From Patescibacteria group bacterium (lineage in GTDB: Bacteria; Patescibacteriota; Minisyncoccia; Phycocordibacterales; Phycocordibacteraceae): a stretch of 64,000 bases of DNA. Numbering within the stretch: the stretch's first letter is position 1; each line of letters opens with the position of its first letter. The DNA lies in assembly GCA_040390125.1 (NCBI GenBank), contig JAZJYZ010000001.1, positions 243,026 to 307,025 on the forward strand, read 5' to 3'. This document shows, piece after piece, positions 1 through 64,000 of this stretch. The notes under the pieces were generated by a model. That model was not told the DNA's origin and ran no database searches. It was given only the letters and a program-made list of their open reading frames with translations. The translations under genes and the position numbers were made by a program.

Positions 1-397
1 GCTCAACGACTGGATTTATTATTGATTTCTTGCCGTCTTTCTCACTGACTTTCCCACGAATCCGCACCAGCTCATCTACTGGAAACATTTTTGCAAGATA
101 GGGTTGGTGAAACCACACAATACGCATTTTCCCCGTGTCGTCGTTGAAGGTGCCTTCTGCCATAGGCACCTTAGTTTTCCATGAACGTTTCATTTCAAGC
201 TTTGAGAATTTCCCATAGAGTGTTGCCACTTCACTGTCTCGTGCATCAGACACCGTGCGTATATCTGCCGCTGACTCATAACGCACAGGAAAGTGATAGA
301 GCAAATCTCGAATGCTTGTGATACGCAGACGTTTTAGACCTGCACGCTGGATTTGTGTAAGACGAGTGAGAGAGTCAATGGACTCGTTTGCATTCAT
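1..397 (-). CDS. recG: ATP-dependent DNA helicase RecG, N-terminal part (gene continues beyond window start)
   Basis: The reverse-complement translation starts MNANESIDSLTRLTQIQRAGLKRL...FPVRYE. This matches the RecG N-terminal wedge-region motif (P-x-RYED). The ATG is at 397 and the frame stays open to the window edge. It is absent from the ORF track because it is edge-truncated. Confidence 0.55.
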   Translation of the reverse strand, partial: MNANESIDSLTRLTQIQRAGLKRLRITSIRDLLYHFPVRYESAADIRTVSDARDSEVATLYGKFSKLEMKRSWKTKVPMAEGTFNDDTGKMRIVWFHQPYLAKMFPVDELVRIRGKVSEKDGKKSIINPVVE

Positions 398-430
398 TTA
401 AAGGCAGTATACCGAATGTCACAAAATAGG

Positions 431-545
431 TGGAAGAGAGAGGGAAGAGGGGGTAGTGTTCAGTGAACAGTGAACAGTGGGCAGTTGGCAGCTAACAGCT
501 AGAGAGGATAGAGATAGTAGAGAGGCTAGAAGCTGAAAGCTGGCA
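431..545. repeat. degenerate short-word tandem array (gtgaaca/gtgggca/gctaaca/gatagag-type words)
   Basis: tggaagagagagggaagagggggtagtgttcagtgaacagtgaacagtgggcagttggcagctaacagctagagaggatagagatagtagagaggctagaagctgaaagctggca. Confidence 0.75.
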
Positions 546-622
546 CCCCCCAAGGGGACTGCTGTTTGCAAATCAATCGCAAGGCTCTTGAGCAAACAGG
601 GAGCCTAGCACCTAGAACCTTC
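546..622. repeat. ~70-nt repeat, copy 1 (inverted partner at 8741..8810)
   Basis: The sequence cccccaaggggactgctgtttgcaaatcaatcgcaaggctcttgagcaaacagggagcctagcacctagaacc is near-identical (about 2 mismatches in 59 nt) to the reverse complement of 8741-8810. Confidence 0.8.
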
Positions 623-663
623 CTCCTGCCGTATATACTGTGCATGTACTGTAATTTTAATAT

Positions 664-1791
664 ATGAAAAAAATAGTAATTTCGTTTGTCTTTGCTTTGC
701 TCGTGCTTCCAAGCGTTGTTTCTGCGGCAACGGTAGATGAACTCAACACAAAATTACAAAGACTCCTCTTGGAGGTAGAGCAGGTTCGCCAAGAGCTTGT
801 AGCGGCACAAGCTGCTGCAAAACCTTCAGTGACGCCCTCCACTGCTTCAAAGGATACATTGTGTGTCCAACTCACTCGAGCACTATCTATCGGTGTCTCT
901 GACCAGCAAACGGACGGCGAAGTTACAAAGCTCCAAAGAGTACTAGCCGAAGATAGAACGCTCTATCCCGAAGGCTTAGTGACAGGCTATTTTGGGCCCG
1001 CAACTCAAATGGCGGTGAAGCGTCTGCAATCACGAGAAAATATTCTTGCCGGTAATTCCACTCCCGCAAGTGCCGGAGTAGTTGAATCTTCTACACGTAT
1101 GTTTCTGGCGTCACGCTGTGGAACAAGTGTGCCAGTCTCATCAGGAACTACAGCTCGTCCGAGTTTAACCAATAACCTCGAGTCTGCACTTGCAACCATC
1201 ACTCTCGACACAATGTCATCATCTGTGTCCAGCACACCAACGATATCTGGCTCCGCAAAAAACCTCGCTGCGGTTTCCGTTTCAATCCGAAGTAGCGAGG
1301 TTGTGTATGCAAATGATTCAGTGCCAGTAACAAACGGCCGGTGGTCGGTAACAATACCAACACTGCGAAATGGTTCGTATCAGGTAATTGCGAAAGGTGC
1401 TGGTGGGGGAGCAATAGCGGTAGGGTTTATTACTATCGATGTGCCGAGTGCCACTGTTGCATCCAGCACTCCAAGAGTGCCGACAGACACAACACTGAAA
1501 GTCGTAGCTCCTACGTTAGTATCAAAAGTAATTTTGCGGTTGAACGGCTCTGACAAAGGCACGACGATACTTCCGGGGTCAAAGGTGCTTATAAGTTGGA
1601 GAACTGAAAATGTTTCTTCGTGCGTGTTTGTTTCCAATCCTCCAATAGAGCTTTCTGGTTCTGCTCTAGCGTCGGAGTCTGGAAAATCTAGCGGACCAAT
1701 TCTTAAAACTACTGTCTTTACACTTACGTGCATTGGTGCGGACGGTACGTTTGTCTCACACTCGCTCACGGCGAACGTAGCGAAGTATTAA
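664..1791 (+). CDS. secreted protein with putative peptidoglycan-binding domain (PG_binding_1-like)
   Basis: It has an N-terminal signal peptide (MKKIVISFVFALLVLPSVVSA). The segment LQRVLAEDRTLYPEGLVTGYFGPATQMAVKRLQ resembles a peptidoglycan-binding repeat. The C-terminal part is Ser/Thr-rich. Confidence 0.55.
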   Translation: MKKIVISFVFALLVLPSVVSAATVDELNTKLQRLLLEVEQVRQELVAAQAAAKPSVTPSTASKDTLCVQLTRALSIGVSDQQTDGEVTKLQRVLAEDRTLYPEGLVTGYFGPATQMAVKRLQSRENILAGNSTPASAGVVESSTRMFLASRCGTSVPVSSGTTARPSLTNNLESALATITLDTMSSSVSSTPTISGSAKNLAAVSVSIRSSEVVYANDSVPVTNGRWSVTIPTLRNGSYQVIAKGAGGGAIAVGFITIDVPSATVASSTPRVPTDTTLKVVAPTLVSKVILRLNGSDKGTTILPGSKVLISWRTENVSSCVFVSNPPIELSGSALASESGKSSGPILKTTVFTLTCIGADGTFVSHSLTANVAKY

Positions 1792-1812
1792 GCTTTTCTT
1801 GCTTTACATAAA

Positions 1813-1845
1813 AAAGCGGAGGTTGCCCTCCGCTTTTTTATTTTC
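1813..1845 (+). terminator. rho-independent terminator after 664..1791
   Basis: aaagcggagg-ttgc-cctccgcttt hairpin followed by a T-run. Confidence 0.75.
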
Positions 1846-2068
1846 CTTTTTTACCTGATTTCGGTGGTCTATTTTTCCCCTGATTCACCCATCCCTTCTT
1901 TTCTTTTGCCCGGTGGTCTTTCCCCTTATTGTGATGGCGAACCAAACTACCTTCTCCAAACATACGCATTCAAATCATTATTTTGTATAAATACCCTAAA
2001 GGATATAAAGGCAAGAATATTCCTAAAAAATATCTTGTCAAATCAAGCCTATGTAAAGACCCAAAAGC

Positions 2069-3100
2069 TTAGTTAATTTCAATGTCGATGTGTTGAATGG
2101 AGGGGAAGTGCTTTTTTAGCCTTCCTTCTATCTCATCTATTTTCTTACCCATGAGGCGTGGAATGCGGTCAGCATAGTCTACGGAGTGTCGTTTAAAGGC
2201 CTCGTAGTCGTCTTTGATTTCTTCGTACTGGTCTTTTAGGGCTTCACGCTGGAAGGCTTCTTGGAAAAGGGCAGGGCCGTTAAATTCAATCTCGCATTTG
2301 ATGCGGTATGAGCCGAAGCCCAAGGTCGTGGACTTGAAATCTATAACCTTCTCTATTGCGGGGTCAGCCGTTAAAAATTCAACCACTTCTTCTTGCATGT
2401 CTCGAGGCATTGAACGCCCAATTAAGTACGAGCGGTTTTTTGCAATGAGCGTAATGGCAACGCTGATGAGGAGAAATGAAATCAGCATTGCTCCGACAGC
2501 GTCCCAGAGTGGGTTTTTTGTGTAGTACGAGAGCGTAATAGAAATAGTAGCGATGAGGATACCAATAACGGCAACGGCATCTTCTAGGTAGACGGCAAGC
2601 GTTGAAGGGTCAGCTCGTGAGAAGCGTTCACGCCATGTGGCGTCGGGGAATGACTGTTTTAAATTTCTATCAGCAACGAAGAAGGTGTAGCCCTCTATGC
2701 CGAGCGACAAGAAAAGAACGACAAACACAATTGCGGTGAGCTCTATGTCATGCGGAGAGGTGAATGCGGAGAGGCCGTTGTATGCCGTAATGCCTGCACC
2801 AACGAAGAAAATCCCACATGCGGATATCAGTGCCCAGAAGAAACGCTCATTTCCGTACCCATATTCAAACTCCGAGTCAGCTTTTTTTGTTGAGCGTTGC
2901 AGTCCTATAAGTAGCAGGCCTTGGTTTAGTGTGTCGGCTAAACTGTGAATCGTTTCGGCAAACATTGCGCTTGATCCTGAAAGGATGGAAGCGCAGAGCT
3001 TTATGGCGGTGACGAGGGTATTACCAAGGAGCGCTGCAATAACTGGAGTAAATCCTATAATCTTTTTGAGAGGCATTTTTACCATTGTACGGTTTTTCAC
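2069..3100 (-). CDS. cation diffusion facilitator (CDF) family metal efflux transporter
   Basis: It has six TM segments and a cytoplasmic C-terminal domain. It carries CDF signature-like segments (SGSSAMFAETIHSLADTLNQGLLLIGL; HSLADT...HSVDYADRIP). Confidence 0.85.
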   Translation of the reverse strand: MKNRTMVKMPLKKIIGFTPVIAALLGNTLVTAIKLCASILSGSSAMFAETIHSLADTLNQGLLLIGLQRSTKKADSEFEYGYGNERFFWALISACGIFFVGAGITAYNGLSAFTSPHDIELTAIVFVVLFLSLGIEGYTFFVADRNLKQSFPDATWRERFSRADPSTLAVYLEDAVAVIGILIATISITLSYYTKNPLWDAVGAMLISFLLISVAITLIAKNRSYLIGRSMPRDMQEEVVEFLTADPAIEKVIDFKSTTLGFGSYRIKCEIEFNGPALFQEAFQREALKDQYEEIKDDYEAFKRHSVDYADRIPRLMGKKIDEIEGRLKKHFPSIQHIDIEIN

Positions 3101-3118
3101 GAATTAAATAAAGGAACT

Positions 3119-3150
3119 AAAAATGGACGCCCTTTGGGCGTCCATTTTTA
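3119..3150 (-). terminator. rho-independent terminator downstream of the cyclophilin gene
   Basis: aaaatggacgcc-cttt-gggcgtccatttt hairpin, with a T-run on the minus strand. Confidence 0.7.
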
Positions 3151-3169
3151 ATGTGCACGGCAGGAAAAA

Positions 3170-3826
3170 TTAATTGAGTGTTACTGACGTGATGATTACT
3201 GGCTCTAAAGGTCGGTCTCCTGAATCGGTAGCAGTGTTTTCGATTGCTTTAATTGCCTCTGCACCTGCAGTCACACGTCCAAATACTGTGTGCTTATCAT
3301 CAAGAAAATTGTTTGCTGCAACATTGATGAAGAATTGACTGCCGTTAGTGTTAGGGCCTGAATTTGCCATTGATATAGTGCCAATGTCATTTTTGTTATT
3401 GGTGTGAATCTCATCTGCAAATGAATAACCAGGGCCTCCCGTACCCCAGCGACTCATAGCCGAGTCATCTTTCGTCAAAGGGTCGCCACCTTGGAGCATG
3501 AATCCCTTTATTACACGGTGGAATTTTGTGCCATCGTAAAAGCCGGTTTGTGCGAGCTTGATGAAATTAGCGACGGTGTTTGGAGCGTCAGCACCAAAAA
3601 ATTCAATGGCAATATCTCCTTTGTTGGTGTGAATAGTTGCTGATGTGACCGTTTGTGGATTTGTGGCACTCGTTGCTCCGCTTTGGGTTTGCTCTGGTGT
3701 TGTGGAAGCGGTATTTGTTTCGCCTGCTTTTTTACTCTGCGAACGCATGTTGTGAGAGACCGCAATCCAGGTCCCTGCGATGGCTACGACGGCGATTAAG
3801 ATAAGAAAGATATATATTTTTGGCAT
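3170..3826 (-). CDS. ppiB: peptidyl-prolyl cis-trans isomerase, cyclophilin type, with N-terminal membrane anchor
   Basis: Cyclophilin motifs are present: FHRVIKGFMLQGGDP, NSGPNTNGSQFFI, HTVFGRV. There is an N-terminal TM helix and a Thr/Ser-rich linker. Confidence 0.85.
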   Translation of the reverse strand: MPKIYIFLILIAVVAIAGTWIAVSHNMRSQSKKAGETNTASTTPEQTQSGATSATNPQTVTSATIHTNKGDIAIEFFGADAPNTVANFIKLAQTGFYDGTKFHRVIKGFMLQGGDPLTKDDSAMSRWGTGGPGYSFADEIHTNNKNDIGTISMANSGPNTNGSQFFINVAANNFLDDKHTVFGRVTAGAEAIKAIENTATDSGDRPLEPVIITSVTLN

Positions 3827-3885
3827 ACGTTTTTATTCTTTTTAAGTTTGAGTGTGTATTTTACAGTACGATAGGCATAATAAAA

Positions 3886-3916
3886 AACATCCGCCCATAT
3901 GGGTGGATGTTTTTTA
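3886..3916 (-). terminator. rho-independent terminator downstream of 3936..5030
   Basis: aacatccgccc-atat-gggtggatgtt hairpin flanked by A/T runs. Confidence 0.7.
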
Positions 3917-3935
3917 TTGTTAGAAACTTCGAAAA

Positions 3936-5030
3936 TTATCTTTTCGTTGTTACCGTAACAATGTCTCCTCGTACTGTTCCGTAGGAGTTTTCAGCAACTA
4001 CTTGGTAGTAGTAGCGAGTGTTTTTAGAGAGGTCGGTCACTGTCGTTGATACTGAGACATTCGACGTACCAGAACCTGCAACGGTTGTTTTCGTACTAGA
4101 ACCTAAAAGCGATCCAAGTAGAGAATCCGTACCGTATTCGAACCAGTAGCGTGTGGTGTCCCCATTCGGGTTTACCTTACCGTTGAATTTGATAGACGTC
4201 TGTGCGATAGCGCTCGCAGAATCTGTGTCTGCTTTGGGAGCGCCAGGAGATGCAGGCCCTGCGGTCGTGAACGAAAGGATATTGCCGTTCGTCGTGCCGA
4301 ATTGGTTACTTGCATTCACACGGAAGAAATATTTAGTTTGCGGTTTCAAGTTTGAGATTGACGCCGAAGCTCCAAGGGAAGTGTTTCCGCTTCCTGCTCC
4401 TTTGAGTGCCGTTGCGTTTCCTAAATCATTTGTTTCTCCGTACTCGAACCAATAGCTTGTTGCAAGATTGTTCGGATTCACTTGCCCGCTCAAATTTGCT
4501 CCTGTTCGAGTAATATCCACCGCACTGTTTGTTTGTGTCGTTGGCACACTTCCAACAGGAGGAGGGTTGGTGTTTGTGGTGAGGCTGAGTGTGCTTCCGT
4601 TAACTACTCCGAAGCCGTTCGATGCGCTCAAGCGGTAGTAGTACGTGGTATTTGCTGAAAGACCGGTGATGTATGCAGGGCTTGGAATGGCAATGAAGCC
4701 GGAGCCAATGGTCTGTGATTGTGATCGCACACCTAAAGCTGTCGTCTTTCCGTATTCATACCAATACGTGGTCTGTGCACCGTTTGGCGTTACCTTGCCT
4801 GTTGCAAGAGCTGTGGAATTTGAAACAAACACCTCAGCCCCCGTAGAAACAGTAGGAACTGTTGCCTTTGTGGTTTGAGTAGGCGTAGTGCCGGTAGTTC
4901 CTGAAGGTGTGGTTGTAGCCGTCGTTGTTGGGGATGCGGGACCCGCAGTGTATGCATAGATAAGTGCTCCTCCAACGAGAAGTATGCCAATCCCTAGTAT
5001 CGTAATTATTGTATTTTTGCTGATGTTCAT
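3936..5030 (-). CDS. membrane-anchored or secreted protein with three tandem FN3/PKD-like repeats
   Basis: There is an N-terminal TM/signal segment and a Thr-rich linker. Three internal repeats each contain a YW(Y/F)EYG(K/E/T).....G...........G..S......L.P.T.Y..R..A.N..G motif. Confidence 0.5.
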   Translation of the reverse strand: MNISKNTIITILGIGILLVGGALIYAYTAGPASPTTTATTTPSGTTGTTPTQTTKATVPTVSTGAEVFVSNSTALATGKVTPNGAQTTYWYEYGKTTALGVRSQSQTIGSGFIAIPSPAYITGLSANTTYYYRLSASNGFGVVNGSTLSLTTNTNPPPVGSVPTTQTNSAVDITRTGANLSGQVNPNNLATSYWFEYGETNDLGNATALKGAGSGNTSLGASASISNLKPQTKYFFRVNASNQFGTTNGNILSFTTAGPASPGAPKADTDSASAIAQTSIKFNGKVNPNGDTTRYWFEYGTDSLLGSLLGSSTKTTVAGSGTSNVSVSTTVTDLSKNTRYYYQVVAENSYGTVRGDIVTVTTKR

Positions 5031-5194
5031 ATTATTTTTAATTTTTTAAGTAAGGTAAGAAAGTAAATAACTTAAGACTGATATTGCATAGTCGACCTAG
5101 TGTAGAAGCCGTTTTAAGACTAGTCTTATTACACTAAACTTCCTTGATTTGTTCGCTGTAACTAACGATTCGTGGTATGAATTGACTGTCCTAA

Positions 5195-5242
5195 GGAGAG
5201 GTGGCTGAGTGGAGAAAACAAGAACTGCTTCTTGTTTTCTCC
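5195..5242 (+). other. tRNA-Ser-like 5' fragment (acceptor/D-arm-like GGAGAGGTGGCTGAGTGG) running into a perfect 14-bp hairpin; not foldable as a complete tRNA
   Basis: 5195-5212 matches the canonical 5' end of type-II tRNA-Ser genes. It is followed by ggagaaaacaagaa-ctgc-ttcttgttttctcc (5211-5242). I found no matching 3' acceptor strand within a plausible distance. Confidence 0.35.
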
Positions 5243-5359
5243 GATCCTGTTTCAGGAAAGTTCGTTGCCGAGTCAAAAACGAGGCAGAACTTAGGAGGGC
5301 GAACTTGTTCGAACGCTCGGCCTCCTATACTCTTAGTCTTTGTCGCTTTGCGACAAATA

Positions 5360-5447
5360 GGAGAGGTGCCAGAGCGGTCGAATGGAGCACACTGCTAATG
5401 TGTTGAACCTCAAAAGGGTTCCGAGGGTTCGAATCCCTCCCTCTCCG
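5360..5447 (+). tRNA. tRNA-Ser (anticodon GCU), type II with long variable arm
   Basis: Acceptor GGAGAGG/CCTCTCC. The D-arm contains GCCAGAGCGG. The anticodon stem is GCACA/TGTGT with loop CTGCTAA (anticodon GCT). The variable arm is TGAACCTCAAAAGGGTTC. The T-arm is GAGGG-TTCGAAT-CCCTC, with discriminator G. A terminator follows. Confidence 0.8.
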
Positions 5448-5460
5448 CAAAATAAAAAAT

Positions 5461-5488
5461 GGGTGCTTTTGCACCCGCTTTTTTATTT
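5461..5488 (+). terminator. rho-independent terminator after tRNA-Ser
   Basis: gggtgc-tttt-gcaccc hairpin followed by gcttttttatttc. Confidence 0.65.
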
Positions 5489-5614
5489 CTGCTACGAGAG
5501 TCGGGATTCGAAAGTCGGAAGTGCGCCTGCGGGGCAGGAGGGAGCGCTGAGACGGGGTCGAGAACATTTAGTATTTTACGAGCTCCAGGAGTAAAATACT
5601 TAGTGATTCGTGAC

Positions 5615-5633
5615 CGAATCCCTCCCTCTCCGC
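5615..5633 (+). other. 19-nt exact duplicate of the tRNA-Ser 3' end (cgaatccctccctctccgc), 167 nt downstream of the intact tRNA
   Basis: It is identical to 5430-5448. The upstream sequence does not fold as a T-arm, so it appears to be a tRNA 3'-end remnant or att-like direct repeat. Confidence 0.5.
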
Positions 5634-5729
5634 TCACTAGAAAATACGCCCCACATGGGGCAATTTTCTTGAAAAACCCCTTTCCACACCCCATCCGTTC
5701 TTCTACGCTCTACTTGCTAGACTTCACGT

Positions 5730-6773
5730 ATGGCTACCATTACCAAGTACACGCAAGTTGAGTATCTTTGGCTCGACGGACGTAAGCCCACAGCGGGACT
5801 TCGCTCCAAGACCAAAATTATTAAAGGTGCTGTTACAAAATTAAAAGATATACCCGAGTGGGGCTTTGACGGCTCTTCGACAGAACAAGCAGAAGGAAGA
5901 TTTAGTGATTGCCGGCTCGTACCGGTTTCTTTCTTGCCTGATCCTCTTCGCTTGCCCGCCCAAGCGGGATGGGCTCCGAACATTCTTGTGATGTGCGAAG
6001 TGTTACAAGCAAATGGTGATGTGCATCCAACAAATACTCGTGCGGAACTTCGTGCAGTCGCTAAGAAATATCAAACTGTCGATTCGTGGTTTGGTATTGA
6101 GCAAGAGTACACACTGTTTCAAAATGGCAGACCACTTGGATTTCCAGAGACAGGTTTTCCTGGGCCTCAAGGTCCGTATTATTGCGGTGTTGGTGCAGAG
6201 AACGTAGTTGGCAGAGAGTTAGCAGAAGAGCACATGAGTGCGTGTCTTGAGGCAGGCATCGCACTTTCAGGAATTAATGCGGAAGTGATGCCGGGACAAT
6301 GGGAATTTCAAGTTGGTCCCGTGGGACCCCTTGCTGTGTCCGATCAACTTTGGATTGCGAGATGGTTGCTTGAGCGATTAGGTGAAGAATTTAATATCAG
6401 TGTTTCGTATGCACCAAAGCCTGTTGCCGGAGATTGGAATGGTGCAGGTTGTCATACGAATTTTTCAACAAAAGCAATGCGGGCTCCTGGCGGAATGAAA
6501 CACGTGAAGGCGGCGTGCGAAAAACTAAAGAAGAAACATCACGAACATATTGCAGTGTACGGGGCAGGGAATGAGGCACGACTTACCGGGCGTCACGAAA
6601 CCTGCAGTATTAATGAGTTTCGCTACGGTATTTCTGACCGTGGAGCATCCATCAGAATTCCTATGGCAACGGCAAACGATGATAAGGGATATCTTGAAGA
6701 TAGACGTCCCGCTGCAAACATGGACCCGTACCAAGTGTGCGCTGCGTTGATGAAGACGATTTGCGGAAATTGA
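5730..6773 (+). CDS. glnII: glutamine synthetase, type II (eukaryote-like GlnII)
   Basis: At 347 aa it is typical of GSII. Motifs present: WFGIEQEYTLF, GPYYCGVG, MPGQWEFQVGP, NGAGCHTNFS, ASIRIP. Confidence 0.85.
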   Translation: MATITKYTQVEYLWLDGRKPTAGLRSKTKIIKGAVTKLKDIPEWGFDGSSTEQAEGRFSDCRLVPVSFLPDPLRLPAQAGWAPNILVMCEVLQANGDVHPTNTRAELRAVAKKYQTVDSWFGIEQEYTLFQNGRPLGFPETGFPGPQGPYYCGVGAENVVGRELAEEHMSACLEAGIALSGINAEVMPGQWEFQVGPVGPLAVSDQLWIARWLLERLGEEFNISVSYAPKPVAGDWNGAGCHTNFSTKAMRAPGGMKHVKAACEKLKKKHHEHIAVYGAGNEARLTGRHETCSINEFRYGISDRGASIRIPMATANDDKGYLEDRRPAANMDPYQVCAALMKTICGN

Positions 6774-6796
6774 GTTGGTATATCTATCTACCGATT

Positions 6797-6853
6797 CCCA
6801 CATTCATTCTAGTGTTTTGCAAAACACTAGAATGAATGTGGGGGCAGTTTTTT
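6797..6853 (+). terminator. strong rho-independent terminator (perfect 22-bp inverted repeat) after glnII
   Basis: cccacattcattctagtgtttt-gc-aaaacactagaatgaatgtggg followed by gcagttttttg. Confidence 0.8.
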
Positions 6854-6896
6854 GATTGGTTTTTTTGGCGTGCATTAGTGAGTTTCACTCTGTAGA

Positions 6897-7511
6897 ATGG
6901 GCATCATGACTGCAAAACCTATCTTAGGTGTTGATTTTGATGACGTGTTGGTCCGAACCGGCAATGCTCTTGCAGAATTTCATAACGCCACCTACGGCAC
7001 CACGTATTCTCGTGATGATGTTTCGAGTTTTCATCTGCATGAGGTGTGGAACTGTACTCCAGAGGAAGCACGTGCAAGAATCGACGAGTTTATTTCGACA
7101 GAATTTCACCATAACTCTGAAGCAGTGTTGGGTGCGTACGATGCACTAAAACAGTTAAGCCAAACGTACGAGATTGTGATAGTGACTGGGCGCATGCATG
7201 TGTGGCGTGACAAGACCATTGAATGGCTTGAGAAAAATTTTCTTGGCCTATATAGAGAAATACACTTTACAAACCACGATGACCCCGATCCTTCCAAGCG
7301 TCGCTTGAAATCTGAGTTCGTCACCGAGCTTGGTATCTCACTTTTTATTGATGATGCATTGAAATTTGCTACCGATGTTGCAAGTGTTGGTGTTCCCGTT
7401 CTTCTCTTTGATACCCCTTGGAATCAAGGGGAAGTGCCTCCGGGGGTAACACGAGTACACTCGTGGGACGAGATTTTGCGAACACTTGCTTCAAAAGAGA
7501 CAGGGAAGTAG
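6897..7511 (+). CDS. HAD-superfamily hydrolase, 5'(3')-deoxyribonucleotidase (NT5C)-like
   Basis: HAD motif I GVDFDDVL (DxDxV) near the N-terminus. Length and C-terminal layout are consistent with the NT5C family. Confidence 0.55.
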   Translation: MGIMTAKPILGVDFDDVLVRTGNALAEFHNATYGTTYSRDDVSSFHLHEVWNCTPEEARARIDEFISTEFHHNSEAVLGAYDALKQLSQTYEIVIVTGRMHVWRDKTIEWLEKNFLGLYREIHFTNHDDPDPSKRRLKSEFVTELGISLFIDDALKFATDVASVGVPVLLFDTPWNQGEVPPGVTRVHSWDEILRTLASKETGK

Positions 7512-7583
7512 GGCGGGGTATAATAGAAGGGTACGGCTTTATCAAATCACTAATTAGCTTTTAGTTAAGCACTCATTACATCT

Positions 7584-7868
7584 ATGTCAGGAAATATAAA
7601 AGTAGCTATTGGAGTTGTACTCGTCGCTGTAGTTATTGGCGGATTGTATTATTGGTATTCATCCACAAAATCAGATGTGGCTCCGGCTGTAGTTGCCGAT
7701 CAAACAGCAACACCCGCTCCTACAGGACCAACATTACCTTCTGGAAGTGACACATCCGACACTGCGTTAGGTCAGGACGTTGCATCAGTTGATGCGGATG
7801 TAAGCGCAATGACTTCCGACACCGCATCCATTGATAGTGGAATGAACGATACGGCAGTTCAGCAATAA
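7584..7868 (+). CDS. hypothetical small membrane-anchored protein
   Basis: One N-terminal TM helix followed by a low-complexity Ala/Thr/Ser/Asp tail. Confidence 0.35.
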   Translation: MSGNIKVAIGVVLVAVVIGGLYYWYSSTKSDVAPAVVADQTATPAPTGPTLPSGSDTSDTALGQDVASVDADVSAMTSDTASIDSGMNDTAVQQ

Positions 7869-7893
7869 GTATTAGCTTCTAATAACCCACACA

Positions 7894-8739
7894 ATGAAAA
7901 AAATCACTTCAGCTCTTATTCCGTTTATAGCCGTTGCATTACTTCTCTCTCCGTCATCTGTGCGTGTTGTGGAGGCCGTGAGTGCAACTACGAATGCCAC
8001 AGTAAACGCAAGTGCCCCTGGTGTGAAGGCAGAAGGAACAGCAAGCCTCAGTGCATCGCAGTCTATTGCACTCATGCGTGGCAAAGATAAAGCACATCAA
8101 GAAATCGACCGCAGAGTTACTAATCTCAATGCACTAGTGCTCCGTGTGCAAGCGATGCTGAATTTGTCAGAGGCAGATAAAACTGCAATTGCAGGCACGC
8201 TGACTGCACAGGTGAATGCGCTCAATGCATTGAAAGCGAAGATTGATGCAGATGCGGATCCAGAAACACTGAAAGGCGATGTAAAGTCTGTCACTGATTC
8301 GTATCGCATTTATGCGCTCATCATTCCACAAGGTGCCATTATTGCTGCGGCTGACCGCATTGTGACGGTTGCTACAAAATTACACCTCATCTCATTGAAG
8401 TTTGAAACCAGAATTGCTGCCGCTGCTACAGCCGGCAATGATGTGAAAGCAGTACGAGTGACCCTTGAGGAATACAACTCGAAAATTGCAAACGCAAGTC
8501 TTCAAGCACAGGCGGCGGTGAATGCAATTGTGACACTTGTTCCTGACGATGGAGACGCAACAAAGAAGGCGGCAAACATCAAAGCACTCAAAGACGCACG
8601 TGCAAAAATTGTGCTCGCACAAAAAGATTTACAGACAGCACGCAAAGATGCTGACAAGATCATTACTGCTCTTAAGGGAATGAAGGTTAATTCGACTGCA
8701 ACGACTACGGCGGAAACATCTGCAGGAGTAGGACAATAA
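7894..8739 (+). CDS. hypothetical secreted Ala-rich coiled-coil protein
   Basis: Signal peptide MKKITSALIPFIAVALLLSPSSVRVVEA. The rest is Ala/Lys-rich and predicted helical. Confidence 0.45.
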   Translation: MKKITSALIPFIAVALLLSPSSVRVVEAVSATTNATVNASAPGVKAEGTASLSASQSIALMRGKDKAHQEIDRRVTNLNALVLRVQAMLNLSEADKTAIAGTLTAQVNALNALKAKIDADADPETLKGDVKSVTDSYRIYALIIPQGAIIAAADRIVTVATKLHLISLKFETRIAAAATAGNDVKAVRVTLEEYNSKIANASLQAQAAVNAIVTLVPDDGDATKKAANIKALKDARAKIVLAQKDLQTARKDADKIITALKGMKVNSTATTTAETSAGVGQ

Positions 8740-8740
8740 T

Positions 8741-8810
8741 TCTAGGTGATAGGCTCCCTGTTTGCTCAAGAGCCTTGCGATTGATCTGCAAACAGCAGTC
8801 CCCTTGAGGG
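8741..8810. repeat. ~70-nt repeat, copy 2 (inverted relative to 546..622)
   Basis: tctaggtgataggctccctgtttgctcaagagccttgcgattgatctgcaaacagcagtccccttgaggg is the reverse complement of copy 1. Confidence 0.8.
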
Positions 8811-8820
8811 ATTCTAGGAA

Positions 8821-8850
8821 AAATTCCCGACTCATGTCGGGAATTTTTTT
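8821..8850 (+). terminator. rho-independent terminator after 7894..8739, first of three consecutive hairpins
   Basis: aaattcccgac-tcat-gtcgggaattt followed by a T-run. Two further perfect palindromes follow it: 8859-8892 (caaaactatacgat-caa-tcgtatagttttg) and 8900-8933 (ttctgaaaattacca-cat-ggtaattttcagaa). Confidence 0.75.
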
Positions 8851-8990
8851 ATGAGTTGATCAAAACTATACGATCAATCGTATAGTTTTGAATTTGAATG
8901 TTCTGAAAATTACCACATGGTAATTTTCAGAACTACTTTCTACCGCCATCTTCTACCTACTACTCTCTACCCACTACCCTCTGTTCCACC

Positions 8991-9635
8991 TCAGTGGGCG
9001 AGGGTGATTGCAATAACTTCAGAAGCACCCGCTTGAATGAGTGCTCGTTTTGCATCAGCGAGTGTTGTGCCAGTTTCCGCAACGTCATCTATAAGGACTA
9101 TCTGCATGCCTGTGACCTTTTCAGGACGAATGACGGAGAATGCCCCAGCAATATTTTTTTCACGCTCTGACTTTAATACTTCTACTTGGCTTGCTCTGTC
9201 TTCCCGACCCAACACATCAGGTGCATAGATGACCTGCCCTTCAAGGTGGGGGAGTGTGGCGAGCACGATTCTCTCCACTTGATTGTAGCCTCGAGCTTTT
9301 AGGCGAGCTCTTGAGCTTGGAATAGGGACGAGGAGTGGATTTCGCCAGCCCTGAAGCGTTTTCTTTTCCTCGAGTATGTGGATGATTTCATCAGCAAGGA
9401 TTCTGCCCAGAGCTGGCAGGGGTGCTTTTTCGCCCCGGTATTTTATTGCCCGAATAAGTGCACGAACTTTATGGTTTCGGTATGGGAAAAGTGCAGTAAT
9501 CCACTGCCTATCTCGATGAATCATCGGATGCAGAAGCTCCGCAAGGGTATCTTCTGAAAGTGAGCGTGCGATTGAGGATTCGCTGGATATTGGAATCAAT
9601 GCATCAAGAATCCTCCTAAAAATGTGGCCAATCAT
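8991..9635 (-). CDS. comFC: ComF family competence protein (ComFC-like phosphoribosyltransferase domain)
   Basis: C-terminal PRTase motif IVLIDDVAETGTTLADA. The N-terminal part matches the ComF/GntX layout. Confidence 0.75.
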   Translation of the reverse strand: MIGHIFRRILDALIPISSESSIARSLSEDTLAELLHPMIHRDRQWITALFPYRNHKVRALIRAIKYRGEKAPLPALGRILADEIIHILEEKKTLQGWRNPLLVPIPSSRARLKARGYNQVERIVLATLPHLEGQVIYAPDVLGREDRASQVEVLKSEREKNIAGAFSVIRPEKVTGMQIVLIDDVAETGTTLADAKRALIQAGASEVIAITLAH

Positions 9636-9743
9636 GGTATACTTGGCAACATTGTACCCCCATACGGCGCTTTGACTGCACTCATAAGAAGAACACTGCG
9701 GGAGGCATTAGAGATTCATCATGATAATTATTAGTTTCCGTCT

Positions 9744-10883
9744 TTGTCAGTCGTAGTATCTCTTTTAAGTATGGATTTTTCTCTCGGCGGTTTGTCTGAA
9801 AAATTGAGGCAGTTCACTTCCTCTTTAGGAGTGAAGGATGGATTGAGTGTACTTGGCGTGGACATTGGCACATCATCCATAAAGATAGTGCAGGTGAAAG
9901 AAGTGCGTGGCAGTGCCGTGCTTGAAACGTATGGTGAAATTGCACTTGGTCCTTATGCGAATGCTGAAGTAGGACAAGCGGTCAGTCCTTCGTCCGAAAA
10001 AATTGGGGAAGCATTGAAGGATGTGCTCCATGAGGCAAACGCAACAGCGAAAGCCGGTGGATTCTCTGTACCACTCTCCGGTTCACTCATTAATGTCATC
10101 AGTCTGCCGACCAAAGATCCAAACGATTTGGCAAACATGATTCCCATAGAGGCACGCAAGTATATTCCTGTACCAATTTCAGAAGTTGCACTCGATTGGT
10201 TTGTGATTCCTGATGAAGAAGCAAAATTTTTAAGTCCACAAGGCGGAGCAGGGAAGACCGCAAACTCAACAGAGGTGCTCCTCGTTGCTATTCATAACCA
10301 AGTGCTTGCTAAATATCAATTAATTACGGAAGCTGCCACGCTCACGCCTAGGTTCTTTGAAGTAGAGCCGTTCAGTATGGGGCGAGCTTCATACGAGCAC
10401 ACCACTGCACCCGCCATGATTATTGATATGGGTGCTTCTTCGACCCGGGTATACATTATTGAATTTGGTATTATTGATGTGTCGCACACTATAGGGCGAG
10501 GAGGCCAGGATTTGACGTTGGCTCTCGCAAAATCTACAGGCGCTACGTTCCAAGAGGCCGAGAACATAAAGCGTGACAAAGGCTTAGCTGATTCTGAAGC
10601 TGGCTCTGCTGCACTTGATTTCGTATTTGCTGAAGCTCGCCGTATTTTGCTCACCTATCAGCGTAAAGAAGGTAAAGCGGTTTCGCAGGTTGTACTCGTC
10701 GGAGGAGGAGCAGCACTGAAAGGTATTAAGGAGATGGCTGCAAAATCATTTGACGCACGCATTATTGTTGCTTCACCGTTTGAAAAACTGGCAACTCCCG
10801 CTTTCATTGGCGATGTCTTGAAAGGAGCGGGACCTTCGTTTGCTTCGGCAATTGGATTGGCACTTAGAGCACTGCACCAGTAA
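9744..10883 (+). CDS. pilM: type IV pilus assembly ATPase-like protein PilM
   Basis: Actin-like N-terminus VLGVDIGTSSIKIVQVK. It is about 380 aa and is followed by the pilN/pilO-like genes. Confidence 0.8.
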   Translation: MSVVVSLLSMDFSLGGLSEKLRQFTSSLGVKDGLSVLGVDIGTSSIKIVQVKEVRGSAVLETYGEIALGPYANAEVGQAVSPSSEKIGEALKDVLHEANATAKAGGFSVPLSGSLINVISLPTKDPNDLANMIPIEARKYIPVPISEVALDWFVIPDEEAKFLSPQGGAGKTANSTEVLLVAIHNQVLAKYQLITEAATLTPRFFEVEPFSMGRASYEHTTAPAMIIDMGASSTRVYIIEFGIIDVSHTIGRGGQDLTLALAKSTGATFQEAENIKRDKGLADSEAGSAALDFVFAEARRILLTYQRKEGKAVSQVVLVGGGAALKGIKEMAAKSFDARIIVASPFEKLATPAFIGDVLKGAGPSFASAIGLALRALHQ

Positions 10884-10975
10884 CAGCCAGAGCTTCTAGG
10901 TGCTAGCTTCTAGCTTTAATAATTTCCACTAACACCTAGAACCTAGAACCTAGAACCTTTTTTCTAGTGTTATGC
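10884..10975. repeat. word array in inverted halves (cttctaggtgctagcttctagc ... cacctagaacctagaacctagaacc)
   Basis: The two halves are approximate reverse complements, giving an imperfect hairpin between pilM and pilN. Confidence 0.7.
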
Positions 10976-10982
10976 TTTCCAC

Positions 10983-11618
10983 ATGGAAGAGCGTGTGAAG
11001 ACGTCGTTTATACCTAAGGCAGCGCTAAAGGTTGAGCGAACTGAAGTGAGAAGGGCAAGTCCCGTTGCACTCGTGAATATAGTCGCAGGTGCCATTTTGG
11101 TTATTACTATTCTTGCTGCCGGCGGTTTATTTGTTTTTGAGCGTTATTCAGTTCAAGCAGTCGAGAGCAAACGTCAATCATTAGAGCGATCTCGTGCAGC
11201 ATTTGAACCCGCTACAATAAAAGAGCTGTCACGCCTTGATACCAGGATTGCTGCAGGCACCGCACTTCTCAAAAGTCATACTGCACTCTCGTATCTTTTT
11301 GATGAGCTAGAAAAGCAAATGCTTTCCTCCGTTAGGTTTGAAGACTTTTCATATGACATCGCAGATCCAACCCGCACACTTCTTTCTGCAAGCGGGGAAG
11401 CGGCGAGCTTTAACGCTGTCGCATTGCAATCCGACGCATTCAGTAAAAGCAGTATTATCACCGAGCCTATTTTCTCGAACGTGAATATTTCGAAAACCGG
11501 TACCATAATTTTTGACTTCACCGCAGTAATCGATACATCACGTATGGGCTATACCGGCACAGTTGCACCAGCAGTATCAGTGCCTTCAGTAGCAACCTCT
11601 TCAACACCAGCACTATGA
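10983..11618 (+). CDS. pilN: type IV pilus assembly protein PilN-like
   Basis: Single N-terminal TM followed by a coiled-coil region. It sits immediately after pilM. Confidence 0.5.
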   Translation: MEERVKTSFIPKAALKVERTEVRRASPVALVNIVAGAILVITILAAGGLFVFERYSVQAVESKRQSLERSRAAFEPATIKELSRLDTRIAAGTALLKSHTALSYLFDELEKQMLSSVRFEDFSYDIADPTRTLLSASGEAASFNAVALQSDAFSKSSIITEPIFSNVNISKTGTIIFDFTAVIDTSRMGYTGTVAPAVSVPSVATSSTPAL

Positions 11619-12157
11619 AACTTCTAGCACCCATTGTTTTCCTTGCCATCTCCGGAGCCATCTTTTTCTTGTATATTGATAAAACATACGCAGGTTTAAA
11701 GACTGTGCTTGCGGAGGAGGCTCAGTTTGACGCTGCCCTCTCTCGTTCAAGAGAACTTCAAGATGTGCGTGACCAATTATTGAGCCGTTACAATACCTTT
11801 CCACAGGCAGATCTCGCTCGTTTGCAAAAATTAGTTCCTGATCACGTTGATAACGTACGCCTCATTCTTGATTTCGACAGCATGGCGAGCCGATACGGCA
11901 TGCGTGTGCGAGACGTGGTTATTGAAACTGCAAAAGAACGAACGACCCGAGGTCAAATAGGTCCTGACGAAAAATCCTACGAGTCGGTCATTCTATCCTT
12001 TACGGTCAGCGGTTCATACGACACCTTCCGTCAATACCTCGCCGACTTGGAGCGGAGCCTCCGTCTCGTTGATGTAGTGGGGCTTTCTTTTACTGCAAAC
12101 GAAACAGGCATCTATGACTTCAGTTTCCATATTAAAACCTACTGGCTTAAACCATGA
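11615..12157 (+). CDS. pilO: type IV pilus assembly protein PilO-like
   Basis: N-terminal TM and a periplasmic domain. Its start overlaps the pilN stop. Confidence 0.45.
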   Translation: MKLLAPIVFLAISGAIFFLYIDKTYAGLKTVLAEEAQFDAALSRSRELQDVRDQLLSRYNTFPQADLARLQKLVPDHVDNVRLILDFDSMASRYGMRVRDVVIETAKERTTRGQIGPDEKSYESVILSFTVSGSYDTFRQYLADLERSLRLVDVVGLSFTANETGIYDFSFHIKTYWLKP

Positions 12158-12462
12158 CGATACTTACACGTTACAAAGGAGTTCTTATTGCGCTAGCGGT
12201 CATCGTGGTCGCTTTTTTTGCGTACTCGTATTTCTTTCCTAAAGATTCTGCTCCGGCTCTTTCGGCCGAAATAGCACCCGAGAATGTTTCTGTCGACCAG
12301 GACTTAATTTCGCTCCTTCTTGAGCTTAAATCTATAAAACTCAATGACGCTATATTTGCTGACAGTGCATTCAAGAGCTTGCAGGATTTCAGTCAGGAGC
12401 TCGTGCCAGAACCTGTGGGACGCAACAATCCGTTTGCTCCACTTGGCGCAAAACCGAGATAA
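12154..12462 (+). CDS. small membrane-anchored pilus-assembly accessory protein (PilP-like?)
   Basis: Translationally coupled to pilO. It has one TM helix. Confidence 0.3.
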   Translation: MTILTRYKGVLIALAVIVVAFFAYSYFFPKDSAPALSAEIAPENVSVDQDLISLLLELKSIKLNDAIFADSAFKSLQDFSQELVPEPVGRNNPFAPLGAKPR

Positions 12463-12584
12463 TTAATGAACCTCCAAAATACAAACCTCAAAAACTAAAA
12501 TCTGCCAAAATCTCAATGATTAAAATTTTATTCCTTCAAAATTCATTTGTAACTTCTAACTTGGTTCTTGATTCTTTTTGATGT

Positions 12585-14348
12585 ATGGATGTTCTCTCAC
12601 TTCTCTCTCAAAAGGGTCTCATTGACACAAATGCTCTCGCAGGCATAAAGGAAGAAATTGCTTCAGGTTCAAAAACTCTTGAGAAAGCACTTCTAGACAG
12701 AGGTGTATCGTCTGGCGATATTCTTTCAGCTCGGGGAGAGTACTACTCGGTTCCTACACGCTCTATTGGTGATGACGCCGTCCCATTTGAAGTCTTAAAT
12801 TACATTCCCGAGGAATCCGCACGGCATTATCGTTTTATTCCGGTGGCTTTGAATGATGGCGTGTTAGAGGTTGGTACTACAGATCCTGACAATCTTGATG
12901 CAATTGAGGCACTGAATTTTATTGCCTCGCGTACAAATATACCCTACAAGCTTTTTCTCATCTCCGATGAAGATTTCGATAAAGTTATCGGAATGTACAA
13001 GGGACTCTCTGGGGAAGTGGGGCAAGCGTTAGGAGAGCTAGAGACCGCTACGCCCGACAATGATGCACTCTCTGTAACTCTCGACGAGGCTCCGAGTGAA
13101 AAACTCACAGACGCAGAGAATGGTAACGTAAAAATAAAAGAAGATGCTCCGGTCACTAAGATTGTTGCCACCATATTGCGTTATGCCGTTGACGGTAAGG
13201 CGTCTGACATCCATGTGGAGCCCACACGAGAGGAGTTAAAGGTGCGTTTTCGTGTCGACGGCGTTCTCTATACCTCACTTCGTTTGCCAAAAAATTTGGA
13301 GCGTTCTGTTATTGCACGCATCAAGGTATTGTCGTCGCTGAAACTCGACGAGCGTCGTAAACCACAAGACGGACGTTTTTCTGCAACTATCGATGCCAGG
13401 CGTGTTGATTTTCGTGTATCTACGTTCCCGACGTATCACGGTGAGAAGGTGGTGATGCGTATTTTAGACAGGCGACATGAGTCTCAGAAGCTGGGGGATT
13501 TAGGTCTTACGCCGGAGAACACGGAAATACTTCGAACTGCTATAAAACGTCCGTTCGGAATTATCATCATCTCAGGCCCTACAGGGAGCGGTAAATCGAC
13601 GACGCTTTACGCAATGCTTCAGGAGTTTGATCGTGAGGGCTTGAATGTTGTGTCTCTCGAAGACCCGGTGGAATATGACATCGATGGCGTTGCACAGTCG
13701 CAAGTACGACCAGAAATAGGATATACATTCGCATCAGGTCTCCGCTCAATACTGCGCCAAGATCCAAACATCATCATGGTGGGAGAAATCCGTGACAAAG
13801 AAACAGCGCAACTTGCAATTCAAGCAGCGCTCACTGGGCATCTCGTATTGACGACACTTCACACCAATAACGCCATTGGTATCGTGCCACGCCTGGTTGA
13901 CATGGGTGTCGACCCATACCTCATTGCGCCAACGCTCATTCTTTCTATTGCACAACGTCTGGTGCGACTTCGTTGCGAAGATGCTGGGCGACCTATTCCA
14001 TTTGAAGGTGCGGTAGCAACCATGATAGAGAATCAATTTAAAGATCTTCCAGAAGAATTTAAGAAGAAACTTCCTGAAACAAAGACGGTATACGGGATTT
14101 CGTCCTCTCCAACCTGCGCTAACGGCACCCGCGGACGCATTGCAGTCTTCGAGATGCTTCCTGCATCTCCTGAACTGGAACACACAATTCTCACAAATCC
14201 CATTGAAGACGAATTATATAAAGTGGCACGTGCACAAGGTATGTTTACGATGAAAGAGGATGCTATTATGAAAATGCTCAAAGGTACAATTCCGTTTGAA
14301 GAAGTGAATACGCTTGGCGGAGAATTGCTTCGCGATGACGAAGCCTAA
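12585..14348 (+). CDS. pilB: type IV pilus assembly ATPase PilB (GspE family)
   Basis: N-terminal GSPII_E_N-like domain. Walker A GPTGSGKSTTLYA, an Asp box, a His box and a tetracysteine-less C-terminus are present. Confidence 0.9.
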   Translation: MDVLSLLSQKGLIDTNALAGIKEEIASGSKTLEKALLDRGVSSGDILSARGEYYSVPTRSIGDDAVPFEVLNYIPEESARHYRFIPVALNDGVLEVGTTDPDNLDAIEALNFIASRTNIPYKLFLISDEDFDKVIGMYKGLSGEVGQALGELETATPDNDALSVTLDEAPSEKLTDAENGNVKIKEDAPVTKIVATILRYAVDGKASDIHVEPTREELKVRFRVDGVLYTSLRLPKNLERSVIARIKVLSSLKLDERRKPQDGRFSATIDARRVDFRVSTFPTYHGEKVVMRILDRRHESQKLGDLGLTPENTEILRTAIKRPFGIIIISGPTGSGKSTTLYAMLQEFDREGLNVVSLEDPVEYDIDGVAQSQVRPEIGYTFASGLRSILRQDPNIIMVGEIRDKETAQLAIQAALTGHLVLTTLHTNNAIGIVPRLVDMGVDPYLIAPTLILSIAQRLVRLRCEDAGRPIPFEGAVATMIENQFKDLPEEFKKKLPETKTVYGISSSPTCANGTRGRIAVFEMLPASPELEHTILTNPIEDELYKVARAQGMFTMKEDAIMKMLKGTIPFEEVNTLGGELLRDDEA

Positions 14349-14362
14349 AGATTATTACTACT

Positions 14363-14764
14363 ATGGAACCAAGTGCAAAAAAACAGTACTCGATTCTCCT
14401 TGTTGACGACGACCGGTTCCTTTTAGACATGTATACGTTGAAGTTTAAGAACGATGGTTTCGTAGTTGAGGCTATTCCTGATTCTTCGCTCGCTCTTGAA
14501 AAACTTCGAAAGGGTTTTGTGCCAAATATTATTTTGTTGGACGTGGTTATGCCTGGGCTCTCTGGATTTGAACTGTTAGAAGCTGTTCAGAAAGAGGGTC
14601 TTGCGAAAGGAGCGGTAATTATTATGCTTTCCAATCAAGGCCTTCAGGAAGATATAGATAAAGGTATGAAACTCGGTGCTTCTGGATACATCATTAAGGC
14701 AAGCTCAATCCCTTCCGAGGTATTACAGAAAACGTTGGCTATTGCCGATGCAAAAATAAAGTAA
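14363..14764 (+). CDS. single-domain response regulator (CheY-like receiver)
   Basis: Residues ILLVDDD...LLDVVMPGLSGFELL...IIMLSN...K match a REC domain. There is no output domain. Confidence 0.8.
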   Translation: MEPSAKKQYSILLVDDDRFLLDMYTLKFKNDGFVVEAIPDSSLALEKLRKGFVPNIILLDVVMPGLSGFELLEAVQKEGLAKGAVIIMLSNQGLQEDIDKGMKLGASGYIIKASSIPSEVLQKTLAIADAKIK

Positions 14765-14781
14765 GAGTGTGAGATTCTCAT

Positions 14782-15843
14782 ATGGAATATAAAAGCGAAT
14801 TGGAATCATTAATAGAGACGGTTATTGCGGAAGGGGCCTCTGATCTGCATATCACCGCAAACTCGAACCCAATAATTCGGGTTTCCGGTGCCCTAATCCC
14901 ACTTTTGAAACGTGCAAAATACACTTCTGAAGATACGAGAGGGCTGTTGACCGTACTTATATCACCAGAAAAGTTGAAAGCATTTAATGATGAGCAAGAG
15001 GTTGATTTCTCGTATCAATATAAAGACAAAGGGAGGTTTCGTGGTAATGCGTTTGTTCAGCAGGGAGCTGTTTCAGTGGCACTCCGTCTTATACCTAAAG
15101 AAATGAAGACTCTCGAAGAGTTGGGGTTGCCACCAATTCTTGAAACATTTTGCCAATTACAACAAGGATTTTTTCTCGTTGTCGGGCCTGTGGGTCAAGG
15201 AAAGTCGACGACACTTGCAGCGATGATAGAAAAGATAAATCAAACACGAACTGAACACATCATCACGATTGAAGACCCAATCGAGTACATGTTCGAATCA
15301 AAAAATTCAGTTATCAATCAGCGTGAGGTGAGGATTGATACTAAAACATTTCAAGCGGCTCTTCTTTCTGCGTTCCGTGAAGACATTAATGTACTCATGG
15401 TAGGGGAGATGCGGGGTCCTGAAACCATGTCTGCAGCTGTGACTGCTGCAGAAACAGGACACCTTGTGTTGTCGACCCTGCATACCAATAATGCGGCGCA
15501 AACCATAGATCGTATTATTGATACATTTCCAACAGGCCAACAGGATCAGATTCGTCTCCAGCTTGCATCATCGCTTGCTGGAATCTTCTCGCAACGTTTA
15601 GTCCCACGTATTTCTGGTGGCCTTATACCTGCCTATGAGCTTTTGATAAATAACGACGCAGTGGCAAATCTTATTCGTGAGAAGCGGACCCACGAAATAA
15701 ATGCCGTCATTGAGACAGGTACGGAGTCTGGCATGATTGATATGAATCGCTGTCTTGCGGACTTGGTGCGCCGTGGAGAAGTTACTCCTGAAAATGCCCT
15801 TGCGAAAACCTGGAATCCGAAAGCATTCTCCCGTCTTATGTAA
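14782..15843 (+). CDS. pilT: twitching motility / pilus retraction ATPase PilT
   Basis: Walker A GPVGQGKSTTLAAMI. Motifs HLVLSTLHTNNAAQTIDRI and AYELL are present and the length is typical of PilT. Confidence 0.9.
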   Translation: MEYKSELESLIETVIAEGASDLHITANSNPIIRVSGALIPLLKRAKYTSEDTRGLLTVLISPEKLKAFNDEQEVDFSYQYKDKGRFRGNAFVQQGAVSVALRLIPKEMKTLEELGLPPILETFCQLQQGFFLVVGPVGQGKSTTLAAMIEKINQTRTEHIITIEDPIEYMFESKNSVINQREVRIDTKTFQAALLSAFREDINVLMVGEMRGPETMSAAVTAAETGHLVLSTLHTNNAAQTIDRIIDTFPTGQQDQIRLQLASSLAGIFSQRLVPRISGGLIPAYELLINNDAVANLIREKRTHEINAVIETGTESGMIDMNRCLADLVRRGEVTPENALAKTWNPKAFSRLM

Positions 15844-15844
15844 A

Positions 15845-15930
15845 AAGAATGTAGAATGTAGTGAGTAGTATGTAGAGAACTTCCAAATTTTTTTCTTCGC
15901 TACTTACTACCTACTACACTCTACTTTCCA
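15845..15930. repeat. word array in inverted halves (gtagaatgtagtgagtagtatgtagag ... ctacttactacctactacactctac) between pilT and pilC
   Basis: Seen directly in the sequence. The two halves are related by imperfect dyad symmetry. Confidence 0.7.
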
Positions 15931-15936
15931 CTCACC

Positions 15937-17148
15937 ATGTTATTCAAATACCAAGCAATTGATTCAACAGGGGCAAAGCAGGACGGCACCATAGACGCAA
16001 TATCTCGTGACGTTGCGATTACTTCACTGCAACGTAGGTCTCTCACTATCTCTTCTATTCAGGAAACCGAAACTGAAAAGAGCTCAGTTTTTGGAAGCAA
16101 CATCACCCTCTTCGAGAGTGTGACGAACCGGGACATCGTACTTTTATCACGGCAGATTGCGACCCTCTTCGAAGCACAGGTGTCGGCATTGCGTGTATTT
16201 CGTCTACTTGCTTCGGAATCTGAAAAACCGCTTTTAGGACGAGTGTTAACTGAAGTGGGGGACGACCTACAGTCTGGTAGCCCTATATCAAAGGCTCTCT
16301 CAAAGCATCCAAAAGTTTTCACTCCATTTTATGTGAACATGGTGAAGTCTGGCGAAGAGTCGGGCAAGCTCGATCAGACATTTATGTATCTCGCCGACTA
16401 TCTTGATCGTTCCTACGAGGTGACGAGCAAAGCAAAAAATGCCCTTATCTACCCGGCGTTTGTTATTGCTACATTTTTTGTAGTGATGATTCTTATGATG
16501 ACCATGGTTATTCCACGCATCTCATCAATTCTCACTGACGCAGGACAAAAAATACCTTTGTATACGCAGGTGGTTATCAATATCAGTAATTTTTTCGTAG
16601 ACTATGGTGTATTTCTTCTGATTCTCGCTGTGGTTGGCGGAGTACTTCTTTTCCGTTATGCAAAAACTCCCCAAGGACGGGCGTCATTTAGTTCATTTGA
16701 ACTCGCTATTCCCTATGTGGGCGATCTCTATAAAAAGTTATATTTGTCCCGTATTGCTGACAATCTTGCCACAATGCTCGGCTCCGGTATTTCTGTAGTT
16801 CAAGCAGTTGACGTGACCTCAAACGTTGTTGGGAATGCTGTCTACGCTGATATTTTGCAGGAGGTTTCTGTTGCGGTAAAAGGTGGGGGTTCAGTATCGG
16901 GGGCTCTTGAAAAGCGAGCGGAAGTTCCTGGAATTATGGTTGCCATGATGCGTGTAGGAGAAGAAACAGGTGAATTAGGTAGTATCTTAAAGACGCTTGC
17001 CAAGTTTTATCAGCGAGAAGTTTCAACTAGTGTGGATACCCTTGTCGGGCTTATTGAGCCAATCATGATCGTAACGTTAGGCTTAGGAGTGGGTATACTT
17101 TTGGCGTCAGTATTGGTACCAATCTACAACCTTTCGGCGGCAATTTAA
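15937..17148 (+). CDS. pilC: type IV pilus platform protein PilC (GspF family)
   Basis: Two T2SSF repeats, three TM regions, about 400 aa. Confidence 0.85.
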   Translation: MLFKYQAIDSTGAKQDGTIDAISRDVAITSLQRRSLTISSIQETETEKSSVFGSNITLFESVTNRDIVLLSRQIATLFEAQVSALRVFRLLASESEKPLLGRVLTEVGDDLQSGSPISKALSKHPKVFTPFYVNMVKSGEESGKLDQTFMYLADYLDRSYEVTSKAKNALIYPAFVIATFFVVMILMMTMVIPRISSILTDAGQKIPLYTQVVINISNFFVDYGVFLLILAVVGGVLLFRYAKTPQGRASFSSFELAIPYVGDLYKKLYLSRIADNLATMLGSGISVVQAVDVTSNVVGNAVYADILQEVSVAVKGGGSVSGALEKRAEVPGIMVAMMRVGEETGELGSILKTLAKFYQREVSTSVDTLVGLIEPIMIVTLGLGVGILLASVLVPIYNLSAAI

Positions 17149-17149
17149 C

Positions 17150-17250
17150 GATTAGCCACTAGCCATTAGGGTATAGGGAGTAGTCAAAAAGCTTCCCATC
17201 CTTCTTGAATTTCCCTAAACGCTAGCCACTAAACCCTAAACCCTCTTTAG
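17150..17250. repeat. word array in inverted halves (tagccactagccattagggtataggg ... ccctaaacgctagccactaaaccctaaaccct) between pilC and pilA
   Basis: Seen directly in the sequence. Confidence 0.7.
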
Positions 17251-17377
17251 TTCTTATCCACATTTTTAAAGGTCATACTCCGTGGGAGCCTATACAATGG
17301 ATATTAGCTCTCGGCATTGCAGTCTTTCTTAATTTAGTAATTTCCTTGAGTTAAAATATATTCATAATAGAAAGTCT

Positions 17378-17830
17378 ATGTACATTAATTCAACAAAGCG
17401 AGGCTTCACCTTAATCGAACTCCTCGTCGTTATTGCCATCATCGGCATTCTCTCCTCAGTAGTCTTGGCGTCACTCAACACTGCACGCCTTAAATCACGA
17501 GACGCACGACGCTTCTCAGACATCAAACAACTCCAAATCGCCCTTGCTCTCTACAGCGACTCAAACTCCTCAGCATACCCAACCACACTCACCGCTCTTC
17601 AACCTACCTATATCAGTGTTGTTCCTACTGACCCTGTAGGTAATGCTGCCTATCGCTACTCTGCACTCGGTACTGGCGCAACCTGCTCAAGCTACCACCT
17701 TGGTGCCACACTTGAAGAGACTACCAACCAAGGTTTGAGTGGTGACATCGACGCAGCCGCAGGCTCCGCATGCACCGGCTCTTCTGCTGACTTTGCTGGC
17801 ACCGACCCTATCTACGACGTGAAGCCGTAG
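17378..17830 (+). CDS. pilA: type IV major pilin (PilA-like)
   Basis: Prepilin leader MYINSTKRG|FTLIELLVVIAIIGIL with Glu at +5. Confidence 0.8.
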   Translation: MYINSTKRGFTLIELLVVIAIIGILSSVVLASLNTARLKSRDARRFSDIKQLQIALALYSDSNSSAYPTTLTALQPTYISVVPTDPVGNAAYRYSALGTGATCSSYHLGATLEETTNQGLSGDIDAAAGSACTGSSADFAGTDPIYDVKP

Positions 17831-17865
17831 TTAGATAGCTTCTAGCTTCTAGCTTTTAGGACAGA

Positions 17866-17897
17866 GATATAATAAAAAATCCCCCGAATGGGGGATT
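17866..17897 (+). terminator. rho-independent terminator after pilA
   Basis: aaaaatcccccgaatgggggattttt hairpin followed by a T-run. Confidence 0.8.
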
Positions 17898-17946
17898 TTT
17901 ATTTTTATACTCTGAGTCGCTATTCTCACGGGGTATACTTCCCTCT

Positions 17947-18792
17947 ATGATTGAAGTGTTACTCCCAGCATTTGTTTTTGTTGTTGGGTTGTGTGTTGGA
18001 AGTTTTGTCAATGTTAGCGTATTTCGGTTTGGTTTTTCTGAGCACTCTCGTTCCCGTTCATACTGTATGGCCTGCGATATAACAATTGCTTGGTATGACT
18101 TGATACCGGTGTTCTCGTACGTTGCACTTTCCGGCCGATGTCGCAAATGCGGGAGTTCTCTTTCACTGCAATACCCACTTGTTGAGTTGGTGGTGGGTAT
18201 TCTCTTTCTCTTAGCATTTCTTGTAGTTCCTCCAGTACTTGCACTTTGGTCAGTCGTTGCATTCGTCATGCTCCTTATATTCCTGGCGTCCTTGGTTGCG
18301 CTTGTTGCCTACGATGTGAGGCACACACTTGTACCGCTCCCGTTCGTATATGTGTTGTTGGGTTCAGCCACCTTAGCTTCTGTGGCAGGAAGTTTATTTA
18401 TGCATTCCTATCTTCCTCTTATAGATGCATTTTTAGGAGGCGTTGCCATTTTTTTATTTTTTTTCATGATTGTTGCAGTGACCCGAGGGCGGGGGATGGG
18501 TATGGGTGACGTATATGTTGCTGGTTCTGCGGGGCTCTTACTTGGGTTATCTCGGGGTGTCGAGGCGATTATGTTTGGGGTCTGGTCAGCAACTATCGTG
18601 TATCTCGGAATATTCTTTTTATCCTCCATTAGCGCAAAAAAACGATTGTTGCCTACACTCCCTCGGGTTACCATGAAAACAGAGTTGCCGTTCGTACCAT
18701 TCCTTGCGTTTGGTATAGGACTCGCCCTGTTTACCACTCTCTCCCCTCTAGCCCTCGGATCCTGGCTCGCCACTATAGTATGGTTCAGATGA
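17947..18792 (+). CDS. pilD: prepilin peptidase PilD (A24 family)
   Basis: N-terminal CxxC...CxxC (CMACDI...CRKCG). Polytopic membrane protein with the conserved GMGMGD segment. Confidence 0.8.
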   Translation: MIEVLLPAFVFVVGLCVGSFVNVSVFRFGFSEHSRSRSYCMACDITIAWYDLIPVFSYVALSGRCRKCGSSLSLQYPLVELVVGILFLLAFLVVPPVLALWSVVAFVMLLIFLASLVALVAYDVRHTLVPLPFVYVLLGSATLASVAGSLFMHSYLPLIDAFLGGVAIFLFFFMIVAVTRGRGMGMGDVYVAGSAGLLLGLSRGVEAIMFGVWSATIVYLGIFFLSSISAKKRLLPTLPRVTMKTELPFVPFLAFGIGLALFTTLSPLALGSWLATIVWFR

Positions 18793-19466
18793 AAAACAAC
18801 CAGCTTTCAGCTTTCAGCTTTCAGCTTTCAGAGGGGATTCGAAACCTCTTTAGTTGGGGAAGTTTGTCTTTAGCCAAAAGCCAAAAGCCAAAAGCCAAAA
18901 GCTTTTCAGTTGCTCGGGGTCTCACCTTGATTGAGCTTCTTGTGGTCATGGGAATTTTTTCGATCATTTCTCTTGTTGTGTTGGCGAATCATTCTCGCTT
19001 CAATAGCTCGGTCTTGCTTGGCAGTCTTGCGTACGACATTGCACTTTCTATTCGTGAGGCACAAGTGTACGGTCTGTCAGTAAAGCAATATGGAAATAAT
19101 TTTCAGGTCGGTTACGGGCTTCGTTTTGCAGGAGCTTCTTCCTATACTTTTTTTGCCGATACGAATGCAAATAAACGATACGACAGCGGAGTTGATTCAA
19201 TTGTGCAGACGTATACGTTTGGTAAGGGGCACACCGTTAAAAGTTTTTGTGGTTTGATGGCAAATGGTGGATCGGAGTGCTCTCAAGGCTCGGGGGCCAT
19301 AACTAACTTAGATATTGTTTTTTTCAGGCCTGAGCCTGATGCAATTGTCTCTTCCAATAGTCCGACGTTATATTCAGGCGGTCAGATTGTTATTACGTCA
19401 CCCTCAGGAGAAACACGCACCATCACGGTTGCTTCGACAGGTCAGATTTCTGTAACTAATCCCTAG
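18780..19466 (+). CDS. minor (pseudo)pilin with prepilin N-terminus; 5' end uncertain
   Basis: Leader ...SFSVARG|LTLIELLVVMGIF. The annotated N-terminus runs through word-repeat DNA (cagctttcagctttcagcttt; ccaaaagccaaaagccaaaagc). A TTG start giving MSLAKSQKPKAKSFSVARG is possible. Confidence 0.6.
   Translation: MVQMKNNQLSAFSFQLSEGIRNLFSWGSLSLAKSQKPKAKSFSVARGLTLIELLVVMGIFSIISLVVLANHSRFNSSVLLGSLAYDIALSIREAQVYGLSVKQYGNNFQVGYGLRFAGASSYTFFADTNANKRYDSGVDSIVQTYTFGKGHTVKSFCGLMANGGSECSQGSGAITNLDIVFFRPEPDAIVSSNSPTLYSGGQIVITSPSGETRTITVASTGQISVTNP
18797..18905. repeat. word arrays (cagctttx3; aaagccax4) inside the annotated 5' end of a minor pilin ORF
   Basis: The same aaagccaaaagccaaaagccaaaagc block recurs at 29936-29962. 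Confidence 0.8.
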
Positions 19467-19467
19467 T

Positions 19468-20163
19468 ATGAAGAAAATAGAAAATAGAAAGTTGAAAGTA
19501 GAAAGACTGCCAAACAGCAGGGGATTCTTCGTTTTTTCCTCTACCTTCTACTCTCTACCTTCTACTCTCTCAATCAACGTGAAGCGAGGCTTCACGTTGA
19601 TTGAGATGATGGTTGCAGTGAGTATCTTTGCAATAGTTATGATGGTGGGAGTCGGTGGCCTTTTATCCTTAGTTGCTACAAATCATCGTGCACAAGCAAT
19701 TCATTCGGTTATGAATAACTTAAGTGCAGCAGTTGAAGGAATGTCTCGCTCAATTCGGGTCGGCACCTTGTATAAATGTGTTACCTCTGCCACCACACCA
19801 CCGTCTGCTCCTCCTCCCTCAACAATTGCAACACCAGAGGATTGTGCATCGGGCGGCGCTCATCTTTTAGCGTTCGAATCATCAACGGGGGAACTTACCG
19901 ATCCAAACGACCAAGTGGTGTATCGGTTAAATGGCACACAATTAGAACGCTCTTTGCAGGGTGGAGCGAATGGTAGTTGGATAGCAATTACCGCTCCCGA
20001 GGTTTCAATTGATAGCTTTGATTTTTATGTTATTGGCTCTGCAAAAGGAGACGGAATACAACCTCGTGTTCTTATGCGTATTATTGGTTCTGCGGAGGTG
20101 CCGGGGGGCACAACCACATTTACGGTGCAAGCAAGCGTCGTTCAGCGAGTTTTGGATATATGA
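19468..20163 (+). CDS. minor pilin with prepilin N-terminus; probable true start GTG at 19579
   Basis: A GTG at 19579 is in frame and gives the canonical MKRG|FTLIEMMVAVSIF. The upstream annotated codons lie in word-repeat DNA (gaaaatagaaaatagaaag; ctaccttctactctctacc). Confidence 0.6.
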   Translation: MKKIENRKLKVERLPNSRGFFVFSSTFYSLPSTLSINVKRGFTLIEMMVAVSIFAIVMMVGVGGLLSLVATNHRAQAIHSVMNNLSAAVEGMSRSIRVGTLYKCVTSATTPPSAPPPSTIATPEDCASGGAHLLAFESSTGELTDPNDQVVYRLNGTQLERSLQGGANGSWIAITAPEVSIDSFDFYVIGSAKGDGIQPRVLMRIIGSAEVPGGTTTFTVQASVVQRVLDI

Positions 20164-20780
20164 AAACAGTGAACAGTGTACAGTGGGCAGTGTATAGAAT
20201 GAAAATCAAGAATTTTTTCACATGGCTTTTCCCTGTTCACCATCCACTGAACACTGTTCACTCAATCAAAGTAAAAGCACTTCGTGCTTTTACTTTGATT
20301 GAGACGTTTGTTGCAATCACTGTTTTGTTGATTTCTCTGGTGGGTCCTTTATCTATTGCTGCACAGTCACTTCGTTTGGCATATTACGCACGTGACCAAG
20401 TGACAGCTTTTTATCTCGCTCAAGAGGCTGTTGAGTATGTCCGTGCTATGCGGGATCAAAATTATCTTGCTACTCAAAATTGGCTTACGGGCATTGATGA
20501 TTGTGTTAATGCGTCCTGCGTTGTTGATTTTCCTAACTTCACGCATCGCACCTGCGGTGTACTTAGTGCGTGCCCTGCAGTTCACGTGAGTACGGCGACG
20601 ATGCTCTATAACGAAGACACAGTAAGTGGGCCTGCATCTCCCTTTACCCGCATCGTGTCCATTACTCCTATTGCTGGAACTGTCGACGAGGTAATTGTCA
20701 CCGTTCGTGTATCGTGGGTCTCAGTGGGTATCAGCCGATCGTTTCAGATTACAGAGCATCTCTTTAACTGGGCAGGATGA
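20160..20780 (+). CDS. minor pilin-like protein (Ala at -1)
   Basis: ...KALRA|FTLIETFVAITVLLISL with Glu at +5. The annotated 5' end overlaps word repeats (gtgaacagtgtacagtgggcagtg). Confidence 0.55.
   Translation: MKTVNSVQWAVYRMKIKNFFTWLFPVHHPLNTVHSIKVKALRAFTLIETFVAITVLLISLVGPLSIAAQSLRLAYYARDQVTAFYLAQEAVEYVRAMRDQNYLATQNWLTGIDDCVNASCVVDFPNFTHRTCGVLSACPAVHVSTATMLYNEDTVSGPASPFTRIVSITPIAGTVDEVIVTVRVSWVSVGISRSFQITEHLFNWAG
20163..20260. repeat. word array in inverted halves (gtgaacagtgtacagtgggcagtg ... ctgttcaccatccactgaacactgttcac)
   Basis: Seen directly in the sequence. It overlaps the annotated start of the third minor pilin. Confidence 0.7.
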
Positions 20781-21322
20781 GTATGAAAAAGTGTACAGGG
20801 TTTAGTGAACAGTGTAGAGGGGCGGAAGAAGCTAATTCTGTTCACAATAGCAGGTACCTGAAATCGCAACGTGGCTTTACGCTTCTTTTGGCAGTCTTGA
20901 TCGGGAGTATTCTCATCGCTATTGGCTCAGCAATTTTCAATATCGTTTCAAAACAAATAATTTTGTCATCGTCTGGGCGTGAATCGCAGTTCGCTTTTTT
21001 TGCGGCAGATACTGGTATTGAGTGTGCATTGTACTGGGATGTGAAACAGAGTGCTTTTGCAACAACATCCCCGTTGACTCAAGTTGCATGTGGTGGTGGT
21101 TTGGCAGATGTAACACGTACTCCTGGAGGTACAGCACTTCGACCAACCTATACGAGCGTATTCTCGTTTCCTCTTGATGGGGGGGTTACTAATCCGTGCG
21201 TCATTGTGACTGTAGTAAAGACGTTCTATCCAACCGAAACAGTGGTTGCGTCCCAAGGCTATAACACGTGCGTCACTACTAACCCTCTGCGTCTTGAGCG
21301 TGCAATTCGAGTGCAGTATTAA
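20777..21322 (+). CDS. pilin-like protein lacking Glu+5 (KSQRG|FTLLLAVLIG)
   Basis: It has a prepilin-like hydrophobic N-terminus but no +5 Glu. The C-terminal domain carries Cys pairs. Confidence 0.45.
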   Translation: MSMKKCTGFSEQCRGAEEANSVHNSRYLKSQRGFTLLLAVLIGSILIAIGSAIFNIVSKQIILSSSGRESQFAFFAADTGIECALYWDVKQSAFATTSPLTQVACGGGLADVTRTPGGTALRPTYTSVFSFPLDGGVTNPCVIVTVVKTFYPTETVVASQGYNTCVTTNPLRLERAIRVQY

Positions 21323-21351
21323 ATTAGGGTATTGCCTCTAGGAGCACTTCT

Positions 21352-21621
21352 ATGCCTCACTTTGTGTATATTCTTGAGTGTGCCGACCCAACACTCTATG
21401 TTGGGTCTACTAATGACTTAGAGAAAAGGCTCAGGCAACATAACCTGGCAAAGGCAGGAGCCCATTACACAAAAATAAGACGGCCGGTCGTTTTGAAGTA
21501 CGCCGAAGAGGTCCCCACGTTTGAGGGAGGTCGTGCCCGTGAGGCCGAAATTAAGAGGATGACCAGAAAAAGCAAGCTAAAGCTCATTGAGTCGAAAACC
21601 ACCCTAGTCAATTCGATGTAG
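21352..21621 (+). CDS. GIY-YIG nuclease superfamily small protein
   Basis: HFVYILECADPTLYVGSTNDLEKRLRQHN...R...E..K matches the GIY-YIG core. Length is 89 aa. Confidence 0.75.
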   Translation: MPHFVYILECADPTLYVGSTNDLEKRLRQHNLAKAGAHYTKIRRPVVLKYAEEVPTFEGGRAREAEIKRMTRKSKLKLIESKTTLVNSM

Positions 21622-21629
21622 GAAATGCG

Positions 21630-23342
21630 ATGGTGCGGTATTCTGTGTCGATGACGCAAGACGACGCACTGACTATTCTGAAGACCGGTGCAAGTGTTTT
21701 TCTTACTGGTGAGCCGGGTAGCGGAAAGACACACACAGTGAACGAATATGTTGCCTGGCTTCGCTCTCACGGGATTGAGCCTGCCATCACTGCTTCAACT
21801 GGTATTGCGGCGACCCACATCGGGGGAGTCACACTTCATTCGTGGAGCGGGATAGGTATTGCAGAGCATCTCTCAAAGCAAGATATTGATGCGATTGCCA
21901 GTAAGGAACACATAGCAAGAAGAATCATGAAGTCGAAGATACTCATCATTGATGAGGTTTCAATGCTTTCAGGCGAAACACTTGCCCTTGCTGAAGCGGT
22001 TGCACGAGAAGTACATCGCACCGATGAAGTATTCGGTGGTATGCAAATTATATTTGTGGGAGATTTTTTTCAGCTACCTCCTGTATCAAGACGTGGGAGC
22101 ATATCTCGTGCATCGTTCGCATTTGAATCATCCGTGTGGAAGGCAGTTAATCCGATAATTTGTTATCTCACTGAACAGCATCGACAAGAAGATGAAATAT
22201 TTCTCTCCGCACTTTCTTCTATCCGAGCAGGTTCTGCCGATGAGGAGACACTACTTTGTTTTCAAGACAGGTCTGTATCCCCGGGTGATGTTTCGCATAC
22301 GATTCCACGTCTTTTTGCTCACAATGTTGACGTTGATCGCATCAATGCAGATGCACTCGAAAAAATTGAGAATCAATCCTCAGTGTTTGTAATGACTGCA
22401 CAAGGTCCTGATGCGTTGGTGCTTGGCCTCAAGAGGGGGTGTTTGTCACCTGAGCAATTATTTCTTAAAAAAGGTGCAGTGGTGATGTGTACAAAAAATA
22501 ATCCAACCGCAGGGTTTGCAAACGGTACGCTCGGTACCGTGATTGGATTTGATGATATGAGCACGTATCCAATTATAAAAACAAAAGACGGGGACGTACT
22601 TGTTATAGAGCCAATGGAGTGGGCGGTGGAGCAGGACGGAAGAGTGCGGGCACGAATTACACAAGTACCGCTTCGTCTGGCATGGGCAATGACCATACAC
22701 AAAAGTCAGGGGATGAGTATGGATGCCGCTGCGATTGATCTCTCGGGTGTCTTTGAGCACGGACATGGGTATGTTGCACTCTCTCGGGTGCGGACCCTCG
22801 GTGGGTTGCATATCTTAGGATGGAGCGAGAGAGCCCTTCTAGTGCATCCTAGGGTAGCAACGCTCGATGTGCAGTTTCGTATCAAGTCCGAGGACGCCAA
22901 AGCAGTGTTTGAAGACATGAGCGATGCAGAGCACTCTGGAATGGAGGAGAATTTTATACGGGCATGTGGCGGTACGCTTGAGATGGCACCATCTTCAAAA
23001 GGAAAAAAGAAAAAAAGTAGCACATACGATACGACGCTCGCCCTTATTCAAGAAGGGCACTCTCTTCTCGACATCGCAAAGATACGGAAACTGAAAGTCG
23101 GCACCCTCATAGACCATCTTGAGAAATTGCTCGCACAAGGCACCTGCAGGGTTGAAGATATGCAGAACATGTTCTCGCCGTACATTATTGAAGCCCTCCC
23201 TGACATTCATGAGGCATTTACATTGGAGGGTTCAGAGCGTCTCAGTCCAGTATTTGAGCGTCTGAAAGGGGCTTATTCGTATGAAGATCTTCGCATTGCA
23301 CGTTTATTTTTTCTAAATACACCCCACTCTTTGGTGGGGTAG
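21630..23342 (+). CDS. Pif1/RecD-family ATP-dependent DNA helicase with C-terminal HTH-like domain
   Basis: Walker A TGEPGSGKTHTV. Also KILIIDEVSML, GDFFQLPPV and the C-terminal UvrD_C_2-like segment AMTIHKSQGMS. The C-terminus has an HTH-like segment LLDIAKIRKLKVGTLIDHLEKL. Confidence 0.8.
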   Translation: MVRYSVSMTQDDALTILKTGASVFLTGEPGSGKTHTVNEYVAWLRSHGIEPAITASTGIAATHIGGVTLHSWSGIGIAEHLSKQDIDAIASKEHIARRIMKSKILIIDEVSMLSGETLALAEAVAREVHRTDEVFGGMQIIFVGDFFQLPPVSRRGSISRASFAFESSVWKAVNPIICYLTEQHRQEDEIFLSALSSIRAGSADEETLLCFQDRSVSPGDVSHTIPRLFAHNVDVDRINADALEKIENQSSVFVMTAQGPDALVLGLKRGCLSPEQLFLKKGAVVMCTKNNPTAGFANGTLGTVIGFDDMSTYPIIKTKDGDVLVIEPMEWAVEQDGRVRARITQVPLRLAWAMTIHKSQGMSMDAAAIDLSGVFEHGHGYVALSRVRTLGGLHILGWSERALLVHPRVATLDVQFRIKSEDAKAVFEDMSDAEHSGMEENFIRACGGTLEMAPSSKGKKKKSSTYDTTLALIQEGHSLLDIAKIRKLKVGTLIDHLEKLLAQGTCRVEDMQNMFSPYIIEALPDIHEAFTLEGSERLSPVFERLKGAYSYEDLRIARLFFLNTPHSLVG

Positions 23343-23366
23343 AAAGGGGTATGATAGGCTGAATCT

Positions 23367-23894
23367 ATGGGTCATAAAGCACTGTGGGCGGGTATAGGAG
23401 TATTGGTAATTGCTCTCGTAGCGGGGGCGTTTTTGTTCTATCCGAAAGAAACTACTCCGCAGACAACTCTCTGCACCATGGAAGCAAAGATCTGTCCGGA
23501 TGGAAGTGCAGTTGGTCGCACGGGTCCGCAATGTGAATTTACTGCTTGCCCCACACCGGCATTGGTTTGGAGTTTTAAAGATAAAGGAGAGGATACGGTA
23601 ACTGGTGTTCCCCACACGGAAGTAACACTTACGATGAACAATACGAAGTACGAAGCAGGCACCTATGAAGGTAATTGTAGTGAAATTGTTGGTTCGAGTT
23701 GGCAACTTATGGCAGGCGAGCAGTCGGGAGTTATTTGTTGGTGGGCAGGCGGAGGCACAGAGCTCGGTGTTTTTGAAGAGAATGGTCAATTAGTTATTAA
23801 GAAAGGTCTCTTAGACGAGGGAGGTGCTGAAACGCCAGGCCTTCGAGGTAATTTTGAGACGTTCCTGAAGCTCGAAGTTCAACCTGCCACCTGA
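23367..23894 (+). CDS. hypothetical Cys-rich secreted or membrane-anchored protein
   Basis: N-terminal TM helix. Cys-containing segment CTMEAKICPDGSAVGRTGPQCEFTACP. Confidence 0.4.
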   Translation: MGHKALWAGIGVLVIALVAGAFLFYPKETTPQTTLCTMEAKICPDGSAVGRTGPQCEFTACPTPALVWSFKDKGEDTVTGVPHTEVTLTMNNTKYEAGTYEGNCSEIVGSSWQLMAGEQSGVICWWAGGGTELGVFEENGQLVIKKGLLDEGGAETPGLRGNFETFLKLEVQPAT

Positions 23895-23942
23895 GCGTGC
23901 GGCTCTAAGTGTATGTATTTTTTTTGAGAGATTGCTCGCTGT

Positions 23943-25505
23943 ATGCTTCATAACGCTCATTACTATTCTGACGGCTTCGCCATTTTTTTTATTGTCACTC
24001 TTTTGGCATTGATCACGTATTCGGCATTCTCAAATCCCTATGGCCGGATGAGTCGGGTGAGAAATCCTTTTGAAACAAAAATTCAAGGCAGAACCATCAA
24101 ACTGTTAAAGCGTTTCAAGTTACAAGTCTGCACGTCGTTGTTTTGGAGGAGCTTCGCATATGCAAAATGTGCATGGCACATTATCTCGAACGTGCACGCT
24201 GGCGATAAGGCGAGAAGTAGAAGTTTGGAAGGGGTTATCCGAGACATTCATACGGTGCGGTTCAATCCGAAAAGGCCCTATTTAATCTCGGGGGATCATT
24301 TCAATGTATTTTATCCACGCAATCTCGGCGTTTTTTATTATGCGATGCTTGATCCTAGAACTGCACTAGGGAAAAGTGATTGGCAGAATCGACAGAGAAT
24401 CTATTTACAGACTGTTGCATACGCTATTGCAGCGTTCGGGGAGCGGGGCGATTGCACCACCACTATAGTGCCCGTAGGCACGAGATCAGTGAGTTGCATC
24501 AATATCTATCACTATCCTTCCGATGCACTCTATGGCGTTTTGTTTGGTCTTGCCACACTTCTCGATAATTCTTTTTTCATGAAGCGATATCCATTCGAGT
24601 CGGAAAATAGTTTTCGTCTCGATACAAAAGAAGCAGCGGAAGGTCTTCTTGAAGAGAGTGCTGATACTCTCTCAATGCTTATTACAAAGTACTACAACCA
24701 GGTGTTTGACCAAGAATCAGGACTCATTCGGAAAGATATTCATATTTCATCTGCAAAGGACATCACGATGCGAAATAGTGCCTTCTATGACAACGTAATT
24801 TTCTGGAAAACGTTTATGCTCGCAAGACAGCTTGGCTTGGAGAATATCCCGGAAGTTGATTTGCCTAAGCTGAAAGCACGCATCCTTAAAACCTATTGGC
24901 AGGAAACAGAAGGATATTTCCTCGAAGATCTCTCTTCCGAAGGGGTTGCTGGAAAATACTATTCAGCAGATTGGCTCGCAGCGTATTTCACCGGGTTTCT
25001 TGACACAGCGAAAAGCGAAGAGCGTCGCTATCTTGAGCGTGCTGCTCTCTATACTATAAAAGAAGGGATTGATATGCCGTTTCCTCTGCGGTATCAGCAG
25101 ACCGATAGGGCATCACGTCAGGTTCCGATAGTGCGTATGGTAGTTGCGTCCTACGGAGGCACTGCTATCTGGAGCTTCTGGGGGGCAGAGTTTATTAAGC
25201 TACTGGTTGCACTCGGAGAACATGAGAAAGACGACGCATTTCTAGAGCGAGCGGCGAGACATATTGCTGCATACGGGAAAAATATGGTTCGCTACCACGG
25301 CTATCCGGAAGTGTATGATACAGAAGGAAATATGTTGCGTACCCCCCTTTATAACAGCGTTCGCCAGACAGGGTGGGTGGTCGGCTTCGAGCAGGCAGTC
25401 GCTATGTTTAAATCAATGTCAGTGCGTATGGCGTCAAAGCAAGTGGTGGTTATTGAGGGCATTCAGACTGATCTTGCCTCCTTTGAGCTTGCAGAGAGCA
25501 TCTAA
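23943..25505 (+). CDS. hypothetical membrane-anchored 520-aa protein (possible alpha/alpha-toroid glycosidase-like fold; unsupported by motifs)
   Basis: Long ORF with clean codon usage and an N-terminal TM. I recognised no family signature. Confidence 0.4.
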   Translation: MLHNAHYYSDGFAIFFIVTLLALITYSAFSNPYGRMSRVRNPFETKIQGRTIKLLKRFKLQVCTSLFWRSFAYAKCAWHIISNVHAGDKARSRSLEGVIRDIHTVRFNPKRPYLISGDHFNVFYPRNLGVFYYAMLDPRTALGKSDWQNRQRIYLQTVAYAIAAFGERGDCTTTIVPVGTRSVSCINIYHYPSDALYGVLFGLATLLDNSFFMKRYPFESENSFRLDTKEAAEGLLEESADTLSMLITKYYNQVFDQESGLIRKDIHISSAKDITMRNSAFYDNVIFWKTFMLARQLGLENIPEVDLPKLKARILKTYWQETEGYFLEDLSSEGVAGKYYSADWLAAYFTGFLDTAKSEERRYLERAALYTIKEGIDMPFPLRYQQTDRASRQVPIVRMVVASYGGTAIWSFWGAEFIKLLVALGEHEKDDAFLERAARHIAAYGKNMVRYHGYPEVYDTEGNMLRTPLYNSVRQTGWVVGFEQAVAMFKSMSVRMASKQVVVIEGIQTDLASFELAESI

Positions 25506-25516
25506 CCAAAAGGGGT

Positions 25517-26182
25517 ATGTTTCAAAAAACACATAAGGGAGCAGTAATTCGTGGGAGCATCGGACGGTGGGTAGTTCTTTTACTCGCATTCGTTTTTTTC
25601 TTGTCATTATGGGTTTTTAATAATCAGTCTGTACTTGCAACGCTTTTTGGAAACAGAGTACTTGCTGAAAACGTAGAACCACCTGTCAGTTGGCGTACCT
25701 TGAATTCAACGAAACTTGGCATTTCTATTTTATATCCACCTAACTTTGTTGTTGATTCTTCGTACGTCTATACCCAACTCAGTCCACGGGCTGGTATTAA
25801 CGGTGTGAAATTTACTATTCCTGAGTCGGATGCCAAGGGCACTAATCTTTCTCATTTTGATACCGGTGTTTCTGTTGAGGTGCTCCCCCGTGAGACTGCG
25901 TGCATTGGCACTAGTTTTGTTGAGGGGAGTCTTGCCTCGGACACGTTAACAGAAAGAGGTGTTACCTATGCAGTGGTAAAAACCGCAGGTGCAGGAGTAG
26001 GAAATTTCTATGAGGAAACCGTATACGTGATTGTGGGAAGTGTGCCGTGCACAGCGGTACGGTATTTCCTTCACTCAACTAATATTCAGAATTATGAACC
26101 CGGCACCATTGTTGCATTCAATAAACCAGAACTTTTGAAGGAATTTGATATGATTCGACGCTCACTCATACTCACGCACTGA
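25517..26182 (+). CDS. hypothetical secreted protein
   Basis: N-terminal TM/signal segment, followed by a predicted beta-rich region. Confidence 0.4.
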   Translation: MFQKTHKGAVIRGSIGRWVVLLLAFVFFLSLWVFNNQSVLATLFGNRVLAENVEPPVSWRTLNSTKLGISILYPPNFVVDSSYVYTQLSPRAGINGVKFTIPESDAKGTNLSHFDTGVSVEVLPRETACIGTSFVEGSLASDTLTERGVTYAVVKTAGAGVGNFYEETVYVIVGSVPCTAVRYFLHSTNIQNYEPGTIVAFNKPELLKEFDMIRRSLILTH

Positions 26183-26348
26183 AGATAAAATAAATCTTGC
26201 AAAGAAGCCTGGGTGTCAAAGGAATCGCTATTTTTAATATACATGCAGGCGAAGAGTCCAGTTTATGGCATCTCTTGGGGGCATTTAACCTGTACTCGAA
26301 TTTCAAAAAATTTTGAGGAGGGGCTTTTTTCCTTTAGAATAGGGGTAT

Positions 26349-29297
26349 ATGGCGATTCGGATTGATGTAGTGCCTACCATCCCCGACGCACGTGCAGATG
26401 TAAAAAAGAAAGAATTTCAAAATCTTGTTCCAAGTGCCTCTATTCAAGCAGTGCACGTTGTTGACTCCTACCTCATTGATGCCCCTCTCTCGAAGGCTTC
26501 GCTTCTAAAAGCGGAAGTGGCACTGGTGAACCCTACGGTCGAGCGGTCTTTCATTGGCCGTTGGTTACCGGAGTCTTTCCAGGTGGCAATTGAGATTGGC
26601 TTTCTCCCGGGCGTGACCGACAACGTAGGGAACACTGCCACGGAAGCCATTGCAGACACCACCAAGCGAGCATTCAAGTCGGGCGAGAAAGTATATTCAC
26701 TCCAGGTGTTTTTTATTGAAGGCAAACTTTCTTCTGCACAAGTAGAAAAAATAGCATCAAGTCTCTATAACCCGCTTATTCAATCGGTGCAGATTTACGA
26801 TGTATCGCTCAAGGCTAAAAAAATACCAGCGGGCGTTCCTAAGGTTGAGCTCAACGGGTCATCTCGTGTACTTGAGGTAAACATGGAGGTTGATGATTCT
26901 GAGCTCATAGCAATAGGAGCTCATGGCATTAAAGACGAACAAGGTGTACCTCGAGGGCCTTTAGCGCTTGACTTGAATGCACTCCACGCAATTCGCAATC
27001 ATTTTCGTCGTCTCCGTAGAAACCCGACGGACGTGGAGCTTGAAGCTCTTGCACAGACGTGGTCAGAGCATTGTAAGCACACCATATTTGCAAATCCACT
27101 CGATTCAATTTCAGAAGGTATTTACAAGAAATATATTAAAGGAGCAACGGCACGTATTCGTGCGAAAAAAGGAAAGAAAGATTTTTGTGTGTCAGTTTTC
27201 AAGGACAATGCCGGAGGCATTGTGTTTGACGAGGAGTATGTGGTCACGCATAAAGTGGAAACCCACAACAGCCCATCCGCTCTCGACCCATTTGGTGGTG
27301 CCATTACCGGCATTGTGGGTGTGAATCGAGACACGTTAGGGTTTGGGCTCGGTGCAAAACCCGTTGCGAACGTATATGGTTTTTGTTTTGCCTTTCCTGA
27401 GGACACGAGGAAGTTATATAGAGATAAAAACCTGACACAGGAAATGCTTCCCCCAAAGAGAATTGCAGAAGGTGTCATAAAAGGAATCAACGCAGGAGGG
27501 AACCAAAGTGGCATCCCCACCCCAAATGGCTTCATGATTTTTGATGAATCCTATCGCGGAAAGCCGTTAGTATTTGCAGGGACGGTGGGCTTGATTCCAC
27601 AAAAGAACGGCAAGCGAATCCTGTATGAGAAGAAAGCACGCCCTGGAGATTACATGGTTATGGTTGGGGGCAAAGTGGGCTTAGACGGCATTCATGGTGC
27701 AACATTTTCATCGGTGAGTTTGGATTCAGGAAGTCCGGCAACAGCGGTGCAAATTGGAGATCCTATTACTCAGAAGAAATTTTCGGATGCCATTTGCAAG
27801 GAAGCAAGAGATTTGAATCTGTACAATAGTATTACCGACAATGGTGCAGGGGGCTTGTCGTCTTCTGTCGCTGAAATGGCGAGAGAATCAAACGGGTGCA
27901 AGGTGGATCTTGAAAAGGTGCCGCTCAAGTATCCTGGGCTTGAGCCTTGGCAGATATGGATTTCAGAGTCCCAAGAGCGAATGACGCTCGCAGTACCTAA
28001 AGGTAAATGGAAAGCATTCGCTACCCTGATGAAACGCCGTGGCGTTGAAGCCACTATTATAGGAGAGTTCACTCGCTCGGGGAGTTGTGTGATCACCTAC
28101 AAAAAGAAAAAAGTGATGGATTTAAAGCTTGCATTCTTGCATGACGGTCTACCTAAAGTGCAGATGCATACAAAGAAACCCGAATTTGTTTTTGAAGAAC
28201 CTAAACTCACTGAACCTCAAGATTTTTCTGAAGCCTTGCTGAGAATGCTTTCTCGTCACAACATTGCATCGCATGAGTTTCTTGCACGCCAATTTGATCA
28301 TGAAGTGCAGGGTGGTTCTGTTATAAAGCCGGTGCAAGGCGCTGGTCGTGTTACGGGAGATGCAGGTGTGTTTCGTCCACTCCTTAGCTCAAAGAAGGCG
28401 GTTGTACTTTCAAACGGGCTCACACCGTACTATGCAAACCTCGACCCATACAAAATGGCAGCCGCATCAATTGATACCGCTATCAGAAATGCCATCGTCG
28501 CTGGTGCAACCCTAGACCATCTCGCGATCTTAGATAACTTTTGCTGGACGTCATCCGATGAGCCAGAGCGTCTGTGGCAACTCAAAGAATCCGCACGAGC
28601 GTGCTACGACTACGCAACGCTTTACGGCACCCCGTTTATTTCAGGGAAAGACAGCATGTTTAATGATTTTAAGGGGTACGACGAAGACGGAGACTTTTTG
28701 AAAATTTCTATTCTCCCTACACTACTCATCTCAACTCTCGGTGTCATCAAAGATGCCGAAAAAGCAATTTCAATCGACGTAAAAAGTCCTGGCGACATTG
28801 TGTATGTGCTTGGAGAGACGCACGATGAGCTTGGTGGTTCTGAATACTATCGGATGCTTGGGAGTAAGATTGGTGGGGAAGTGCCTGCGGTGGATGGAAA
28901 AAAGAATCTAAAACTCTACCGTGCGTTTACCAAGGCAGGAGAGCTTGGACTAGTGGCTTCTGCTATTTCTGTAGGTAGAGGTGGACTTGCAGTCGCACTT
29001 GCTCGCATGAGTATGGCTGGAAAGCGTGGTCTTGATATAAATCTTTCAGACATTCCCGGCGATGCAAAGCGTGTTGATTCAATTCTTTTTTCAGAGTCTC
29101 AAGGAAGAATTGTCGCAACAGTTGCTCCTGAAAATGCTGAAAAATTTGAGAAACTTTTTGCAGATGTTGCTATCCATAACGTTGGTACGGTCACGAACGC
29201 CCAAACACTTTCCATAAAATGCTCAAATAGTCACTCTGCGCATTTTTCGTTTGAGCGAGCAATTCAAGCCTATCGTTCGACCTTTAAAAAATGGTAA
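26349..29297 (+). CDS. purL: phosphoribosylformylglycinamidine synthase subunit PurL with ~200-aa N-terminal extension (PurS-like fusion?)
   Basis: Two AIR-synthase-related repeats (GVPTPNGFMIFDESY; DNGAGGLSSSVAEMA; FISGKDSMFND). It is about 980 aa. It lies next to purQ. Confidence 0.85.
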   Translation: MAIRIDVVPTIPDARADVKKKEFQNLVPSASIQAVHVVDSYLIDAPLSKASLLKAEVALVNPTVERSFIGRWLPESFQVAIEIGFLPGVTDNVGNTATEAIADTTKRAFKSGEKVYSLQVFFIEGKLSSAQVEKIASSLYNPLIQSVQIYDVSLKAKKIPAGVPKVELNGSSRVLEVNMEVDDSELIAIGAHGIKDEQGVPRGPLALDLNALHAIRNHFRRLRRNPTDVELEALAQTWSEHCKHTIFANPLDSISEGIYKKYIKGATARIRAKKGKKDFCVSVFKDNAGGIVFDEEYVVTHKVETHNSPSALDPFGGAITGIVGVNRDTLGFGLGAKPVANVYGFCFAFPEDTRKLYRDKNLTQEMLPPKRIAEGVIKGINAGGNQSGIPTPNGFMIFDESYRGKPLVFAGTVGLIPQKNGKRILYEKKARPGDYMVMVGGKVGLDGIHGATFSSVSLDSGSPATAVQIGDPITQKKFSDAICKEARDLNLYNSITDNGAGGLSSSVAEMARESNGCKVDLEKVPLKYPGLEPWQIWISESQERMTLAVPKGKWKAFATLMKRRGVEATIIGEFTRSGSCVITYKKKKVMDLKLAFLHDGLPKVQMHTKKPEFVFEEPKLTEPQDFSEALLRMLSRHNIASHEFLARQFDHEVQGGSVIKPVQGAGRVTGDAGVFRPLLSSKKAVVLSNGLTPYYANLDPYKMAAASIDTAIRNAIVAGATLDHLAILDNFCWTSSDEPERLWQLKESARACYDYATLYGTPFISGKDSMFNDFKGYDEDGDFLKISILPTLLISTLGVIKDAEKAISIDVKSPGDIVYVLGETHDELGGSEYYRMLGSKIGGEVPAVDGKKNLKLYRAFTKAGELGLVASAISVGRGGLAVALARMSMAGKRGLDINLSDIPGDAKRVDSILFSESQGRIVATVAPENAEKFEKLFADVAIHNVGTVTNAQTLSIKCSNSHSAHFSFERAIQAYRSTFKKW

Positions 29298-29923
29298 TTA
29301 TGACTGAAGACGTAACAAAATTGAATTACGAAATCGCCCACGATTGGCATGCTGAAAAGAGTGCTTTGTATGATTGGCGGTCTCAAATTGATTCCTTCCT
29401 AAAGCTTTTGAGTCTCCCGTTGGCTAAAGTGCTCGATGTAGGGTGTGGTGATGAGAGGGATATTCGGACCTTTCGAGAGAAAGGGGTCAACGTTGAAGGT
29501 TTGGATTATTCCCACACATCCGTAGAAGTATTGAAGCAGAAATTTCCGACAGGGAAATTTTACGAAGCAGACATGCGGGCTACTGGGTTAGAGTCTGAGA
29601 GCTATGACGGTATCTGGGCGTGTGCCTCCATATTGAATCTTAAAAAAACCGACGTTCCTGTTGCTCTTGTTGAATTTAACCGCATTCTGAAAGCGAATGG
29701 CGTGCTATTCATCTCAGTTAAAGAGGGAGAAGGGGAGAGGATGGTTCCAGACAAAGCGGGCGAGAGATTCTTTAGTTTTTATTCTGAAGAAGAATTAAAA
29801 AGAATGATCGAGAGTGCCAGCTTCCAAGTAGTTCATACTGAAGTTATGGGAGATACGTTTTCTCTAGCATCACAAGGTGCAACCCTTCCCCGATGGATTT
29901 CTCTCTACGCAAAAAAAATATGA
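29291..29923 (+). CDS. class I SAM-dependent methyltransferase
   Basis: Motif I VLDVGCGDERD, and the post-I and motif II spacing, match Methyltransf_11-like proteins. Confidence 0.7.
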   Translation: MVIMTEDVTKLNYEIAHDWHAEKSALYDWRSQIDSFLKLLSLPLAKVLDVGCGDERDIRTFREKGVNVEGLDYSHTSVEVLKQKFPTGKFYEADMRATGLESESYDGIWACASILNLKKTDVPVALVEFNRILKANGVLFISVKEGEGERMVPDKAGERFFSFYSEEELKRMIESASFQVVHTEVMGDTFSLASQGATLPRWISLYAKKI

Positions 29924-30729
29924 AAAATCCTCCCTCAAAGCCAAAAGCCAAAAGCCAAAAGCTAGTCCGTGTCTTGGTATTTTCCGGCTACGGCCTTAAC
30001 TGTGAAGAAGAAGCACGCTACGGCTTCGAGCTTGCAGGAGCGGACGCTGAGATTGTGCACATTAACGACATCATTGATGGAAAAGTGAAGCTTGAGAAAT
30101 ACCAAATCCTCGCATTTCCTGGAGGATTTGCGTATGGCGATGACACAGGCTCTGGAAAGGCATACGCAAATCGGGTAAAAAATCATCTTTCAAAACCTCT
30201 ACAGAAATTCATAAAGGAAAAAAAGCTCATTATAGGTATTTGCAATGGTTTTCAAATTCTCACGCAAATAGGATTGCTCGAGGGAGCACTTACATTCAAC
30301 GAATCAAATCGCTACTCCGACCGTTGGACAGACATGGAAGTTGTGGGTGCGAGCCCGTGGCTCAGGGGAATTAAAAATATATCAGCACCCATTGGGCACG
30401 GAGAGGGGAGGTACATTGCTGATCAAAAAACTCTTGCGAACCTGAAAGCGAAAAATGAGGTTGCACTTCGGTACGTGAAAGGTGACACGGCAACCTATCA
30501 AGACTTACCCGCAAACCCTAACGGTGCAACTGAAAACATTGCCGGTGTTCTTTCCCATGAAGGAAGGGTTTTTGGGCTCATGCCACACCCTGATCGTGCT
30601 CTTTTTACAACCACGCTTCCAAACTGGCCTATCTTAAAAGAAGAAGCAAAACGCACAGGCGCTTCGTTTCCTGAGCACGGACCCGGATTTCAGATATTTA
30701 AAAACGGAGTTGATTATTTCAAAAATTAG
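29893..30729 (+). CDS. purQ: phosphoribosylformylglycinamidine synthase glutaminase subunit PurQ; 5' end uncertain
   Basis: Triad context GICNGFQIL...HPDRA and VLVFSGYGLNCE. The annotated N-terminus is translated through the aaagccaaaagccaaaagccaaaagc repeat (29936-29962). The likely true start is downstream. Confidence 0.8.
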   Translation: MDFSLRKKNMKNPPSKPKAKSQKLVRVLVFSGYGLNCEEEARYGFELAGADAEIVHINDIIDGKVKLEKYQILAFPGGFAYGDDTGSGKAYANRVKNHLSKPLQKFIKEKKLIIGICNGFQILTQIGLLEGALTFNESNRYSDRWTDMEVVGASPWLRGIKNISAPIGHGEGRYIADQKTLANLKAKNEVALRYVKGDTATYQDLPANPNGATENIAGVLSHEGRVFGLMPHPDRALFTTTLPNWPILKEEAKRTGASFPEHGPGFQIFKNGVDYFKN

Positions 30730-30899
30730 AGGTATAATATATTTAATCAAACGCCACGTATCTAATGCGGTTTTTGGTTCCTCAAGACTGATTTTGGCTT
30801 AGAATCTATTCCGATAGGCTCTAAATAAAACGACGACATTCCTGCCGCCTCTACCAGAACCAGCCTTTTTTAAGGGCTTTTTTTGTTTCCTTTTTATCT

Positions 30900-32585
30900 A
30901 TGTTTGAAACTGAAACTACACTTGAAAAAATACATAGACCACAAACTAACCATAAAATGGCGGATGGTCGCCATGGTGCATGGTCTGAAGCATCCACTAT
31001 GTTGGCGGAACTTTTGAGTAAAAAAACACGTTCAATAGAAGCGTCTCTCACACCGGAAACTCCACATTGGAAACGCATCATCATTGTGCACAATCGGCTT
31101 CCTTTCAATATTAAACACGATGCATTAGGGAATCCTTCTGTTTCGCCAAGTGCAGGTGGATTAGTAACTGCGATGTCGCCACTTTTCAAAGCTGGTATGC
31201 GTAGTAAATGGGTTGGCTGGCCAGGCACGGAGAAGGACGAAGGCCTTGAAGATGCCGTGCGTGCTGTCGCCAACGGTAAGGAGATAGGTATTGTTCGACT
31301 TACTAAAGATGAAGTAGAGGGACACTACGAAGGATATTCCAACAAAGTTTTAACGCCTTTATTTGAAAGTGCGATCGATAAAATCGATTATAGTGATATC
31401 GATACTAACTGGATTATTTATCAAGAGGTGCAGAAAAAGTTTGCCCATAAAGTAGCTGAGGACGTGCGTGCGGACGATGTTATATGGATTCATGATTGGC
31501 ATCTAACTGGTGTTGGTAAAGAGTTGCGTGAGATGGGTGTAGATCAACCTCTTGGTTTTTTCTTACACATACCCTTTCCGCATAAAGAAGAGCTTGCACT
31601 TCTGCCTCAATACAAAATATTGCTACAGAATCTTTTAGCTCATGACATCGTGGGTTTTCAGACAGATGTTTTTAAAAAACGTTTCATTGATGCGGTATGC
31701 ACATATATTCCTGGTGTTGTTGTTGAAAAACAATCCGACACTGTCACACTTTTGCACATTGGAGAGCGAGTTATTCGAGTGGGTAATTTCCCTATAAGTA
31801 TTGACCCTAAGGAATTTTTGGAGCAAGTTGCAGAGCCACCAACAGTAGAATACGCCAGACGATTAGATAAAGAGTTACGTAAAGATGGCGAAGTCCAATT
31901 GATTTTTAATGCTGGTCGACTCGATTACATTAAAGGATTTTATGAGGAATTGCTTGCGTTTGATCGTTTACTAGAAAAACACCCAGAGCTCATTGGGAAG
32001 GTGGTACTTTTCCAGTTAGTAATACCAAGTCGAGAGTCTATTCTTGCGTACAAAGAATATAAAGAAAAAATTCTTGCCTTGGCTGAAAAGATTAATAGGA
32101 AACATAAAATTGCAATTACACAAAAGCCGACTTCGGAATCTGAACAGGGTGAATCTTTTGCAGCGTACGAAGACATGCCAGTAAGGCAAGTGCACGCTCA
32201 TATGGACAGATCAATGTATTTGGCACATTTACACGTTGCCGATATTCAGAGTGTCCCTACAAAGGCAGATGGTATGAATCTTGTTGCTAAAGAGGGTGCG
32301 GTTGTTGGTAAGTCGACCATGGTGCAACTTCTTGGAAAAGATGCAGGTGTAGCAGAGGAACTTGCCGATTCCGCAGTTATTATTGATCCTGACAACACTG
32401 AATCATTTGCCGACGCTCTTTACGAGGCATATGCAATGAAGGATGCAGAAAAAACTACTCGAAAAAGTAAGATGCTTTCCGTTATACAGTCGAACGATGT
32501 CTTTAGTTGGTGGTCAAAAGAGCAGGGGCCACTTTTCCAAGAGGTGTGGACTGAAAAAACAAAAAATAACCCCTCACTTCACTAG
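30900..32585 (+). CDS. otsA: alpha,alpha-trehalose-phosphate synthase (GT20)
   Basis: GT20 motifs IIVHNRLPF, WIHDWHL and GFFLHIPFP. Confidence 0.8.
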   Translation: MFETETTLEKIHRPQTNHKMADGRHGAWSEASTMLAELLSKKTRSIEASLTPETPHWKRIIIVHNRLPFNIKHDALGNPSVSPSAGGLVTAMSPLFKAGMRSKWVGWPGTEKDEGLEDAVRAVANGKEIGIVRLTKDEVEGHYEGYSNKVLTPLFESAIDKIDYSDIDTNWIIYQEVQKKFAHKVAEDVRADDVIWIHDWHLTGVGKELREMGVDQPLGFFLHIPFPHKEELALLPQYKILLQNLLAHDIVGFQTDVFKKRFIDAVCTYIPGVVVEKQSDTVTLLHIGERVIRVGNFPISIDPKEFLEQVAEPPTVEYARRLDKELRKDGEVQLIFNAGRLDYIKGFYEELLAFDRLLEKHPELIGKVVLFQLVIPSRESILAYKEYKEKILALAEKINRKHKIAITQKPTSESEQGESFAAYEDMPVRQVHAHMDRSMYLAHLHVADIQSVPTKADGMNLVAKEGAVVGKSTMVQLLGKDAGVAEELADSAVIIDPDNTESFADALYEAYAMKDAEKTTRKSKMLSVIQSNDVFSWWSKEQGPLFQEVWTEKTKNNPSLH

Positions 32586-32593
32586 GTGAAATC

Positions 32594-33451
32594 TCAAACC
32601 TCGAATGCTTGTGACGCTTCATTTGTGAGTTCCAGCCACCTATCCTCAGTGAGCTTGGCTTTTGTGAAAATACGCGACAAAATACCTTCGTTTGGGAGTT
32701 GTGTAAAATTATATGCTGGGGCAACTCGCAGTTGCTCTTCTTTCAATGACACTTTTGGGAAAGTTGTCTGTTGGCTTTTGTGTGCTTCAAACAGTTGTTC
32801 TTTCAGGTTTCGCTCTTCTGCACTCAGTGGGAGTGAAAAGGTTTTGTTGTTTTTTGAGGGAACGAAACTTTGCCATGTGATATCTTCGATTTCTCCACGA
32901 TAGATAGGTGCTTCTATGATTTCTAAGGGTAACTTCTCTTTTGCCATTATCGCTTTTGCCATGTGCACTGCAAAAGCAGTGGCATCATGATCCGGGTGCC
33001 CTCCTTCATAAGAGTGGGTCAATACAAATCGAATATTGTTATTGATAAAAAGAGTGACAAGTCTTTCGATATTTTCAATGAGTTGAAATGCTACTTGCTG
33101 GTCTGTCACACCCAATGACACTCGTGGCCCTGTGTGTCCAGCAATATCGAGTGCATTTTTTAATTCATCGGCTCTTGCTACTGCATATTCTGCTTGTGTA
33201 TCGAATCCATTTTTCTGCCATTCTTTTGGGCTTTCAGGTGCTCCGTCTGTCACGTGCACCATGAGGCATCTTGGAAAGCGGGGAAGCTGGGCACCGAAAG
33301 CAATTGACTCATCATCAGGGTGTGCAACGACGACAGCAATTCTTGAATCATCAAGAATTGACTCACGCTTCTGGAGTTTCTCTAAAAAATCCAGGCTATC
33401 TCTGGGGCTTTGCTCTCGACGTTCTAGGTCATTTTCTCCCATATGTCTCAT
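32594..33451 (-). CDS. PIG-L/LmbE family N-acetylglucosaminyl deacetylase
   Basis: VVVAHPDDESIAFG motif, plus HxxH-type metal ligands further downstream. Confidence 0.75.
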   Translation of the reverse strand: MRHMGENDLERREQSPRDSLDFLEKLQKRESILDDSRIAVVVAHPDDESIAFGAQLPRFPRCLMVHVTDGAPESPKEWQKNGFDTQAEYAVARADELKNALDIAGHTGPRVSLGVTDQQVAFQLIENIERLVTLFINNNIRFVLTHSYEGGHPDHDATAFAVHMAKAIMAKEKLPLEIIEAPIYRGEIEDITWQSFVPSKNNKTFSLPLSAEERNLKEQLFEAHKSQQTTFPKVSLKEEQLRVAPAYNFTQLPNEGILSRIFTKAKLTEDRWLELTNEASQAFEV

Positions 33452-33796
33452 TCTCTATTCGCAACCTTTGCCCAAGAACACCTAGTTCTTCAATTTGAAG
33501 TAGTAGACCTTCCCTTTGACGAGATTTCGGAATCCCTTCACCTAACCTGTCGGGTCTCAACACCCGGCTTTGTATGCCGAGTGCTTCAATGCTCAGTTGT
33601 ATGTGATGTCTCAGAATTGCAACGAATGCTGCTGGCATAGGATCTTGGTTGGGCTTTCTTTCGGACATTTTAAAAATATAACACAGTTTTTATTAAAAGC
33701 AATTTTTGTACAAAAACTAAGCAGACAAAATATTTTGTATATTACAAGTAACCTAATGACGACAAAGGCTTCAGTTGGTATACTAGTCGTACATCT

Positions 33797-34321
33797 ATGG
33801 GAACGGTACAAGTTGGCATCATTATGGGTTCGGATTCGGATTTGCCGGTGATGAAGGCAGCACTTGAAGTGCTTCACGATTTGGGAATTGAATCAGAAAT
33901 CACAGCACTTTCAGCTCACCGTGCACCTGAAGCTGTTGCCGAATACGCAAAGACTGCAGCCGAAAGGGGACTTAAAGTGATTATTGCAGGAGCTGGCGTT
34001 GCTGCGCACCTGCCAGGAGTCATTGCTGCATTCACTCCACTTCCTGTTATTGGTGTTCCTATAAAAAGCTCTGGCACTGCAGGCATTGATTCACTGTTTG
34101 CTATTGCACAGATGCCACCAGGAGTTCCCGTTGCAACAGTTGCAATAAACGGTGCAAAGAACGCAGGCATCCTTGCCGCTCAAATGATTGGCACTGGCGA
34201 CTCCGTTGTGCGGGAGAAAATAGTCGCATTCAAAGCAAAGCTTGAGAAAGAAGTGTTAGAGAAAGCACAAAAGATGGAAGAAAAAGGCTTTGAACGTTAC
34301 ATGAAAGAGAATCTCACATGA
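33797..34321 (+). CDS. purE: N5-carboxyaminoimidazole ribonucleotide mutase PurE
   Basis: VGIIMGSDSDLPVMK...AHRAPE...IAGAGVAAHLPGV matches PurE. Confidence 0.85.
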   Translation: MGTVQVGIIMGSDSDLPVMKAALEVLHDLGIESEITALSAHRAPEAVAEYAKTAAERGLKVIIAGAGVAAHLPGVIAAFTPLPVIGVPIKSSGTAGIDSLFAIAQMPPGVPVATVAINGAKNAGILAAQMIGTGDSVVREKIVAFKAKLEKEVLEKAQKMEEKGFERYMKENLT

Positions 34322-35442
34322 CAGAACAATCTCTCTACGCAAAAGCTGGAGTTGATTACACAAAGCTAGAGCCGTTTAAGCAGGCGATGATTGCGGCGGG
34401 AAAGCGTACGACTAGTTTTCCAAACAAGAGAAATGTTTTTATTGCAGAAGATGTAATGCACTCACATGGTGCAGTGTATGAATATCGGGGAACAGAAGAG
34501 CATATTTGGTGTACGACGCAGGAAGGACTTGGAAACAAAAACTGGATTGCTGAGTGGATGTACCAGCATGAGGGCACGGGCAAAACGTACTACGACGCCA
34601 TTGCTATCGACACAGCCTTGATGATTGTCAACGATGTCATTGCGCAAGGTGCGATGCCGGTGGTTTTTTGTGACCACATTGATGTGGGTACGAGTGAGTG
34701 GTTTGCGGATGATAAAAGAAACAAAGATTTAGCGGATGGTTTTTATAAAATCTGTGAAGAGGTTGGCATGGCACTTCCAGCGGGGGAGTCAGCACCCTTG
34801 AAATATCTTTTGAAATCAGAGCCACCAGTGACTTCTGCGCCATCTCTTTCAGGCTCGGTGACCGGAATCATTTCTCCGAAAAGTCGTCTTATAACTGGGA
34901 AAAAGCTTGGAGCAGGCGATCACATCATTGCGGTTGCATCGTCGGGCCTGCATTCGAACGGCGTTTCATTAGTTATTCAAAAGGCACTTGAATTGCCTGA
35001 AAAGTTTTTAACAAAGCTTCCTAATGGCAATACGCTCGGAGCGGAATCCTTGATTCCTACACGCTCATACGTTGCCCTCGTGGAAGCTCTGCTTGAAGCA
35101 GGTATTGATATTCACGCACTTTTGCCTGGAACTGGGGACGGTGTAGGGAAGTTGGCGTTTGATAAACGCTCATTTACCTACCGTGTACATTCCTGGCTCA
35201 AGGTTCCAGATCTTTTTATGTATTTCAAAGATGTACTCAATGTTCCTCTCAAAGACTGCTTAAAAACTTTTAACTGGGGTGCCGGGTATTACATTTTTGC
35301 TGAAGCTTCAGAGGTGGAAAAAATAATTTCAATCGGTACAAAGGCTGGTTATACTCTTATGGACATTGGTACCGTGGAGGAGGGTAAGCGAGAAGTTATT
35401 TTTGAACCTGAGAATATAACTCTTCCACCTCCGGGGGAATGA
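34318..35442 (+). CDS. purM: AIR synthase family protein, probable phosphoribosylformylglycinamidine cyclo-ligase PurM
   Basis: N-terminal YAKAGVDY, with PurM-like N and C domains. It lies between purE and purC. Confidence 0.65.
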   Translation: MTEQSLYAKAGVDYTKLEPFKQAMIAAGKRTTSFPNKRNVFIAEDVMHSHGAVYEYRGTEEHIWCTTQEGLGNKNWIAEWMYQHEGTGKTYYDAIAIDTALMIVNDVIAQGAMPVVFCDHIDVGTSEWFADDKRNKDLADGFYKICEEVGMALPAGESAPLKYLLKSEPPVTSAPSLSGSVTGIISPKSRLITGKKLGAGDHIIAVASSGLHSNGVSLVIQKALELPEKFLTKLPNGNTLGAESLIPTRSYVALVEALLEAGIDIHALLPGTGDGVGKLAFDKRSFTYRVHSWLKVPDLFMYFKDVLNVPLKDCLKTFNWGAGYYIFAEASEVEKIISIGTKAGYTLMDIGTVEEGKREVIFEPENITLPPPGE

Positions 35443-35681
35443 TATTTTTTATGAGTACTCTTCTTGTTGTTTTTGAAGTAATTGTTTTGTACGGCGGATT
35501 TATTCTGTTGGCCGTAGGTACTCTCGTTGCTATTTTTATTCTTGGCAAAAAACTTGTTTCAAAATCACAGACTAGGAGAGATCGTCTTGTTACGATATTG
35601 GAGCTTGCTGTTCTTCTTGTGCTTGCCTTTGCTATACTTTTCCCTCATCAATTCGCTTCAGTTATGCGACTTATTATTTAA
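35439..35681 (+). CDS. small two-TM membrane protein
   Basis: 80 aa with two hydrophobic helices. Translationally coupled to purM. Confidence 0.35.
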   Translation: MIFFMSTLLVVFEVIVLYGGFILLAVGTLVAIFILGKKLVSKSQTRRDRLVTILELAVLLVLAFAILFPHQFASVMRLII

Positions 35682-35695
35682 TTTTTATTTTTAGT

Positions 35696-36631
35696 ATGGA
35701 CGTCATTAAAGAAACAAATTTTGAAGGGTTAGGAAAGAGAACACAGGGGAAGGTGCGGGATATTTATGAGCAACCGGCACAGCTTCTTTTGGTGACGACA
35801 GACAGGCACTCTTCGTTTGATAGAATTATTGCTCATATCCCACACAAGGGTGCAGTACTGAACCTAATAAGTGCGTTTTGGTTTGAACTTACGAAAGATA
35901 TTGTTCCCAATCAACTCATTGAAGTGCCCGACCCGAATGTGATTGTTGCCAAGCGAGCAGAGCCTTTCTTGGTGGAGGTAGTAGTGCGTGGATATTTAAC
36001 TGGTGTTACGGATACTTCTATATGGACTAATTACCAAAAAGGGAAGCGTGATTTTGGTGGCATTACACTCCCCGACGGCATGACAAAAAATATGCCACTT
36101 CCTCGAGCAATCATTACGCCAACAACAAAAGCAGGACATGACGAGAATCTAGAACTCTCAGAAGTAGTACCACGGGGTCTTGCGACTGCAGAGCAATGGA
36201 ACGAAATGCAGAAAGCGGCACTTGCTTTGTTTGCTCGTGGGCAGGAGCACGCATCGTCAAAGGGATTTATCCTCGTTGATACAAAATATGAATTCGGACT
36301 CTTTGACGGAAAAGTAATTCTTATAGACGAAGTGCACACGCCTGACAATTCACGTTACTGGCTCAAATCCTCTTTTGAAGAGCGTATTGCGAAAGGGGAG
36401 GAGCCAATGGCTTTTGATAAAGAGTTTTTACGTATTTGGTTTAAAGAAAATTGCGATCCATATAACGATGCCACTCTGCCAGAGGCTCCTACAGAAATGG
36501 TGACTGAGCTTTCTCGCAGGTACATTGAAATATACGAAACCCTTACGGGGACTAAGTTTGTAGTTGATGAGAGCGTGCCACCGCTGGAGCGGATGGAGAA
36601 AAACCTTGAGAAATATAAAACCTCCGCTTAG
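35696..36631 (+). CDS. purC: phosphoribosylaminoimidazole-succinocarboxamide synthase PurC (long form)
   Basis: Matches the SAICAR synthetase family (RDIYE...LLLVTTDRHSSFDR; VDTKYEFG). Confidence 0.85.
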   Translation: MDVIKETNFEGLGKRTQGKVRDIYEQPAQLLLVTTDRHSSFDRIIAHIPHKGAVLNLISAFWFELTKDIVPNQLIEVPDPNVIVAKRAEPFLVEVVVRGYLTGVTDTSIWTNYQKGKRDFGGITLPDGMTKNMPLPRAIITPTTKAGHDENLELSEVVPRGLATAEQWNEMQKAALALFARGQEHASSKGFILVDTKYEFGLFDGKVILIDEVHTPDNSRYWLKSSFEERIAKGEEPMAFDKEFLRIWFKENCDPYNDATLPEAPTEMVTELSRRYIEIYETLTGTKFVVDESVPPLERMEKNLEKYKTSA

Positions 36632-36644
36632 CGGAGGTTTTTAT
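36617..36644. terminator. bidirectional rho-independent terminator overlapping the purC stop codon
   Basis: aaaacctccgc-ttag-cggaggtttt. The stop codon TAG lies in the loop, and there are A/T runs on both sides. Confidence 0.75.
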
Positions 36645-36652
36645 TTTATCTA

Positions 36653-36886
36653 CTATTTACCTAAGCGTTTCAATTTCTTAATCACGCCCTTCTGTTCTGC
36701 AAGTAGTTGATCAAAGATTTCCTGGTTGCGATATGTTCGATTTGCATTTACACGACGACGAACGTCCGGCAGTATGGTTTCGATTACATCCAGTCGATCC
36801 TTTAGGTTTCTCGCACGCCATTCTTGAAGTCTCGCCCAAGGGTTCTTTTTTATTCCAAAGCTTTCTACTGCTACCGTCTGTTCCAT
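36653..36886 (-). CDS. hypothetical small basic protein
   Basis: 77 aa and Arg/Lys-rich. It lies convergent with purC. Confidence 0.3.
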   Translation of the reverse strand: MEQTVAVESFGIKKNPWARLQEWRARNLKDRLDVIETILPDVRRRVNANRTYRNQEIFDQLLAEQKGVIKKLKRLGK

Positions 36887-37005
36887 GTAGCGATATTACA
36901 CATTCAATAAAGTTTTGTCGATTTTAGGGAAAAGGGGATTGACCGATGCTTCAAAAGCGGTAATAGTGTATAAGAAGTTACTAGGAAATAGGTATTAAAG
37001 AGTAC

Positions 37006-37034
37006 TTGACAAAAATTAACTAGTCTGTTACTAT
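37006..37034 (+). promoter_or_regulatory. sigma70-type promoter (TTGACA-17-TACTAT) upstream of 37042..37440
   Basis: ttgaca at 37006-37011, a 17-nt spacer, and tactat at 37029-37034, which is 8 nt before the ATG. Confidence 0.6.
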
Positions 37035-37041
37035 ATACGGT

Positions 37042-37440
37042 ATGTCAGAAGCTCATAAGCCATACTCCTCAGATGAGGACATAACATTAACGGGGGTCGC
37101 CAAGGAGACTTGGGGGCGTTTAAGTGCAAACGCACGTATTGTTTTTGATGTCTTATTCCGAAATGCTGGTGCACCAAAAGGTCCTTCAGGTTTTAAGGGT
37201 GCGGGGGATGTTCCAGGTGTGAGTTTGATTGATTGGCAAAGGGTAAATGGTTTAAAGAATCCTAATCTACCACAGGAAGGGCAGGGCATTGTGCCAACAT
37301 TTGTGTCTAGAAACCTTGGCATGGATCCATACGATGAAGCGGGGATGCGAGAAGATATAGAGACTCCGGGTGAGACGATGGGATTTTCGATAGCAAAGGC
37401 ACGACTACTAAGGGAAGATCGTAGACGCATGGCAGTGTAA
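37042..37440 (+). CDS. hypothetical protein
   Basis: 132 aa with a consensus promoter and a terminator. No family was recognised. Confidence 0.4.
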   Translation: MSEAHKPYSSDEDITLTGVAKETWGRLSANARIVFDVLFRNAGAPKGPSGFKGAGDVPGVSLIDWQRVNGLKNPNLPQEGQGIVPTFVSRNLGMDPYDEAGMREDIETPGETMGFSIAKARLLREDRRRMAV

Positions 37441-37480
37441 ATACATTGATTGCGTATTGGTGCTTCTCGAGGTATTCTCT

Positions 37481-37505
37481 AAAAGGCTCCGTGCGGAGCT
37501 TTTTT
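37481..37505 (+). terminator. rho-independent terminator
   Basis: aaaaggctccg-tgc-ggagcttttt. Confidence 0.75.
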
Positions 37506-37529
37506 CTTAGATAGATCCTGAAAAACATC

Positions 37530-39314
37530 ATGGAAATTAGAAATATTGCAATTATTGCCCACGTGGACCATGGGAAAACCACGCTCACTGACGCACTGTT
37601 GAAACAAACAGGTGTGGGTGAAGAGGGTGTTTCGATGGACTCAAATAAGCTCGAGCTTGAGCGTGGAATTACCATTTATGCCAAAAATGCTTCCGTTCCC
37701 TATAAAGGTACAAAAATAAATATCGTTGATACTCCTGGGCACGCTGATTTCGGCTCTGAAGTTGAGCGAGTACTCCGCTCCATTGACTCGGTGCTTTTGG
37801 TGGTGGACGCTCAGGAAGGTCCAATGCCACAAACACGCTTCGTTTTGAAGAAGTCGTTAGAGCTTGGCCTGAAGCCTATCGTTGTTTTAAATAAAATTGA
37901 TAAGCCTGCGGCAGATCCGGCACGTGCTGAAGAGCAGGTGTTGGAACTTTTCTTGGAGCTTGGAGCGAACGATGAGCAGGCAGATTTTCCGGTGGTCTAC
38001 GCTATTGGCAAGCAGGGTATTGCAAAAAATAAACTTGAAGACGATTCAAAAGACTTGATGCCTTTGCTCGATACCATCCTCAAGTACGTACCTCCTGCAT
38101 CGAAAGAGTCTGAAGGGGGAGCACTTTTGATTCAGCCATTCAACCTCGCCTATGACAATTTCTTAGGACGTATGGCGATTTGTCGTGTGTATCACGGCAC
38201 CGTGACCACAGGTCAGTCAGTATTCATAAAAAAACCAGACGGAGAAACTCGTACTGGAAAAATTGTAAAGATGTTTACATTCAGTGGCTTGAAGCGGGTA
38301 GAGGCAGAGTCGGTAAGCTCGGGTGATATTTGTATGATTGCGGGGCTTTCTGATATTTATATTGGCGAGACAGTTACGAACGACAAGGATGTGGAGCCGT
38401 TGCCTGCAATTACCGTTGATGAACCAACGATTCAACTCAATTTTTATCCGAACTCTTCGCCCTTTGCAGGCAAGGAAGGAAAATTTGTAACCACTCGCCA
38501 AATTAGAGACAGACTTGAGCGGGAACTTGAAGTGAATGTGGGACTCAAAGTCGATTTCTCTTCGGGTGAAACATTTTTGGTGTCTGGCCGTGGAGAGTTA
38601 CACGTTGCAATTTTGCTTGAGAACATGCGTCGTGAGGGCTTCGAGCTTCAAGTGTCCCAGCCTAAAGTCATCATTCATGAGGAGAATGGCATAAAGATGG
38701 AGCCGTTTGAAGAAGTTATTGTTGATTCGCCATCTGAATTTCAAGGACCTATTATTGAGCGCTTAGGTGTTCGAGCATTCGTGATGCAAAACTTGGTGAC
38801 TCACGGCAATTCAGTTCGCCTTACCTTTGAAGGCCCTACACGTGGACTCTTGGGTTTCCGTAATCAGTTCATCATTGATACGAAAGGCGAGGGGATTCTT
38901 TCGTCACGCTTCGTTGGCTTTAAGCCGTATGCAGGAGAAATAAAGAAACGCTCAGTCGGTTCTATGATTTCAATGGCAGCAGGTAAGGCACTCGGTTTCT
39001 CTTTGTGGAATCTTCAGGACAGAGGGGTTTTGTACATCGGCCCTACAACTGAAGTGTATGAAGGCATGGTGGTGGGCAATACCTCGAAAGGTGAAGAGAT
39101 GTCTGTGAATCCAACCAAGGGAAAACAGCTCACCAACATGCGTGCATCTGGCTCGGACGAGGCTATTAATATCACCCCTCCCTACACACTTACTATTGAA
39201 CGCGGGCTTGAAATAATGTCAGACGATGAGTTTCTTGAAATTACTCCGTTGAATATTCGTCTACGCAAGCAATTTTTGTCTGAGAGCGAGAGAGCGAAAG
39301 CCAAGAGAAGTTAA
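37530..39314 (+). CDS. typA: translational GTPase TypA/BipA
   Basis: G1 [10 protein letters not shown]; G3 DTPGHADF; NKID. It is about 594 aa with the BipA C-terminal domain. Confidence 0.9.
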
Positions 39315-39344
39315 GACCTAGGTGCAGTTTGTTATACTGCGCCC

Positions 39345-39908
39345 ATGAAGAACCTTCTTATAGCCACTGTGCTTTTAGGTGCAGTGCTCTCTGCCTTTTT
39401 TGTGTTTAACCAGCGACGCCCCTTGTTGTCTGGTGCAGGCGAGATGCGTCAATATGTGAGAGACGATATTTCTTTTTCATATCCTGCTTATTATTTTGTA
39501 GAAGAGAAAGATGAAGAAAACACTACACGAAGCCATCACTCCATAACTCTTACTGAGGATACTGAAGAAAATAAAGCGATGCGAGAAGGGTTAGCGCCAG
39601 GTCGTGAAGGTCCAACCGCTATTGTGATTGATATATTTCAAAATGATCTTGATCATATGACAGCAAAAGACTGGATTGTGAAGATGCCTCGTTCCAACTA
39701 TGCGCTCTCTCCTGATTCTATTTTGACAGCACGAACAGTTGGGGCTATTAAAGGTTTTGAGTATCGCTGGTCAGGACTCTATGAAGCCAGAGCAGTTGTG
39801 GTAGTAAATGATTATTTTGTATATTCACTTACTGCCACCTATCTCACACCAGAGGATCTGATTCTTAAGGATTTCGAGACAATTCTTGAGAGCGTGAAAT
39901 TCGAGTAA
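39345..39908 (+). CDS. hypothetical membrane-anchored or secreted protein
   Basis: N-terminal TM helix. No family was recognised. Confidence 0.4.
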   Translation: MKNLLIATVLLGAVLSAFFVFNQRRPLLSGAGEMRQYVRDDISFSYPAYYFVEEKDEENTTRSHHSITLTEDTEENKAMREGLAPGREGPTAIVIDIFQNDLDHMTAKDWIVKMPRSNYALSPDSILTARTVGAIKGFEYRWSGLYEARAVVVVNDYFVYSLTATYLTPEDLILKDFETILESVKFE

Positions 39909-39932
39909 TAGAGAGTTATACTGTTTTTACCT

Positions 39933-40331
39933 ATGAAAAATAACAAATATACACTTATAGCAGTAGCTGTTGTGCTGATAGTTCTACTTGGAGGATTTGT
40001 TTCGTATCAGTCATACAAATCGGCAGGACCGGCAGTGTCGGGCGCACTTGATCCATTTGCGACGTGTCTAAAAGATTCAGGAGCGATTTTTTACGGGGCT
40101 TTTTGGTGTCCTCACTGCCAAGCGACAAAAAAAATGTTTGGCGCTTCAGCAAAATTGCTTCCCTATGTTGAGTGTTCAATGCCCGATGGAAGCAACCAAA
40201 CACAAGTTTGCATTGACAAAGGTATTAAGTCGTATCCGACATGGAAATTCTCCGATGGGTCAGAGCTTACCGGCGAGAGAACGCTCGCTGAGCTTGCCGA
40301 AAAAACAAGCTGTGAGCTTCCGGTTCAATAA
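39933..40331 (+). CDS. membrane-anchored thioredoxin-fold protein (DsbA-like, CPHC active site)
   Basis: N-terminal TM helix and FWCPHCQATKKMF. The adjacent downstream gene is DsbB-like. Confidence 0.6.
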   Translation: MKNNKYTLIAVAVVLIVLLGGFVSYQSYKSAGPAVSGALDPFATCLKDSGAIFYGAFWCPHCQATKKMFGASAKLLPYVECSMPDGSNQTQVCIDKGIKSYPTWKFSDGSELTGERTLAELAEKTSCELPVQ

Positions 40332-40334
40332 TAT

Positions 40335-40955
40335 ATGCTCACTCTTGAGACTCTCAACTACCTGATTGCCGTAAGCACTATTGGGATGCAAGTAGCATCC
40401 GTAGCACTTTTGGTAGTGTTCTTCTTTAGAAAAAGCCCATGGGCTCGAGGTATTGCTGAGCTCGTTACCAACTGGGGTTTGTGGGTTTCTTTGCTCCTCG
40501 TTGTAGCTGGTACTCTACTGAGCTTAGTGTATTCAGAATATTTCGGTATTGTGCCGTGCGGTCTTTGTTGGCTTCAGAGAGTCTTCCTCTATCCGCAGGT
40601 TGTCTTGTTTGCGTTGGCTACTTGGAAAAAAAGCGAACTGCTTCGCTTTTTTTCCGGTGGCGAAGCCAAGCGCCAATATTCGCAAAGCGAAAAGGCACTA
40701 GGAGGGACAAATGATTCCTTTTTTGCAGATTATTCAATTGTGCTTTCATTTTTAGGTGGGGCAGTTGCACTGTATCAACATTATTTACAGATGGGTGGAA
40801 CAAGTGCACTGCCTTGCCCAGCATCAGGCGTTACGGATTGTGCAAAGCGATTTCTCTTTGAATTCGATTACATCACATTTCCACTCGTTGCGTTCTCTTC
40901 GTTCGCACTTCTTTTCGTCATAATGCTTTTTGTACGACAGAAGCGAGCTACGTAA
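40335..40955 (+). CDS. DsbB-like disulfide bond formation protein
   Basis: Four TM segments. PCGLCWLQRVFLYPQ resembles the DsbB CxxC...QR...Y loop, and there is a second Cys pair (CPASGVTDC). Confidence 0.55.
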   Translation: MLTLETLNYLIAVSTIGMQVASVALLVVFFFRKSPWARGIAELVTNWGLWVSLLLVVAGTLLSLVYSEYFGIVPCGLCWLQRVFLYPQVVLFALATWKKSELLRFFSGGEAKRQYSQSEKALGGTNDSFFADYSIVLSFLGGAVALYQHYLQMGGTSALPCPASGVTDCAKRFLFEFDYITFPLVAFSSFALLFVIMLFVRQKRAT

Positions 40956-40966
40956 TTTAGAATGCC

Positions 40967-41407
40967 ATGCACATTAAAGAACTTGGGCATGTAGTGTTGT
41001 ATGTTTCCAACCTGGAGCGGTCGGCAAATTTTTATAGAGATACTTTGGGTTTTACTGAAATTGCCAGGGAACCTGGAGTTGCGGCATTCTCATCTGGTCG
41101 GACTCATCATGAGCTTCTATTGATCGAGATAGGGAAGGAACCCAAAGCAAAAGAAGTAATTGAAACCGGCTTGTACCACATTGGTTTCAAAATAGGGGAC
41201 ACCAGGGAAGAATTAAAGCAGGCATACAAGGAGTTGCAGGCGAAAGGGGTACAAATAATCGGCATGTCTGATCATGCAGTTACTCATTCGCTCTATATTC
41301 TTGATCCTGATGGAAATGAGCTCGAGCTCTATGCTGATGTGAGTGACGTGTGGAAGAAAGACCCTCGTGCCGTTATGAGTCCAACTCGCCCGCTGAGCCT
41401 TGACTGA
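40967..41407 (+). CDS. VOC-family (glyoxalase/bleomycin-resistance/dioxygenase) protein
   Basis: ELGHVVLYVSNLERSANFYRDTLGF, followed by a second beta-alpha-beta-beta-beta module. Confidence 0.7.
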   Translation: MHIKELGHVVLYVSNLERSANFYRDTLGFTEIAREPGVAAFSSGRTHHELLLIEIGKEPKAKEVIETGLYHIGFKIGDTREELKQAYKELQAKGVQIIGMSDHAVTHSLYILDPDGNELELYADVSDVWKKDPRAVMSPTRPLSLD

Positions 41408-41637
41408 TGTGACTTCTTAGGATATAGTATAGAAGTACTCATTTTCTCCATTCGCTTTTAGGGGTGTGCCCCTCACAGAGCCTTTGGAAATAAGGAATCT
41501 GTTTCCTGCAGAATCCAAGGGCGCTGTATTGATTTTTATTTCAATAGTAATGCGCATGTGTGAGATACACGCTTGCATATCGTAAGTGCATCTGGCGATC
41601 AATGCGCCGGTTATTATTGAAATAAATTAAAGCAGTT

Positions 41638-43113
41638 ATGTATAACTCAGATAGTAATAGTAAAGGTAAGTTTTCACGTACCCCTCGTCATTCGCGGGGA
41701 GGTTCTAGCTCTGCACCACGGAGTCCTCGAAGTGGTTCACGTGCTCCATATAGTGCGGATTCTGGTCCGAGCCGTTCTTCGTTTGCACCAAGTGCTCGCC
41801 CATACCAAGGAGGAGGTAGCCGTTCAGGTGGCGGAGGTAGTTCTCGTCCACCGTACCAAGGAGGACACTCTCGTCCATATCAGGGAGGTGGTCGCCCACC
41901 ATACAGAGGCGGTGGAGCTCCACGTTTTGGTGGCGGAGGCGGTAGTCGTTACGGCGGAGGCGGTGGTAGAGGAGGAGGTCGTTCGTTTGATAAATATATT
42001 GATGCTTCCCGTTTCGTAAACAAGGCAGTCATTACAGAGAGAGTAGAGCACTTTGTTCCTGAACATGCGTTTGCAGATTTTAAGGTAGATGAACGCTTGA
42101 AAACTGCCATTAGCAAGAAAGGATATGTTCTTCCAACACCGATTCAAGATAAGGCAATTCCTCATATTCTTCGAGGAGAAGACGTAGTGGGTATTGCAAA
42201 CACCGGCACCGGAAAAACGGCGGCATTTTTGATTCCACTCATCGACAAGATGCTTAAAAATCCCGAGGAAGAAATACTCATCATGGTTCCTACACGTGAA
42301 CTTGCACTCCAGATTGAGCAGGAGTTTCGTGGCTTTGCACCAGGACTTCGTTTGTATTCTGCCTGCTTCGTGGGAGGTGTGTATATCGGTAAAGATTTGC
42401 AAAAACTTCGCCAAAGAAACAATCTCGTCATTGGTACGCCAGGGAGACTCAAAGACTTGGTAGAGAGACGTGCACTCAATCTTTCAAAATTCAAGACGGT
42501 AGTTCTCGACGAAGCAGACCGCATGCTCGACATGGGCTTCATTGCTGATATGCGTTTTATGCTTTCAAAAATGGAACCTGTGCGTCACACACTCTTCTTC
42601 TCGGCGACACTCACAAAGGAAATTGAAAAACTCATCAAAGATTTCTTGCAGAATCCCGTTACTATTTCAGTGAAGACGCAAGAAACCGCTGAGTCTATTG
42701 ATCAAGACGTAGTCAAAGTAAGTGCCGATGAAACAAAGATCGATGTGCTCTTAGATTTGTTGAAGCAACCTGAATTCGATAAAGTGCTTGTGTTCGGAAA
42801 AACGAAGCATGGTGTTGAAAAATTGGCGAAAGCACTCGTTGCTATGGGTGTTAAAGCTGAATCTATTCACGGAAACAAGACTCACGGAAAGCGACAGAAG
42901 GCACTCGACCTTTTCAAGCGTGATCAAGTACAGGTGCTTGTTGCAACGGATGTTGCGGCACGAGGCCTCGACATCGTTGGTGTGTCACACGTGATCAACT
43001 TCGACATTCCTTCAACGTATGAAGATTACGTCCATCGCATTGGACGCACCGGCAGAGGTGGAAAGAAAGGGAAGGCTCTTACTTTCGTTGAACAGAAAGG
43101 CGGTCGTCGTTAA
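41638..43113 (+). CDS. DEAD-box ATP-dependent RNA helicase with ~130-aa N-terminal Gly/Arg/Ser-rich low-complexity region
   Basis: Q-motif/PTPIQ, Walker A AxTGTGKT, DEAD, SAT and HRIGRTGR motifs are present. The N-terminal RGG/PYQGG repeats are unusual in that they are N-terminal rather than C-terminal. Confidence 0.9.
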   Translation: MYNSDSNSKGKFSRTPRHSRGGSSSAPRSPRSGSRAPYSADSGPSRSSFAPSARPYQGGGSRSGGGGSSRPPYQGGHSRPYQGGGRPPYRGGGAPRFGGGGGSRYGGGGGRGGGRSFDKYIDASRFVNKAVITERVEHFVPEHAFADFKVDERLKTAISKKGYVLPTPIQDKAIPHILRGEDVVGIANTGTGKTAAFLIPLIDKMLKNPEEEILIMVPTRELALQIEQEFRGFAPGLRLYSACFVGGVYIGKDLQKLRQRNNLVIGTPGRLKDLVERRALNLSKFKTVVLDEADRMLDMGFIADMRFMLSKMEPVRHTLFFSATLTKEIEKLIKDFLQNPVTISVKTQETAESIDQDVVKVSADETKIDVLLDLLKQPEFDKVLVFGKTKHGVEKLAKALVAMGVKAESIHGNKTHGKRQKALDLFKRDQVQVLVATDVAARGLDIVGVSHVINFDIPSTYEDYVHRIGRTGRGGKKGKALTFVEQKGGRR

Positions 43114-43503
43114 TTTTTCTGCTCCACACTTTGACGTGCACACCTCTCGCACGTATGATGAGAGGTGTGACACCATTCTTAGTAGCCTGAAAAAATAATT
43201 TTCTTGATATGGATACAGATACACCAATGGTACCGACTCCTCCTATGGAGCCTGCACACGAAGTTCCTACTCCGGCAATGCCAGAAGCACCAGCTTCAGC
43301 ACCGGTCGAAGAGCATCCGGCAGTTTAGTAAGAGCATCCCTAAAAACTCCGTCCTGCCTGCAATGCATTTTTCCGGGCTACGACACACTCGTCTCATCCT
43401 CTACGTACTTCCAATACGTTTCGGATTCCGACTCGGTGTCTCACCTTCGGAAACATGCATCTCGGCTCGAACACCCCAGTTTTTAGGTATACTCTAGTTC
43501 TTT

Positions 43504-43535
43504 AAAAAGCGAGGCAGGGAAACCTGCCTCGCTTT
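43504..43535 (+). terminator. rho-independent terminator closing the unannotated 43114-43500 region
   Basis: aaaaagcgaggcagg-gaaa-cctgcctcgcttttt. Confidence 0.8.
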
Positions 43536-43590
43536 TTGTTATTGGTTAGTAAAGTCAATAATGGCCTCCAGAGAGTGGTAAAATGCTCAT

Positions 43591-44034
43591 ATGAAAAAAT
43601 ACCTTGTTCTTTTTGGGGTACTCGTACTTGTGGCTGTCGGAGCACTCTATTTTTTCTTTCTTTCTGAGGTGGATGCTCCGAGCGTCTCTACCGTACATTA
43701 CGTGAATGCAACAGCAGACAATATAGTAGTTGCGTCGCCAAAGCCTGGAGAAAGTCTAGGGTCTATTATTGATGTTTCCGGTCGTGCCAGAGGAATGTGG
43801 TATTTCGAAGCTAGTTTTCCAATTCAAGTCGTTGACGATACGGGGGCTGTGATAGCGCAAGATATTGCGACTGCAGACGGGGAATGGATGACGGAGGAGT
43901 TTGTACCCTTCACGGCAACAATTACGTTGACGTCTCCGTACACTGGCCCCGCAACACTCATTCTCAAAAAAGATAACCCTTCGGGTGAAGCGTCAAGGGA
44001 TGCCTCCATGGAGATTCCTATAGTGATTCAATAA
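43591..44034 (+). CDS. hypothetical secreted protein
   Basis: Signal peptide/TM (MKKYLVLFGVLVLVAVGALYFFF). Confidence 0.4.
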   Translation: MKKYLVLFGVLVLVAVGALYFFFLSEVDAPSVSTVHYVNATADNIVVASPKPGESLGSIIDVSGRARGMWYFEASFPIQVVDDTGAVIAQDIATADGEWMTEEFVPFTATITLTSPYTGPATLILKKDNPSGEASRDASMEIPIVIQ

Positions 44035-44041
44035 GCTGTAT

Positions 44042-44416
44042 ATGCAGGACATCGCACACACCAAACATCGAGCAGTGATTGTGGCGTTTATTATTTTGAT
44101 TATTACTATTGCGGCACTTGCCGTGTGGCCTGATGCACGTCGACAACCAAATCAAGTTAATAAGAGCGCTGATATTATTGCAACGGTAACGTATCAATGT
44201 GAAGAAGATAAGTGGGTTCGTGCGATGTATACAAAGGACAACACCGTAGAGTTAGAGCTCAGCGATCTTCGGGCAATCACACTGCCTTTGACCGTGTCCG
44301 CCTCTGGTGCGAAGTATGCCAATGCAAATGAAAATTTCGTGTTTTGGAACAACGCCAGTACCGCTTTCATACAAGAAAACAATGCTTTGACGTTTACGAA
44401 CTGCATCACTGAGTGA
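44042..44416 (+). CDS. MliC-like (membrane-bound lysozyme inhibitor of C-type lysozyme) domain protein
   Basis: YQCEED...SASGAKY...FWNNASTAF...C matches the MliC family conserved core (YxC...SASGA(R/K)Y...W(T/N)KG..A..C). Confidence 0.55.
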   Translation: MQDIAHTKHRAVIVAFIILIITIAALAVWPDARRQPNQVNKSADIIATVTYQCEEDKWVRAMYTKDNTVELELSDLRAITLPLTVSASGAKYANANENFVFWNNASTAFIQENNALTFTNCITE

Positions 44417-44455
44417 TTAACGGTTTTTAGTTGATTTCCTTATTTTTCTTTCATT

Positions 44456-44716
44456 TTGTATACTTTTTGTATGAGTATGTATACCCGTGATGGCTGTCCG
44501 GTTACTCGTGATATCCGTATGATTCACGGTGGAGCGGGGCAGGGAGGAGCACCCTATGATTCTGAAATCAGACCGCCTCTGTCCTTGAAGCAACAAGCCG
44601 TACAATACAGAAACAAAGCCGATGTGCTTGCTCATACGGGGCAGCATAAGCTTGCATTACTTTTTCGATCTATGGCTAATGCCATAGATCCGATTGCAAA
44701 GAAAAAGACCTCTTAA
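44456..44716 (+). CDS. hypothetical small protein (uncertain)
   Basis: 86-aa ORF in a 330-nt intergenic region, followed immediately by a bidirectional terminator. No homology was recognised. Confidence 0.25.
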   Translation: MYTFCMSMYTRDGCPVTRDIRMIHGGAGQGGAPYDSEIRPPLSLKQQAVQYRNKADVLAHTGQHKLALLFRSMANAIDPIAKKKTS

Positions 44717-44726
44717 GAGGTCTTTT
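44703..44726. terminator. bidirectional rho-independent terminator
   Basis: aaaagacctctt-aa-gaggtctttt. Confidence 0.7.
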
Positions 44727-44744
44727 GTGTTGAGGCCTTATAAC

Positions 44745-45224
44745 TCATTCCGTCACCACTAGTGTGCCCCACATACCCATGGAGCGGTGACTCCCTACGG
44801 AGCAGTAGTATTCGAATGAGCCCACTTTATCTGCGACAAACTCTACCACCGCACTCTCTCCACCTCCAATTTTGCTCGTTGCAACATTGAATTCGTCAAT
44901 TTTAAAATCATGCATACCGCCGGAGTTCACGAAGGTAATTTTCACTCGGTCACCTGCTCTAGCACTGATTGCTACAGGGGCAAAGGAAAAATTTGAACCA
45001 GTAATAGTGAATTCTTTAACACGTGCGGTTGGTGCCTCACTCATGACTTCGGCTTTAATTTCACCTGTTTCCATACCTCCAGGGGGAAGTGTGGGAGTTT
45101 CCTCGGTGACTACAGGTTCGGCAACGTCCTCAATCGAAGCTGGTGGGTTTTGCGAGAAGTAATACCAACCGCCGAAAGCTAGAACGATAACAACTATCAG
45201 AATGATGGTTGATTTTTGTTTCAT
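44745..45224 (-). CDS. cupredoxin (type-1 blue copper, plastocyanin/azurin-like) protein, membrane-anchored; start trimmed to MKQKSTIIL
   Basis: Copper ligands lie in ...H...YYCSVGSHRSMGM. The annotated longer ORF (to 45341) runs into the conserved structured element. The internal Met gives a TM anchor. Confidence 0.65.
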   Translation of the reverse strand: MKQKSTIILIVVIVLAFGGWYYFSQNPPASIEDVAEPVVTEETPTLPPGGMETGEIKAEVMSEAPTARVKEFTITGSNFSFAPVAISARAGDRVKITFVNSGGMHDFKIDEFNVATSKIGGGESAVVEFVADKVGSFEYYCSVGSHRSMGMWGTLVVTE

Positions 45225-45250
45225 AGTTACAGTAAAGCACATCGTACCTC

Positions 45251-45357
45251 TCGCACTACCTTTGGCGAAACATTCGGCTTCTCCTCTGGAAGCCTTATTC
45301 GTCCTCGCACCGATTTCCCACCCAAGGTGGGAACCCAGCAATCGGTACTGCGGATGT
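45251..45357. ncRNA. conserved ~107-nt structured element, copy A (candidate cis-regulatory RNA or small structured repeat); orientation unresolved
   Basis: It is about 85% identical to 56547-56653. The terminal 10-bp inverted repeats ttggcgaa.../...ttcgccaa form a closing helix. The internal hairpin ttcccacc-caag-gtgggaa versus ttcccgct-caaa-gcgggaa shows two compensatory pair changes. It lies directly upstream of the cupredoxin start. Confidence 0.55.
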
Positions 45358-45492
45358 TCGCCAAAGGTAGCACTCGTTTTTAAAGTTCGAAATTCTAGGG
45401 TTTTGCCGACACGGTGGTGCTATGTTATACTTTTCCTACTTGTATGATTTTAGTATCTACAGAATAATAATTACTACTATAAAAATATTGCT

Positions 45493-46107
45493 ATGATATA
45501 CGACACTATTCCCTCAGCAGAAGTTATTGAAAAAACCATCGCTGCAGTTGGTGCACGCAACGTGTCTGTGCACCTTGTGAATACCAAAGAAGAGGCGTTA
45601 GAGAAAGTGAAATCACTTATTCCTGAGGGGGCGGAAGTTATGACAGGGAGTTCAACGACGCTCCAGCAGATTGGTTTTGTGGACGTATTAAAGTCAGGAG
45701 AGCACCCTTGGAAGAACGTGAAAGAGACTATTGTTGCTGAAACAGATCCGGTGAAGCAAACGGAACTCCGAAAGTTAAGTGTCTCTGCTGATTATTTTCT
45801 CGGAAGTATCCACGCTATTACTGAAGCTGGGCAGACAGTCGTGGCCTCAGCTTCGGGTTTCCAGATTCCTTCGTATGCTTTTACCAGCGATAACGTGATA
45901 TGGGTCGCCGGTGCACAGAAAATAGTGCCCAATCTTGAATCTGCCTTTGCACGCATTCACGACTATGTATATCCACTAGAAGACGCTCGCATGAAGTCAG
46001 TGGGAATGGGCGGAAGTGTTATCGCAAAGATGTTTATATTCGAGCGTGAAATAATGCCGAATCGCCATGTACATCTTGTGCTCGTGAAAGAGGTCTTAGG
46101 TTTTTAG
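45493..46107 (+). CDS. LUD-domain (LutC/YkgG-like, DUF162) protein
   Basis: About 200 aa, with N-terminal TIAAVGARNVSVHLV...EEAL and a Gly-rich middle segment consistent with the LUD domain. Assignment is moderate. Confidence 0.45.
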   Translation: MIYDTIPSAEVIEKTIAAVGARNVSVHLVNTKEEALEKVKSLIPEGAEVMTGSSTTLQQIGFVDVLKSGEHPWKNVKETIVAETDPVKQTELRKLSVSADYFLGSIHAITEAGQTVVASASGFQIPSYAFTSDNVIWVAGAQKIVPNLESAFARIHDYVYPLEDARMKSVGMGGSVIAKMFIFEREIMPNRHVHLVLVKEVLGF

Positions 46108-46130
46108 TGATTTTTAGTTTTAGACAGGCT

Positions 46131-46193
46131 CTATTTTCCTCCTGTATAGTATAAAATCGCTACCGGAATTTTATACTATACAGCTGAAAATAG
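46131..46193. repeat. palindromic hairpin element, copy 1 (shared 17-nt arms ctgtatagtataaaat / attttatactatacag)
   Basis: ctattttc-ct-cctgtatagtataaaat-cgctaccgga-attttatactatacag-ct-gaaaatag. Confidence 0.8.
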
Positions 46194-46199
46194 GGATGT

Positions 46200-48050
46200 T
46201 TGTGTGCCTCCGTTCGCTCGGTGTGCGACAATGGCTCGATGTCGACCGAAACAAAATATCCTCGGGTGGGTACTCTGGATGTCTTTAAGGCATTATGGCG
46301 TGGTATTAAGCCCCAGAAGGGAATTTTCTTCCTCTTGATCGGTGCCTCAATCGTTTCGAGCATCGTAGCGTCCGTTCTGATACCGCTCTCCTATAAGGAG
46401 TTTTTTGACATTCTGAGTGGTGCTACTAACCCATCAGCTGCCGTATCGTCTCTTCTCACTGTTGTTGTTACGATCGCTCTGTTTAACGTTTTCAGGTGGC
46501 TTGCACGTCGCATTGTTGATTTCAGCATCTCAAACCTCGAAGCGAACAGCATGGCACGACTTCGTCAGCAAGCGTTCGAGTACCTGGTTCGTCATTCGCA
46601 TACCTTTTTCTCTAATACTTTTACTGGAAGTCTCGTGCAGAGGGTAAGCCGTCTTGCTCGTTCTGTTGAAAGGTTACTCGATACCTTGAGTTTCACGTTG
46701 ATCCCACTTCTCGTCACTGTGCTCGGTGCGATTATCGTCGTATGGCATCAGGATCATTTTCTCGCTTTCGTGATTGCTGGATGGATTGTTGCCTTTTTTG
46801 CTTGTAATTTTGCTTTCTCCCTCTGGCGGGTGAAATATAGCGTCCGTGTTGCTGAAGCCGATTCGAAGACCACTGGAACTCTGGCCGACATCATCTCGAA
46901 CCAGAGTGCAGTTTCCTTGTTCTCTGCTTTTTCTGCGGAAGAGGCACGTTTCAAAAGCGTTACGAGAGCTCAAGCAAAGATCACACGGTTCACGTGGGAC
47001 GTCGCTAATATATTTGATGCCCTGCAAGCAGCTCTGATTGGTGTCGCAGAATTTCTTATCTTTTGGTATGCAGTGCCCCTGTGGGCTGAAGGGGCAATAG
47101 GTATAGGAACGCTCGTCTTGGTGCAGGTCTATTTGTTCCAACTTGCCTCGCAACTCTGGGACTTTGGCAGAATAATCCGTACGCTCTACGAGCTCTTCGC
47201 CGATTCCAAGGAGATGGTGGAGATCATGACCTTGCCACACGAGATAAAGGATGCACCGGATGCGAGGGAGCTTAGTGTGCAAAATGGCGAAGTTGAGTTC
47301 AGGGGTGTTTCTTTCAATTTTCAGGCGAAGAATAAGATTCTAGATAACGTTTCTGTTCGCATCTCTGCCGGGCAGAAAGTTGCACTGGTGGGTCCTTCTG
47401 GAGCTGGAAAGACGACGTTCGTCCGCCTACTTCTCCGCTTCCATGACCTTGTGGAAGGGCGAATCCTAATAGATGGAGAGCCTATAGAAAAAGTGACGCT
47501 GGATAGCTTGCACGAGAATATTGCACTAGTGCCTCAGGACCCCGTTCTTTTTCATCGGACTCTGATGGAAAACATACGCTACGGACGTATCAGTGCTACC
47601 GATGAAGAGGTGAAAGAAGCAGCACGACTTTCTCACTCTGATGAATTTATAGAAGCGTTGCCGCTTGGCTATCAGACGTACGTGGGGGAGCGGGGAGTGA
47701 AGCTCTCGGGTGGTGAGCGTCAACGCATTGCCATCGCACGTGCGATTCTCAAGAATGCACCTATACTCGTCTTGGACGAAGCGACATCAAGCCTTGATTC
47801 ACATTCCGAAGCGTTGATACAGGGAGCACTCGAGACATTGATGCGTGGGAAAACGGTCATCGCCATCGCACACCGCCTCTCTACCATACGCACCATGGAT
47901 CGCATTATTGTTCTTGAAGGTGGTAGCATCCGTGAAGACGGTACGCATGAGGCACTGTTAAAGAACCCCACAAGTTTGTACCGAGAGCTTTGGAACTTGC
48001 AAGCTGGTGGCTTTATTTTGGAAGAAGAAGTTGAAGAGACACTTGTATGA
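46200..48050 (+). CDS. ABC transporter, fused permease/ATP-binding (type I exporter, MsbA-like)
   Basis: Six TM segments, then the NBD with Walker A GPSGAGKTT, signature LSGGERQRIAIARAIL, and Walker B ILVLDEATS. Confidence 0.85.
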   Translation: MCASVRSVCDNGSMSTETKYPRVGTLDVFKALWRGIKPQKGIFFLLIGASIVSSIVASVLIPLSYKEFFDILSGATNPSAAVSSLLTVVVTIALFNVFRWLARRIVDFSISNLEANSMARLRQQAFEYLVRHSHTFFSNTFTGSLVQRVSRLARSVERLLDTLSFTLIPLLVTVLGAIIVVWHQDHFLAFVIAGWIVAFFACNFAFSLWRVKYSVRVAEADSKTTGTLADIISNQSAVSLFSAFSAEEARFKSVTRAQAKITRFTWDVANIFDALQAALIGVAEFLIFWYAVPLWAEGAIGIGTLVLVQVYLFQLASQLWDFGRIIRTLYELFADSKEMVEIMTLPHEIKDAPDARELSVQNGEVEFRGVSFNFQAKNKILDNVSVRISAGQKVALVGPSGAGKTTFVRLLLRFHDLVEGRILIDGEPIEKVTLDSLHENIALVPQDPVLFHRTLMENIRYGRISATDEEVKEAARLSHSDEFIEALPLGYQTYVGERGVKLSGGERQRIAIARAILKNAPILVLDEATSSLDSHSEALIQGALETLMRGKTVIAIAHRLSTIRTMDRIIVLEGGSIREDGTHEALLKNPTSLYRELWNLQAGGFILEEEVEETLV

Positions 48051-48589
48051 TTATAGGTATCACGGGCACGATAGGCGCAGGGAAGGGCACGATTGTCTCT
48101 TATTTAGAGAAGAAAGGATTTCGGCATGTGTCTGTTTCAGACTTTCTTGCTGATGTCGCCAAAGAGCGAGGTATTGAAGCGACACGTATTGCACGGAGAA
48201 CTATTGGCAACGAGTATCGTACGAAAAGCAAAACCGCACTTATTGAAGCCGTTCTTGCCGACGTAAACCCTCTGAAGGAACATATTGTTGTTGAGTCTCT
48301 ACACACCGCCTCCGAAGTGGAGTATGTTCGTAGCCTCGGGGGCACAATAATTTCGATTGATGCACCACTCTCTGTCCGCTATGAGCGGATTGTCAAGCGA
48401 GGAAGTATGACCGACCAGGTAAGTCTGGAGGAGTTTGTGCTAGAAGAAAAACGCCAGCTCGCCTCTGACGATCCAAATGAGAATAATCTGATTGCTTCGA
48501 TTTCTCTCGCTGACATCCATCTTGAAAACAATGGCTCGCCTCAGGAGCTTTATCAAGCAATTGATGATATTCTTGAGCGACTTATATGA
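48047..48589 (+). CDS. P-loop nucleoside/nucleotide kinase family protein (dephospho-CoA-kinase/dNK-like)
   Basis: N-terminal MIIGITGTIGAGKGT Walker A, small at 180 aa. The exact substrate cannot be assigned. Confidence 0.45.
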   Translation: MIIGITGTIGAGKGTIVSYLEKKGFRHVSVSDFLADVAKERGIEATRIARRTIGNEYRTKSKTALIEAVLADVNPLKEHIVVESLHTASEVEYVRSLGGTIISIDAPLSVRYERIVKRGSMTDQVSLEEFVLEEKRQLASDDPNENNLIASISLADIHLENNGSPQELYQAIDDILERLI

Positions 48590-49311
48590 ACCCATTCGAT
48601 TCCCTCAGGGCAAGTCCTCTTCAATTTCGGTACCCAGGGCGATTCATCATCATTGGCAAAGATGCTGATTCGTACGTGGTGTTATATGGCGCAACGGGAC
48701 GTAGTCCGTCGAGCTTGGCGAGAAAGTTAGTTCGCAAAGATCATTCAGTATTTATGACAGCGGCGGATGAAACTGTTTCCAAAGAGGGTAATCCGGAACT
48801 CTTGGAATATCCCGCCCTTAAGGTCATTAAAAACGGTCTCGTAGTCGCAAATGGCAGGCAAATAGAAAATATTTCAAATATTGAGAAACGTGATGCACGC
48901 AAACAGCTCTCGTACGCAATGAGTGAAGAGGCATATGAGCCTGATGAATATCGAACACCTCGTATCACAGGTCTCTTGGCAGAAACTCAAGAAGGAATGG
49001 ACGGAGCACTCCATATAACACGTTCAGCGATTGACGGCATCGACCACTCTTCTTGGACTGTTCCATTTGAAAGCGGAAAAGGTCTTTTTATTTCTACCTA
49101 TGTTGGGGAAGACGTAAAACCGACTCCTTCTTTTGGAGGAGACCCTCTTCCTGTTGCACTTAATTTCGGATCTGCAAAAAATGCTGTACATGCCCTTTTC
49201 GATTCGTTCGCTCCTAGGGAAAGGCAGACTGATTACCGTGTGGGGTTTGTAGGGGTTTACTTGTCTTTTGGTAAACCGCTTGAAATTGCTATAGTAAATC
49301 GTATCTCATGA
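48586..49311 (+). CDS. hypothetical protein (weak resemblance to archaeal-type IMP cyclohydrolase PurO)
   Basis: The N-terminal GRFIIIGKDADSYVVLYGATGRSPSS pattern is reminiscent of the PurO N-terminus. This is recognition-level only. Confidence 0.3.
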   Translation: MNPFDSLRASPLQFRYPGRFIIIGKDADSYVVLYGATGRSPSSLARKLVRKDHSVFMTAADETVSKEGNPELLEYPALKVIKNGLVVANGRQIENISNIEKRDARKQLSYAMSEEAYEPDEYRTPRITGLLAETQEGMDGALHITRSAIDGIDHSSWTVPFESGKGLFISTYVGEDVKPTPSFGGDPLPVALNFGSAKNAVHALFDSFAPRERQTDYRVGFVGVYLSFGKPLEIAIVNRIS

Positions 49312-49784
49312 GTGACGACTTCGATGATATTCAGATGCCTGCAATGAATCCCGGCGGTAAATCGGCGGCCCTTATAGAGGATGGTTTATCTGCGAAAGAA
49401 TTTGAAAAAATAGTAACTGATGCTTTTCTTTTAGTTCCAGAAAAATTTAGCTCCAAGGTGAGTGCAAGCGCTATCGTAATTGAAGAGGTGCCGAGCGATG
49501 CTCTGCTTCGGAAAGAAAATGTTCCAGAGGGCCATACTCTTTTTGGTCTGTATCAAACCACTGACGTTGGCGAGGGAGTGGTGATATTTCGTAATCCTAT
49601 TTTGCATGCTGCCGCCCATGAGGCTGGAGTTGAAGTGGAGTGGGGGGCTCCCACTGAGCCAATGAAACGCCGTATTCGTTCCATCGTTCGTGACATCATC
49701 TGGCATGAAATTGCACGCCATTTTGATATGGATGAATTTGAAATAGGTGCTCGAGAGGAGACGGGGATTAGTGAATTTAAATAG
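49308..49784 (+). CDS. putative zincin-like metallopeptidase (Zincin_1/DUF1025-like)
   Basis: C-terminal HEIARHFDMDE and the earlier HEAGVE resemble HExxH-type minimal zincins. Confidence 0.35.
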   Translation: MSDDFDDIQMPAMNPGGKSAALIEDGLSAKEFEKIVTDAFLLVPEKFSSKVSASAIVIEEVPSDALLRKENVPEGHTLFGLYQTTDVGEGVVIFRNPILHAAAHEAGVEVEWGAPTEPMKRRIRSIVRDIIWHEIARHFDMDEFEIGAREETGISEFK

Positions 49785-49906
49785 CTTTCAGGTGTTGGCT
49801 TTCAGATTTTAGTTTTAGGCGATGCTTCATCGTGTCCGAGGGCCAGCTTTACTGTATCCGTAGGTTTCATAGGAAAAATTTTTTATTTTTCTCTGAAATA
49901 CGAAAA

Positions 49907-49957
49907 ACCCCCTGTATAGTATAAAATCACGGTCGTGATTTTATACTATACAGGGGT
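49907..49957. repeat. palindromic hairpin element, copy 2 (same arms as 46131..46193)
   Basis: cccc-ctgtatagtataaaatcacg-gtc-gtgattttatactatacag-gggg. Confidence 0.8.
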
Positions 49958-50030
49958 GATAGGTGGGGGTGAGAGGAGTGGGTGACTTTACATATTTAAA
50001 ATTCAAAATCTTCCTAACTTCTCTAAACCC

Positions 50031-50594
50031 TTAAGGGGTTATGCTTTGTGTTTTTAGGAGTTCTGCGAATTTTTCCTGAACTTTTTGGAGTTTTGGTTCG
50101 ATAATTACTTGGCAGTATCCTTGGTTTTTATTTCTGGCGTAGTAGTCGAGATGCTCTTGTTCTGCCGGATAGAATTTTGTAAGAGGCGCTATATCAGTTG
50201 CTATAGGCTTTCCTTCTTTTGATGAATCATTGAGTTCCTGTATAAACGTTTCAGCTTCTTTCTTTTGCGTTTCGTTCGTGTAGAGAATTATTGAGCGATA
50301 TTCTGTACCTACATCATTACCTTGGCGATTTACTTGTGTGGCATCATGTGTGCCGAAAAAGACCGTGAGCAAATCTTTGTAGGTAATCGCTTCTGCGTCA
50401 AATTCTATTTTTATTACTTCCGCATGCCCCGTGTCTCCATTCATTACAGAATAGTAGGTGGGGTTTTCGGTTATTCCTCCTGCATAGCCAGGTTCAACTG
50501 AAATTACGCCCCGAAGCATTTTAAACACTGCTTCGGTGCACCAAAAACATCCCCCGCCGAATACCGCACTACTTTTAGTGTTTTCCACATCCAT
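50031..50594 (-). CDS. msrA: peptide methionine sulfoxide reductase MsrA
   Basis: GGGCFWCTEAVF active site. MsrA length and motifs (GYCQV...) match. Confidence 0.9.
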   Translation of the reverse strand: MDVENTKSSAVFGGGCFWCTEAVFKMLRGVISVEPGYAGGITENPTYYSVMNGDTGHAEVIKIEFDAEAITYKDLLTVFFGTHDATQVNRQGNDVGTEYRSIILYTNETQKKEAETFIQELNDSSKEGKPIATDIAPLTKFYPAEQEHLDYYARNKNQGYCQVIIEPKLQKVQEKFAELLKTQSITP

Positions 50595-50609
50595 ACATAA
50601 TCAAATAGA

Positions 50610-51245
50610 TCAGCAAACTGGATTTCTTTTGATGTGTTTGTAAATGGGAACGAACATGAACGCACCGATCAATTCGAACACTGAGACTGCGAGTATCACA
50701 CTCTGAAATCCAAAAGTGATAGCGAGGTATCCACCTAACGCTGCGGTCGCCGCAGAGGCGAGGTCGAGCATGGTGAAATAGAGTCCCCACATGGTGGCTT
50801 CTTTGCTATCGGGTATGTATTTTGTGAAAAGTGCCATGAAAGAAGGGAACTGAAATGCGAATGCAAGTCCCAAGAGAAACTGTGCCACATAGAGCTCAAA
50901 TGGAGTTGAGATGAACAGGTACGAGAGAGGTATGAAGCTTGCAAAGATGAGACTGCCGAAGATAAACCAAAAATCATCTTTATCACCGCATATCTTGTCA
51001 ATCAAGGCAGCAGCGGGTATTTGAAACAGGCTCTTGGTGATGAGATAGATTGCTATCGCAATGCCTGCAACTTCTGCACTTCCTCCTTGAATAAAGTCCA
51101 CTACGAAGAGTGCGAAGATGGGGCCGAGGAGTCCAGCTGCGGAGAAGAATACTACGTCTCCGAAAATGAGAAATTTTATTACAGGATTCGCTTTGAGGAG
51201 ATCCCCCCAGAAAAAAAAGCGGCGAGTGTTCGTCTCAGTATTCAT
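50610..51245 (-). CDS. six-TM membrane protein (MFS-half-like)
   Basis: 211 aa with six predicted TM helices. It sits between msrA and msrB. Confidence 0.4.
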   Translation of the reverse strand: MNTETNTRRFFFWGDLLKANPVIKFLIFGDVVFFSAAGLLGPIFALFVVDFIQGGSAEVAGIAIAIYLITKSLFQIPAAALIDKICGDKDDFWFIFGSLIFASFIPLSYLFISTPFELYVAQFLLGLAFAFQFPSFMALFTKYIPDSKEATMWGLYFTMLDLASAATAALGGYLAITFGFQSVILAVSVFELIGAFMFVPIYKHIKRNPVC

Positions 51246-51420
51246 TTTTCTTTAAGAACCTGTTTCAAAAATAACGGCGTTACGAATCGCCCAAACTCCG
51301 TTGTGAGACTCAAAGCGTACTTCGATGGCGTGTCAGAGACACGGTGAGAAGTGTGCTGCAGGGTCGTAACAGGAGTTTGGGCGATGCAGTAGCCGAACGA
51401 GCTGGTTATATATGATTTGT

Positions 51421-51822
51421 TCATGGAGTGTTTATTTTTGAAACGGGTTCGAGATTTAGGCAGACGGAGTTAATACAATATCGTTTCCCCGTGTTGGTAG
51501 GGCCATCATCAAATACGTGCCCCAAGTGAGAGCCACATTTTGCACACACGACTTCCGTGCGTGTCATGCCGTGCGAGGCGTCTGTTTTCATTTCAACTGA
51601 TCCGGGGATTGCATCGTCGAATGATGGCCAGCCGGTGCCAGAGTCAAACTTCTTTTCGGACGTAAAGAGAGGATTGCTACAGACTTTGCAATTAAACGTG
51701 CCGGAGGCGTCGGTGTGTACGTATTCGCCACTAAAAGGGGCTTCAGTTGCACCGGTGCGGAGTACTGCGTATTCCTCGGGCGTGAGGCGAGCTTTCAGCT
51801 CTTCTTCATCGGGTGTATTCAT
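51421..51822 (-). CDS. msrB: peptide methionine (R)-S-oxide reductase MsrB
   Basis: Zn-binding CxxC pairs. GTGWPSF and [10 protein letters not shown] are SelR motifs. Confidence 0.9.
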
Positions 51823-51856
51823 ACTTCTATTCTAACAGGAGTATAATAAAAGGCAT

Positions 51857-52999
51857 ATGAAAAAACTCTCATTTTTAGCTTTTTTTGCAGTGGTAGCTTT
51901 AGTGATTCCGTTTGGCACTGTGCAGGCGGCACAAATGCAAGCAGAAAAGACTCTTACTATTTCTGAGGCATTGTCTGAAAATGCCTACCTAGTTGGACAA
52001 GAAGTCTACATATCTGCCACAGCTCGAAAAGACCTACTTGGTGCTGGCGGAAAGGTGACAGTGAATGCTCCAGTTGCCGGCGATCTTATGCTTGGGGCGG
52101 GTAGTATTAATATTCTCGACGAAGTAGCGGGGGATGTTCGTGTTGCTGGCGGAGATGTGACTATTTCGAAGTCTATTGGCGGAGACCTGCTTGTATTTGG
52201 TGGTACGGTTGTGATTCTTCCCGGGGCAACTATTGAAGGAGATGTTCTACTAGTTGGAGGAAGTGTAGACGTGCAGGGCACTCTCAATGGGAGTTTTAGA
52301 GTGTATGGAGGGGAGGCGACACTCAATGGCATCGTCGTCGGACCAGCCGTAATAAAAGTTAGCGAGACTATTGCTTTCGGCGAGAAGGCAGACTTTCGCT
52401 CTTCGCTCTCCTATTCTGCTCCAGCGGAGGCAACCATTACTGAGGGTGCAAAACTTGGCGACGAAGTGGTGTTTACAATGCAGGACACCAAGCCCCAGCG
52501 TAGTGTTGCAGGAGGAATTTTTGCTTTCATTGGTGTACTGATGATAATGAAATTCATCGGAATGCTTACGGCTGCACTTGTGGTCACGTACGCATTTAAG
52601 AATGCATCGCTCGCACTTTCTACGGGGGCGATTCAAAAATTCTGGCAGATGACCGGTATTGGACTTATTGCAACCGTTGTAACACCTATTGCTATTTTGC
52701 TTTTGTTCGTGAGCGTTATTGGAATGTATGTTGGTTTTCTTGTGGCTGTGCTCTATATATTTGCACTACTCACTGCAGGTATCTTCATGTGTATCATTGC
52801 GGGAGGTTTTCTTTCAAAATTAATTAAGAAAGAAATTCAAGTGAATTGGGTATGGGTGCTGGCTGGGACGATTCTTGTCTTCCTCCTCCCATTCATTCCG
52901 GTCCTTGGTTGGGTTGCTCTAGTGCTCCTCTTCTTTAATTCGATAGGTGCTGTGGTGATGAGCTTGAGGCAGGACGCTAAGGCAAAAATGGAAGTGTAA
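51857..52999 (+). CDS. membrane protein with N-terminal bactofilin-like (DUF583) beta-helix repeats and C-terminal polytopic domain
   Basis: Signal/TM, then repeated GD(V/L)xVxGG(D/S)VxIxG segments typical of the polymer-forming cytoskeletal domain, then at least four TM helices. Confidence 0.4.
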   Translation: MKKLSFLAFFAVVALVIPFGTVQAAQMQAEKTLTISEALSENAYLVGQEVYISATARKDLLGAGGKVTVNAPVAGDLMLGAGSINILDEVAGDVRVAGGDVTISKSIGGDLLVFGGTVVILPGATIEGDVLLVGGSVDVQGTLNGSFRVYGGEATLNGIVVGPAVIKVSETIAFGEKADFRSSLSYSAPAEATITEGAKLGDEVVFTMQDTKPQRSVAGGIFAFIGVLMIMKFIGMLTAALVVTYAFKNASLALSTGAIQKFWQMTGIGLIATVVTPIAILLLFVSVIGMYVGFLVAVLYIFALLTAGIFMCIIAGGFLSKLIKKEIQVNWVWVLAGTILVFLLPFIPVLGWVALVLLFFNSIGAVVMSLRQDAKAKMEV

Positions 53000-53010
53000 C
53001 TATTAAACAT

Positions 53011-53478
53011 ATGCCAAACGTAGGAGAACAAGCGCCTGACTTCACCCTTCTTGATCAAAATGGGAAGGAACACACTCTTTCGATGTATAAGGGACGTTTT
53101 GTACTTCTTTATTTTTATCCGAAGGACGATACCAGTGGATGCACTAAAGAAGCATGCATGATACGAGATGCGTTTCCTCGCTTCGAGGGTGTGCACGCTC
53201 ACGTATTAGGGGTGTCTACGGACTCTGTAGTAAGTCACAAAAAGTTTGCCGAAAAATACCAACTGCCTTTTTCACTGTTAGCCGATGAAAACAAAGAGGT
53301 TGTAGGGAAGTACGGCGTATGGGGCGAGAAGAAAATGATGGGACGCACCTACATGGGCACCAAGCGTACCTCTTTCTTAATAGACCCGAATGGCATCATA
53401 AAAAAAGTATACGAGGCGGTGAAGCCTGAAGTCCACGCAGAAGAAGTTCTTGCCGATCTCCAATCCTTAAATGCGTAA
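53011..53478 (+). CDS. bcp: thiol peroxidase Bcp (peroxiredoxin, AhpC/TSA family)
   Basis: FYPKDDTSGCTKEAC catalytic motif. It is 155 aa. Confidence 0.85.
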   Translation: MPNVGEQAPDFTLLDQNGKEHTLSMYKGRFVLLYFYPKDDTSGCTKEACMIRDAFPRFEGVHAHVLGVSTDSVVSHKKFAEKYQLPFSLLADENKEVVGKYGVWGEKKMMGRTYMGTKRTSFLIDPNGIIKKVYEAVKPEVHAEEVLADLQSLNA

Positions 53479-54133
53479 ACTGCTCGTACGTCGTGCTCGG
53501 GCGAAAAAAATAGTTGCGTATCTAAAAAAGGCCTACCCAGAGCCGAAAAGCGAGCTTCTCTATAAAACTCCGTTCCAATTTCTGACGGCAGTGGTGATGT
53601 CGGCACAATGCACCGACAAAGTGGTGAATAGGGTAACTGCTCCGCTGTTTAAAAAATACAAGACCGCCTTCGACTTCGCTCAGGCCAAAGCCTCTGTATT
53701 CGAGCGTGAGATTTCTTCCGTAACCTTTTTTAGAAATAAGGCACGACATATTATTGCAGCAGCGAAGCAAGTAGTAGAGGGATATGGCGGGAAAGTGCCT
53801 ACGAGTGAGCGTGAGCTCACCGCGTTGCCGGGGGTAGGGTACAAGACTGCTCACGTGATTTTAAATGAACTCTATGGTGTGTCAGAAGGTATTCCAACTG
53901 ATACCCACGTAAAGCGTTTCGCAAAACGCTTTGATTTGGTTGATTCAAATGATTTGAAAAAGGTATCAAAAGAGCTCGAATCCTTGATCTCAAAGGCGGA
54001 TTGGAAGTATGTAAATAACGGTCTGGTACTCTATGGACGGTATGTCTGCAAAGCCCAAAAACACGACTGTACATCACACCCGCTCACGAAGCTCTGGCCG
54101 AAGGCGGGAAGCAGGTGGCCAAAAGCGAAGTAA
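53471..54133 (+). CDS. nth: endonuclease III family (HhH-GPD) DNA glycosylase
   Basis: HhH LPGVGYKTAHVILN, with Asp after the Gly-rich loop. The C-terminal Cys cluster is partial. Confidence 0.7.
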   Translation: MRKLLVRRARAKKIVAYLKKAYPEPKSELLYKTPFQFLTAVVMSAQCTDKVVNRVTAPLFKKYKTAFDFAQAKASVFEREISSVTFFRNKARHIIAAAKQVVEGYGGKVPTSERELTALPGVGYKTAHVILNELYGVSEGIPTDTHVKRFAKRFDLVDSNDLKKVSKELESLISKADWKYVNNGLVLYGRYVCKAQKHDCTSHPLTKLWPKAGSRWPKAK

Positions 54134-54184
54134 GTTCTATGCTAGTTTGACTTTTACTAATAATAGTATTTAATTACAGGGTAT

Positions 54185-54466
54185 ATGTCACACGAACAAG
54201 GACACGATGAAGACTGGGTTGCATCATATGGGCGTGACGCAGAGGCATACACAGCCTATAAAGCTAAGCTCGTATCAGCTGACCTCCGCCGCAAGCTCGT
54301 TAATGCGGCACGCATCTCTATCTGGACATTACTCGGTATTGCGGGCGGTGCTGTTGCAGGGACAGCCATGGCAGGACCGATAGGGATGGCTGTCGGGACG
54401 GTCACTGGTGGAATAGGCGGTTTTGAGCTTGGTGGCGCACTCGTAAGGTCTGAAAATAAGAAGTGA
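54185..54466 (+). CDS. small glycine-zipper membrane protein
   Basis: GxxxG-rich TM segment (GIAGGAVAGTAMAGPIGMAVGTVTGGIGG). Confidence 0.35.
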   Translation: MSHEQGHDEDWVASYGRDAEAYTAYKAKLVSADLRRKLVNAARISIWTLLGIAGGAVAGTAMAGPIGMAVGTVTGGIGGFELGGALVRSENKK

Positions 54467-54495
54467 AGAGTTTCTTTAAATAAAATCCTCCGATA

Positions 54496-54525
54496 AAAAA
54501 CCCGAAAGCTCGCTTTCGGGTTTTT
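54496..54525 (+). terminator. rho-independent terminator
   Basis: aaaaacccgaaagc-tc-gctttcgggttttt. Confidence 0.8.
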
Positions 54526-54540
54526 GTATACAATATATGT

Positions 54541-55362
54541 ATGACGCAACACACGTTTTCTTCTGTGGGGGGATTCCGAACGATAGTGCGAACCTTTTTC
54601 AAGAGTAACGGAAGACACAATTTGCCATGGAGGAATACCCGTAACCCGTATCGTATTTTGGTATCAGAAATAATGCTCCAGCAAACGCAGGCTGATAGAG
54701 TAATTCCGAAATACAAAGCATTTCTGAAAAAGTTCCCGACAGTGCACACACTTGCACAGGCACCCCTTGGTGAAGTCCTCCGGGAATGGCAAGGCTTAGG
54801 CTACAACCGACGAGCCAAAATGCTTCATGGAGCGGCAAAAGTCATTGTTGAAAAGCACAAAGGCACGGTTCCGCTTCTTTACAATGAGCTTATTCAATTG
54901 CCGGGGGTAGGGGATTATACGGCAAAAGCAGTTCGTGTCTTTGCATGGAACAAACCGGAAGTAATGATTGAAACCAACATCCGTAGCGTTTTTATTCATC
55001 ATTTTTTTCCAAATAAGGTTGGAGTGGGTGATGAAAATTTACACCCATATATGGGTGAGGTTTTAGATACAAATAATCCTCGGGAGTGGTACTCGGCATT
55101 AATGGATTACGGGAGTTATTTGAAAAAGACACTACCCAATCCATCACGAAAAAGTGTACATCATGTAGCACAAAAACCCTTTAAAGGCTCTGATAGGGAG
55201 ATACGGGGAGCTCTCCTTCGTCTGCTTTCAAAAAAATCCTCTAGCGTTGAGGATTTATATGAATTACCCTTTCAAAGGTTACGGATTGATACGCAAATAA
55301 AAGCTCTTGTGAAGGAAGGTTTCATAAGGAGTCGAGGGTCACGATATATGCTCCAGAGTTAA
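54541..55362 (+). CDS. MutY/Nth-family HhH-GPD glycosylase (MutY-like N-terminal domain only)
   Basis: ILVSEIMLQQTQADRVIPKYKAFLKKFP...WQGLGYNRRAKML...LPGVGDYTAKAV closely follows the MutY catalytic-domain pattern. There is no FeS cluster or NUDIX-like C-terminus. Confidence 0.65.
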   Translation: MTQHTFSSVGGFRTIVRTFFKSNGRHNLPWRNTRNPYRILVSEIMLQQTQADRVIPKYKAFLKKFPTVHTLAQAPLGEVLREWQGLGYNRRAKMLHGAAKVIVEKHKGTVPLLYNELIQLPGVGDYTAKAVRVFAWNKPEVMIETNIRSVFIHHFFPNKVGVGDENLHPYMGEVLDTNNPREWYSALMDYGSYLKKTLPNPSRKSVHHVAQKPFKGSDREIRGALLRLLSKKSSSVEDLYELPFQRLRIDTQIKALVKEGFIRSRGSRYMLQS

Positions 55363-56516
55363 CGGGTGTCTTTGATCCGAAGTGAAATAGGAATACCTAA
55401 GAAAAGTATCGCACCGAAGACCGCAAACACGTATTCAAAAGGGGCATAAAAAAGAACGATACTACCGATCACTGGTCCGACTATCACCCCACACTGCCGG
55501 AGCACTCGAAATACGCTGATAAGCTCGCTGTCTTTGGCACCCACTTTTTTGAAAAAATATGTTTCGGTTGCGATTTCAAGGAGTGCTGCGCCGATCTGGG
55601 TTCCAATCACTAGGAGTGCAAGGACAAGGAGACCAGTCCCTTCGGCGAAGGCGAGCATAATGAATGCGATTCCGGAAATGACAAAGCCCGCAATGATGAA
55701 TTCTTTCTCGCCGAATTTCTTGTCAGCGAGGAAGCCGACAGGCACCTGAAGCAGGATAAATGGCAGTATTGAGAAGGCGAGTATTGTGCCGATCATGCTC
55801 CACGGCAGACCCGCATGGTTATGGAGATACAGTGGGATGTAGATACCGCTCCATATGAACAGAAGTTGGAGCAAGAAGTTTGCACCCATGACTGCAGTGA
55901 GGGACCGGTTTTTCAGAATTGAATCAATCGCTTCCTTCAGATGCATGTTGGTGTGCTCGACGTGGGTGATGCCAGAGAAGAATCTGAATGCTATGTATGC
56001 ACATGCCGCAAACGCCCCCGCTGCTATGAGGAACATCCTCCAATACTCACTATCAGTAAGGGTTGCAGCGATGATGAGCGATGATATGGCGACTGCCATA
56101 TTGCTTGCGGTCAGAAATATCGCTCGTGCCGAACCAGTTCCTTCTTCTTTTTGTCCGACGATTTTCTCTAATACGACGTCAAGTCCGAGGGCTACAATCC
56201 ACCCTGAAACCCAAGCGATTGCAAAAAGTGGAAGAACTAGCACATCTGAAAGATCTAATGAAAGTCCGATAAGTGCGAGTGCTGCGGCACATGCGGCCAC
56301 TATGAGTACCCGGTGCGTTCGCCACTTGCGAAATAGGTGTGGAGTGTGAAGCATCATGAAGCCCGCAAGGATTGATGCCCCGGAGAATATAAGACCCACG
56401 GCAGATTCGGGTATGTATTGTGCCAGGAATGTAGAGTAGACGAAGTAGGGGAGGTAGACCCCTACGGCTCTGAGGAAGTTCCCTACATGTATTGCGTTTG
56501 CGGAGAAGTATTTCAT
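55359..56516 (-). CDS. MFS transporter; start trimmed to MKYFSANAIHV
   Basis: Twelve TM helices. The annotated start at 56561 extends into the conserved structured element, so the internal Met at 56516 is preferred. Confidence 0.7.
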   Translation of the reverse strand: MKYFSANAIHVGNFLRAVGVYLPYFVYSTFLAQYIPESAVGLIFSGASILAGFMMLHTPHLFRKWRTHRVLIVAACAAALALIGLSLDLSDVLVLPLFAIAWVSGWIVALGLDVVLEKIVGQKEEGTGSARAIFLTASNMAVAISSLIIAATLTDSEYWRMFLIAAGAFAACAYIAFRFFSGITHVEHTNMHLKEAIDSILKNRSLTAVMGANFLLQLLFIWSGIYIPLYLHNHAGLPWSMIGTILAFSILPFILLQVPVGFLADKKFGEKEFIIAGFVISGIAFIMLAFAEGTGLLVLALLVIGTQIGAALLEIATETYFFKKVGAKDSELISVFRVLRQCGVIVGPVIGSIVLFYAPFEYVFAVFGAILFLGIPISLRIKDTR

Positions 56517-56546
56517 TTGCTCTAGTATAGCGTGTCGCTCGGATTG

Positions 56547-56653
56547 CTTTTGGCGAAGCATTCGACTTCTGCCGCGGAAGCCTTATTCGTCCTCGCACCA
56601 ATTTCCCGCTCAAAGCGGGAACCGAGCAATCGATGTTGCGGATGTTCGCCAAA
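56547..56653. ncRNA. conserved ~107-nt structured element, copy B; orientation unresolved
   Basis: See copy A. It lies directly upstream of the MFS start. It is followed on the plus strand by an intrinsic-terminator-like hairpin at 56673-56705 (tgtgcaacct-cagg-aggttgcaca + atttttg). Confidence 0.55.
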
Positions 56654-56972
56654 AGCAACCCTCGCTCTCAAGTATGTGCAACCTCAGGAGGTTGCACAAT
56701 TTTTGAGACGGGCACTAGAGAGGCTCGACGTCTTTCAGCGTTCTCTCCTTCGGCATCCACGATCCGCCTTTTGCACAATAACTGTATAGGTAGGTGAGGT
56801 GACCATCTGCGTGTCGAAGCGTATGTGTTGCAAAAACGGTGTGATGAAATTCACAGTAGCGAGGTAGTCGCTCTCGCCAAGGTTCTTTTGATTCGATCAT
56901 GGTATTAAAACACTTACGCCGGAGTGAGTTTCTCCAGCCTGAGTTGTTTCCCTAATCCTAGTATCCGGCAGA

Positions 56973-58991
56973 TTAAACTCCGATGAGGACAGGGATGACC
57001 ATAGGCCTTTTTGAAGTCTTTTGGAAGAGGTAACGCTCGACGGTGTCGGTGAGGTTGGTCTTTATGTACTCCAAGTCCACCGGATTCATGCCTGCTGCCA
57101 AATCTTCCGTCGTCTTCTTGATGAGGAGTCGTGTCTCCGAGAGGAGTCCTTGAGATTCCCTAAGGTACACGAATCCTCGAGAGATGATGTCGGGCGATTT
57201 TTTGAGGGTGCCTGTTCGCAAGTTTACAGTTGCGATGATGACGAACATACCATCTTGCGCCAAAGACTGACGATCTCGTATAACAACCTCTTGCATGTCG
57301 CCGATGGAGAAGCCGTCTACCATCATTGGGTTCGCTGGAACTTTTTCTTTTCGGACCGTCATGGTTGTTCCGTTTTCAATTTCTATGATGCTTCCGTTAT
57401 CTGGAAGTACCACGTTCTCTTTAGGGAAGCCTGCAGCGATTTGTGCATTCGCATGGTATTTGAGCATTGAGAAGTAGCCGTACGCTGGCATGAAGAATGT
57501 TGGATTTACTTGCTGACGCATCCAGACAAGCTCTCCTGTGTTGCCGTGTCCTGTGGAGTGCACGTCTGATGAGCGATAATGAATTAAGGATACGTTGTGA
57601 CGCAAGAGATTGTCTTTGAGTTTCTGTACCCGCACTTCATTACCTGGAATAACCGAAGAAGAAAGGATGATGGTGTCACGTTCAGTAAACGCAATATTTT
57701 TGTGTTTTTTTGTGGCGATACGCATCAGGGCTGCGGTGTCTTCGCCTTGTGAGCCTGTTGCGATTATGACGATGCGATCCGCTGGGTAGTCATTGATGTC
57801 TTCTGCACGAATCATCGTACCTGGCTTTGGTGTGAAGATATTTGCACGCTGAGCGATTTCGATGTTGGTTTTGATTGATCTGCCTTCGGTTATGATCTTC
57901 TTTCCGAGGTTCTCTGAGGTCTTGATGATGTGAATCATGCGTTCGAACTGCGAAGAGAAGGTGCCGATGATGAGGCGTCCCTTTACTGACTTGATGATGT
58001 CTTCGAGTGTCGTGTATACACGTGACTCAGGAATTGAAAATCCATCTCTTTCGGCGTTCGTTGAGTCTGCAATAAAGATAAGATTTTTATCACGACCGAG
58101 TCCTCCCCAGGTCTTTTCTTCTTTTGATGTTGGGATGCCGTCCTCGTGCTCCAAGCGTAAGTCTCCAGAAATGATGATGTTGCCGTGTTTGGTATGAATT
58201 GAAAGACCCATGGCGTCTGGAATGGAGTGAGTTACCGGAAACGTCTTTACGATAACTGGCTCTCCACCTGGCAAGCTTACCGAAACACTTCCTCCTGGTT
58301 CAATGACTCGAAGGTCAATGTCAGCAATATGTGGAAATTCTTCCTGCCGTCGTTTAATCATCAAGCTGGTGAGGTATTGCGTGTAGATAGGCGGGTTTCC
58401 AATTCGGTCGATGATGTACGGAATACCACCGATGTGGTCGAGGTGTCCGTGCGTAATGAAAACGCCGAGGATTCGGTCTTTGTTTTCTTCGAGGTAGCGA
58501 GTGTTTGGGAGGATGTAGTCGACTCCTGGCGTTGCTTCTTCGGAAACAAACTGAAAGCCGACGTCAGAAATAATGATGCCTTGTGGTAATTCAAAGATAA
58601 CCATGTTGCGACCCACTTCTTCAACACCGCCTATCGGTATGATGCGAACCGTATCTTCGTTGAGTGGAGGAAGAACGACACGGTCGACTGCACTCATGTC
58701 TCTCTCCGTGAGCTCTCGAGGCGGAGGGGTTGCACGCATTGGACGATTATTGGAGCGTGGTCGTTGGTGTCGTCTAGGCCCGTGTGCTGAGGGCGAACCT
58801 TGTGGGCGCCTTGGTCCTCGTGAAGGATGGGGTCTGCTCGTTGGTGTGCTTGGTCTTGCGGAGTGACTTGCTGGTCTCCCTGGTAGCGCATTAAAAGGGC
58901 GTGCACGGCCAGTTCGAGGGCCTGTGGAGCTTCGTTGAGGGCGTGATGGTTGCTGTGGGTTAGACCCTCGCGGTGGTAGTGGTGTATTCAT
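56973..58991 (-). CDS. rnj: ribonuclease J (metallo-beta-lactamase / beta-CASP) with ~100-aa Pro/Arg/Ser-rich N-terminal extension
   Basis: HxHxDH motif ITHGHLDHIGG, plus beta-CASP and C-terminal domains. Confidence 0.85.
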   Translation of the reverse strand: MNTPLPPRGSNPQQPSRPQRSSTGPRTGRARPFNALPGRPASHSARPSTPTSRPHPSRGPRRPQGSPSAHGPRRHQRPRSNNRPMRATPPPRELTERDMSAVDRVVLPPLNEDTVRIIPIGGVEEVGRNMVIFELPQGIIISDVGFQFVSEEATPGVDYILPNTRYLEENKDRILGVFITHGHLDHIGGIPYIIDRIGNPPIYTQYLTSLMIKRRQEEFPHIADIDLRVIEPGGSVSVSLPGGEPVIVKTFPVTHSIPDAMGLSIHTKHGNIIISGDLRLEHEDGIPTSKEEKTWGGLGRDKNLIFIADSTNAERDGFSIPESRVYTTLEDIIKSVKGRLIIGTFSSQFERMIHIIKTSENLGKKIITEGRSIKTNIEIAQRANIFTPKPGTMIRAEDINDYPADRIVIIATGSQGEDTAALMRIATKKHKNIAFTERDTIILSSSVIPGNEVRVQKLKDNLLRHNVSLIHYRSSDVHSTGHGNTGELVWMRQQVNPTFFMPAYGYFSMLKYHANAQIAAGFPKENVVLPDNGSIIEIENGTTMTVRKEKVPANPMMVDGFSIGDMQEVVIRDRQSLAQDGMFVIIATVNLRTGTLKKSPDIISRGFVYLRESQGLLSETRLLIKKTTEDLAAGMNPVDLEYIKTNLTDTVERYLFQKTSKRPMVIPVLIGV

Positions 58992-59079
58992 GCTGTTTTT
59001 AAAATTACGTATTTAGTTGTTAAATTTTTTAAATAATAGTTATTAGAGAATTTTCAAATGTTGTGGTTTTTTAATGTTT

Positions 59080-60828
59080 TTATTTTCTGAAAATAGGCCA
59101 GACACGTTCAGTCTTGAGATACCACATATCTACTGCATTGAAACGGTCGCTTGGTGTTCCTATAGTTCGAAGTGTTACGCCGGAGAGATTAGGTGGCGTC
59201 ACATAGACGAAATACGGGGTGTACAAGAAGACGGCGGCACTGTCGTCAGCTATGTCCTCAGCAACCGCATGTGCTTTCTCTAAGCGAAGCGATGGATCTG
59301 TTTCTGTACGCAGTGTCTCAAGCTTCTTATCTACATCAACTGTAGCATACAGTCCGATATTGAGCCCCGGATCATTGCGTTGGCTTGAGTGCCAGAATGC
59401 AAAGAGATCTAAGTCCCGCCCAATCACAAGACCGAAAAGTAGTGCGTCGTATTTTCGGGGTCTGATGACTCCCACGTTGAGGTCATTTTGGTCAAAGAAC
59501 TTCAATTCAACTTCAGCACCTACCTTTCTCCAGTCTTCCGCAACCAACTCTGCTGACCGTTTCAATTCCGGTATGTTTGAGGTAGAGAGAGAAAAAGAAA
59601 GTCGTACCGTCTGCTTTGACTTACCGCTCCCGGTCGTTTTTTTGAAAACCCCATCCTCGCCGGCTTTCCAGCCTGCTTTTACAAGGATCGCCTGTGCCTC
59701 CGCAATTCGTGTTTCTGCCGAACGCTCGTCCTTCAGAGCACTTGCTATCGAATCAGGAGGGAGTGGCCCGTCGATGACGGAGCCGTGACCTTCGAGGATT
59801 GTACTCACTAACATTTCTTTGTCAACTGCTCTGTCTAATGCGTGCCTCACGCTCTTTTCGGCGAATATTTTATTCTGGTTTTGATTGAAAAATACACTAA
59901 ATATTCTGCCGAAGACCGCTTCGTTTGTGGTGTATGCTCCGACTAGCCCACTAGTGCTTATTGAATGAACTGCACCAATTTCACCTTTGTTCAATGCACT
60001 CTTTAGTTCATCTGCATTCGCATATACTTTAAAAATAAAGCGTTCTATGTAGGGTATACGAGTACCTTCCGTCACTGCCTTAAGGCGATATTCGACGGGG
60101 ATACCTGATGAATTTTGTTTCATGCTTTCTACTTTGTATGGACCTGAGCCTATGGGATGTGCGTTTACCGTGCTGAAAGGAAATTCTTCCGGGGTTACGT
60201 TTTCCCAGATGTGTTTTGGAAGGATGCCCAAGGTCATGTTTTCAAGAAATGGGGCGTATGGGCTCTTCAGTGTGAAAGAGACGGTCTTTGGATCGAGAAC
60301 TTCCACGCTCACTCCTTCCCAGTCGGCTCTGCGTGGGCTTTTTATGTCGGGATTTTTAGACTCTTGTATCGTAAACGCCACATCTTCCGCCGTTACTGGA
60401 GTACCATCGTGGAAGCGTGCTCGGCTATCAAGTGTAAAGGTGTAGGTGAGTCTATCGTCGCTTACGGTGTAGGCATTTGCGAGGTCGTATTCAAGTGAAC
60501 CATCATGGTTTGCACGAAGCAGTCCTGAAAATACGAGGGTCGTGAGGTCCCGGTCGGTGTTGGAAATTGCAAGAAGCGGGTTCAAGAAGCGGGGAGACTC
60601 GGATAGGCCTTCAGTATATGTGCCACCGTGTGCAGGCACCTCGACTGCAAGTGCAAGTGAGATAGAAGCGAGCATGGATGCAGTTGCAAAGGCCATTACT
60701 GCACCTAACACACTGAGGACAAGCCAGTCTGATGGTTTCAGCAGTTCAGCCTTCGCTTCAAGTGTGCGAAGTGAAGGGGTTGTTCTGTGCCTCAAGAGTG
60801 CACGAAAGAATGCTCGTAAGGATGCCAT
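59080..60828 (-). CDS. ABC transporter substrate-binding protein, family 5 (peptide/nickel type), membrane-anchored
   Basis: N-terminal TM. Length and segments such as LDPKTVSFTLKSPYAPFL and GSGPYK match SBP_bac_5. Confidence 0.7.
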   Translation of the reverse strand: MASLRAFFRALLRHRTTPSLRTLEAKAELLKPSDWLVLSVLGAVMAFATASMLASISLALAVEVPAHGGTYTEGLSESPRFLNPLLAISNTDRDLTTLVFSGLLRANHDGSLEYDLANAYTVSDDRLTYTFTLDSRARFHDGTPVTAEDVAFTIQESKNPDIKSPRRADWEGVSVEVLDPKTVSFTLKSPYAPFLENMTLGILPKHIWENVTPEEFPFSTVNAHPIGSGPYKVESMKQNSSGIPVEYRLKAVTEGTRIPYIERFIFKVYANADELKSALNKGEIGAVHSISTSGLVGAYTTNEAVFGRIFSVFFNQNQNKIFAEKSVRHALDRAVDKEMLVSTILEGHGSVIDGPLPPDSIASALKDERSAETRIAEAQAILVKAGWKAGEDGVFKKTTGSGKSKQTVRLSFSLSTSNIPELKRSAELVAEDWRKVGAEVELKFFDQNDLNVGVIRPRKYDALLFGLVIGRDLDLFAFWHSSQRNDPGLNIGLYATVDVDKKLETLRTETDPSLRLEKAHAVAEDIADDSAAVFLYTPYFVYVTPPNLSGVTLRTIGTPSDRFNAVDMWYLKTERVWPIFRK

Positions 60829-60891
60829 TTTGTAGAGATGGTGTAGAGAAGCAGAACGTTAGCCCTTAAGAAGGGCTAATACACTAAGCTA

Positions 60892-61122
60892 CTAAGCCGT
60901 AATGAGTGCGAGTAGTGCCGAGAGGGCAAACAACACTGCAAGGACAATTGAGCTTTGAAAAAGAAAAAGCTCAGCTCCACGCCTGGTGTAGAAACTCTCT
61001 TGTGTACTGTCGCCAAAGGCACCTCCCAAGCCAGCTCCACGCTGTTGGAGGAGTATTGCTCCGATGAGGAGAATTGAGAGAATGACTTGTACCCCCGGAA
61101 GGAGGCTATTTATGAGAGCCAT
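60892..61122 (-). CDS. secG: preprotein translocase subunit SecG
   Basis: LLQQRGAGLGGAFG between two TM helices. It is 76 aa. Confidence 0.7.
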   Translation of the reverse strand: MALINSLLPGVQVILSILLIGAILLQQRGAGLGGAFGDSTQESFYTRRGAELFLFQSSIVLAVLFALSALLALITA

Positions 61123-61219
61123 AGTGCCTGGTTGCTAGGATACCACGCTCATGGAAAAAGAGGCAACCTGCCTGTTGACGAGGGTTGGGTATGTCATTAA
61201 TTTGCTGGCCCTCATTTCA

Positions 61220-61248
61220 TTGACTGCACCGACACATTTCCTTATACT
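61220..61248 (+). promoter_or_regulatory. sigma70-like promoter (TTGACT-17-TATACT) upstream of groES
   Basis: ttgact at 61220-61225 and tatact at 61243-61248. I found no CIRCE inverted repeat. Confidence 0.45.
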
Positions 61249-61305
61249 ACGTTCTATCTCATGGGCATAGGCCCGTGTCTTTAGTTCTAAGAAATCTGAC
61301 AGCAT

Positions 61306-61662
61306 ATGGCTAAAACGAAAAAGAATTCGTCTGTGAAGAATAGTGTAAAGGGAGATAGTGAATTTTCTGTTCGTCCTTTGCACGATAGGGTAGTAATCAA
61401 ACCACTTTCACCAGAAGAGGCAGGTTCACGAACACTTTCCGGCATCATTATTCCTGATACCGCAAAAGAAAAACCTGAGCAGGGCAAGGTTGTTGCAGTT
61501 GGGCCCGGCAAATGGGATGAGGACGGAGAGAAGAGAATTCCAGTATCAGTAAAAGTTGGCGACAGAGTAATGTTCTCGAAATATGGTTACGACGAAGTAA
61601 AAATAAATGGCGTTGAGTATTTTATTGTCAACGAATCAAACATCCTTGCTATCCTTTCTTAG
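61306..61662 (+). CDS. groES: co-chaperonin GroES (with ~20-aa N-terminal extension as annotated)
   Basis: [10 protein letters not shown]...[23 protein letters not shown]. Confidence 0.85.
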
Positions 61663-61667
61663 TTTTT

Positions 61668-61707
61668 ATTTATTTCACTAAACGCTAACCCCTAAACACT
61701 AAACCCT
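61668..61707. repeat. word array (cactaaacgctaacccctaaacactaaaccct) immediately upstream of groEL
   Basis: A near-direct copy lies at 63757-63790 (gttcactaaacactaacccctaaacact). An inverted relative lies at 63349-63385 (gtggttagtggatagtgtttagagtttag). Confidence 0.75.
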
Positions 61708-63348
61708 ATGAGTAAGAAGATTCTTTTTGAAGCAGATGCACGAAATGCAGTAAAAACCGGCATTGATATTGTAGCGAGAGCAGTGAAAGTAACGCTTGGG
61801 CCTCGTGGTCGCAACGTTATTCTCGACAAAGGCTACGGCGGTCCACACATGACTAACGACGGTGTTACTATCGCTAAAGAAATTACTCTCAAAGACAAGT
61901 TCCAAAACATGGGCGCAGAGCTCGTGAAAGAAGTTGCAAGTAAGACGAACGATATGGCGGGCGACGGCACCACTACTTCCGTCGTTTTGTTTCAAGCGCT
62001 GATTGACGAGGGAATGAAACACACCGCCATGGGTTTGAATGCCATGGGTATTCGAACCGGTATGGAGCATGCGTCAGAAGCTGCAGTGAAGGCACTCAAA
62101 GCAATGGCAAAACCGGTTGCGGGAGACAATAAAGTCATCAAGCAGGTTGCAACTATTTCAGCAGAGTCTGAGGAAATTGGTCGCACTATTGGTGAGGTCA
62201 TAAAGGAAGTTGGTCAAAACGGCGTCGTAACGGTTGAAGAATCGCAGTCGTTTGGTATTGAAAAAGAAGTAGTAGAAGGAATGGAATTTGATCGTGGCTA
62301 CGTGTCGCACTACATGATTACGAATCCGGAAAGAATGGAGGCGGAATATCGTGATGCACCAATTCTTGTTACCGATAAGAAAATTGCTTCGATTCAGGAA
62401 ATTCTTCCGATACTTGAAGCTGTTGCAAAAACTGGAAAGAAAGAACTCGTAATTATTGCAGACGATGTAGAAGGCGAAGCATTGACGACGTTTGTGGTGA
62501 ACAAGCTTCGAGGTACGTTCAACGTGCTTGCAGTGAAGGCACCAGGATATGGGGACAGAAAGAAAGATATGCTCCAAGACATTGCTTCGACAATAGGGGC
62601 AACAGTGGTATCTGAAGAAACTGGTATGACGCTCGATAAGGCGGACGTTTCGGTTCTTGGTCGTGCACAGAAAGTAATTTCAACAAAAGATTCTACAATC
62701 ATCGTTGGAGGTAAGGGAAAGAAATCTGCTATTGATGCACGTGTTTCTGCTCTTCAGAAACAACTTGAAGCAAGCGATTCTAAATTCGACAAAGAAAAAC
62801 TCGAAGAGCGTATTGCAAAATTGTCAGGTGGCGTTGCAGTGATTCGCGTTGGTGCTGCGACAGAAACCGAGATGAAGTATTTGAAAGACAAAATTGAAGA
62901 TGCGGTGAATGCAACAAAAGCGGCGATTGCTGAGGGAATTGTTCCTGGAGGTGGTACTGCACTAGTTAAAGCTGCAGCAAAGGCGGAGGCCTCGGCTGAC
63001 TGGAAGAGTATGTCCAAGGAAGAAGAAATTGGCTATCGTATTGTTCTCTCGGCACTCTTGAAGCCATTGAAGCAAATTGCTATGAATGCCGGAAAGGAGA
63101 GTGGGGAGGTTATCGTTGAGGCAGTCAAAAAGGCAAAAGGCTTTGCCGGCTATGATGCCGTCAAGGATGAAGTTGTTCCCGACATGATGATTGCGGGCAT
63201 CATTGATCCAGTGAAAGTGACACGAGGTGGACTTGAGCATGCAGTTTCTGCGGCTGCCATTCTTCTCACCACAGAAGTTGCTATCGCTGATGAACCAGAA
63301 GAAAAGAAAGAAATGGGTGGTGCCCCTGGAGGCGGAATGGATTATTAA
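61708..63348 (+). CDS. groEL: chaperonin GroEL
   Basis: AVKTGIDIV...GPRGRNV...AGDGTTT, with a C-terminal GGAPGGGM-type tail. Confidence 0.95.
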
Positions 63349-63385
63349 AAAGTGGTTAGTGGATAGTGTTTAGAGTTTAGATAAG
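63349..63385. repeat. word array, inverted relative of 61668..61707, immediately downstream of groEL
   Basis: Its reverse complement resembles the upstream array. Confidence 0.7.
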
Positions 63386-63796
63386 AAAATAAATTATGTC
63401 GGAAACATTAGGAGGAGAGAGTAGAACTGGTTTGAGCCACCCACTTAAGCGTCGACGCTGGGAAAGGATAGTTGGTTTGGGGCAAGTCTTTCACCCTAAA
63501 GGTCGGCGTTGGGAACACGTTGATAGAGATGGTATTGCTCAGGTCGTCAAGGAAGAAAGAAAAACAGCGCAAACAGAGTTTCTAAATTGAGCGTATGCCA
63601 GAACCAGGGCAGTACGAAACACCTCAACCTTTACCTATTCCACAAGGCCCTTGGCCAGTTCGGGAAGTGCCTGGTGATCCAGATGATGGGGATGATGAAA
63701 AAGAAAAAAAGCCACGTTACATTCATTAAGGTTGTTTCATGCTAAAATTCAGAAGTTACACTGTTCACTAAACACTAACCCCTAAACACTATTTTT

Positions 63797-64000
63797 ATGA
63801 CTCCACTCTATATCGTTCTTGCGGTAGTTGCGGTTATTATTATTTGGCTCGTTGTTGCGTACAACGGCTTTGTTGCACTAAGGAATCGTGCAAAAGAAGC
63901 ATGGTCTGACATCGAAGTACAGATGAAGCGTCGTTACGACCTTATTCCAAACCTGATTGAAACAGTGAAGGGCTACGCAGCACACGAAAAACAAGCATTT
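63797..64000 (+). CDS. lemA: LemA family protein, N-terminal part (runs off window end)
   Basis: N-terminal TM then [49 protein letters not shown]. Confidence 0.7.

Follow-up and report, generated by a model that had tools for sequence, protein, structure and literature searches.

Heptanucleotide repeat arrays in the spacers and prepilin leader regions of a Patescibacteria genome: probable slippage-made filler, partly co-opted as RNA structure

A 64,000-nt stretch of DNA from a Patescibacteria group bacterium (the window) carries many tandem arrays of short, slightly mutated words, which raises the question of what these arrays are, how they arise and whether they have a function. An earlier note gave the unit size as 6-8 nt. 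Tandem arrays were found at, or a few bases from, nearly all of the coordinates that it listed (Table 1), but the unit was strictly 7 nt. In a self-match scan that required at least 15 of 21 positions to be equal at lag p, with dinucleotide-type shuffles as the null, lag 7 gave 19 segments in the window compared to 0.5 in the shuffles. Lag 14 gave 10 segments, each other lag from 3 to 16 gave 0-4, and no non-triplet period other than 7 was enriched over the shuffles. In a set of 152 related loci (2.1 Mb), there were 123 period-7 segments versus about 1 in shuffles, and periods 4, 5, 8, 10, 11 and 13 were at or near background.

Because the unit is exactly seven bases, the arrays are an instance of a described class, the heptanucleotide long simple-sequence repeats (PMC4679880, PMC4692102); we agree with the note that they are not CRISPR. 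The cyanobacterial STRR and the repeats of Xanthomonas (GGGAATC), Beggiatoaceae (TAACTGA) and Haemophilus hmw (ATCTTTC) are of the same heptanucleotide kind, but the window arrays use other words. According to Mrazek et al. (2007), as cited in PMC4679880 and PMC4692102, heptamers are the commonest class of long simple-sequence repeats in many bacteria and polymerase slippage was proposed as their cause. No literature report of heptanucleotide arrays in CPR/Patescibacteria was found. What appears to be new here is the occurrence of a known repeat type, with many different words, in uncultured Paceibacteria (CPR/Patescibacteria).

The description of the arrays as pervasive proved too strong, since only about 11 of the 44 window spacers of at least 25 nt had one. 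Conserved gene cores leave 7.8 kb (12%) of the window; all 19 period-7 segments fell within this remainder, 13 of them in the pilus gene cluster (8.9-20.9 kb). Likewise, "intergenic" is correct for the spacers but not for the arrays inside reading frames (18797-18902, 19472-19570, 20165-20262, 20790-20822 and 29937-29962). Among the listed regions, 605-622 and 46108-46128 have merely ~2 units each, 20790-20830 and 49790-49830 are degenerate, and 12470-12545 is a weak A/C-rich tract of period 15, the weak period-7 segment being separate at 12547-12577.

Table 1. Heptamer arrays and associated elements in the window, with the period-7 arrays reported by TRF.
Position	Strand	Feature	Method	TRF period-7 array
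448-545	-	Degenerate heptamer array, CAGTGAA-type grading into AGAGGAT-type; upstream of minus-strand RecG-wedge gene	TRF, period-7 scan, composition	461-479
540-617	.	78-nt dispersed element nested between heptamer units	Sequence self-comparison	
605-622	+	Two units CCTAGCA CCTAGAA (weak), upstream of gene at 664		
8740-8817	+	TTCTAGG-type units directly after stop of gene 7894-8739, split by 78-nt element		
8936-8990	-	GGTAGxx-type array directly after stop of minus-strand gene 8991-9635	TRF, composition	8952-8982
10889-10966	+	pilM/pilN spacer: left half-array AGCTTCT-type, right CCTAGAA x3.6, then T6	TRF, folding	10891-10916, 10934-10958
12469-12577	+	Weak A/C-rich period-15 tract and short T/G-rich period-7 tract before pilB	TRF, period-7 scan	
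15845-15932	+	pilT/pilC spacer: left half-array GTAGAAT-type, right CTACxxx-type	TRF, folding	15846-15876
17151-17244	+	pilC/pilin spacer: left half-array TAGCCAC/TAGGGTA, right CCCTAAA-type	TRF, folding	17213-17244
17831-17860	+	TAGCTTC x3.4 directly after major pilin stop	TRF	17836-17859
18797-18902	+	CAGCTTT x4.4 and AGCCAAA x4.4 half-arrays, minor-pilin leader	TRF, folding	18801-18831, 18872-18902
19472-19605	+	AGAAAGT x4.9 and CTCTACCTTCTACT x2.3 half-arrays, minor pilin 2 (ATG 19468)	TRF, folding	19472-19505, 19538-19570
20165-20303	+	CAGTGAA-type and CACTGTT-type half-arrays, open frame of minor pilin 3 (ATGA at 20160)		20165-20194
20790-20822	+	Degenerate GTGTACA/GGGTTTA/GTGAACA array, minor pilin 4 leader		
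29937-29962	+	AAAGCCA x3.7 after ATGA-coupled start (29920) of PurQ-like amidotransferase	TRF	29937-29962
46108-46128	+	About two TTTTTAG-type units (weak) after stop of gene 45493-46107; palindromic repeat element 3' of array (46141-46183)		
49785-49844	+	Degenerate CTTTCAG/ATTTTAG units after stop of gene 49308-49784, interrupted by 27-nt mini-element (about 49818-49844)		
61675-61707	+	CACTAAA/CGCTAAC/CCCTAAA array filling groES/groEL spacer up to ATG	TRF	61678-61708
63349-63385	+	GGTTAGT/GTTTAGA array directly after groEL stop	Period-7 scan	
63757-63791	+	Second copy of groEL-upstream array (96% over 28 nt); ends 5 nt before next ATG (63797)	TRF	63766-63791

Tandem repeats can be mis-sized by short-read assemblers, and the arrays could have been an assembly, chimera or synthetic artefact. 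However, contigs of an independent Logan assembly (run SRR26324623) matched window positions 8756-17429, 17802-18830 and 57306-61937 at 100%, arrays included. The three stretches cover ~14 kb and seven of the listed array regions and, as the window was possibly built from the same reads, the agreement is a check on the assembler and not on the data; it indicates no assembler-specific artefact. The Logan contigs did break inside repeats, including the CAGCTTT array, but dozens of MAGs and metagenome contigs obtained independently in other studies had the same array grammar, and reading frames are kept open by the arrays. The artefact explanation is effectively refuted.

The explanation that we prefer, with a probability of about 0.6, is that the arrays are 7-nt filler made by slippage in unconstrained sequence, part of which has been recruited as RNA structure. 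Slipped-strand mispairing in a 7-nt register, which would make and change the arrays, is suggested by differences between species, namely whole-unit gains and losses and homogenisation. After the same stop codon, at the orthologue of window site 8740, the related loci L001, L003 and L081 had 6, 4 and 3 units of a TTCTAGG-type word, respectively, and the 78-nt element was absent from that site in all three. These whole-unit changes are between genomes 92-95% identical. L113 and L117 had 3 versus 4 units, and in one homogenised array all three units were AGGTTCC in L001 and AGGTTTC in L003. These differences by whole 7-nt units uphold the suggestion of a slippage-prone spacer architecture. There was no unit-number difference at the array sites of two genome pairs with flanks 98-99.7% identical, which gives no obvious sign of hypermutability in the arrays.

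The note's statement that word families recur at distances of kilobases was confirmed exactly, and the distant copies are whole degenerate arrays with the unit order preserved. Positions 461-485 match 20167-20191 (96%), 18877-18917 match 29937-29977 (85%), and 61674-61701 match both 63764-63791 (96%) and 17211-17238 (86%). In the last pair, the right half-array of the pilC/pilin spacer reproduces the groEL-upstream array. Arrays may have been copied to other sites, with the inverted partners produced by intramolecular template switching. Distant copies would also fit miniature mobile elements (MITE, REPIN or SDR-like) having heptamer arrays as their ends or targets, as would the 78-nt element, which occurs twice (540-617 is an inverted copy of 8740-8817, 92% complementary) with flanking TTCTAGG units, and the 27-nt mini-element, which is an insertion polymorphism inside arrays of L001, L003 and L081. 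Nevertheless, the arrays have no fixed ends, length or word, they vary in unit number and are homogenised as simple-sequence repeats are, no transposase or RAYT-like domain was found among the proteins scanned, and the nested elements look like guests in the arrays, not their cause. This origin is very unlikely.

The composition of the arrays depended on their position relative to the genes. In the window, all eight post-stop arrays had more G than C and all seven pre-start arrays had more C than G; C-poor, stop-rich arrays follow stop codons and G-poor arrays precede start codons. The bracketing of groEL that the note described reflects this window-wide rule and is not specific to groEL. The array in the groES/groEL spacer has one G, is predicted to be unstructured and lacks a Shine-Dalgarno motif, and the array after groEL has no C, stops in all frames and no predicted structure. 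The array at 8936-8990 has 26 G, 2 C and stop codons in all three frames, and that at 448-545 is C-rich and G-poor on the sense strand of the RecG-wedge gene. Stops in all three sense frames occurred in 10 of 15 non-coding arrays versus none of the eight in-frame arrays of the window.

Only 4 of 66 genes had a Shine-Dalgarno-like motif, and G-poor arrays adjoin starts such as that of groEL. Together with the strict period of 7, this would be compatible with a lattice of binding sites for a protein that binds single-stranded nucleic acid and covers 7 nt (cold-shock-domain or S1-like). PMC4679880 reviews the binding of B. subtilis CspB to heptamer repeats, in which each heptamer takes one protein, and proposes a protein-binding idea of the same kind for the TAACTGA repeats. 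The words, however, are diverse and their cores (AGC, GCT, CAG, CTA, TAG) weakly enriched (1.7-3.1 times expectation), a poor fit to a specific binder; many arrays are found 3' of stop codons or within reading frames, and no candidate protein was found in the window. Such a lattice is improbable, and equally so its proposed role in melting structure or recruiting ribosomes at starts without a Shine-Dalgarno site.

In agreement with the proposal of long imperfect hairpins, the half-arrays of one spacer were complementary on folding. The paired half-arrays gave imperfect stem-loops of 21-46 predicted pairs at cistron boundaries, folding z-scores for the six pil-operon spacers were -1.4 to -6.4, and solo arrays were predicted to be unstructured. 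In the pilT/pilC spacer, the left half has no C, the right half one G and a 28-bp imperfect hairpin is predicted. Spacers of roughly 100 nt are retained within otherwise tightly packed operons. Position and paired architecture were kept at pilM/pilN, where complementary half-arrays occur in five genomes (the window, L001, L002, L003 and L081) at ~75% nucleotide identity, with predicted hairpins of -22 to -40 kcal/mol, but the words differ and several other spacers are missing. The orthologous pilT/pilC spacer is 7-12 nt in L001, L002, L003, L011 and L013, the pilC/pilin spacer merely ~25-35 nt in L001 and L003, and the spacer before pilB 24-39 nt in relatives; overall, these three are 93-229 nt in the window and 7-39 nt in relatives. 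The hairpins absent from the closest relatives are consequently not essential. Whole-unit change, homogenised units and the maintenance of arm complementarity while the words change point to slippage plus template switching as the probable origin.

Long predicted stems between cistrons also suggest unusual intrinsic terminators or attenuators. A T6 tract follows the pilM/pilN stem in the window and L001, and arrays often precede genuine terminator hairpins, one at 8900-8933, 3' of the array at 8936-8990 on the minus strand, and another, intrinsic-terminator-like, at 17875-17900, 3' of the array at 17831-17860. Yet a consensus terminator scan flagged no array stem. The stems are AT-rich and mismatched, and most have no U-tract after the 3' arm (in the window, T6 follows the pilM/pilN hairpin only). 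Termination would do harm within a reading frame, where five of the arrays lie, and several such spacers are missing in relatives. Termination is not supported as a general explanation and is improbable.

The in-frame arrays lie 3' of the start codon in four minor-pilin genes and the PurQ-like gene. The arrays at 18797-18902, between an ATG overlapping the pilD stop (18789, ATGA) and the G/LTLIE cleavage motif (18918), are stop-free in all frames and, as there is no in-frame start after 18864, translation must cover at least the right array. Minor pilin 2 has a perfect 17-bp palindrome (19569-19605) in which leader codons are paired with those for GFTLIE, and in minor pilin 3 a perfect 20-bp palindrome (20261-20303) spans the AFTLIE codons. 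In such palindromes, perfect over 14-20 bp, the leader codons have the constrained GFTLIE codons as their partner, so the 5' arm was evidently copied from the 3' arm. The minor pilin 4 array is between an ATGA at 20777 and a GFTLLL motif at 20873. The PurQ-like Pfam domain starts at residue 16, so the array there encodes an N-terminal extension (KPKAKSQK). The 152 related loci gave 46 non-redundant pilin-like genes that have an array upstream. The motif frame was stop-free through the array in 40 of them, and the other frames in 11 and 9. The sole start codon was upstream of the arrays in 28 of 52 pilin-like genes, and in-frame arrays also occur in the LigA HhH-BRCT linker of relatives in six lineages. 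Arrays inside reading frames are kept in frame and stop-free and, judging from these frames, are most probably translated. The minor-pilin arrays would encode prepilin leader peptides, with cleavage by PilD being assumed.

Where an in-frame array of 7-nt units separates the start codon from the prepilin cleavage site, a change of one unit would frameshift the gene, and the arrays could be contingency loci that switch single minor pilins off and on, leading to pilus phase variation. The whole-unit indels between relatives and the enrichment at pilin-like 5' ends (42 of 113 arrays, besides many divergent pseudopilins) are in keeping with this idea. Neisseria opa, with CTCTT repeats in the leader-peptide region, offers a precedent. 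The (ATCTTTC)n hairpin of Haemophilus hmw is another precedent for phase variation (PMC12721329). The arrays are short (3-5 units), however, and no OFF allele was seen, every array-bearing pilin gene having a usable start. Moreover, the observed unit differences were all in non-coding arrays, the nearly identical genome pairs had not changed, and switching makes little sense in the presumably essential ligA or the PurQ-like gene. Phase variation of the pili is a possible but rather unlikely function.

The arrays were shown to persist solely where the sequence is unconstrained, that is, in spacers, minor-prepilin leaders, the PurQ-like N-terminal extension and, in relatives, the LigA linker. 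A pure mutational by-product, a lineage-specific 7-nt slippage or duplication bias giving arrays and hairpins without function, is a tentative alternative, less probable than partial co-option. It is consistent with these disparate tolerant sites, with high word diversity (dozens among 122 arrays, the commonest occurring five times), with patchy presence (at least one array in 41 of 113 related loci of at least 8 kb) and with the spacers of 7-27 nt in the closest relatives where the window has arrays. Several observations argue against it, 1) minor-pilin 5' ends are strongly favoured over other spacers, 2) the pilM/pilN pairing is conserved despite changed words, 3) in the window, composition follows gene orientation on both sides of genes, and 4) the long spacers are kept in the packed operons. 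The hot spot in relatives is the minor-pilin cluster (prepilin leader), not intergenic DNA generally: around pilT in 45 loci, there were 3 arrays in the 10 kb upstream and 30 at +4 to +6 kb.

According to the preferred explanation, most arrays would be tolerated filler, and hairpins at conserved positions (pilM/pilN, minor-pilin leaders) may have acquired a role as RNA structures, either between cistrons or at 5' ends. Where a spacer has two complementary half-arrays, the operon transcript is predicted to fold into a stem-loop at the cistron boundary, whereas single arrays would provide a G-poor tract at the start codon or a C-poor, stop-rich tract after the stop. The co-opted hairpins would tune translation re-initiation or RNA processing in the pilus operon. 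Some points count against this explanation. Tolerance anywhere predicts arrays in ordinary spacers, but relatives are nearly without them upstream of pilT. Hairpins just after start codons should inhibit initiation; we conjecture that they depend on translational coupling. Finally, where the arms mismatch in the window, the sense strand has A.C and the antisense strand G.U (11 versus 31 G.U pairs), an asymmetry that fits none of the explanations considered. In the tract before pilB, the composition order was reversed relative to the other spacers.

The arrays, which are tandem and slightly mutated 7-nt words, are heptanucleotide simple-sequence repeats. TRF detected a 7-nt period with 2.7-4.9 copies at at least 15 sites in the window, about 20 arrays in all. 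For the lag scan, stretches of 21 positions were counted when at least 15 positions were equal to the base 7 further on, with composition-preserving shuffles as the control. Lag 7 gave 19 segments in the window, compared with 0.5 in the shuffles, while lag 14 gave 10 and the remaining lags from 3 to 16 gave 0-4 each, indicating that the unit is exactly seven bases. The tandem arrays described in the earlier note were thus recovered by TRF in the regions where they had been placed, and the word length of 6-8 nt given there was replaced by a single value. Most of the individual regions also stood, the weak ones being 605-622, 12470-12545, 20790-20830, 46108-46128 and 49790-49830. All 19 period-7 segments were located outside conserved protein cores, that is, in the 7.8 kb that constitute 12% of the window, and 13 of them were in the pilus cluster (8.9-20.9 kb). 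The arrays had been called pervasive, an overstatement, since only about 11 of the 44 spacers of at least 25 nt in the window have one.

The words are diverse. Neither tandem STRR1-3, TAACTGA, GGGAATC or GGGGATT words nor the hmw word ATCTTTC were found on either strand of the window. A YAG/CTR core shared by all words was considered and rejected, as 50 of 122 arrays contain neither motif; the enrichment of AGC, GCT, CAG, CTA and TAG in these 122 arrays was modest (1.7-3.1-fold). Some degenerate arrays of the window are repeated whole at other sites with the order of their units preserved (D4, D8 and D16). The only match in an Rfam search of the window at the gathering threshold was tRNA-Ser, so the arrays are covered by no curated or described RNA family. 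The assertion that they are not CRISPR was upheld: the units are contiguous and 7 nt long, in contrast to CRISPR direct repeats, which are 23-50 nt long and alternate with unique spacers of about the same length.

The closest PilT sequences were from uncultured Patescibacteria/Paceibacterota MAGs, with 91-92% amino acid identity and about 75-78% nucleotide identity over the genes compared, followed by Candidatus Kaiserbacteria (76%). Apart from the type IV pilus operon, the genes in the window include those of purine synthesis, groES-groEL, a PIF1-like helicase and RNase J. An exact look-up of GroEL in public collections gave no match. The Logan assembly of run SRR26324623, located by exact look-ups of GroES, the response regulator and PilD, has contigs 100% identical to positions 8756-17429, 17802-18830 and 57306-61937, arrays included, and the contigs terminate within repeats. 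This match rules out an assembler artifact, the concern raised initially, and provides no second strain. The same array grammar was also present in many independent MAGs and metagenome contigs.

The window was compared with 152 non-redundant pil loci from related Paceibacteria (2.1 Mb, numbered with the prefix L), in which the scan at lag 7 gave 123 arrays, compared with about 1 in the shuffle, and lags 4, 5, 8, 10, 11 and 13 were at or near background. The distribution is patchy, with one or more arrays in 41 of the 113 loci of at least 8 kb. The 45 loci with full flanks together have 56 arrays, 30 of them 4-6 kb downstream of the pilT start, which corresponds to the minor-pilin cluster, and only 3 in the 10 kb upstream of pilT. 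Classification of 113 arrays placed 42 at 5' ends of pilin-like reading frames and 23 at those of other frames, among them many divergent pseudopilins; a further 33 were non-coding, 9 were internal to long reading frames and 6 were ambiguous.

The spacer arrays are intergenic, as originally stated, but the minor-pilin and PurQ-like arrays are in frame. In the four minor-pilin genes, the arrays are located between an ATG at the stop codon of the preceding gene and the prepilin cleavage motif (G/FTLIE), within a leader that is presumed to be removed by PilD. The ATG overlaps the upstream stop as ATGA in three of the four (18789, 20160 and 20777), three of the four have no start codon 3' of the last array, and the frame is open in the window and in two relatives (L001 and L003). 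Similarly, the array at 29937-29962 follows the ATGA-coupled start of a PurQ-like enzyme, in which the Pfam domain begins at residue 16. In 46 non-redundant pilin-like genes from the window and related loci with an array no more than 200 nt upstream of the motif, the frame of the motif was stop-free through the array in 40, compared with 11 and 9 for the other two frames, and the sole start codon was upstream of all arrays in 28 of 52 cases. Stops in all three sense frames occurred in 10 of 15 non-coding arrays of the window and in 0 of 8 in-frame arrays, half of which were free of stops in every frame. Of the 9 internal arrays, 6 are in LigA, the NAD-dependent DNA ligase, where they occupy the linker that joins its HhH and BRCT domains; these are in frame and come from six Paceibacteria lineages, each with a different word. 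Since in-frame arrays are tolerated in leaders and in a linker, gene callers and annotators will misplace starts or call such regions intergenic.

A repeat unit that is not a multiple of three, located between the start codon and the cleavage motif of a surface-structure gene, raises the question of phase variation. In Neisseria opa, CTCTT repeats lie in the region encoding the signal peptide, and both ON and OFF alleles are well documented. By analogy, the arrays in the minor (pseudo)pilin leaders would be contingency switches, in which slippage by one unit shifts a single minor pilin off or on by frameshift, with the array hairpin as a modulator. The in-frame, non-triplet repeats in the cleaved leaders of surface proteins are as expected for such a switch, but the shortness of the arrays, the lack of any OFF allele among the consensus assemblies examined and, unlike in opa, the occurrence of the same kind of array in ligA and the PurQ-like gene speak against it, and we consider this explanation improbable. 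If correct, the tip of a type IV pilus used for attachment or DNA uptake would be phase variable in tiny, presumably host-dependent Patescibacteria, a form of bet-hedging of which no description in this radiation was found in the literature searched. It does provide a concrete hypothesis, that minor pilus subunits of the CPR are phase variable or translationally tuned via the arrays.

Many spacers contain two half-arrays, the right one the approximate reverse complement of the left. The left half-array is G-rich or C-poor, often with TAG or CAG, and the right is C-rich and G-poor, with CTA or CTG. This order holds in 14 of the 18 array pairs from all loci and is reversed in 2; the weak spacer 12463-12584 is another exception. 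In the window, arrays directly 3' of a stop codon had more G than C on the sense strand of the gene in 8 of 8 cases, and those directly 5' of a start codon had more C than G in 7 of 7. An automatic test in all loci, with crude and noisy ORF calling, gave 38 vs 14 for C-rich arrays before starts and failed for G-rich arrays after stops (22 vs 27). The gene-relative polarity is solid only in the window and for the paired arrays (14 vs 2).

The long imperfect hairpins proposed in the earlier note were borne out by folding: in the six half-array pairs of the pil spacers (10884-20265), the approximately complementary arms are predicted to form imperfect stems of 21-41 bp on the sense strand, with energies of -20.8 to -40.1 kcal/mol and folding z-scores of -1.4 to -6.4. 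Solo arrays, which have no partner, such as those flanking groEL, are predicted to be unstructured. A role of the array stems as terminators, also suggested there, was not supported, as a scan for a G+C-rich stem followed by a U-tract flagged none of them, only conventional hairpins at 8900-8933 and 17875-17900 and one leader palindrome; T6 follows an array stem only between pilM and pilN. When the paired spacers are folded as antisense RNA, the predicted structures are far more stable than those of the sense RNA, as at 19468-19578 (-43.5 vs -24.5 kcal/mol). Where the two arms mismatch in the window, the sense strand has A.C and the antisense strand G.U (11 vs 31 G.U pairs), a pattern contrary in direction to the plus strand's positive GC skew. 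As a general rule this asymmetry was rejected, since the other loci had 36 vs 43 G.U pairs.

Comparison of relatives showed how the arrays change. Three loci with 92-95% mutual identity have 6 (L001), 3 (L081) and 4 (L003) AGGTTCT units after one stop codon, orthologous to window 8740, and another pair (L113 and L117) differs by one TACTACG unit (3 vs 4). In two genome pairs with flanks 98-99.7% identical, none of the array sites differed. One leader has three units, all AGGTTCC in L001 and all AGGTTTC in L003, an identical change that indicates homogenization. Relatives have pilT/pilC, pilC/pilin and x/pilB spacers of 7-39 nt, compared with 93-229 nt in the window, so the arrays in these spacers were gained by the window. 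On the question of whether position or word identity is conserved, position was retained at pilM/pilN, where five genomes have paired complementary half-arrays, but the words differ. L001 and L003 have the left array of minor pilin 1, CAGCTTT, in common with the window.

Two leaders in the window, and similar ones in two other loci, contain perfect palindromes, 14-20 bp overall, in which leader codons pair with the constrained GFTLIE codons, sequestering the start region and the cleavage-site codons in a predicted stem of -26 to -29 kcal/mol. Because the 3' arm is constrained coding sequence, the 5' arm must have been copied from it, so the direction of copying can be read directly. The leader palindromes are direct evidence for template switching, and we infer that the same process is the step by which arrays acquire partners.

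The best-supported reading combines three elements. The arrays would be generated and remodeled by slippage in a register of 7 nt combined with template switching; they would survive only in unconstrained sequence, including peptide segments that are translated yet disposable; and some of the array hairpins may be retained as RNA structures at cistron boundaries. Telomerase-like 3' extension, an idea prompted by CCCTAAA-like units, was dropped because slippage accounts better for the diversity of the words and their unit-wise homogenization, and because no reverse transcriptase was found.

STRR heptamers have reportedly been described in cyanobacteria. According to Mrazek, Guo and Shah (2007), as summarized in two later papers (PMC4679880, PMC4692102), heptamers are the most abundant class of long SSR in many bacteria and polymerase slippage has been proposed as their origin. 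The window arrays resemble these LSSRs in several respects, 1) the 7-nt units are head to tail, in about 3 or more copies and far above chance, 2) the excess over composition is specific to the unit length, the heptamer class alone being enriched, 3) they are mostly outside constrained coding sequence, 4) they are phylogenetically patchy, 5) slippage is the proposed mechanism and 6) unit number is polymorphic between related genomes. They differ in the many words used by one genome, in the frequent pairing of inverted half-arrays and in the in-frame arrays of leader peptides and a protein linker. The STRR heptamers of Calothrix and the GGGGA(T/C)T and GGGAATC repeats of Nostoc and Xanthomonas (PMC4692102) are likewise intergenic arrays, some of them inverted repeats able to form stem-loops, and vary in length and sequence between close relatives while keeping their position. 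In contrast, the present arrays are not of the G-quadruplex type and have a hot spot, in relatives, at pilin 5' ends.

In marine Beggiatoaceae, TAACTGA arrays are found a few nt upstream of start codons, where they apparently replace Shine-Dalgarno sites (MacGregor 2015, PMC4679880). Start-adjacent heptamers, words with stop codons and a scarcity of Shine-Dalgarno sites are shared with the window, where such a motif was found within 30 nt upstream of the start codon in only 4 of 66 genes. In many of these 66 genes a TATACT/TATAAT-like (-10-like) box precedes the ATG by 7-15 nt, suggestive of mRNAs with no leader or a very short one. Because Shine-Dalgarno motifs are rare and the -10-like boxes are close to starts, the G-poor arrays abutting starts may be compatible with, or helpful to, Shine-Dalgarno-independent initiation, as was also considered for TAACTGA (PMC4679880). 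Unlike the one dominant word of Beggiatoaceae, there are dozens of words here, complementary arrays after stops and arrays in open, probably translated frames.

In Haemophilus influenzae hmw1A, (ATCTTTC)n with at least 11 units is located in the untranslated 5'-UTR, and RNase III processing and phase variation have been demonstrated (PMC12721329). In the predicted stems of the window (21-41 bp on the sense strand, -19 to -40 kcal/mol), as in hmw1A, a heptamer array would provide one side of a long RNA hairpin 5' of a gene for an adhesin or pilus. Unit number changes in both, by slippage in hmw1A, and here we infer slippage from the differences between relatives. The other arm of the hmw1A hairpin is a non-repeat G-rich region, whereas here both arms are arrays of 3-5 units, often inside a reading frame. 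No RNase III gene was found among the window proteins scanned.

Heptanucleotide repeats are recognized as a peculiarity of a few bacterial lineages but are poorly understood, and no report of them in Patescibacteria was found in the literature searched. The present results add to these lineages a major uncultured radiation, in whose very small genomes about 100 nt of repeat in each spacer is no minor amount, and provide comparative evidence on gain and loss of whole units, homogenization and acquisition of inverted partners. Even if only mutational filler, the arrays mark an unusual replication or repair signature that can be used to study the mechanism of slippage.

Coordinates of the repeat features and associated elements (window positions unless a locus is named)
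Feature	Coordinates	Description
Type IV pilus operon	window	pilM, three small genes, pilB, response regulator, pilT, pilC, major pilin, pilD, four minor pilins
LigA-linker arrays	L023:18174-18212; L039:19463-19506; L068:11144-11173; L070:17934-17972; L074:19280-19309; L155:15045-15082	
Leader palindromes	19569-19605; 20261-20303; near 14688 (L083); near 12299 (L088)	17 bp and 20 bp in the window
27-nt mini-element	about 49818-49844; L001:13708-13733; L003:6178-6203	GGCGAYGC..CRTCG..TCCG..AGGG
78-nt element	540-617; 8740-8817	two copies, inverted, 92% complementary
Palindromic family	46141-46183; 49909-49956	CTGTATAGTATAAAAT...ATTTTATACTATACAG
23-bp perfect palindrome	6797-6842	CCCACATTCATTCTAGTGTTTTG + complement, in spacer
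Similar palindrome	L003 about 2170-2250	spacer orthologous to 6797-6842
tRNA-Ser(GCT) 3' end	5430-5448; 5615-5633	31-nt repeat, 87% identity
148-nt direct repeat	45236-45383; 56524-56671	78% identity
Gly/Arg-rich repeats	41809-41973	imperfect, GGAGGxGGTAG...

Cyanobacterial small dispersed repeats reportedly sit within heptamer repeats. The 78-nt element is nested between TTCTAGG/CCTAGAA units and has an internal inverted repeat, CTGTTTGC...GCAAACAG; its pieces CAAACAGCAG...GGGATTC reappear in the loop of the 19468 hairpin, and at the orthologous site in L001 the array is present and the element absent. The 27-nt mini-element, which has two tiny hairpins, is inserted inside heptamer arrays and is present in some but absent from others of the genomes that share 92-95% identity. 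Its length is divisible by three, it is in frame in the pilin leader of L001 and L081, and across all loci it was found only in the window, L001/L081 and L003. Members of the palindromic family are downstream of two genes, with stems of up to 23 perfect pairs, and a Logan contig appears to end in one copy. The L003 palindrome is in an insertion absent from L001 and L081, which suggests that the 23-bp type is a small mobile palindromic element. Dispersed, hairpin-forming intergenic repeats and small elements nested in repeat-rich spacers recall REP/REPIN and cyanobacterial small dispersed repeats (PMC3116915). Whole arrays and the 78- and 27-nt elements recur but, unlike REP, REPIN or MITE sequences, the arrays have no fixed ends and no fixed unit beyond the heptamer, and no transposase or RAYT domain was found among the window proteins scanned, a part of the ORFs in the 64 kb.

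Three further repeats were observed. A second copy of the 3' end of tRNA-Ser(GCT) is found 185 nt downstream, and the repeat resembles the att-site remnant of an integrated element. The 148-nt direct repeat spans the 5' end and upstream region of a cupredoxin-like gene and of an MFS transporter gene, both on the minus strand, and may be a shared leader or regulatory region. The Gly/Arg-rich repeats are in the N-terminal region of a DEAD-box helicase, before the helicase core.

Follow-up and report, generated by a model that had tools for sequence, protein, structure and literature searches.

A probable RtT-like unit behind a tRNA-Ser(GCU) gene, and the putative stump of an overwritten gene in front of it, in a Patescibacteria contig

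The RtT units of Escherichia coli have been known for 45 years and are regarded as a curiosity of that organism. The link between them and the locus described here was tested on the E. coli sequence and with models. RtT RNA (rttR; Rfam RF00391) is represented by 178-bp repeats in the tyrT-tyrV operon, and a discrete rtT RNA is made from the unit according to Bosl & Kersten (1991), as cited in PMC3318445. The layout at tyrV consists of the tRNA gene, a spacer, GGGGAAGGAT as the start of a unit, a core and AATCCTTCCCCCACCACCA, and is repeated. Each unit ends with the 19 3'-terminal nucleotides of the tRNA from the T-loop onwards (AATCCTTCCCCCACCACCA). The unit start is complementary to this copy (GGGGAAGGAT versus AATCCTTCCCC), so that the two together close a multi-branched fold whose 3' tail consists of the acceptor strand and CCA. 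The locus described here probably holds two things, namely an RtT-like unit, designated X, that ends in a 19-nt duplicate of the 3' end of a tRNA-Ser(GCU) gene, and the stump of an overwritten tRNA-Ser gene.

The DNA analyzed, termed the window, is a stretch of 64 kb. A single tRNA was called in it by ARAGORN, tRNA-Ser(GCU) at 5360-5448, and the Rfam tRNA model gave 55.1 bits at 5360-5447; both tools thus agree with the original prediction of an intact gene. The sequence CGAATCCCTCCCTCTCCGC is present in the window in exactly two copies, at 5430-5448 and 5615-5633, which are identical at 19 of 19 positions and have 166 nt between them. No third copy was found in the window at up to three mismatches, and 100 shuffles yielded no match. 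Beyond the tRNA the direct repeat extends weakly (31 nt, 87% identity). The exact 3'-end copy had been predicted correctly, and it lies in a flank in which no tRNA was called by ARAGORN, nor by Rfam at E ≤ 10.

A strong intrinsic terminator separates the tRNA gene from unit X. Its hairpin is the centre of an 85-nt palindrome (5428-5512; fold, -44.6 kcal/mol; z = -8.6), in which the 3' strand of the tRNA pairs with an inverted copy of itself. Unit X comprises 138 nt (5496-5633) and is composed of the inverted copy of the tRNA 3' strand, a three-way core and the direct copy (Table 1). The sequence GGGATTCGAA at 5503-5512 is the perfect complement of the T-loop and T-stem at 5428-5437. In the predicted fold, the closing helix P1 is formed by 5496-5509 paired with 5616-5630. 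Folding of X gave -57.6 kcal/mol for the tRNA strand and -43.9 kcal/mol for the opposite strand. The core aligns with 12 other units, and model R1 yielded 94 bits on 5491-5633, the window sequence being one of the R1 seeds. No sigma-70-like promoter was found, which, like the strong terminator before X, counts against the RtT-like reading. Within this conserved structured unit, the 3' copy is an integral element engaged in base pairing, and it is probably not a plain integration scar.

Table 1. Features of the tRNA-Ser(GCU) locus (positions in the window)
Feature	Position	Strand	Basis
Promoter (upstream) flank of the presumed ancestral tRNA-Ser(GCU) gene	5150..5194	+	alignment with L082 and L089
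Truncated 5' end of the presumed ancestral 'type A' tRNA-Ser(GCU): acceptor strand and half of the D arm; break in the D loop	5195..5212	+	mismatch counts, flank orthology
Perfect hairpin, 14 bp, loop CTGC, directly 3' of the break point	5211..5242	+	inverted-repeat and fold analysis
Remainder of filler 'Y': structured, non-coding; T-arm-like palindrome at 5292-5327	5243..5359	+	fold, BLAST, stops
tRNA-Ser(GCU), intact, 'type B' allele	5360..5447	+	ARAGORN, Rfam tRNA, identity to L112
Terminator-like (intrinsic) hairpin; stem 5460-5477, T run 5479-5488	5449..5488	+	terminator prediction, repeat and fold analysis
IR-L, inverted copy of the tRNA 3' strand, GAGAG-TC-GGGATTC; 5' strand of closing helix P1	5496..5509	+	repeat analysis, fold
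X core: junction GAAA, P2 (5514-5553, GGA/GA internal loop), GG, P3 (5556-5615)	5510..5615	+	fold, alignment, compensatory changes, R1
IR-R, exact 19-nt copy of the tRNA 3' end; P1 3' strand (5616-5622, 5626-5630 paired) and short tail	5615..5633	+	repeat search, fold
Second terminator-like hairpin, closes the unit; its flank is the ortholog of that following the tRNA or the unit in relatives	5648..5672	+	terminator prediction, alignment with L082, L083, L089

Related units were collected from metagenomes with a pattern of a tRNA 3' end followed after 145-175 nt by an 18-mer, which gave at least 120 matches; the loci were chosen by the exact 18-mer pattern, and the counts do not give the frequency of the unit. 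Among the matches listed, at least 111 were tRNA-Ser genes (GCU, CGA, UGA, GGA) with an orphan copy, only 17 of 126 were tandem tRNAs, the inverted T-loop GGATTCGAA was present in 69 of the 126 spacers, and extended repeats were present in 18 of the 126 loci. Such a copy accompanied only 2 of 314 unselected tRNAs. Compensatory changes were detected at 15 of the 22 pairs of an alignment of 13 sequences. R1 scored 82-116 bits on its own 13 seeds and 27-50 bits, over the full length, on other subfamilies. An alignment of 29 sequences, fitted to the model in a way that favours the structure, had 92.3% of its cells paired (shuffles, 70.2%), 109 double-change cells (shuffles, 36.5) and a covariation score of 0.276, compared to at most 0.052 for slid partners. 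The better fold was obtained on the tRNA strand for 57 of 62 units, which are purine-rich (mean difference, -5 kcal/mol).

The ends of the units match the local tRNA throughout, including tRNA-Ser genes with differing 3' ends and the tRNA-Arg genes that precede the units of L164 and L169. At L105, the unit ends in GAATCCCACTCCCTCCGC like its own tRNA, and IR-L is the complement of GAATCCCACTCCCTCCGC. Three isoacceptors with three different 3' ends are present at L175, each followed by a common core that ends in the local sequence. Alternative pairings were recorded for 64 loci, with the tRNA strand and IR-L pairing in 56 and IR-L and the copy in 45. Units occur in tandem at L093, L098 and, as arrays, at L175. 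Patchy occurrence in close relatives and tandem arrays are as compatible with a selfish or mobile element as with a functional RNA. An interpretation of GAGGG-ATTCGAA, with which X starts, as half of a T arm in direct orientation next to a target duplication of 3-4 nt was rejected, because only the reverse complement fits in the tRNA-Arg unit of L169. Many unit stems are perfect palindromes, which could also be produced by snap-back at the DNA level.

The comparison with RtT revealed a common architecture. Both kinds of unit directly follow a tRNA gene and share its strand (window, X at 5496-5633 after the tRNA at 5360-5447), and both end and begin in the same manner with respect to that tRNA. 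Helix P1, formed by GGGGAAGGAU and AAUCCUUCCCC in E. coli, has its counterpart in 5496-5509/5616-5630, and the spacing is 159 nt in E. coli and 166 nt in the window. The tandem repetition of RtT is also seen in the units of L175, L093 and L098. The two differ in core sequence and junctions, in the cognate tRNA (Tyr in E. coli; Ser, sometimes Arg, for X units) and in the host, which is an enterobacterium on the one hand and a member of the CPR/Patescibacteria on the other. The window also differs in having a terminator hairpin between tRNA and unit and a single unit (31-nt, 87% repeat extension) instead of 3.14 repeats, and in lacking a Tpr-like ORF.

The Rfam RtT model (gathering cut-off, 45 bits) scored 133-137 bits on the E. 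coli tyrV units and 47.8 bits on the unit after the tRNA-Ser(CGA) gene of L113. Scores at L093, L094 and L098 (29-33 bits) were below the cut-off, only 1 of the 35 X-bearing loci scanned was called at that cut-off, and no match was obtained in the window (5050-5750) even at E ≤ 10. Conversely, the four E. coli units were placed top by R1, yet with only 12 bits, essentially from P1. The case for homology of RtT and the subfamily of the window is one of common architecture and position, and the unit in the window may be a divergent form of the RtT architecture of E. coli tyrT, to which it has no significant sequence match. No described tRNA-Ser-linked RNA was found in the literature searched. 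At L113, the Rfam sX4 model passed its cut-off on the tRNA-Ser and the spacer 5' of the RtT match. For sX4 of Xanthomonas, 156 nt were expected and 280-300 nt were detected (PMC3300014); the size and the model match at L113 together give one indirect hint at a processed RNA.

X is a structured and probably transcribed element on the same strand as the tRNA gene and 3' of it. Three copies of the tRNA 3' strand take part, a direct one within the tRNA, an inverted one (IR-L) and a second direct one (IR-R). IR-L and IR-R would close an RNA with a three-way junction, the end of which would consist of the acceptor 3' strand and the discriminator, as in a tRNA. By analogy to rtT RNA of E. coli, X may arise from the tRNA transcript via read-through of the first terminator, and tRNA-processing enzymes may release it and trim it at the tRNA-like 3' end. 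On the same analogy, IR-L would have two alternative partners, the 3' strand of its tRNA and the decoy copy. Our working guess is that X RNA mimics the acceptor arm of the cognate tRNA or constitutes a switch coupled to the tRNA.

The fragment upstream of the gene and the 3' copy have separate origins. The former, GGAGAGGTGGCTGAGTGG (18 nt, 5195-5212), had been predicted to be a tRNA-Ser 5' end that runs into a perfect 14-bp hairpin, and was found to be so: the hairpin arms 5211-5224 and 5229-5242 are 100% complementary, and neither ARAGORN nor Rfam detected a tRNA there. The loop context AA-CTGC-TT recurs in the 5' hairpin of full-length units at L205, L182, L208 and L156. GGAGAGGTGGCTGAGTGG recurs, identical, as the 5' end of real tRNA-Ser genes at over 15 of the loci fetched. 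It has 3 mismatches in 18 positions to the 5' end of the tRNA at 5360-5447, and 1-2 mismatches to the type A tRNAs of L109 and L082, which are 89% identical to each other. The window tRNA (type B) is 84% identical to the tRNA of L112, a locus with the synteny and layout of the window, and 73% identical to those of L082 and L109; at L109 a type A tRNA is accompanied by a window-like terminator and X.

The flank at 5150-5194 aligns with the region directly 5' of the single intact tRNA-Ser(GCU) gene in L082 and L089, the shared positions being TTGTTCGCT..AATTCGTG.TATGAATTGAC.GT.CTAA, then GGAGAGG. No alignment with the flank of tRNA-Ser(GCU) in L082 and L089 was obtained for the upstream flank of the inner tRNA. 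As the promoter flank at the 5' fragment is that of the single intact gene of the relatives, the ancestral gene appears to have been overwritten by a different allele. The 5' fragment would be the stump of the original resident gene at this site. A segment of approximately 235 nt, made up of the hairpin, Y and the 5' portion of another tRNA-Ser(GCU) allele, would have taken the place of positions 19-55 in the type A gene resident there, and the old promoter and the first 18 nt of that gene would have stayed behind. Filler Y is folded (z = -5.1), has most of its frames interrupted by stops and had no BLAST match in any locus, the matches ending with the first 18 nt (5195-5212); since Y lacks a homolog, the mechanism of replacement is conjecture. 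Y had no similarity to a decayed GIY-YIG gene or to the filler of L112, and both readings were rejected.

The locus varies in relatives. Synteny breaks there, the tRNA is inverted at L089, and L086 and L090 have no tRNA 5' of the glutamine synthetase (GS) gene. At L082 a tRNA without a unit is followed directly by the orthologous downstream flank, and L083 and L085 carry a unit of another subfamily; loss by repeat recombination explains this as well as empty and occupied sites of an integrated element would. Together with the apparent overwriting of the ancestral tRNA, these rearrangements bear out the suspicion that the site is prone to recombination. The neighbours in the window are an FN3 protein, a cyclophilin, a cation efflux protein, GS, NT5C, a ComF-like protein, PilM and PilB. 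A GS protein search in genome contigs revealed no syntenic tRNA-Ser in 80 loci. A dedicated protein partner of the units was rejected as a candidate, the neighbours representing ordinary tRNA-Ser synteny (serS, tadA, comF).

Integrases that target tRNA genes have their crossover in the T-loop. The repeat had been proposed to be an att-like scar, and an att-type scar or a miniature non-autonomous integrative element at the tRNA is the unlikely reading that survives best. A tyrosine integrase encoded elsewhere would have recombined a small circle at the T-loop, or an island would later have been deleted down to its arms; the 3'-end copy of the element would complete the tRNA, and the original 3' end, 166 nt downstream, would be attR. 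The direct repeat is indeed identical to the 3' part of the tRNA, as at an integrated element, and it spans the T-loop to the discriminator, like the att sites of integrases that target tRNA genes, for which Williams reportedly put forward a sublocation rule in 2002. Like attL/attR of tRNA-integrated islands and prophages and like CIMEs, the unit is variably present, namely among relatives with 85-87% identical GS. Several copies per genome at different tRNA-Ser genes (L138, L141, L175), and single tRNAs followed by different subfamilies and tandem arrays in which the distal copy is more diverged (L156, L175, L112), would also suit an integrating element, as would CCA being commoner on the orphan copy than on the tRNA gene (6 versus 1 cases).

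Against this, the 166 nt between the copies contain no credible gene but only short overlapping ORFs. A Pfam scan of the ten largest flanking ORFs (first 14 kb) revealed no recombinase domain, and neither an integrase nor cargo was found there. All 41 viral orphan copies of the 19-mer were ordinary partial tRNAs, none of them with the unit, and the unit pattern had no match in 2.9 million viral contigs; blastn for an attP or element in phages and plasmids matched only the tRNA part. The common core with locus-specific 3' ends on both sides at L175 and L164 is not what a mobile element with a single attP would give. Nor do att arms feature an inverted copy that corresponds to the tRNA at hand, a conserved folded core, RNA-type covariation or strand bias. 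Of the scar proposal, the derivation of both fragments from tRNA-Ser genes stands, and the repeat does start in the T-loop; a simple scar is not supported. An origin by tRNA-primed reverse transcription was rejected, since it predicts one PBS-like copy instead of an inverted and a direct one and since the CCA bias is too weak. A GIY-YIG homing nuclease was rejected as a general cause: it adjoins the tRNA in only 5 of approximately 120 loci listed, and the distance in the window is 16 kb.

Less likely still is a neutral by-product of replication error, in which snap-back and template switches at two natural hairpins, those of the T arm and of the terminator, were followed by remodelling. A tandem inversion duplication would then have triplicated the tRNA 3' end, and the 'structure' would consist of mere DNA palindromes. 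Kugelberg et al. are said to have described tandem inversion duplications in Salmonella. The order direct-inverted-direct is exactly that of such duplications at quasi-palindromes, whose junctions likewise lie at natural hairpins; 5428-5512 is one long palindrome with its centre at the terminator loop, many stems are perfect and AT-rich, and further tRNA-like pieces, sense and antisense, are found in Y and in the X core. X differs from them in the conserved core that separates its inverted copy from the second direct one, in its evolutionary conservation and in its strand bias. Replication error leaves unexplained the cores of approximately 100 nt with junctions and loops common to very divergent loci, the G.U-dependent preference for one strand (the 57 of 62 units given above) and the match of one member to the curated RtT model. 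The discrete rtT RNA made from such a unit in E. coli, according to Bosl & Kersten (1991) as cited in PMC3318445, also argues against it.

The original prediction had left room for atypical or intron-containing tRNAs in the flanks, and this can be dismissed, whether as intron-containing, split or permuted genes or as a giant tRNA-Ser with halves at 5195 and 5633 that encloses the inner gene. GGAGAGG at 5195 does complement CCTCTCC (5626-5632), and the region 5195-5636 has, as a whole, a fold with z = -10. Nevertheless, ARAGORN and Rfam found only 5360-5447 and called neither a tRNA or tmRNA nor an intron in the flanks, the DNA outside the inner tRNA lacks a D-arm 3' half, a 7-nt anticodon loop, a variable arm and a T-stem 5' strand, both fragments together lack positions 19-55, and X needs no upstream fragment to close its own fold and occurs without any such fragment at L109, L134 and L105. 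No Rfam match was obtained for tmRNA, two-piece tmRNA, SRP RNA, 6S RNA, Y RNA, group I introns or known self-cleaving ribozymes, and no hammerhead or SRP helix 8 motif was recognized by eye. tmRNA and the bacterial Y RNA YrlA resemble X in that a helix and 3' end of the tRNA acceptor type are attached to a non-tRNA domain. X differs from them in lacking an analogue of the T arm or D-loop, and its helix is an uninterrupted duplex of the tRNA 3' strand.

Integration scars are the routine interpretation of short tRNA 3'-end repeats, which serve to delimit genomic islands. RtT-like units would be a second, recurrent source of such repeats. The RtT phenomenon would be widened beyond the Rfam model, with cognates extending from tRNA-Tyr to tRNA-Ser and tRNA-Arg, and its range would extend from E. 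coli to metagenomic contigs, few of them with assigned taxonomy, including this CPR-like window; most of these units are invisible to the curated model. Somewhat speculatively, and with more doubt than conviction, RtT could be a small branch of a broad, largely unrecognized class of tRNA-coupled RNAs from CPR to proteobacteria, each with an inverted and a direct copy of its own tRNA 3' strand. Its inverted repeat would pair with the tRNA or with the decoy and thus act as a cis switch or acceptor mimic that couples maturation or availability of the tRNA to a signal, and such units could spread between tRNA genes. For work on the function of RtT-type units, the family provides comparative constraints in the form of conserved junctions, a pair of helices that exclude each other, and ends that covary with the cognate tRNA.

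ARAGORN identified a single tRNA in the window, a tRNA-Ser(GCU), which was also recognized by the Rfam tRNA model; positions of all features are collected in the table. The original prediction had described this gene as intact, with a tRNA-like 5' fragment and a hairpin upstream and a copy of its 19-nt 3' end downstream, and ARAGORN, Rfam and repeat searches confirmed this. The two exact copies of the 19-mer were the only ones in the window with up to three mismatches allowed, and none appeared in 100 shuffles. Atypical or intron-containing tRNAs in the flanks, which had been offered as an alternative, were discarded, since ARAGORN detected neither a tRNA nor a tmRNA in the flanking segments and Rfam no family even at E ≤ 10. 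Two alternative helices can be drawn: the tRNA 3' strand pairs with an inverted copy around the terminator loop in one long palindrome, or the inverted copy folds with the downstream 19-mer.

Positions of features at the window locus and at comparison loci (L-numbers)
Sequence	Position	Strand	Feature	Details
Window	5195-5212		tRNA 5' fragment GGAGAGGTGGCTGAGTGG	3 mismatches to 5' end of real tRNA
Window	5211-5242		Perfect 14-bp hairpin	Loop CTGC; shares two bases with 3' end of fragment
Window	5243-5359		Filler Y	
Window	5360-5448		tRNA-Ser(GCU), ARAGORN	Rfam: 55.1 bits at 5360-5447
Window	5430-5448; 5615-5633		Exact 19-mer CGAATCCCTCCCTCTCCGC	
Window	5428-5512		Palindrome	-44.6 kcal/mol, z = -8.6
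Window	5496-5633		Unit X	Covariance model: 94 bits at 5491-5633 (itself a seed)
Window	5528-5543		Second, imperfect inverted copy of tRNA 3' end, TGCGGGGCAGGAGGGA	Apical P2 of unit X; 81% complementary
Window	5685-5700		Conserved motif TTTCCACA(C/G)CCC	
Window	21352-21621	+	Only GIY-YIG gene of the window	89 aa; between pseudopilin genes and PIF1/RecD-like helicase gene
L089	1-105		tRNA-Ser(GCU) and upstream flank	Inverted relative to glutamine synthetase gene
L112	~7196-7215; ~6878-6901		tRNA-Ser(GCU) 5' fragments	20 and 24 nt; perfect hairpin directly after each
L112	6914-7153	-	Intact GIY-YIG gene (UPF0213-type)	80 aa; between both 5' fragments; flanked by ~105-nt direct repeats
L113	2274-2543		Rfam sX4 match	74.6 bits (cut-off 70); tRNA-Ser and spacer
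L134	74-160		tRNA-Ser(UGA)	Acceptor-stem mismatch C5.U68 (GGAGCGG vs CCTCTCC)
L164	869-1110		RtT-like unit after tRNA-Arg(GCG)	
L169	1695-1794	-	RtT-like unit after tRNA-Arg(GCG)	Inverted copy present, 3' direct copy absent
L175	6910-8577	-	Three tRNA-Ser isoacceptors with units	tadA between them

The 3' copy is part of a recurrent structured unit, termed X in the window. In two relatives (L083 and L085; glutamine synthetase, GS, 85%), the tRNA 3' end is followed after 152 nt by a second copy, and the spacer differs from that of the window. A metagenome pattern scan for the layout tRNA 3' end, spacer, copy yielded at least 120 matches, with tandem tRNAs accounting for 17 of the 126 matches listed. 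At least 111 tRNA-Ser genes, covering all four anticodons, carried an orphan 3'-end copy. Their spacers fell into subfamilies sharing one plan: spacer or terminator, inverted copy, core of about 100 nt, direct copy. The inverted part is the reverse complement of the tRNA T-loop, the T-stem 3' strand and the acceptor 3' strand, and contained GGGAGGGATTCGAA in 69 of the 126 spacers among the matches listed.

The window unit was aligned with 12 others on the pattern GGGATTCGAA-G.CGGA-[hairpin]-(C)TGAG.CGG-[hairpin]-GTGACC-GAATCCC..., and RNAalifold found compensatory changes at 15 of 22 pairs. A covariance model scored 82-116 bits on the seed set, 27-50 bits over the full length of other subfamilies, and about 25 bits on plain T arms. 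In a 29-sequence alignment that was itself fitted to the model, 92.3% of cells were paired (70.2% in shuffles), with 109 double changes (36.5 in shuffles) and a covariation score of 0.276 against at most 0.052 with slid partners. The purine-rich units showed a strand bias: the tRNA strand gave the better fold in 57 of 62 non-redundant units among the matches listed, and in the window unit (-57.6 versus -43.9 kcal/mol). No counterpart of the second inverted copy within X was noticed in L109 or L134. Short tandem arrays of units of about 87-92 nt, in up to four or more copies, occurred in L135, L172, L186 and L200/L210; these lack the large core and join a small filler to the tRNA-Ser 3' end and a terminator-like hairpin.

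Each unit was matched to its own tRNA, also at loci outside the exact-pattern selection. At one such locus (L105), both the tRNA-Ser(UGA) and the window-type core behind it end in GAATCCCACTCCCTCCGC, and the core starts with the complement, GGAGTGGGATTC. The three isoacceptors of L175 have three different 3' ends, and behind each stand one or two nearly identical units, partly in tandem, that carry the local sequence at their end; the most distal unit has a diverged 3' end and lacks CCA. In L164 one core subfamily occurs on both a tRNA-Ser and a tRNA-Arg, with ends fitting the local tRNA each time, and the inverted part of the units behind tRNA-Arg is adapted to the Arg T arm. Thus, the tRNA 3' strand is present three times behind such tRNAs: direct, inverted, direct. 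Both pairings are usually possible among the matches listed, the tRNA strand with the inverted copy at 56 of 64 loci and the inverted with the direct copy at 45 of 64. Judged from its sequence, the acceptor-stem mismatch in L134 reads as if the 3' end had been swapped for that of another tRNA-Ser.

The 3' copy is unlikely to be an att-type scar of an integrated or excised element, as had been proposed. Its att-like traits were confirmed, namely the repeat boundary in the T-loop, the patchy presence, the tandem arrays in which distal copies have diverged further, and CCA occurring slightly more often on orphan copies than on the tRNA genes, but a remnant of an element was not: the 166 nt between the copies carry no gene, and the ten largest flanking ORFs yielded no recombinase domain. 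Viral orphan copies were ordinary partial tRNAs without a unit, the unit pattern had no match in the viral collection, and blastn against phages and plasmids matched the tRNA part only. Moreover, identical cores are surrounded by locus-specific ends (L175, L164), and RNA-type conservation is not expected for att arms. A mobile yet RNA-encoding element is possible.

As a structured unit, X resembles a known element. The E. coli tyrT operon contains 178-bp repeats, the source of rtT RNA, each of which closes with the 3'-terminal 19 nt of tRNA-Tyr. In MG1655 the order is tyrV, spacer, GGGGAAGGATGAGAAG, core, AATCCTTCCCCCACCACCA, repeated, and the region is annotated as rttR and tpr. In the fold of the E. 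coli unit, GGGGAAGGAU and AAUCCUUCCCC close a multi-branched core and CACCACCA forms the tail. The Rfam RtT model scored 133-137 bits on the four E. coli units, 47.8 bits (cut-off 45) on the unit 3' of tRNA-Ser(CGA) in L113, and 29-33 bits in L094, L093 and L098; of 35 loci bearing X, one exceeded the cut-off. With our own covariance model the four E. coli units ranked first, but with 12 bits only. The window unit shares all architectural features of E. coli RtT, whereas the Rfam RtT model gave no match on it; it is therefore called RtT-like. In L113 the sX4 match overlaps the start of the RtT match by about 20 nt. For Xanthomonas sX4, 156 nt were expected and 280-300 nt detected (PMC3300014). 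From this we infer that sX4 may be part of a tRNA-plus-unit (tRNA-RtT) transcript, not an independent sRNA.

The window organism looks like a CPR/Patescibacteria bacterium, based on its type IV pilus genes and a type II GS 64-68% identical to that of Uhrbacteria and other groups. Closer relatives were found via GS homologs and then their contigs. L082, whose GS is 87% identical, carries a single intact tRNA-Ser(GCU) and lacks the fragments. The upstream flanks of the tRNAs of L082 and L089 (GS 87% identical) align with the window sequence preceding the outer 5' fragment, and not with the one preceding the inner tRNA. The window sequence 3' of the 19-nt copy aligns with that 3' of the L082 tRNA and of the L083 orphan copy. 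The ancestral gene has therefore kept its two ends in position and lost its interior. The predicted rearrangement hot spot was borne out by the varied presence and orientation of the tRNA in L082, L086, L089 and L090; no tRNA was found at the equivalent site of L086 and L090, and the cyclophilin gene of L090 is flipped. The Logan contigs L001, L083, L085 and L089 break off inside the T arm or immediately ahead of it, perhaps owing to population heterogeneity or because tRNA-Ser genes share their 3' ends. The motif TTTCCACA(C/G)CCC lies about 40-60 nt 5' of the GS start codon in the window, L082, L083 and L089, regardless of the upstream sequence, and could be the site of a promoter or a regulator.

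The 5' fragment has an origin separate from the 3' copy. The outer fragment matches the tRNAs of L082 and L109, which share 89% identity. The inner tRNA shares 84% identity with the L112 tRNA and 73% with this pair, and by these identities represents a different allele. In L109 the ancestral-type tRNA is followed by a terminator and a unit like those of the window; therefore, terminator and X probably go back far in this lineage. The replacement would have been confined to positions 19-55 of the resident gene, where the hairpin, Y and the 5' portion of the inner allele now stand. L112 shares synteny with the window (comF, pilM to pilC) and shows a more elaborate version of this layout, including a pseudo-tRNA, then a tRNA and two units. 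Its arrangement resembles a nuclease cassette that went into the D-loop region of a tRNA gene. GIY-YIG genes lie directly 5' of tRNA-Ser in four further loci, and a nuclease-driven replacement of the ancestral gene is therefore possible. Against this, Y showed no homolog and no ORF remnant among the loci compared, and the only GIY-YIG gene of the window lies far off, at 21352-21621. The window GIY-YIG protein is 32% identical to that of L112, and no tRNA fragment was found near its gene.

We suggest that polymerase reading through the first terminator would transcribe X together with the tRNA or after it. As reported for rtT RNA, tRNA-processing enzymes would then trim the tRNA-like 3' end of X, and the product might mimic the acceptor arm of the cognate tRNA or serve as a switch for it. 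Gene conversion, repeated duplication and selection are candidates for the origin of the units and their continued matching to the tRNA. Elements of this kind are known from E. coli RtT. New here are that the variant is divergent and escapes the curated model, that it is attached to tRNA-Ser in an apparent CPR bacterium, and that it is combined with an ancestral tRNA gene that was overwritten. The broader pattern merits a dedicated survey.

Follow-up and report, generated by a model that had tools for sequence, protein, structure and literature searches.

Small palindromic intergenic insertion elements with a stable fold are known from several bacteria, and several of them set the frame in which the element reported here has to be placed. 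The Correia repeats (NEMIS) of Neisseria and the ERIC repeats of enterobacteria are imperfect palindromes of 100–150 nt with long inverted ends, which lie between genes, either beside promoters or within a transcription unit. One strain may have a given repeat where a related strain does not; as RNA the repeats form a long hairpin, and they carry no transposase of their own. The pneumococcal RUP (∼107 nt), BOX and SPRITE sequences are likewise small interspersed repeats with stable predicted RNA folds that are found intergenically near genes. A different set of systems is defined by structure more than by sequence: integron attC sites, with their RYYYAAC/GTTRRRY cores, and derivatives of IS200/IS605 (PATE), in which a pair of similar subterminal hairpins takes the place of a long terminal inverted repeat. 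Patescibacteria, with their tiny genomes, are thought to be poor in both mobile DNA and regulatory RNA.

The window, the 64-kb stretch of Patescibacteria DNA that we analyzed, contains two copies of an element that has no annotation and cannot be assigned to any described family. In architecture, and only in architecture, it resembles the Correia and ERIC repeats, sharing their size, their palindromic character, a promoter-adjacent intergenic site, presence or absence between relatives and a stable fold. In contrast to those repeats, which exist in tens to hundreds of copies with a TA duplication and conserved termini, the element was seen at two loci, is associated with CGAG in a fixed orientation and has termini that vary in a compensated manner; its conserved part is instead a three-way junction core, and no sequence similarity to them is known or was found. 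It is close to RUP, BOX and SPRITE in size, in its stable predicted RNA fold and in its intergenic position near genes, but RUP is linked to an IS630-type transposase and a TA target, while the element has no known partner transposase, comes from another phylum with another sequence and is apparently low in copy number.

The element recalls attC sites and PATE in that structure is kept while sequence varies, in its strand asymmetry, in a conserved bulged base in the stem and in what appears to be one-way insertion beside a fixed short motif. It cannot be equated with either. Inspection of its ends and junction strands rejected an attC identity, as there are no RYYYAAC ... GTTRRRY cores (no AAC or GTT at the ends), and no integrase is encoded nearby. 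A position 3′ of a fixed tetranucleotide would be compatible with PATE, but the two internal hairpins of the element (P2 and P3) do not resemble each other, the element has a long terminal repeat, and no Y1 transposase was found in the window. GC skew, moreover, identifies the plus strand as the leading one, so that the minus strand, on which the element folds, is not the exposed lagging-strand template; this differs from attC and PATE and weakly disfavors transposition as single-stranded DNA from that template.

Extent and fold of the element

The conserved unit spans positions 45253–45373 (copy A) and 56541–56661 (copy B) of the window, 121 nt in each case with a register offset of 11288. 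The two copies are identical at 98 of 121 positions (81%) and reach 85.7% identity over the central 105 nt in BLAST; they form the longest direct repeat of the 64-kb window, and the invariant 24-mer GGAAGCCTTATTCGTCCTCGCACC occurs in it exactly twice, against 0.00 occurrences expected from shuffles. A preliminary description of this DNA had reported a two-copy repeat of ∼107 nt with ∼85% identity. The repeat and its identity stand, but the boundaries do not, since the two stretches given there are shifted by 8 nt against each other and leave out the greater part of the 3′ (right-hand) arm. Every full copy, including a third that we found in a related Patescibacteria assembly (L028:2012–2132, 128.9 bits), matches CGAG-119 nt-CGAG as a regular expression, and it is preceded in all copies by the same upstream flank, ACTT-RARAR-CGAG, an ACTT followed by a purine run. 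The features of both copies and of their surroundings are collected in Table 1.

Table 1. Element copies, their structural parts and neighboring features, in window coordinates
Feature	Position	Strand	Description and basis
Cupredoxin gene	44745–45224	−	159 aa; Pfam Cupredoxin_1/Copper-bind; identical to NCBI MES2134929.1; downstream of copy A
−10-like hexamers TACGAT (45241–45246) and TTTACT (45231–45236)	45231–45246	−	between copy A and the cupredoxin ATG
Copy A, 3′ flanking CGAG (gene sense)	45250–45253	−	target-site duplication or the element's own end
Copy A, 119-nt body between the two CGAGs	45254–45372	−	upstream of the cupredoxin gene; cmsearch 147/142 bits
Copy A, P1 3′ strand	45253–45273	−	folding, three-copy pair table, RNAalifold
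Copy A, P3 hairpin	45276–45294	−	6 bp, 7-nt loop
Copy A, junction J2/3 GCGAGGACGAAUAA	45295–45308	−	core CGAGGACGAA invariant in all copies and remnants
Copy A, P2 arm	45309–45346	−	7-bp stem, 7-nt bulge GCUGGGU, 7-bp stem with UUG loop
Copy A, P1 5′ strand	45354–45373	−	pairs with 45253–45273; 20 bp, one bulged U
Copy A, 5′ flanking CGAG (gene sense)	45373–45376	−	read from sequence and regular expression; relatives have a single CGAG here
MFS transporter gene	55359–56516	−	385 aa; Pfam MFS_1; identical to NCBI MES2134944.1; downstream of copy B
−10-like box TATACT	56524–56529	−	ends 7 nt before the MFS ATG; between copy B and the gene
Copy B, 3′ flanking CGAG	56538–56541	−	sequence and regular expression
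Copy B, 119-nt body	56542–56660	−	upstream of the MFS transporter gene; cmsearch 143/139 bits
Copy B, 5′ flanking CGAG	56661–56664	−	sequence and regular expression
Hairpin 3′ of the RNase J gene	56675–56698		outside the element; conserved in L027, L028 and L030

Both copies, when compared by folding, give the same three-armed structure, a three-way junction that is closed by P1, a stem of 20 bp, and from which the bulged hairpin P2 and the short hairpin P3 branch off. Single-sequence folding returns this junction whichever strand is used (z-scores −7.1 and −4.3), with equal fold energies on the two strands; P1 meets no competing helix in the minimum-free-energy or the centroid fold, and RNAalifold arrived independently at the same result. 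The helices are supported by compensatory changes, read from three sequences (copy A, copy B and the L028 copy): on the minus, gene-sense strand all 120 of 120 pair cells hold standard pairs, and 12 of the 40 pairs are doubly compensated, while a control in which the pairing partners were slid against each other gave 33–50% paired cells and 0–1 compensations. The variation is concentrated in the outer half of P1, which differs freely among the copies and is always compensated, to the point that half of the outer positions differ between the L028 copy and copy B and the stem is still perfectly paired. The outermost termini vary accordingly (UGCUAC, GGUUGC and CACUCC, with copy ends of the type CGAG-UGCUACC ... 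GGUAGUG-CGAG), and 16–20 terminal bases are complementary in all three copies, so that the long terminal inverted repeats expected of a MITE are present. The invariant bases, by contrast, are those of the junctions, namely YCGCA, GCUNGGY in the bulge of P2, (G/A)CGAGGACGAAU and GA.

Several details in the preliminary description carry over into this fold. Its internal hairpin with two compensatory changes corresponds to pairs 46–54 and 48–52, and its second hairpin is conserved as well, with one pair in copy B that is G·U on the minus strand and an A·C mismatch on the plus strand. The 10-bp terminal inverted repeats that it noted are real, but they extend to 20 pairs with one bulged pyrimidine. 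Its argument that selection acts on structure and not on a peptide is strongly supported by the pairing in the three copies; peptide coding was rejected, as the differences between A and B do not follow a codon rhythm and chance alone leaves several frames open. The orientation, which it had left open, is now partly resolved: all six non-Watson–Crick pairs are G·U on the minus strand and A·C on the plus strand, giving 100% pairing against 95%. These six amount to about five independent G·U events (p about 0.06), which is suggestive of the minus strand as the folding strand.

Orthologous loci and database searches

The cupredoxin and MFS proteins of the window are identical to NCBI MAG proteins of a Patescibacteria group bacterium, encoded on a 748,944-bp contig, and we gathered syntenic loci of relatives through homologues of the two. 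At the cupredoxin locus, LUD and cupredoxin are divergently arranged in L015/L016, L017 and L153 as well, but these relatives lack the element, and their LUD–cupredoxin spacer measures ∼150 nt, whereas that of the window measures 268 nt. Over its first 80 nt this spacer is nearly identical between the window and these relatives. The empty site reads ...CGAG-TGAT(A/G)CGATATACTTTA... in the relatives, and the filled site in the window reads CGAG-119 nt-CGAG-AGGTACGATGTGCTTTA...; excising 123 nt from copy A yields a gap-free match to the L015, L017 and L153 spacers in which a single CGAG remains. In this alignment the downstream side is free of gaps, while the upstream side is too diverged to fix the exact boundaries. 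There is thus one CGAG in the empty site and two in the filled site, as a target-site duplication would leave them, although, given that the flanks are identical in every copy, CGAG could instead be part of the element or a specific target.

The MFS locus shows a gradation between absence, decay and accumulation. The element is absent from L030/L031 (MFS protein 72% identical to that of the window) and from L154 (69%). In L027 (83%) there is a remnant from which positions ∼8–66 have been deleted, so that half of P1, J1/2 and P2 are gone while the MFS gene is intact. L028/L029 (84%) carry the full copy 25 nt before the ATG, together with a 5′ half-copy and a further decayed piece ∼100–250 nt upstream, the full copy and the pieces all lying within 300 nt. 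All copies of the element in relatives are found at this locus. CGAG precedes every copy and fragment, its orientation with respect to the element never changes, and the purine-rich flank (ACTT-RARAR) is similar throughout. Such CGAG-preceded copies and fragments, present in some relatives and absent from others, reflect the behavior of an insertion element with a preferred target rather than that of a leader that coevolves with its gene.

We also compared the element with known families and larger collections. A scan of the whole window against Rfam 15 at gathering scores returned only tRNA-Ser, and permissive scans of both copies on both strands, up to E = 10, matched no family; the best permissive score was 15.9 bits for whalefall-1, whose gathering score is 37, and it covered one hairpin only. 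This agrees with the earlier impression that the element is no known riboswitch class. ARAGORN made no tRNA-like call at the element, and the cores of the hammerhead and other ribozymes were rejected by inspection of the junction strands together with Rfam. Covariance models built from two and from three copies, run by cmsearch with filters off on the window and most syntenic sequence of the relatives (in the three-copy re-run, the relatives other than L152–L154), recovered only the loci described above, and the remaining matches were plain hairpins that scored equally on both strands. Short-word BLAST over the ∼197 kb of window and relatives detected no further fragments, which leaves two element loci in that sequence, with two copies in the 64-kb window.

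The wider pattern searches gave chance matches or none, and those of genome and metagenome contigs carry no information on distribution. The J2/3 17-mer TGCGAGGACGAATAAGG had eight matches in the genome contig collection, all by chance, but the pattern was too strict to count as evidence of absence: it would have missed the L028 copy, which differs at 2 of the 17 bases. An exact 22-mer had no match in metagenome contigs, where a gapped junction-only pattern gave at least 120 GC-rich chance matches; among the matches listed, none was real by sequence check and covariance model. Nothing real came out of three pattern scans of viral sequences or of BLAST comparisons with phage and plasmid collections, and concatenated element ORFs, used as markers because spurious ORF calls could reveal copies, had no match in the protein database. 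No transposase, recombinase or reverse transcriptase was found among the ∼55 ORFs of the window or in the gene tables of the relatives, and Y1_Tnp had no match in the window. A literature search on MITEs, structured RNAs and leaderless translation in Patescibacteria found nothing relevant.

Promoters around the element

The spacing between element and ATG is 28 nt for copy A and 24 nt for copy B, so that neither copy abuts the start codon as had been proposed earlier. An SD-like core lies 4–12 nt before the ATG in only 1 of 55 window genes, compared with 8% of random positions, and a −10-like TAnRnT hexamer ends 4–12 nt before the ATG in 14 of the 55, compared with 4% of random positions; the organism therefore appears to be without Shine–Dalgarno sites and largely leaderless. 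In every case the interval from the element to the ATG contains the −10-like box, which places the element at roughly −25 to −150. The MFS −10 position is kept in relatives, as TATAAT in L028 and as TATACT in L030, and the cupredoxin relatives have TATACT at the position aligned with TTTACT/TACGAT of the window. The window copies thus sit just upstream of the −10 boxes, ∼10–17 nt from the box of a gene that is probably leaderless, and so the gene's transcript would include the element only if transcription read through from further upstream. A simple promoter scan found no minus-strand promoter upstream of the element, and a simple terminator scan found no terminator after it on the minus strand.

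The preliminary description had also pointed to an intrinsic-terminator hairpin after copy B. The hairpin is real, but it belongs to the RNase J gene and not to the element: it follows RNase J in relatives with and without the element, for which reason we rejected it as the element's terminator, and in L030 and L027 its U-run lies in the gene-sense direction. As a separate observation, the cupredoxin and MFS genes both lie within a redox/oxidative-stress gene cluster.

A proposed insertion element and its alternatives

With moderate confidence, we interpret the two copies as a low-copy, non-autonomous and structure-dependent insertion element, loosely like MITEs and the Correia and ERIC repeats, that integrates one-way at CGAG. 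Copies A and B would then be members of a small family, active now or formerly, in a narrow lineage of Patescibacteria (Parcubacteria-type). Integration would occur in one orientation at CGAG, and mobilization would be provided in trans by an enzyme encoded elsewhere than nearby. Since the junction is invariant and the outer arms are free to vary, this enzyme would probably read a folded single strand, of RNA or of DNA, and not the terminal sequence; taken together, the fixed CGAG flank, the single orientation, the covarying termini and the invariant junction suggest a mobilization that reads shape and not sequence. Any effect on the cupredoxin and MFS genes may be incidental at most, in that an insertion would displace the −35 region and, in read-through transcripts, place a very stable fold before the promoter, without acting as a ligand-sensing leader. 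Among the three options named in the preliminary description, a riboswitch-like leader, a small or antisense RNA and a miniature structured repeat, it is the last that is favored by the empty orthologous sites, by the CGAG flanks of all copies and by the decayed and fragmentary copies. The low copy number, two loci in the ∼197 kb of window and relatives, counts against an insertion element, as do the lack of a mobilizing enzyme among the genes of the window and the gene tables of relatives and the restriction of all copies in relatives to the MFS locus, and an invariant junction with a constant 24–28 nt to the ATG would fit a host-functional RNA as well.

The element could also be a DNA-level palindrome or an ordinary MITE of a DDE transposon, in which complementarity is maintained by template-switch ‘quasipalindrome’ correction or by co-evolution of the repeats with their transposase and the fold has no function as RNA or single-stranded DNA. 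We consider this unlikely, though it would account for the long terminal inverted repeats, the 4-nt direct repeats at both ends, the empty sites in relatives and the existence of decayed copies, and it is compatible with fold energies that are alike on both strands and an antisense pairing that still reaches 95%. DDE transposases normally recognize the outermost repeat nucleotides, and their insertion is not orientation-specific. Here, however, it is the outermost nucleotides of the repeat that differ and the internal junction bases that are invariant, and the orientation of CGAG relative to the element is constant in every copy and fragment. Compensation extends to two short internal hairpins with loops of 3 and 7 nt, all mismatches are G·U on one strand, and no transposase was found in the window or in the relatives' gene tables. 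Conserved terminal nucleotides, as would be shared with an autonomous, transposase-encoding element, are not seen among the copies. In its variable termini, invariant junction and fixed orientation the element differs from ordinary DDE-type MITEs and recalls elements that are handled as a folded single strand, such as attC sites and IS200/IS605 ends.

If the folded strand is functional, it could also belong to the host, either as a small RNA gene or as part of a leader. In the first case the element would be an independent small RNA gene that has been duplicated, acting in trans or as a scaffold for proteins, and its weak promoter would lie in the conserved ACTT-RARAR-CGAG flank. Its 5′ and 3′ ends pair with each other, a trait shared by many stable small RNAs. 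The strongly conserved three-way junction with its invariant unpaired bases and the bias toward the minus strand agree with such a gene, as does a −10-like hexamer 6 nt before CGAG (CATACT in copy B, CATATT in L027), a spacing equal to that between −10 box and ATG elsewhere in the genome. This hexamer is, however, poor in copy A (CGAACT) and in L028 (TTCACT), no terminator follows the element and no Rfam family covers it. Absence or decay in close relatives, as well as fragments and tandem remnants, would be unexpected for a host RNA gene, and overall we regard this explanation as improbable. In the second case the element would be a cis-regulatory 5′ leader, riboswitch-like or responsive to a protein or metal, that co-regulates the cupredoxin and MFS genes. 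It does resemble three-way-junction riboswitch aptamers (purine, TPP and others) in its conserved junction nucleotides and covarying helices, and it is oriented in the sense of its downstream genes, one of them a transporter gene, at a short distance from the ATG; that both genes are part of the redox/oxidative-stress cluster would also suit co-regulation. Unlike these aptamers, it has a P1 of 20 bp, which leaves nothing to switch, and it is without an expression platform, as there is neither a terminator or antiterminator nor sequestration of a ribosome-binding site in a genome that has no Shine–Dalgarno sites. The −10-like boxes would place it upstream of the likely promoter, in keeping with the leaderless pattern of the genome, and it is flanked by CGAG direct repeats, occurs in fragments and has no Rfam match. 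Nor is it conserved with the orthologous genes: the orthologues in L015, L016, L017 and L153 (cupredoxin) and in L030, L031 and L154 (MFS) do without it, and L027 has kept its MFS gene and lost P2 and half of P1. We therefore give little credence to a leader, and the earlier suggestion of one is not upheld.

Returning to an insertion element guided by its structure, the same features allow a bolder version, which we put forward as speculative and rather unlikely. CPR bacteria may harbor a class of mobile elements, so far undescribed, that are guided by structure, and the 119-nt unit with its three-way junction may be one of them, its folded single strand, RNA or DNA, being read and inserted one-way at CGAG beside promoters by a non-DDE enzyme. 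Alternatively, it could be a self-contained RNA module that is mobile and that host genes have recruited for regulation or stability. Should there be more copies, a mechanism of mobilization that reads shape would be worth looking for.

A structure-conserved insertion element in Patescibacteria would, if this interpretation is true, be a useful marker of recent genome dynamics. The locus also carries a caution for RNA-motif hunting, as covariation, a gene-sense orientation and a downstream transporter gene together mimic a riboswitch, while comparison with relatives favors an insertion, selfish or neutral, despite this riboswitch-like look. There is finally a consequence for annotation. As was recognized in the preliminary description, the longest open reading frames of the two downstream genes (44745–45341 and 55359–56561) wrongly run into the element; these extensions are artefacts, and the true starts are 45224 for the cupredoxin gene and 56516 for the MFS gene, in agreement with the NCBI protein annotation of 159 aa and 385 aa.

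Translation starts and the cupredoxin start codon

Shine-Dalgarno-like cores were found 4–12 nt before the ATG in only 1 of the window's 55 genes, compared with 8% of random positions. A -10-like TAnRnT hexamer ends 4–12 nt before the ATG in 14 of the 55, against 4% of random positions. At many gene starts the ATG is immediately preceded by (G/A)T. This genome appears to be without Shine-Dalgarno sites and largely leaderless.

The annotated cupredoxin start, which gives a protein of 159 aa, is preceded by an in-frame ATG six codons upstream (window 45242-45224, minus strand), and the resulting 165-aa variant (MCFTVT-MKQK...) is entry P0158 of one gene caller. Since this upstream ATG overlaps the -10-like hexamer TACGAT, the 159-aa start is more likely. 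The cupredoxin and MFS genes, which both bear the three-way-junction element, lie within one cluster rich in redox and oxidative-damage genes (window about 40300-56600), whose synteny is kept in every relative examined. Also encoded there are DsbB, MsrA, MsrB, another MFS protein, an AhpC/TSA peroxiredoxin and a pair of HhH-GPD glycosylases.

Palindromes and tandem repeats

The window also contains a second palindromic repeat family, made up of perfect hairpins of 16–23 bp with z-scores of -6 to -10. The palindrome located 3′ of the LUD-domain gene is found again at the same spot in relatives. Because the arms of these palindromes hold TATACT-like boxes, they may act as combined terminator and promoter modules. 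Short tandem repeats are scattered through intergenic DNA as well, among them AAAGCC x4, AGAACCT x3 and CTAAAC/CCCTAAA-like heptamers that occur in either orientation. Several of these repeats sit directly 5′ of a start codon.

Coordinates of repeat features in the window and in syntenic loci of relatives (L numbers)
Feature	Position	Detail
Palindrome pair, arms CTGTATAGTATAAAAT...ATTTTATACTATACAG	46138-46183	3′ of LUD-domain gene
	49908-49953	3′ of Zincin_1 gene
Same family, relatives	L015:9121-9176; L017:9123-9176; L152:3400-3439; L154:17732-17769	
Short oligonucleotide tandem repeats	455-485; 17211-17238; 20161-20191; 20797-20822; 61674-61701; 63764-63791	intergenic
Further short tandem repeats	18877-18917; 29937-29977; about 10940-10980	intergenic
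Inverted repeat pair	540-617 (+); 8740-8817 (-)	78 nt, 92% identical
tRNA-Ser	5360-5448	
tRNA-Ser 3′ end repeat	5430-5460; 5615-5645	

Possible rearrangement at tRNA-Ser and beside RNase J

The 8-kb segment between the inverted repeats, neither of which has a significantly stable fold (z-scores -0.7 and -1.3), carries a tRNA-Ser, a glutamine-synthetase-like gene, a cation-efflux gene and a cyclophilin gene. The final 19 nt of the tRNA-Ser recur 185 nt further downstream, a duplication resembling the att-type scar that an integration or excision event would leave at a tRNA gene.

In one relative (L028, Logan SRR30809808), ~800 extra nt separate RNase J from the MFS gene (L028:1021-2010), and this DNA repeats the final ~35 codons of RNase J, in the version of a different allele, and also holds a 78-aa ORF that has no Pfam match and a strong terminator. 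Such an arrangement suggests recombination at the very hotspot where element copies pile up. In the window, RNase J itself (56973-58991, minus strand) has, ahead of its metallo-beta-lactamase domain, a low-complexity N-terminal extension of ~110 aa that is high in Pro, Arg and Ser.
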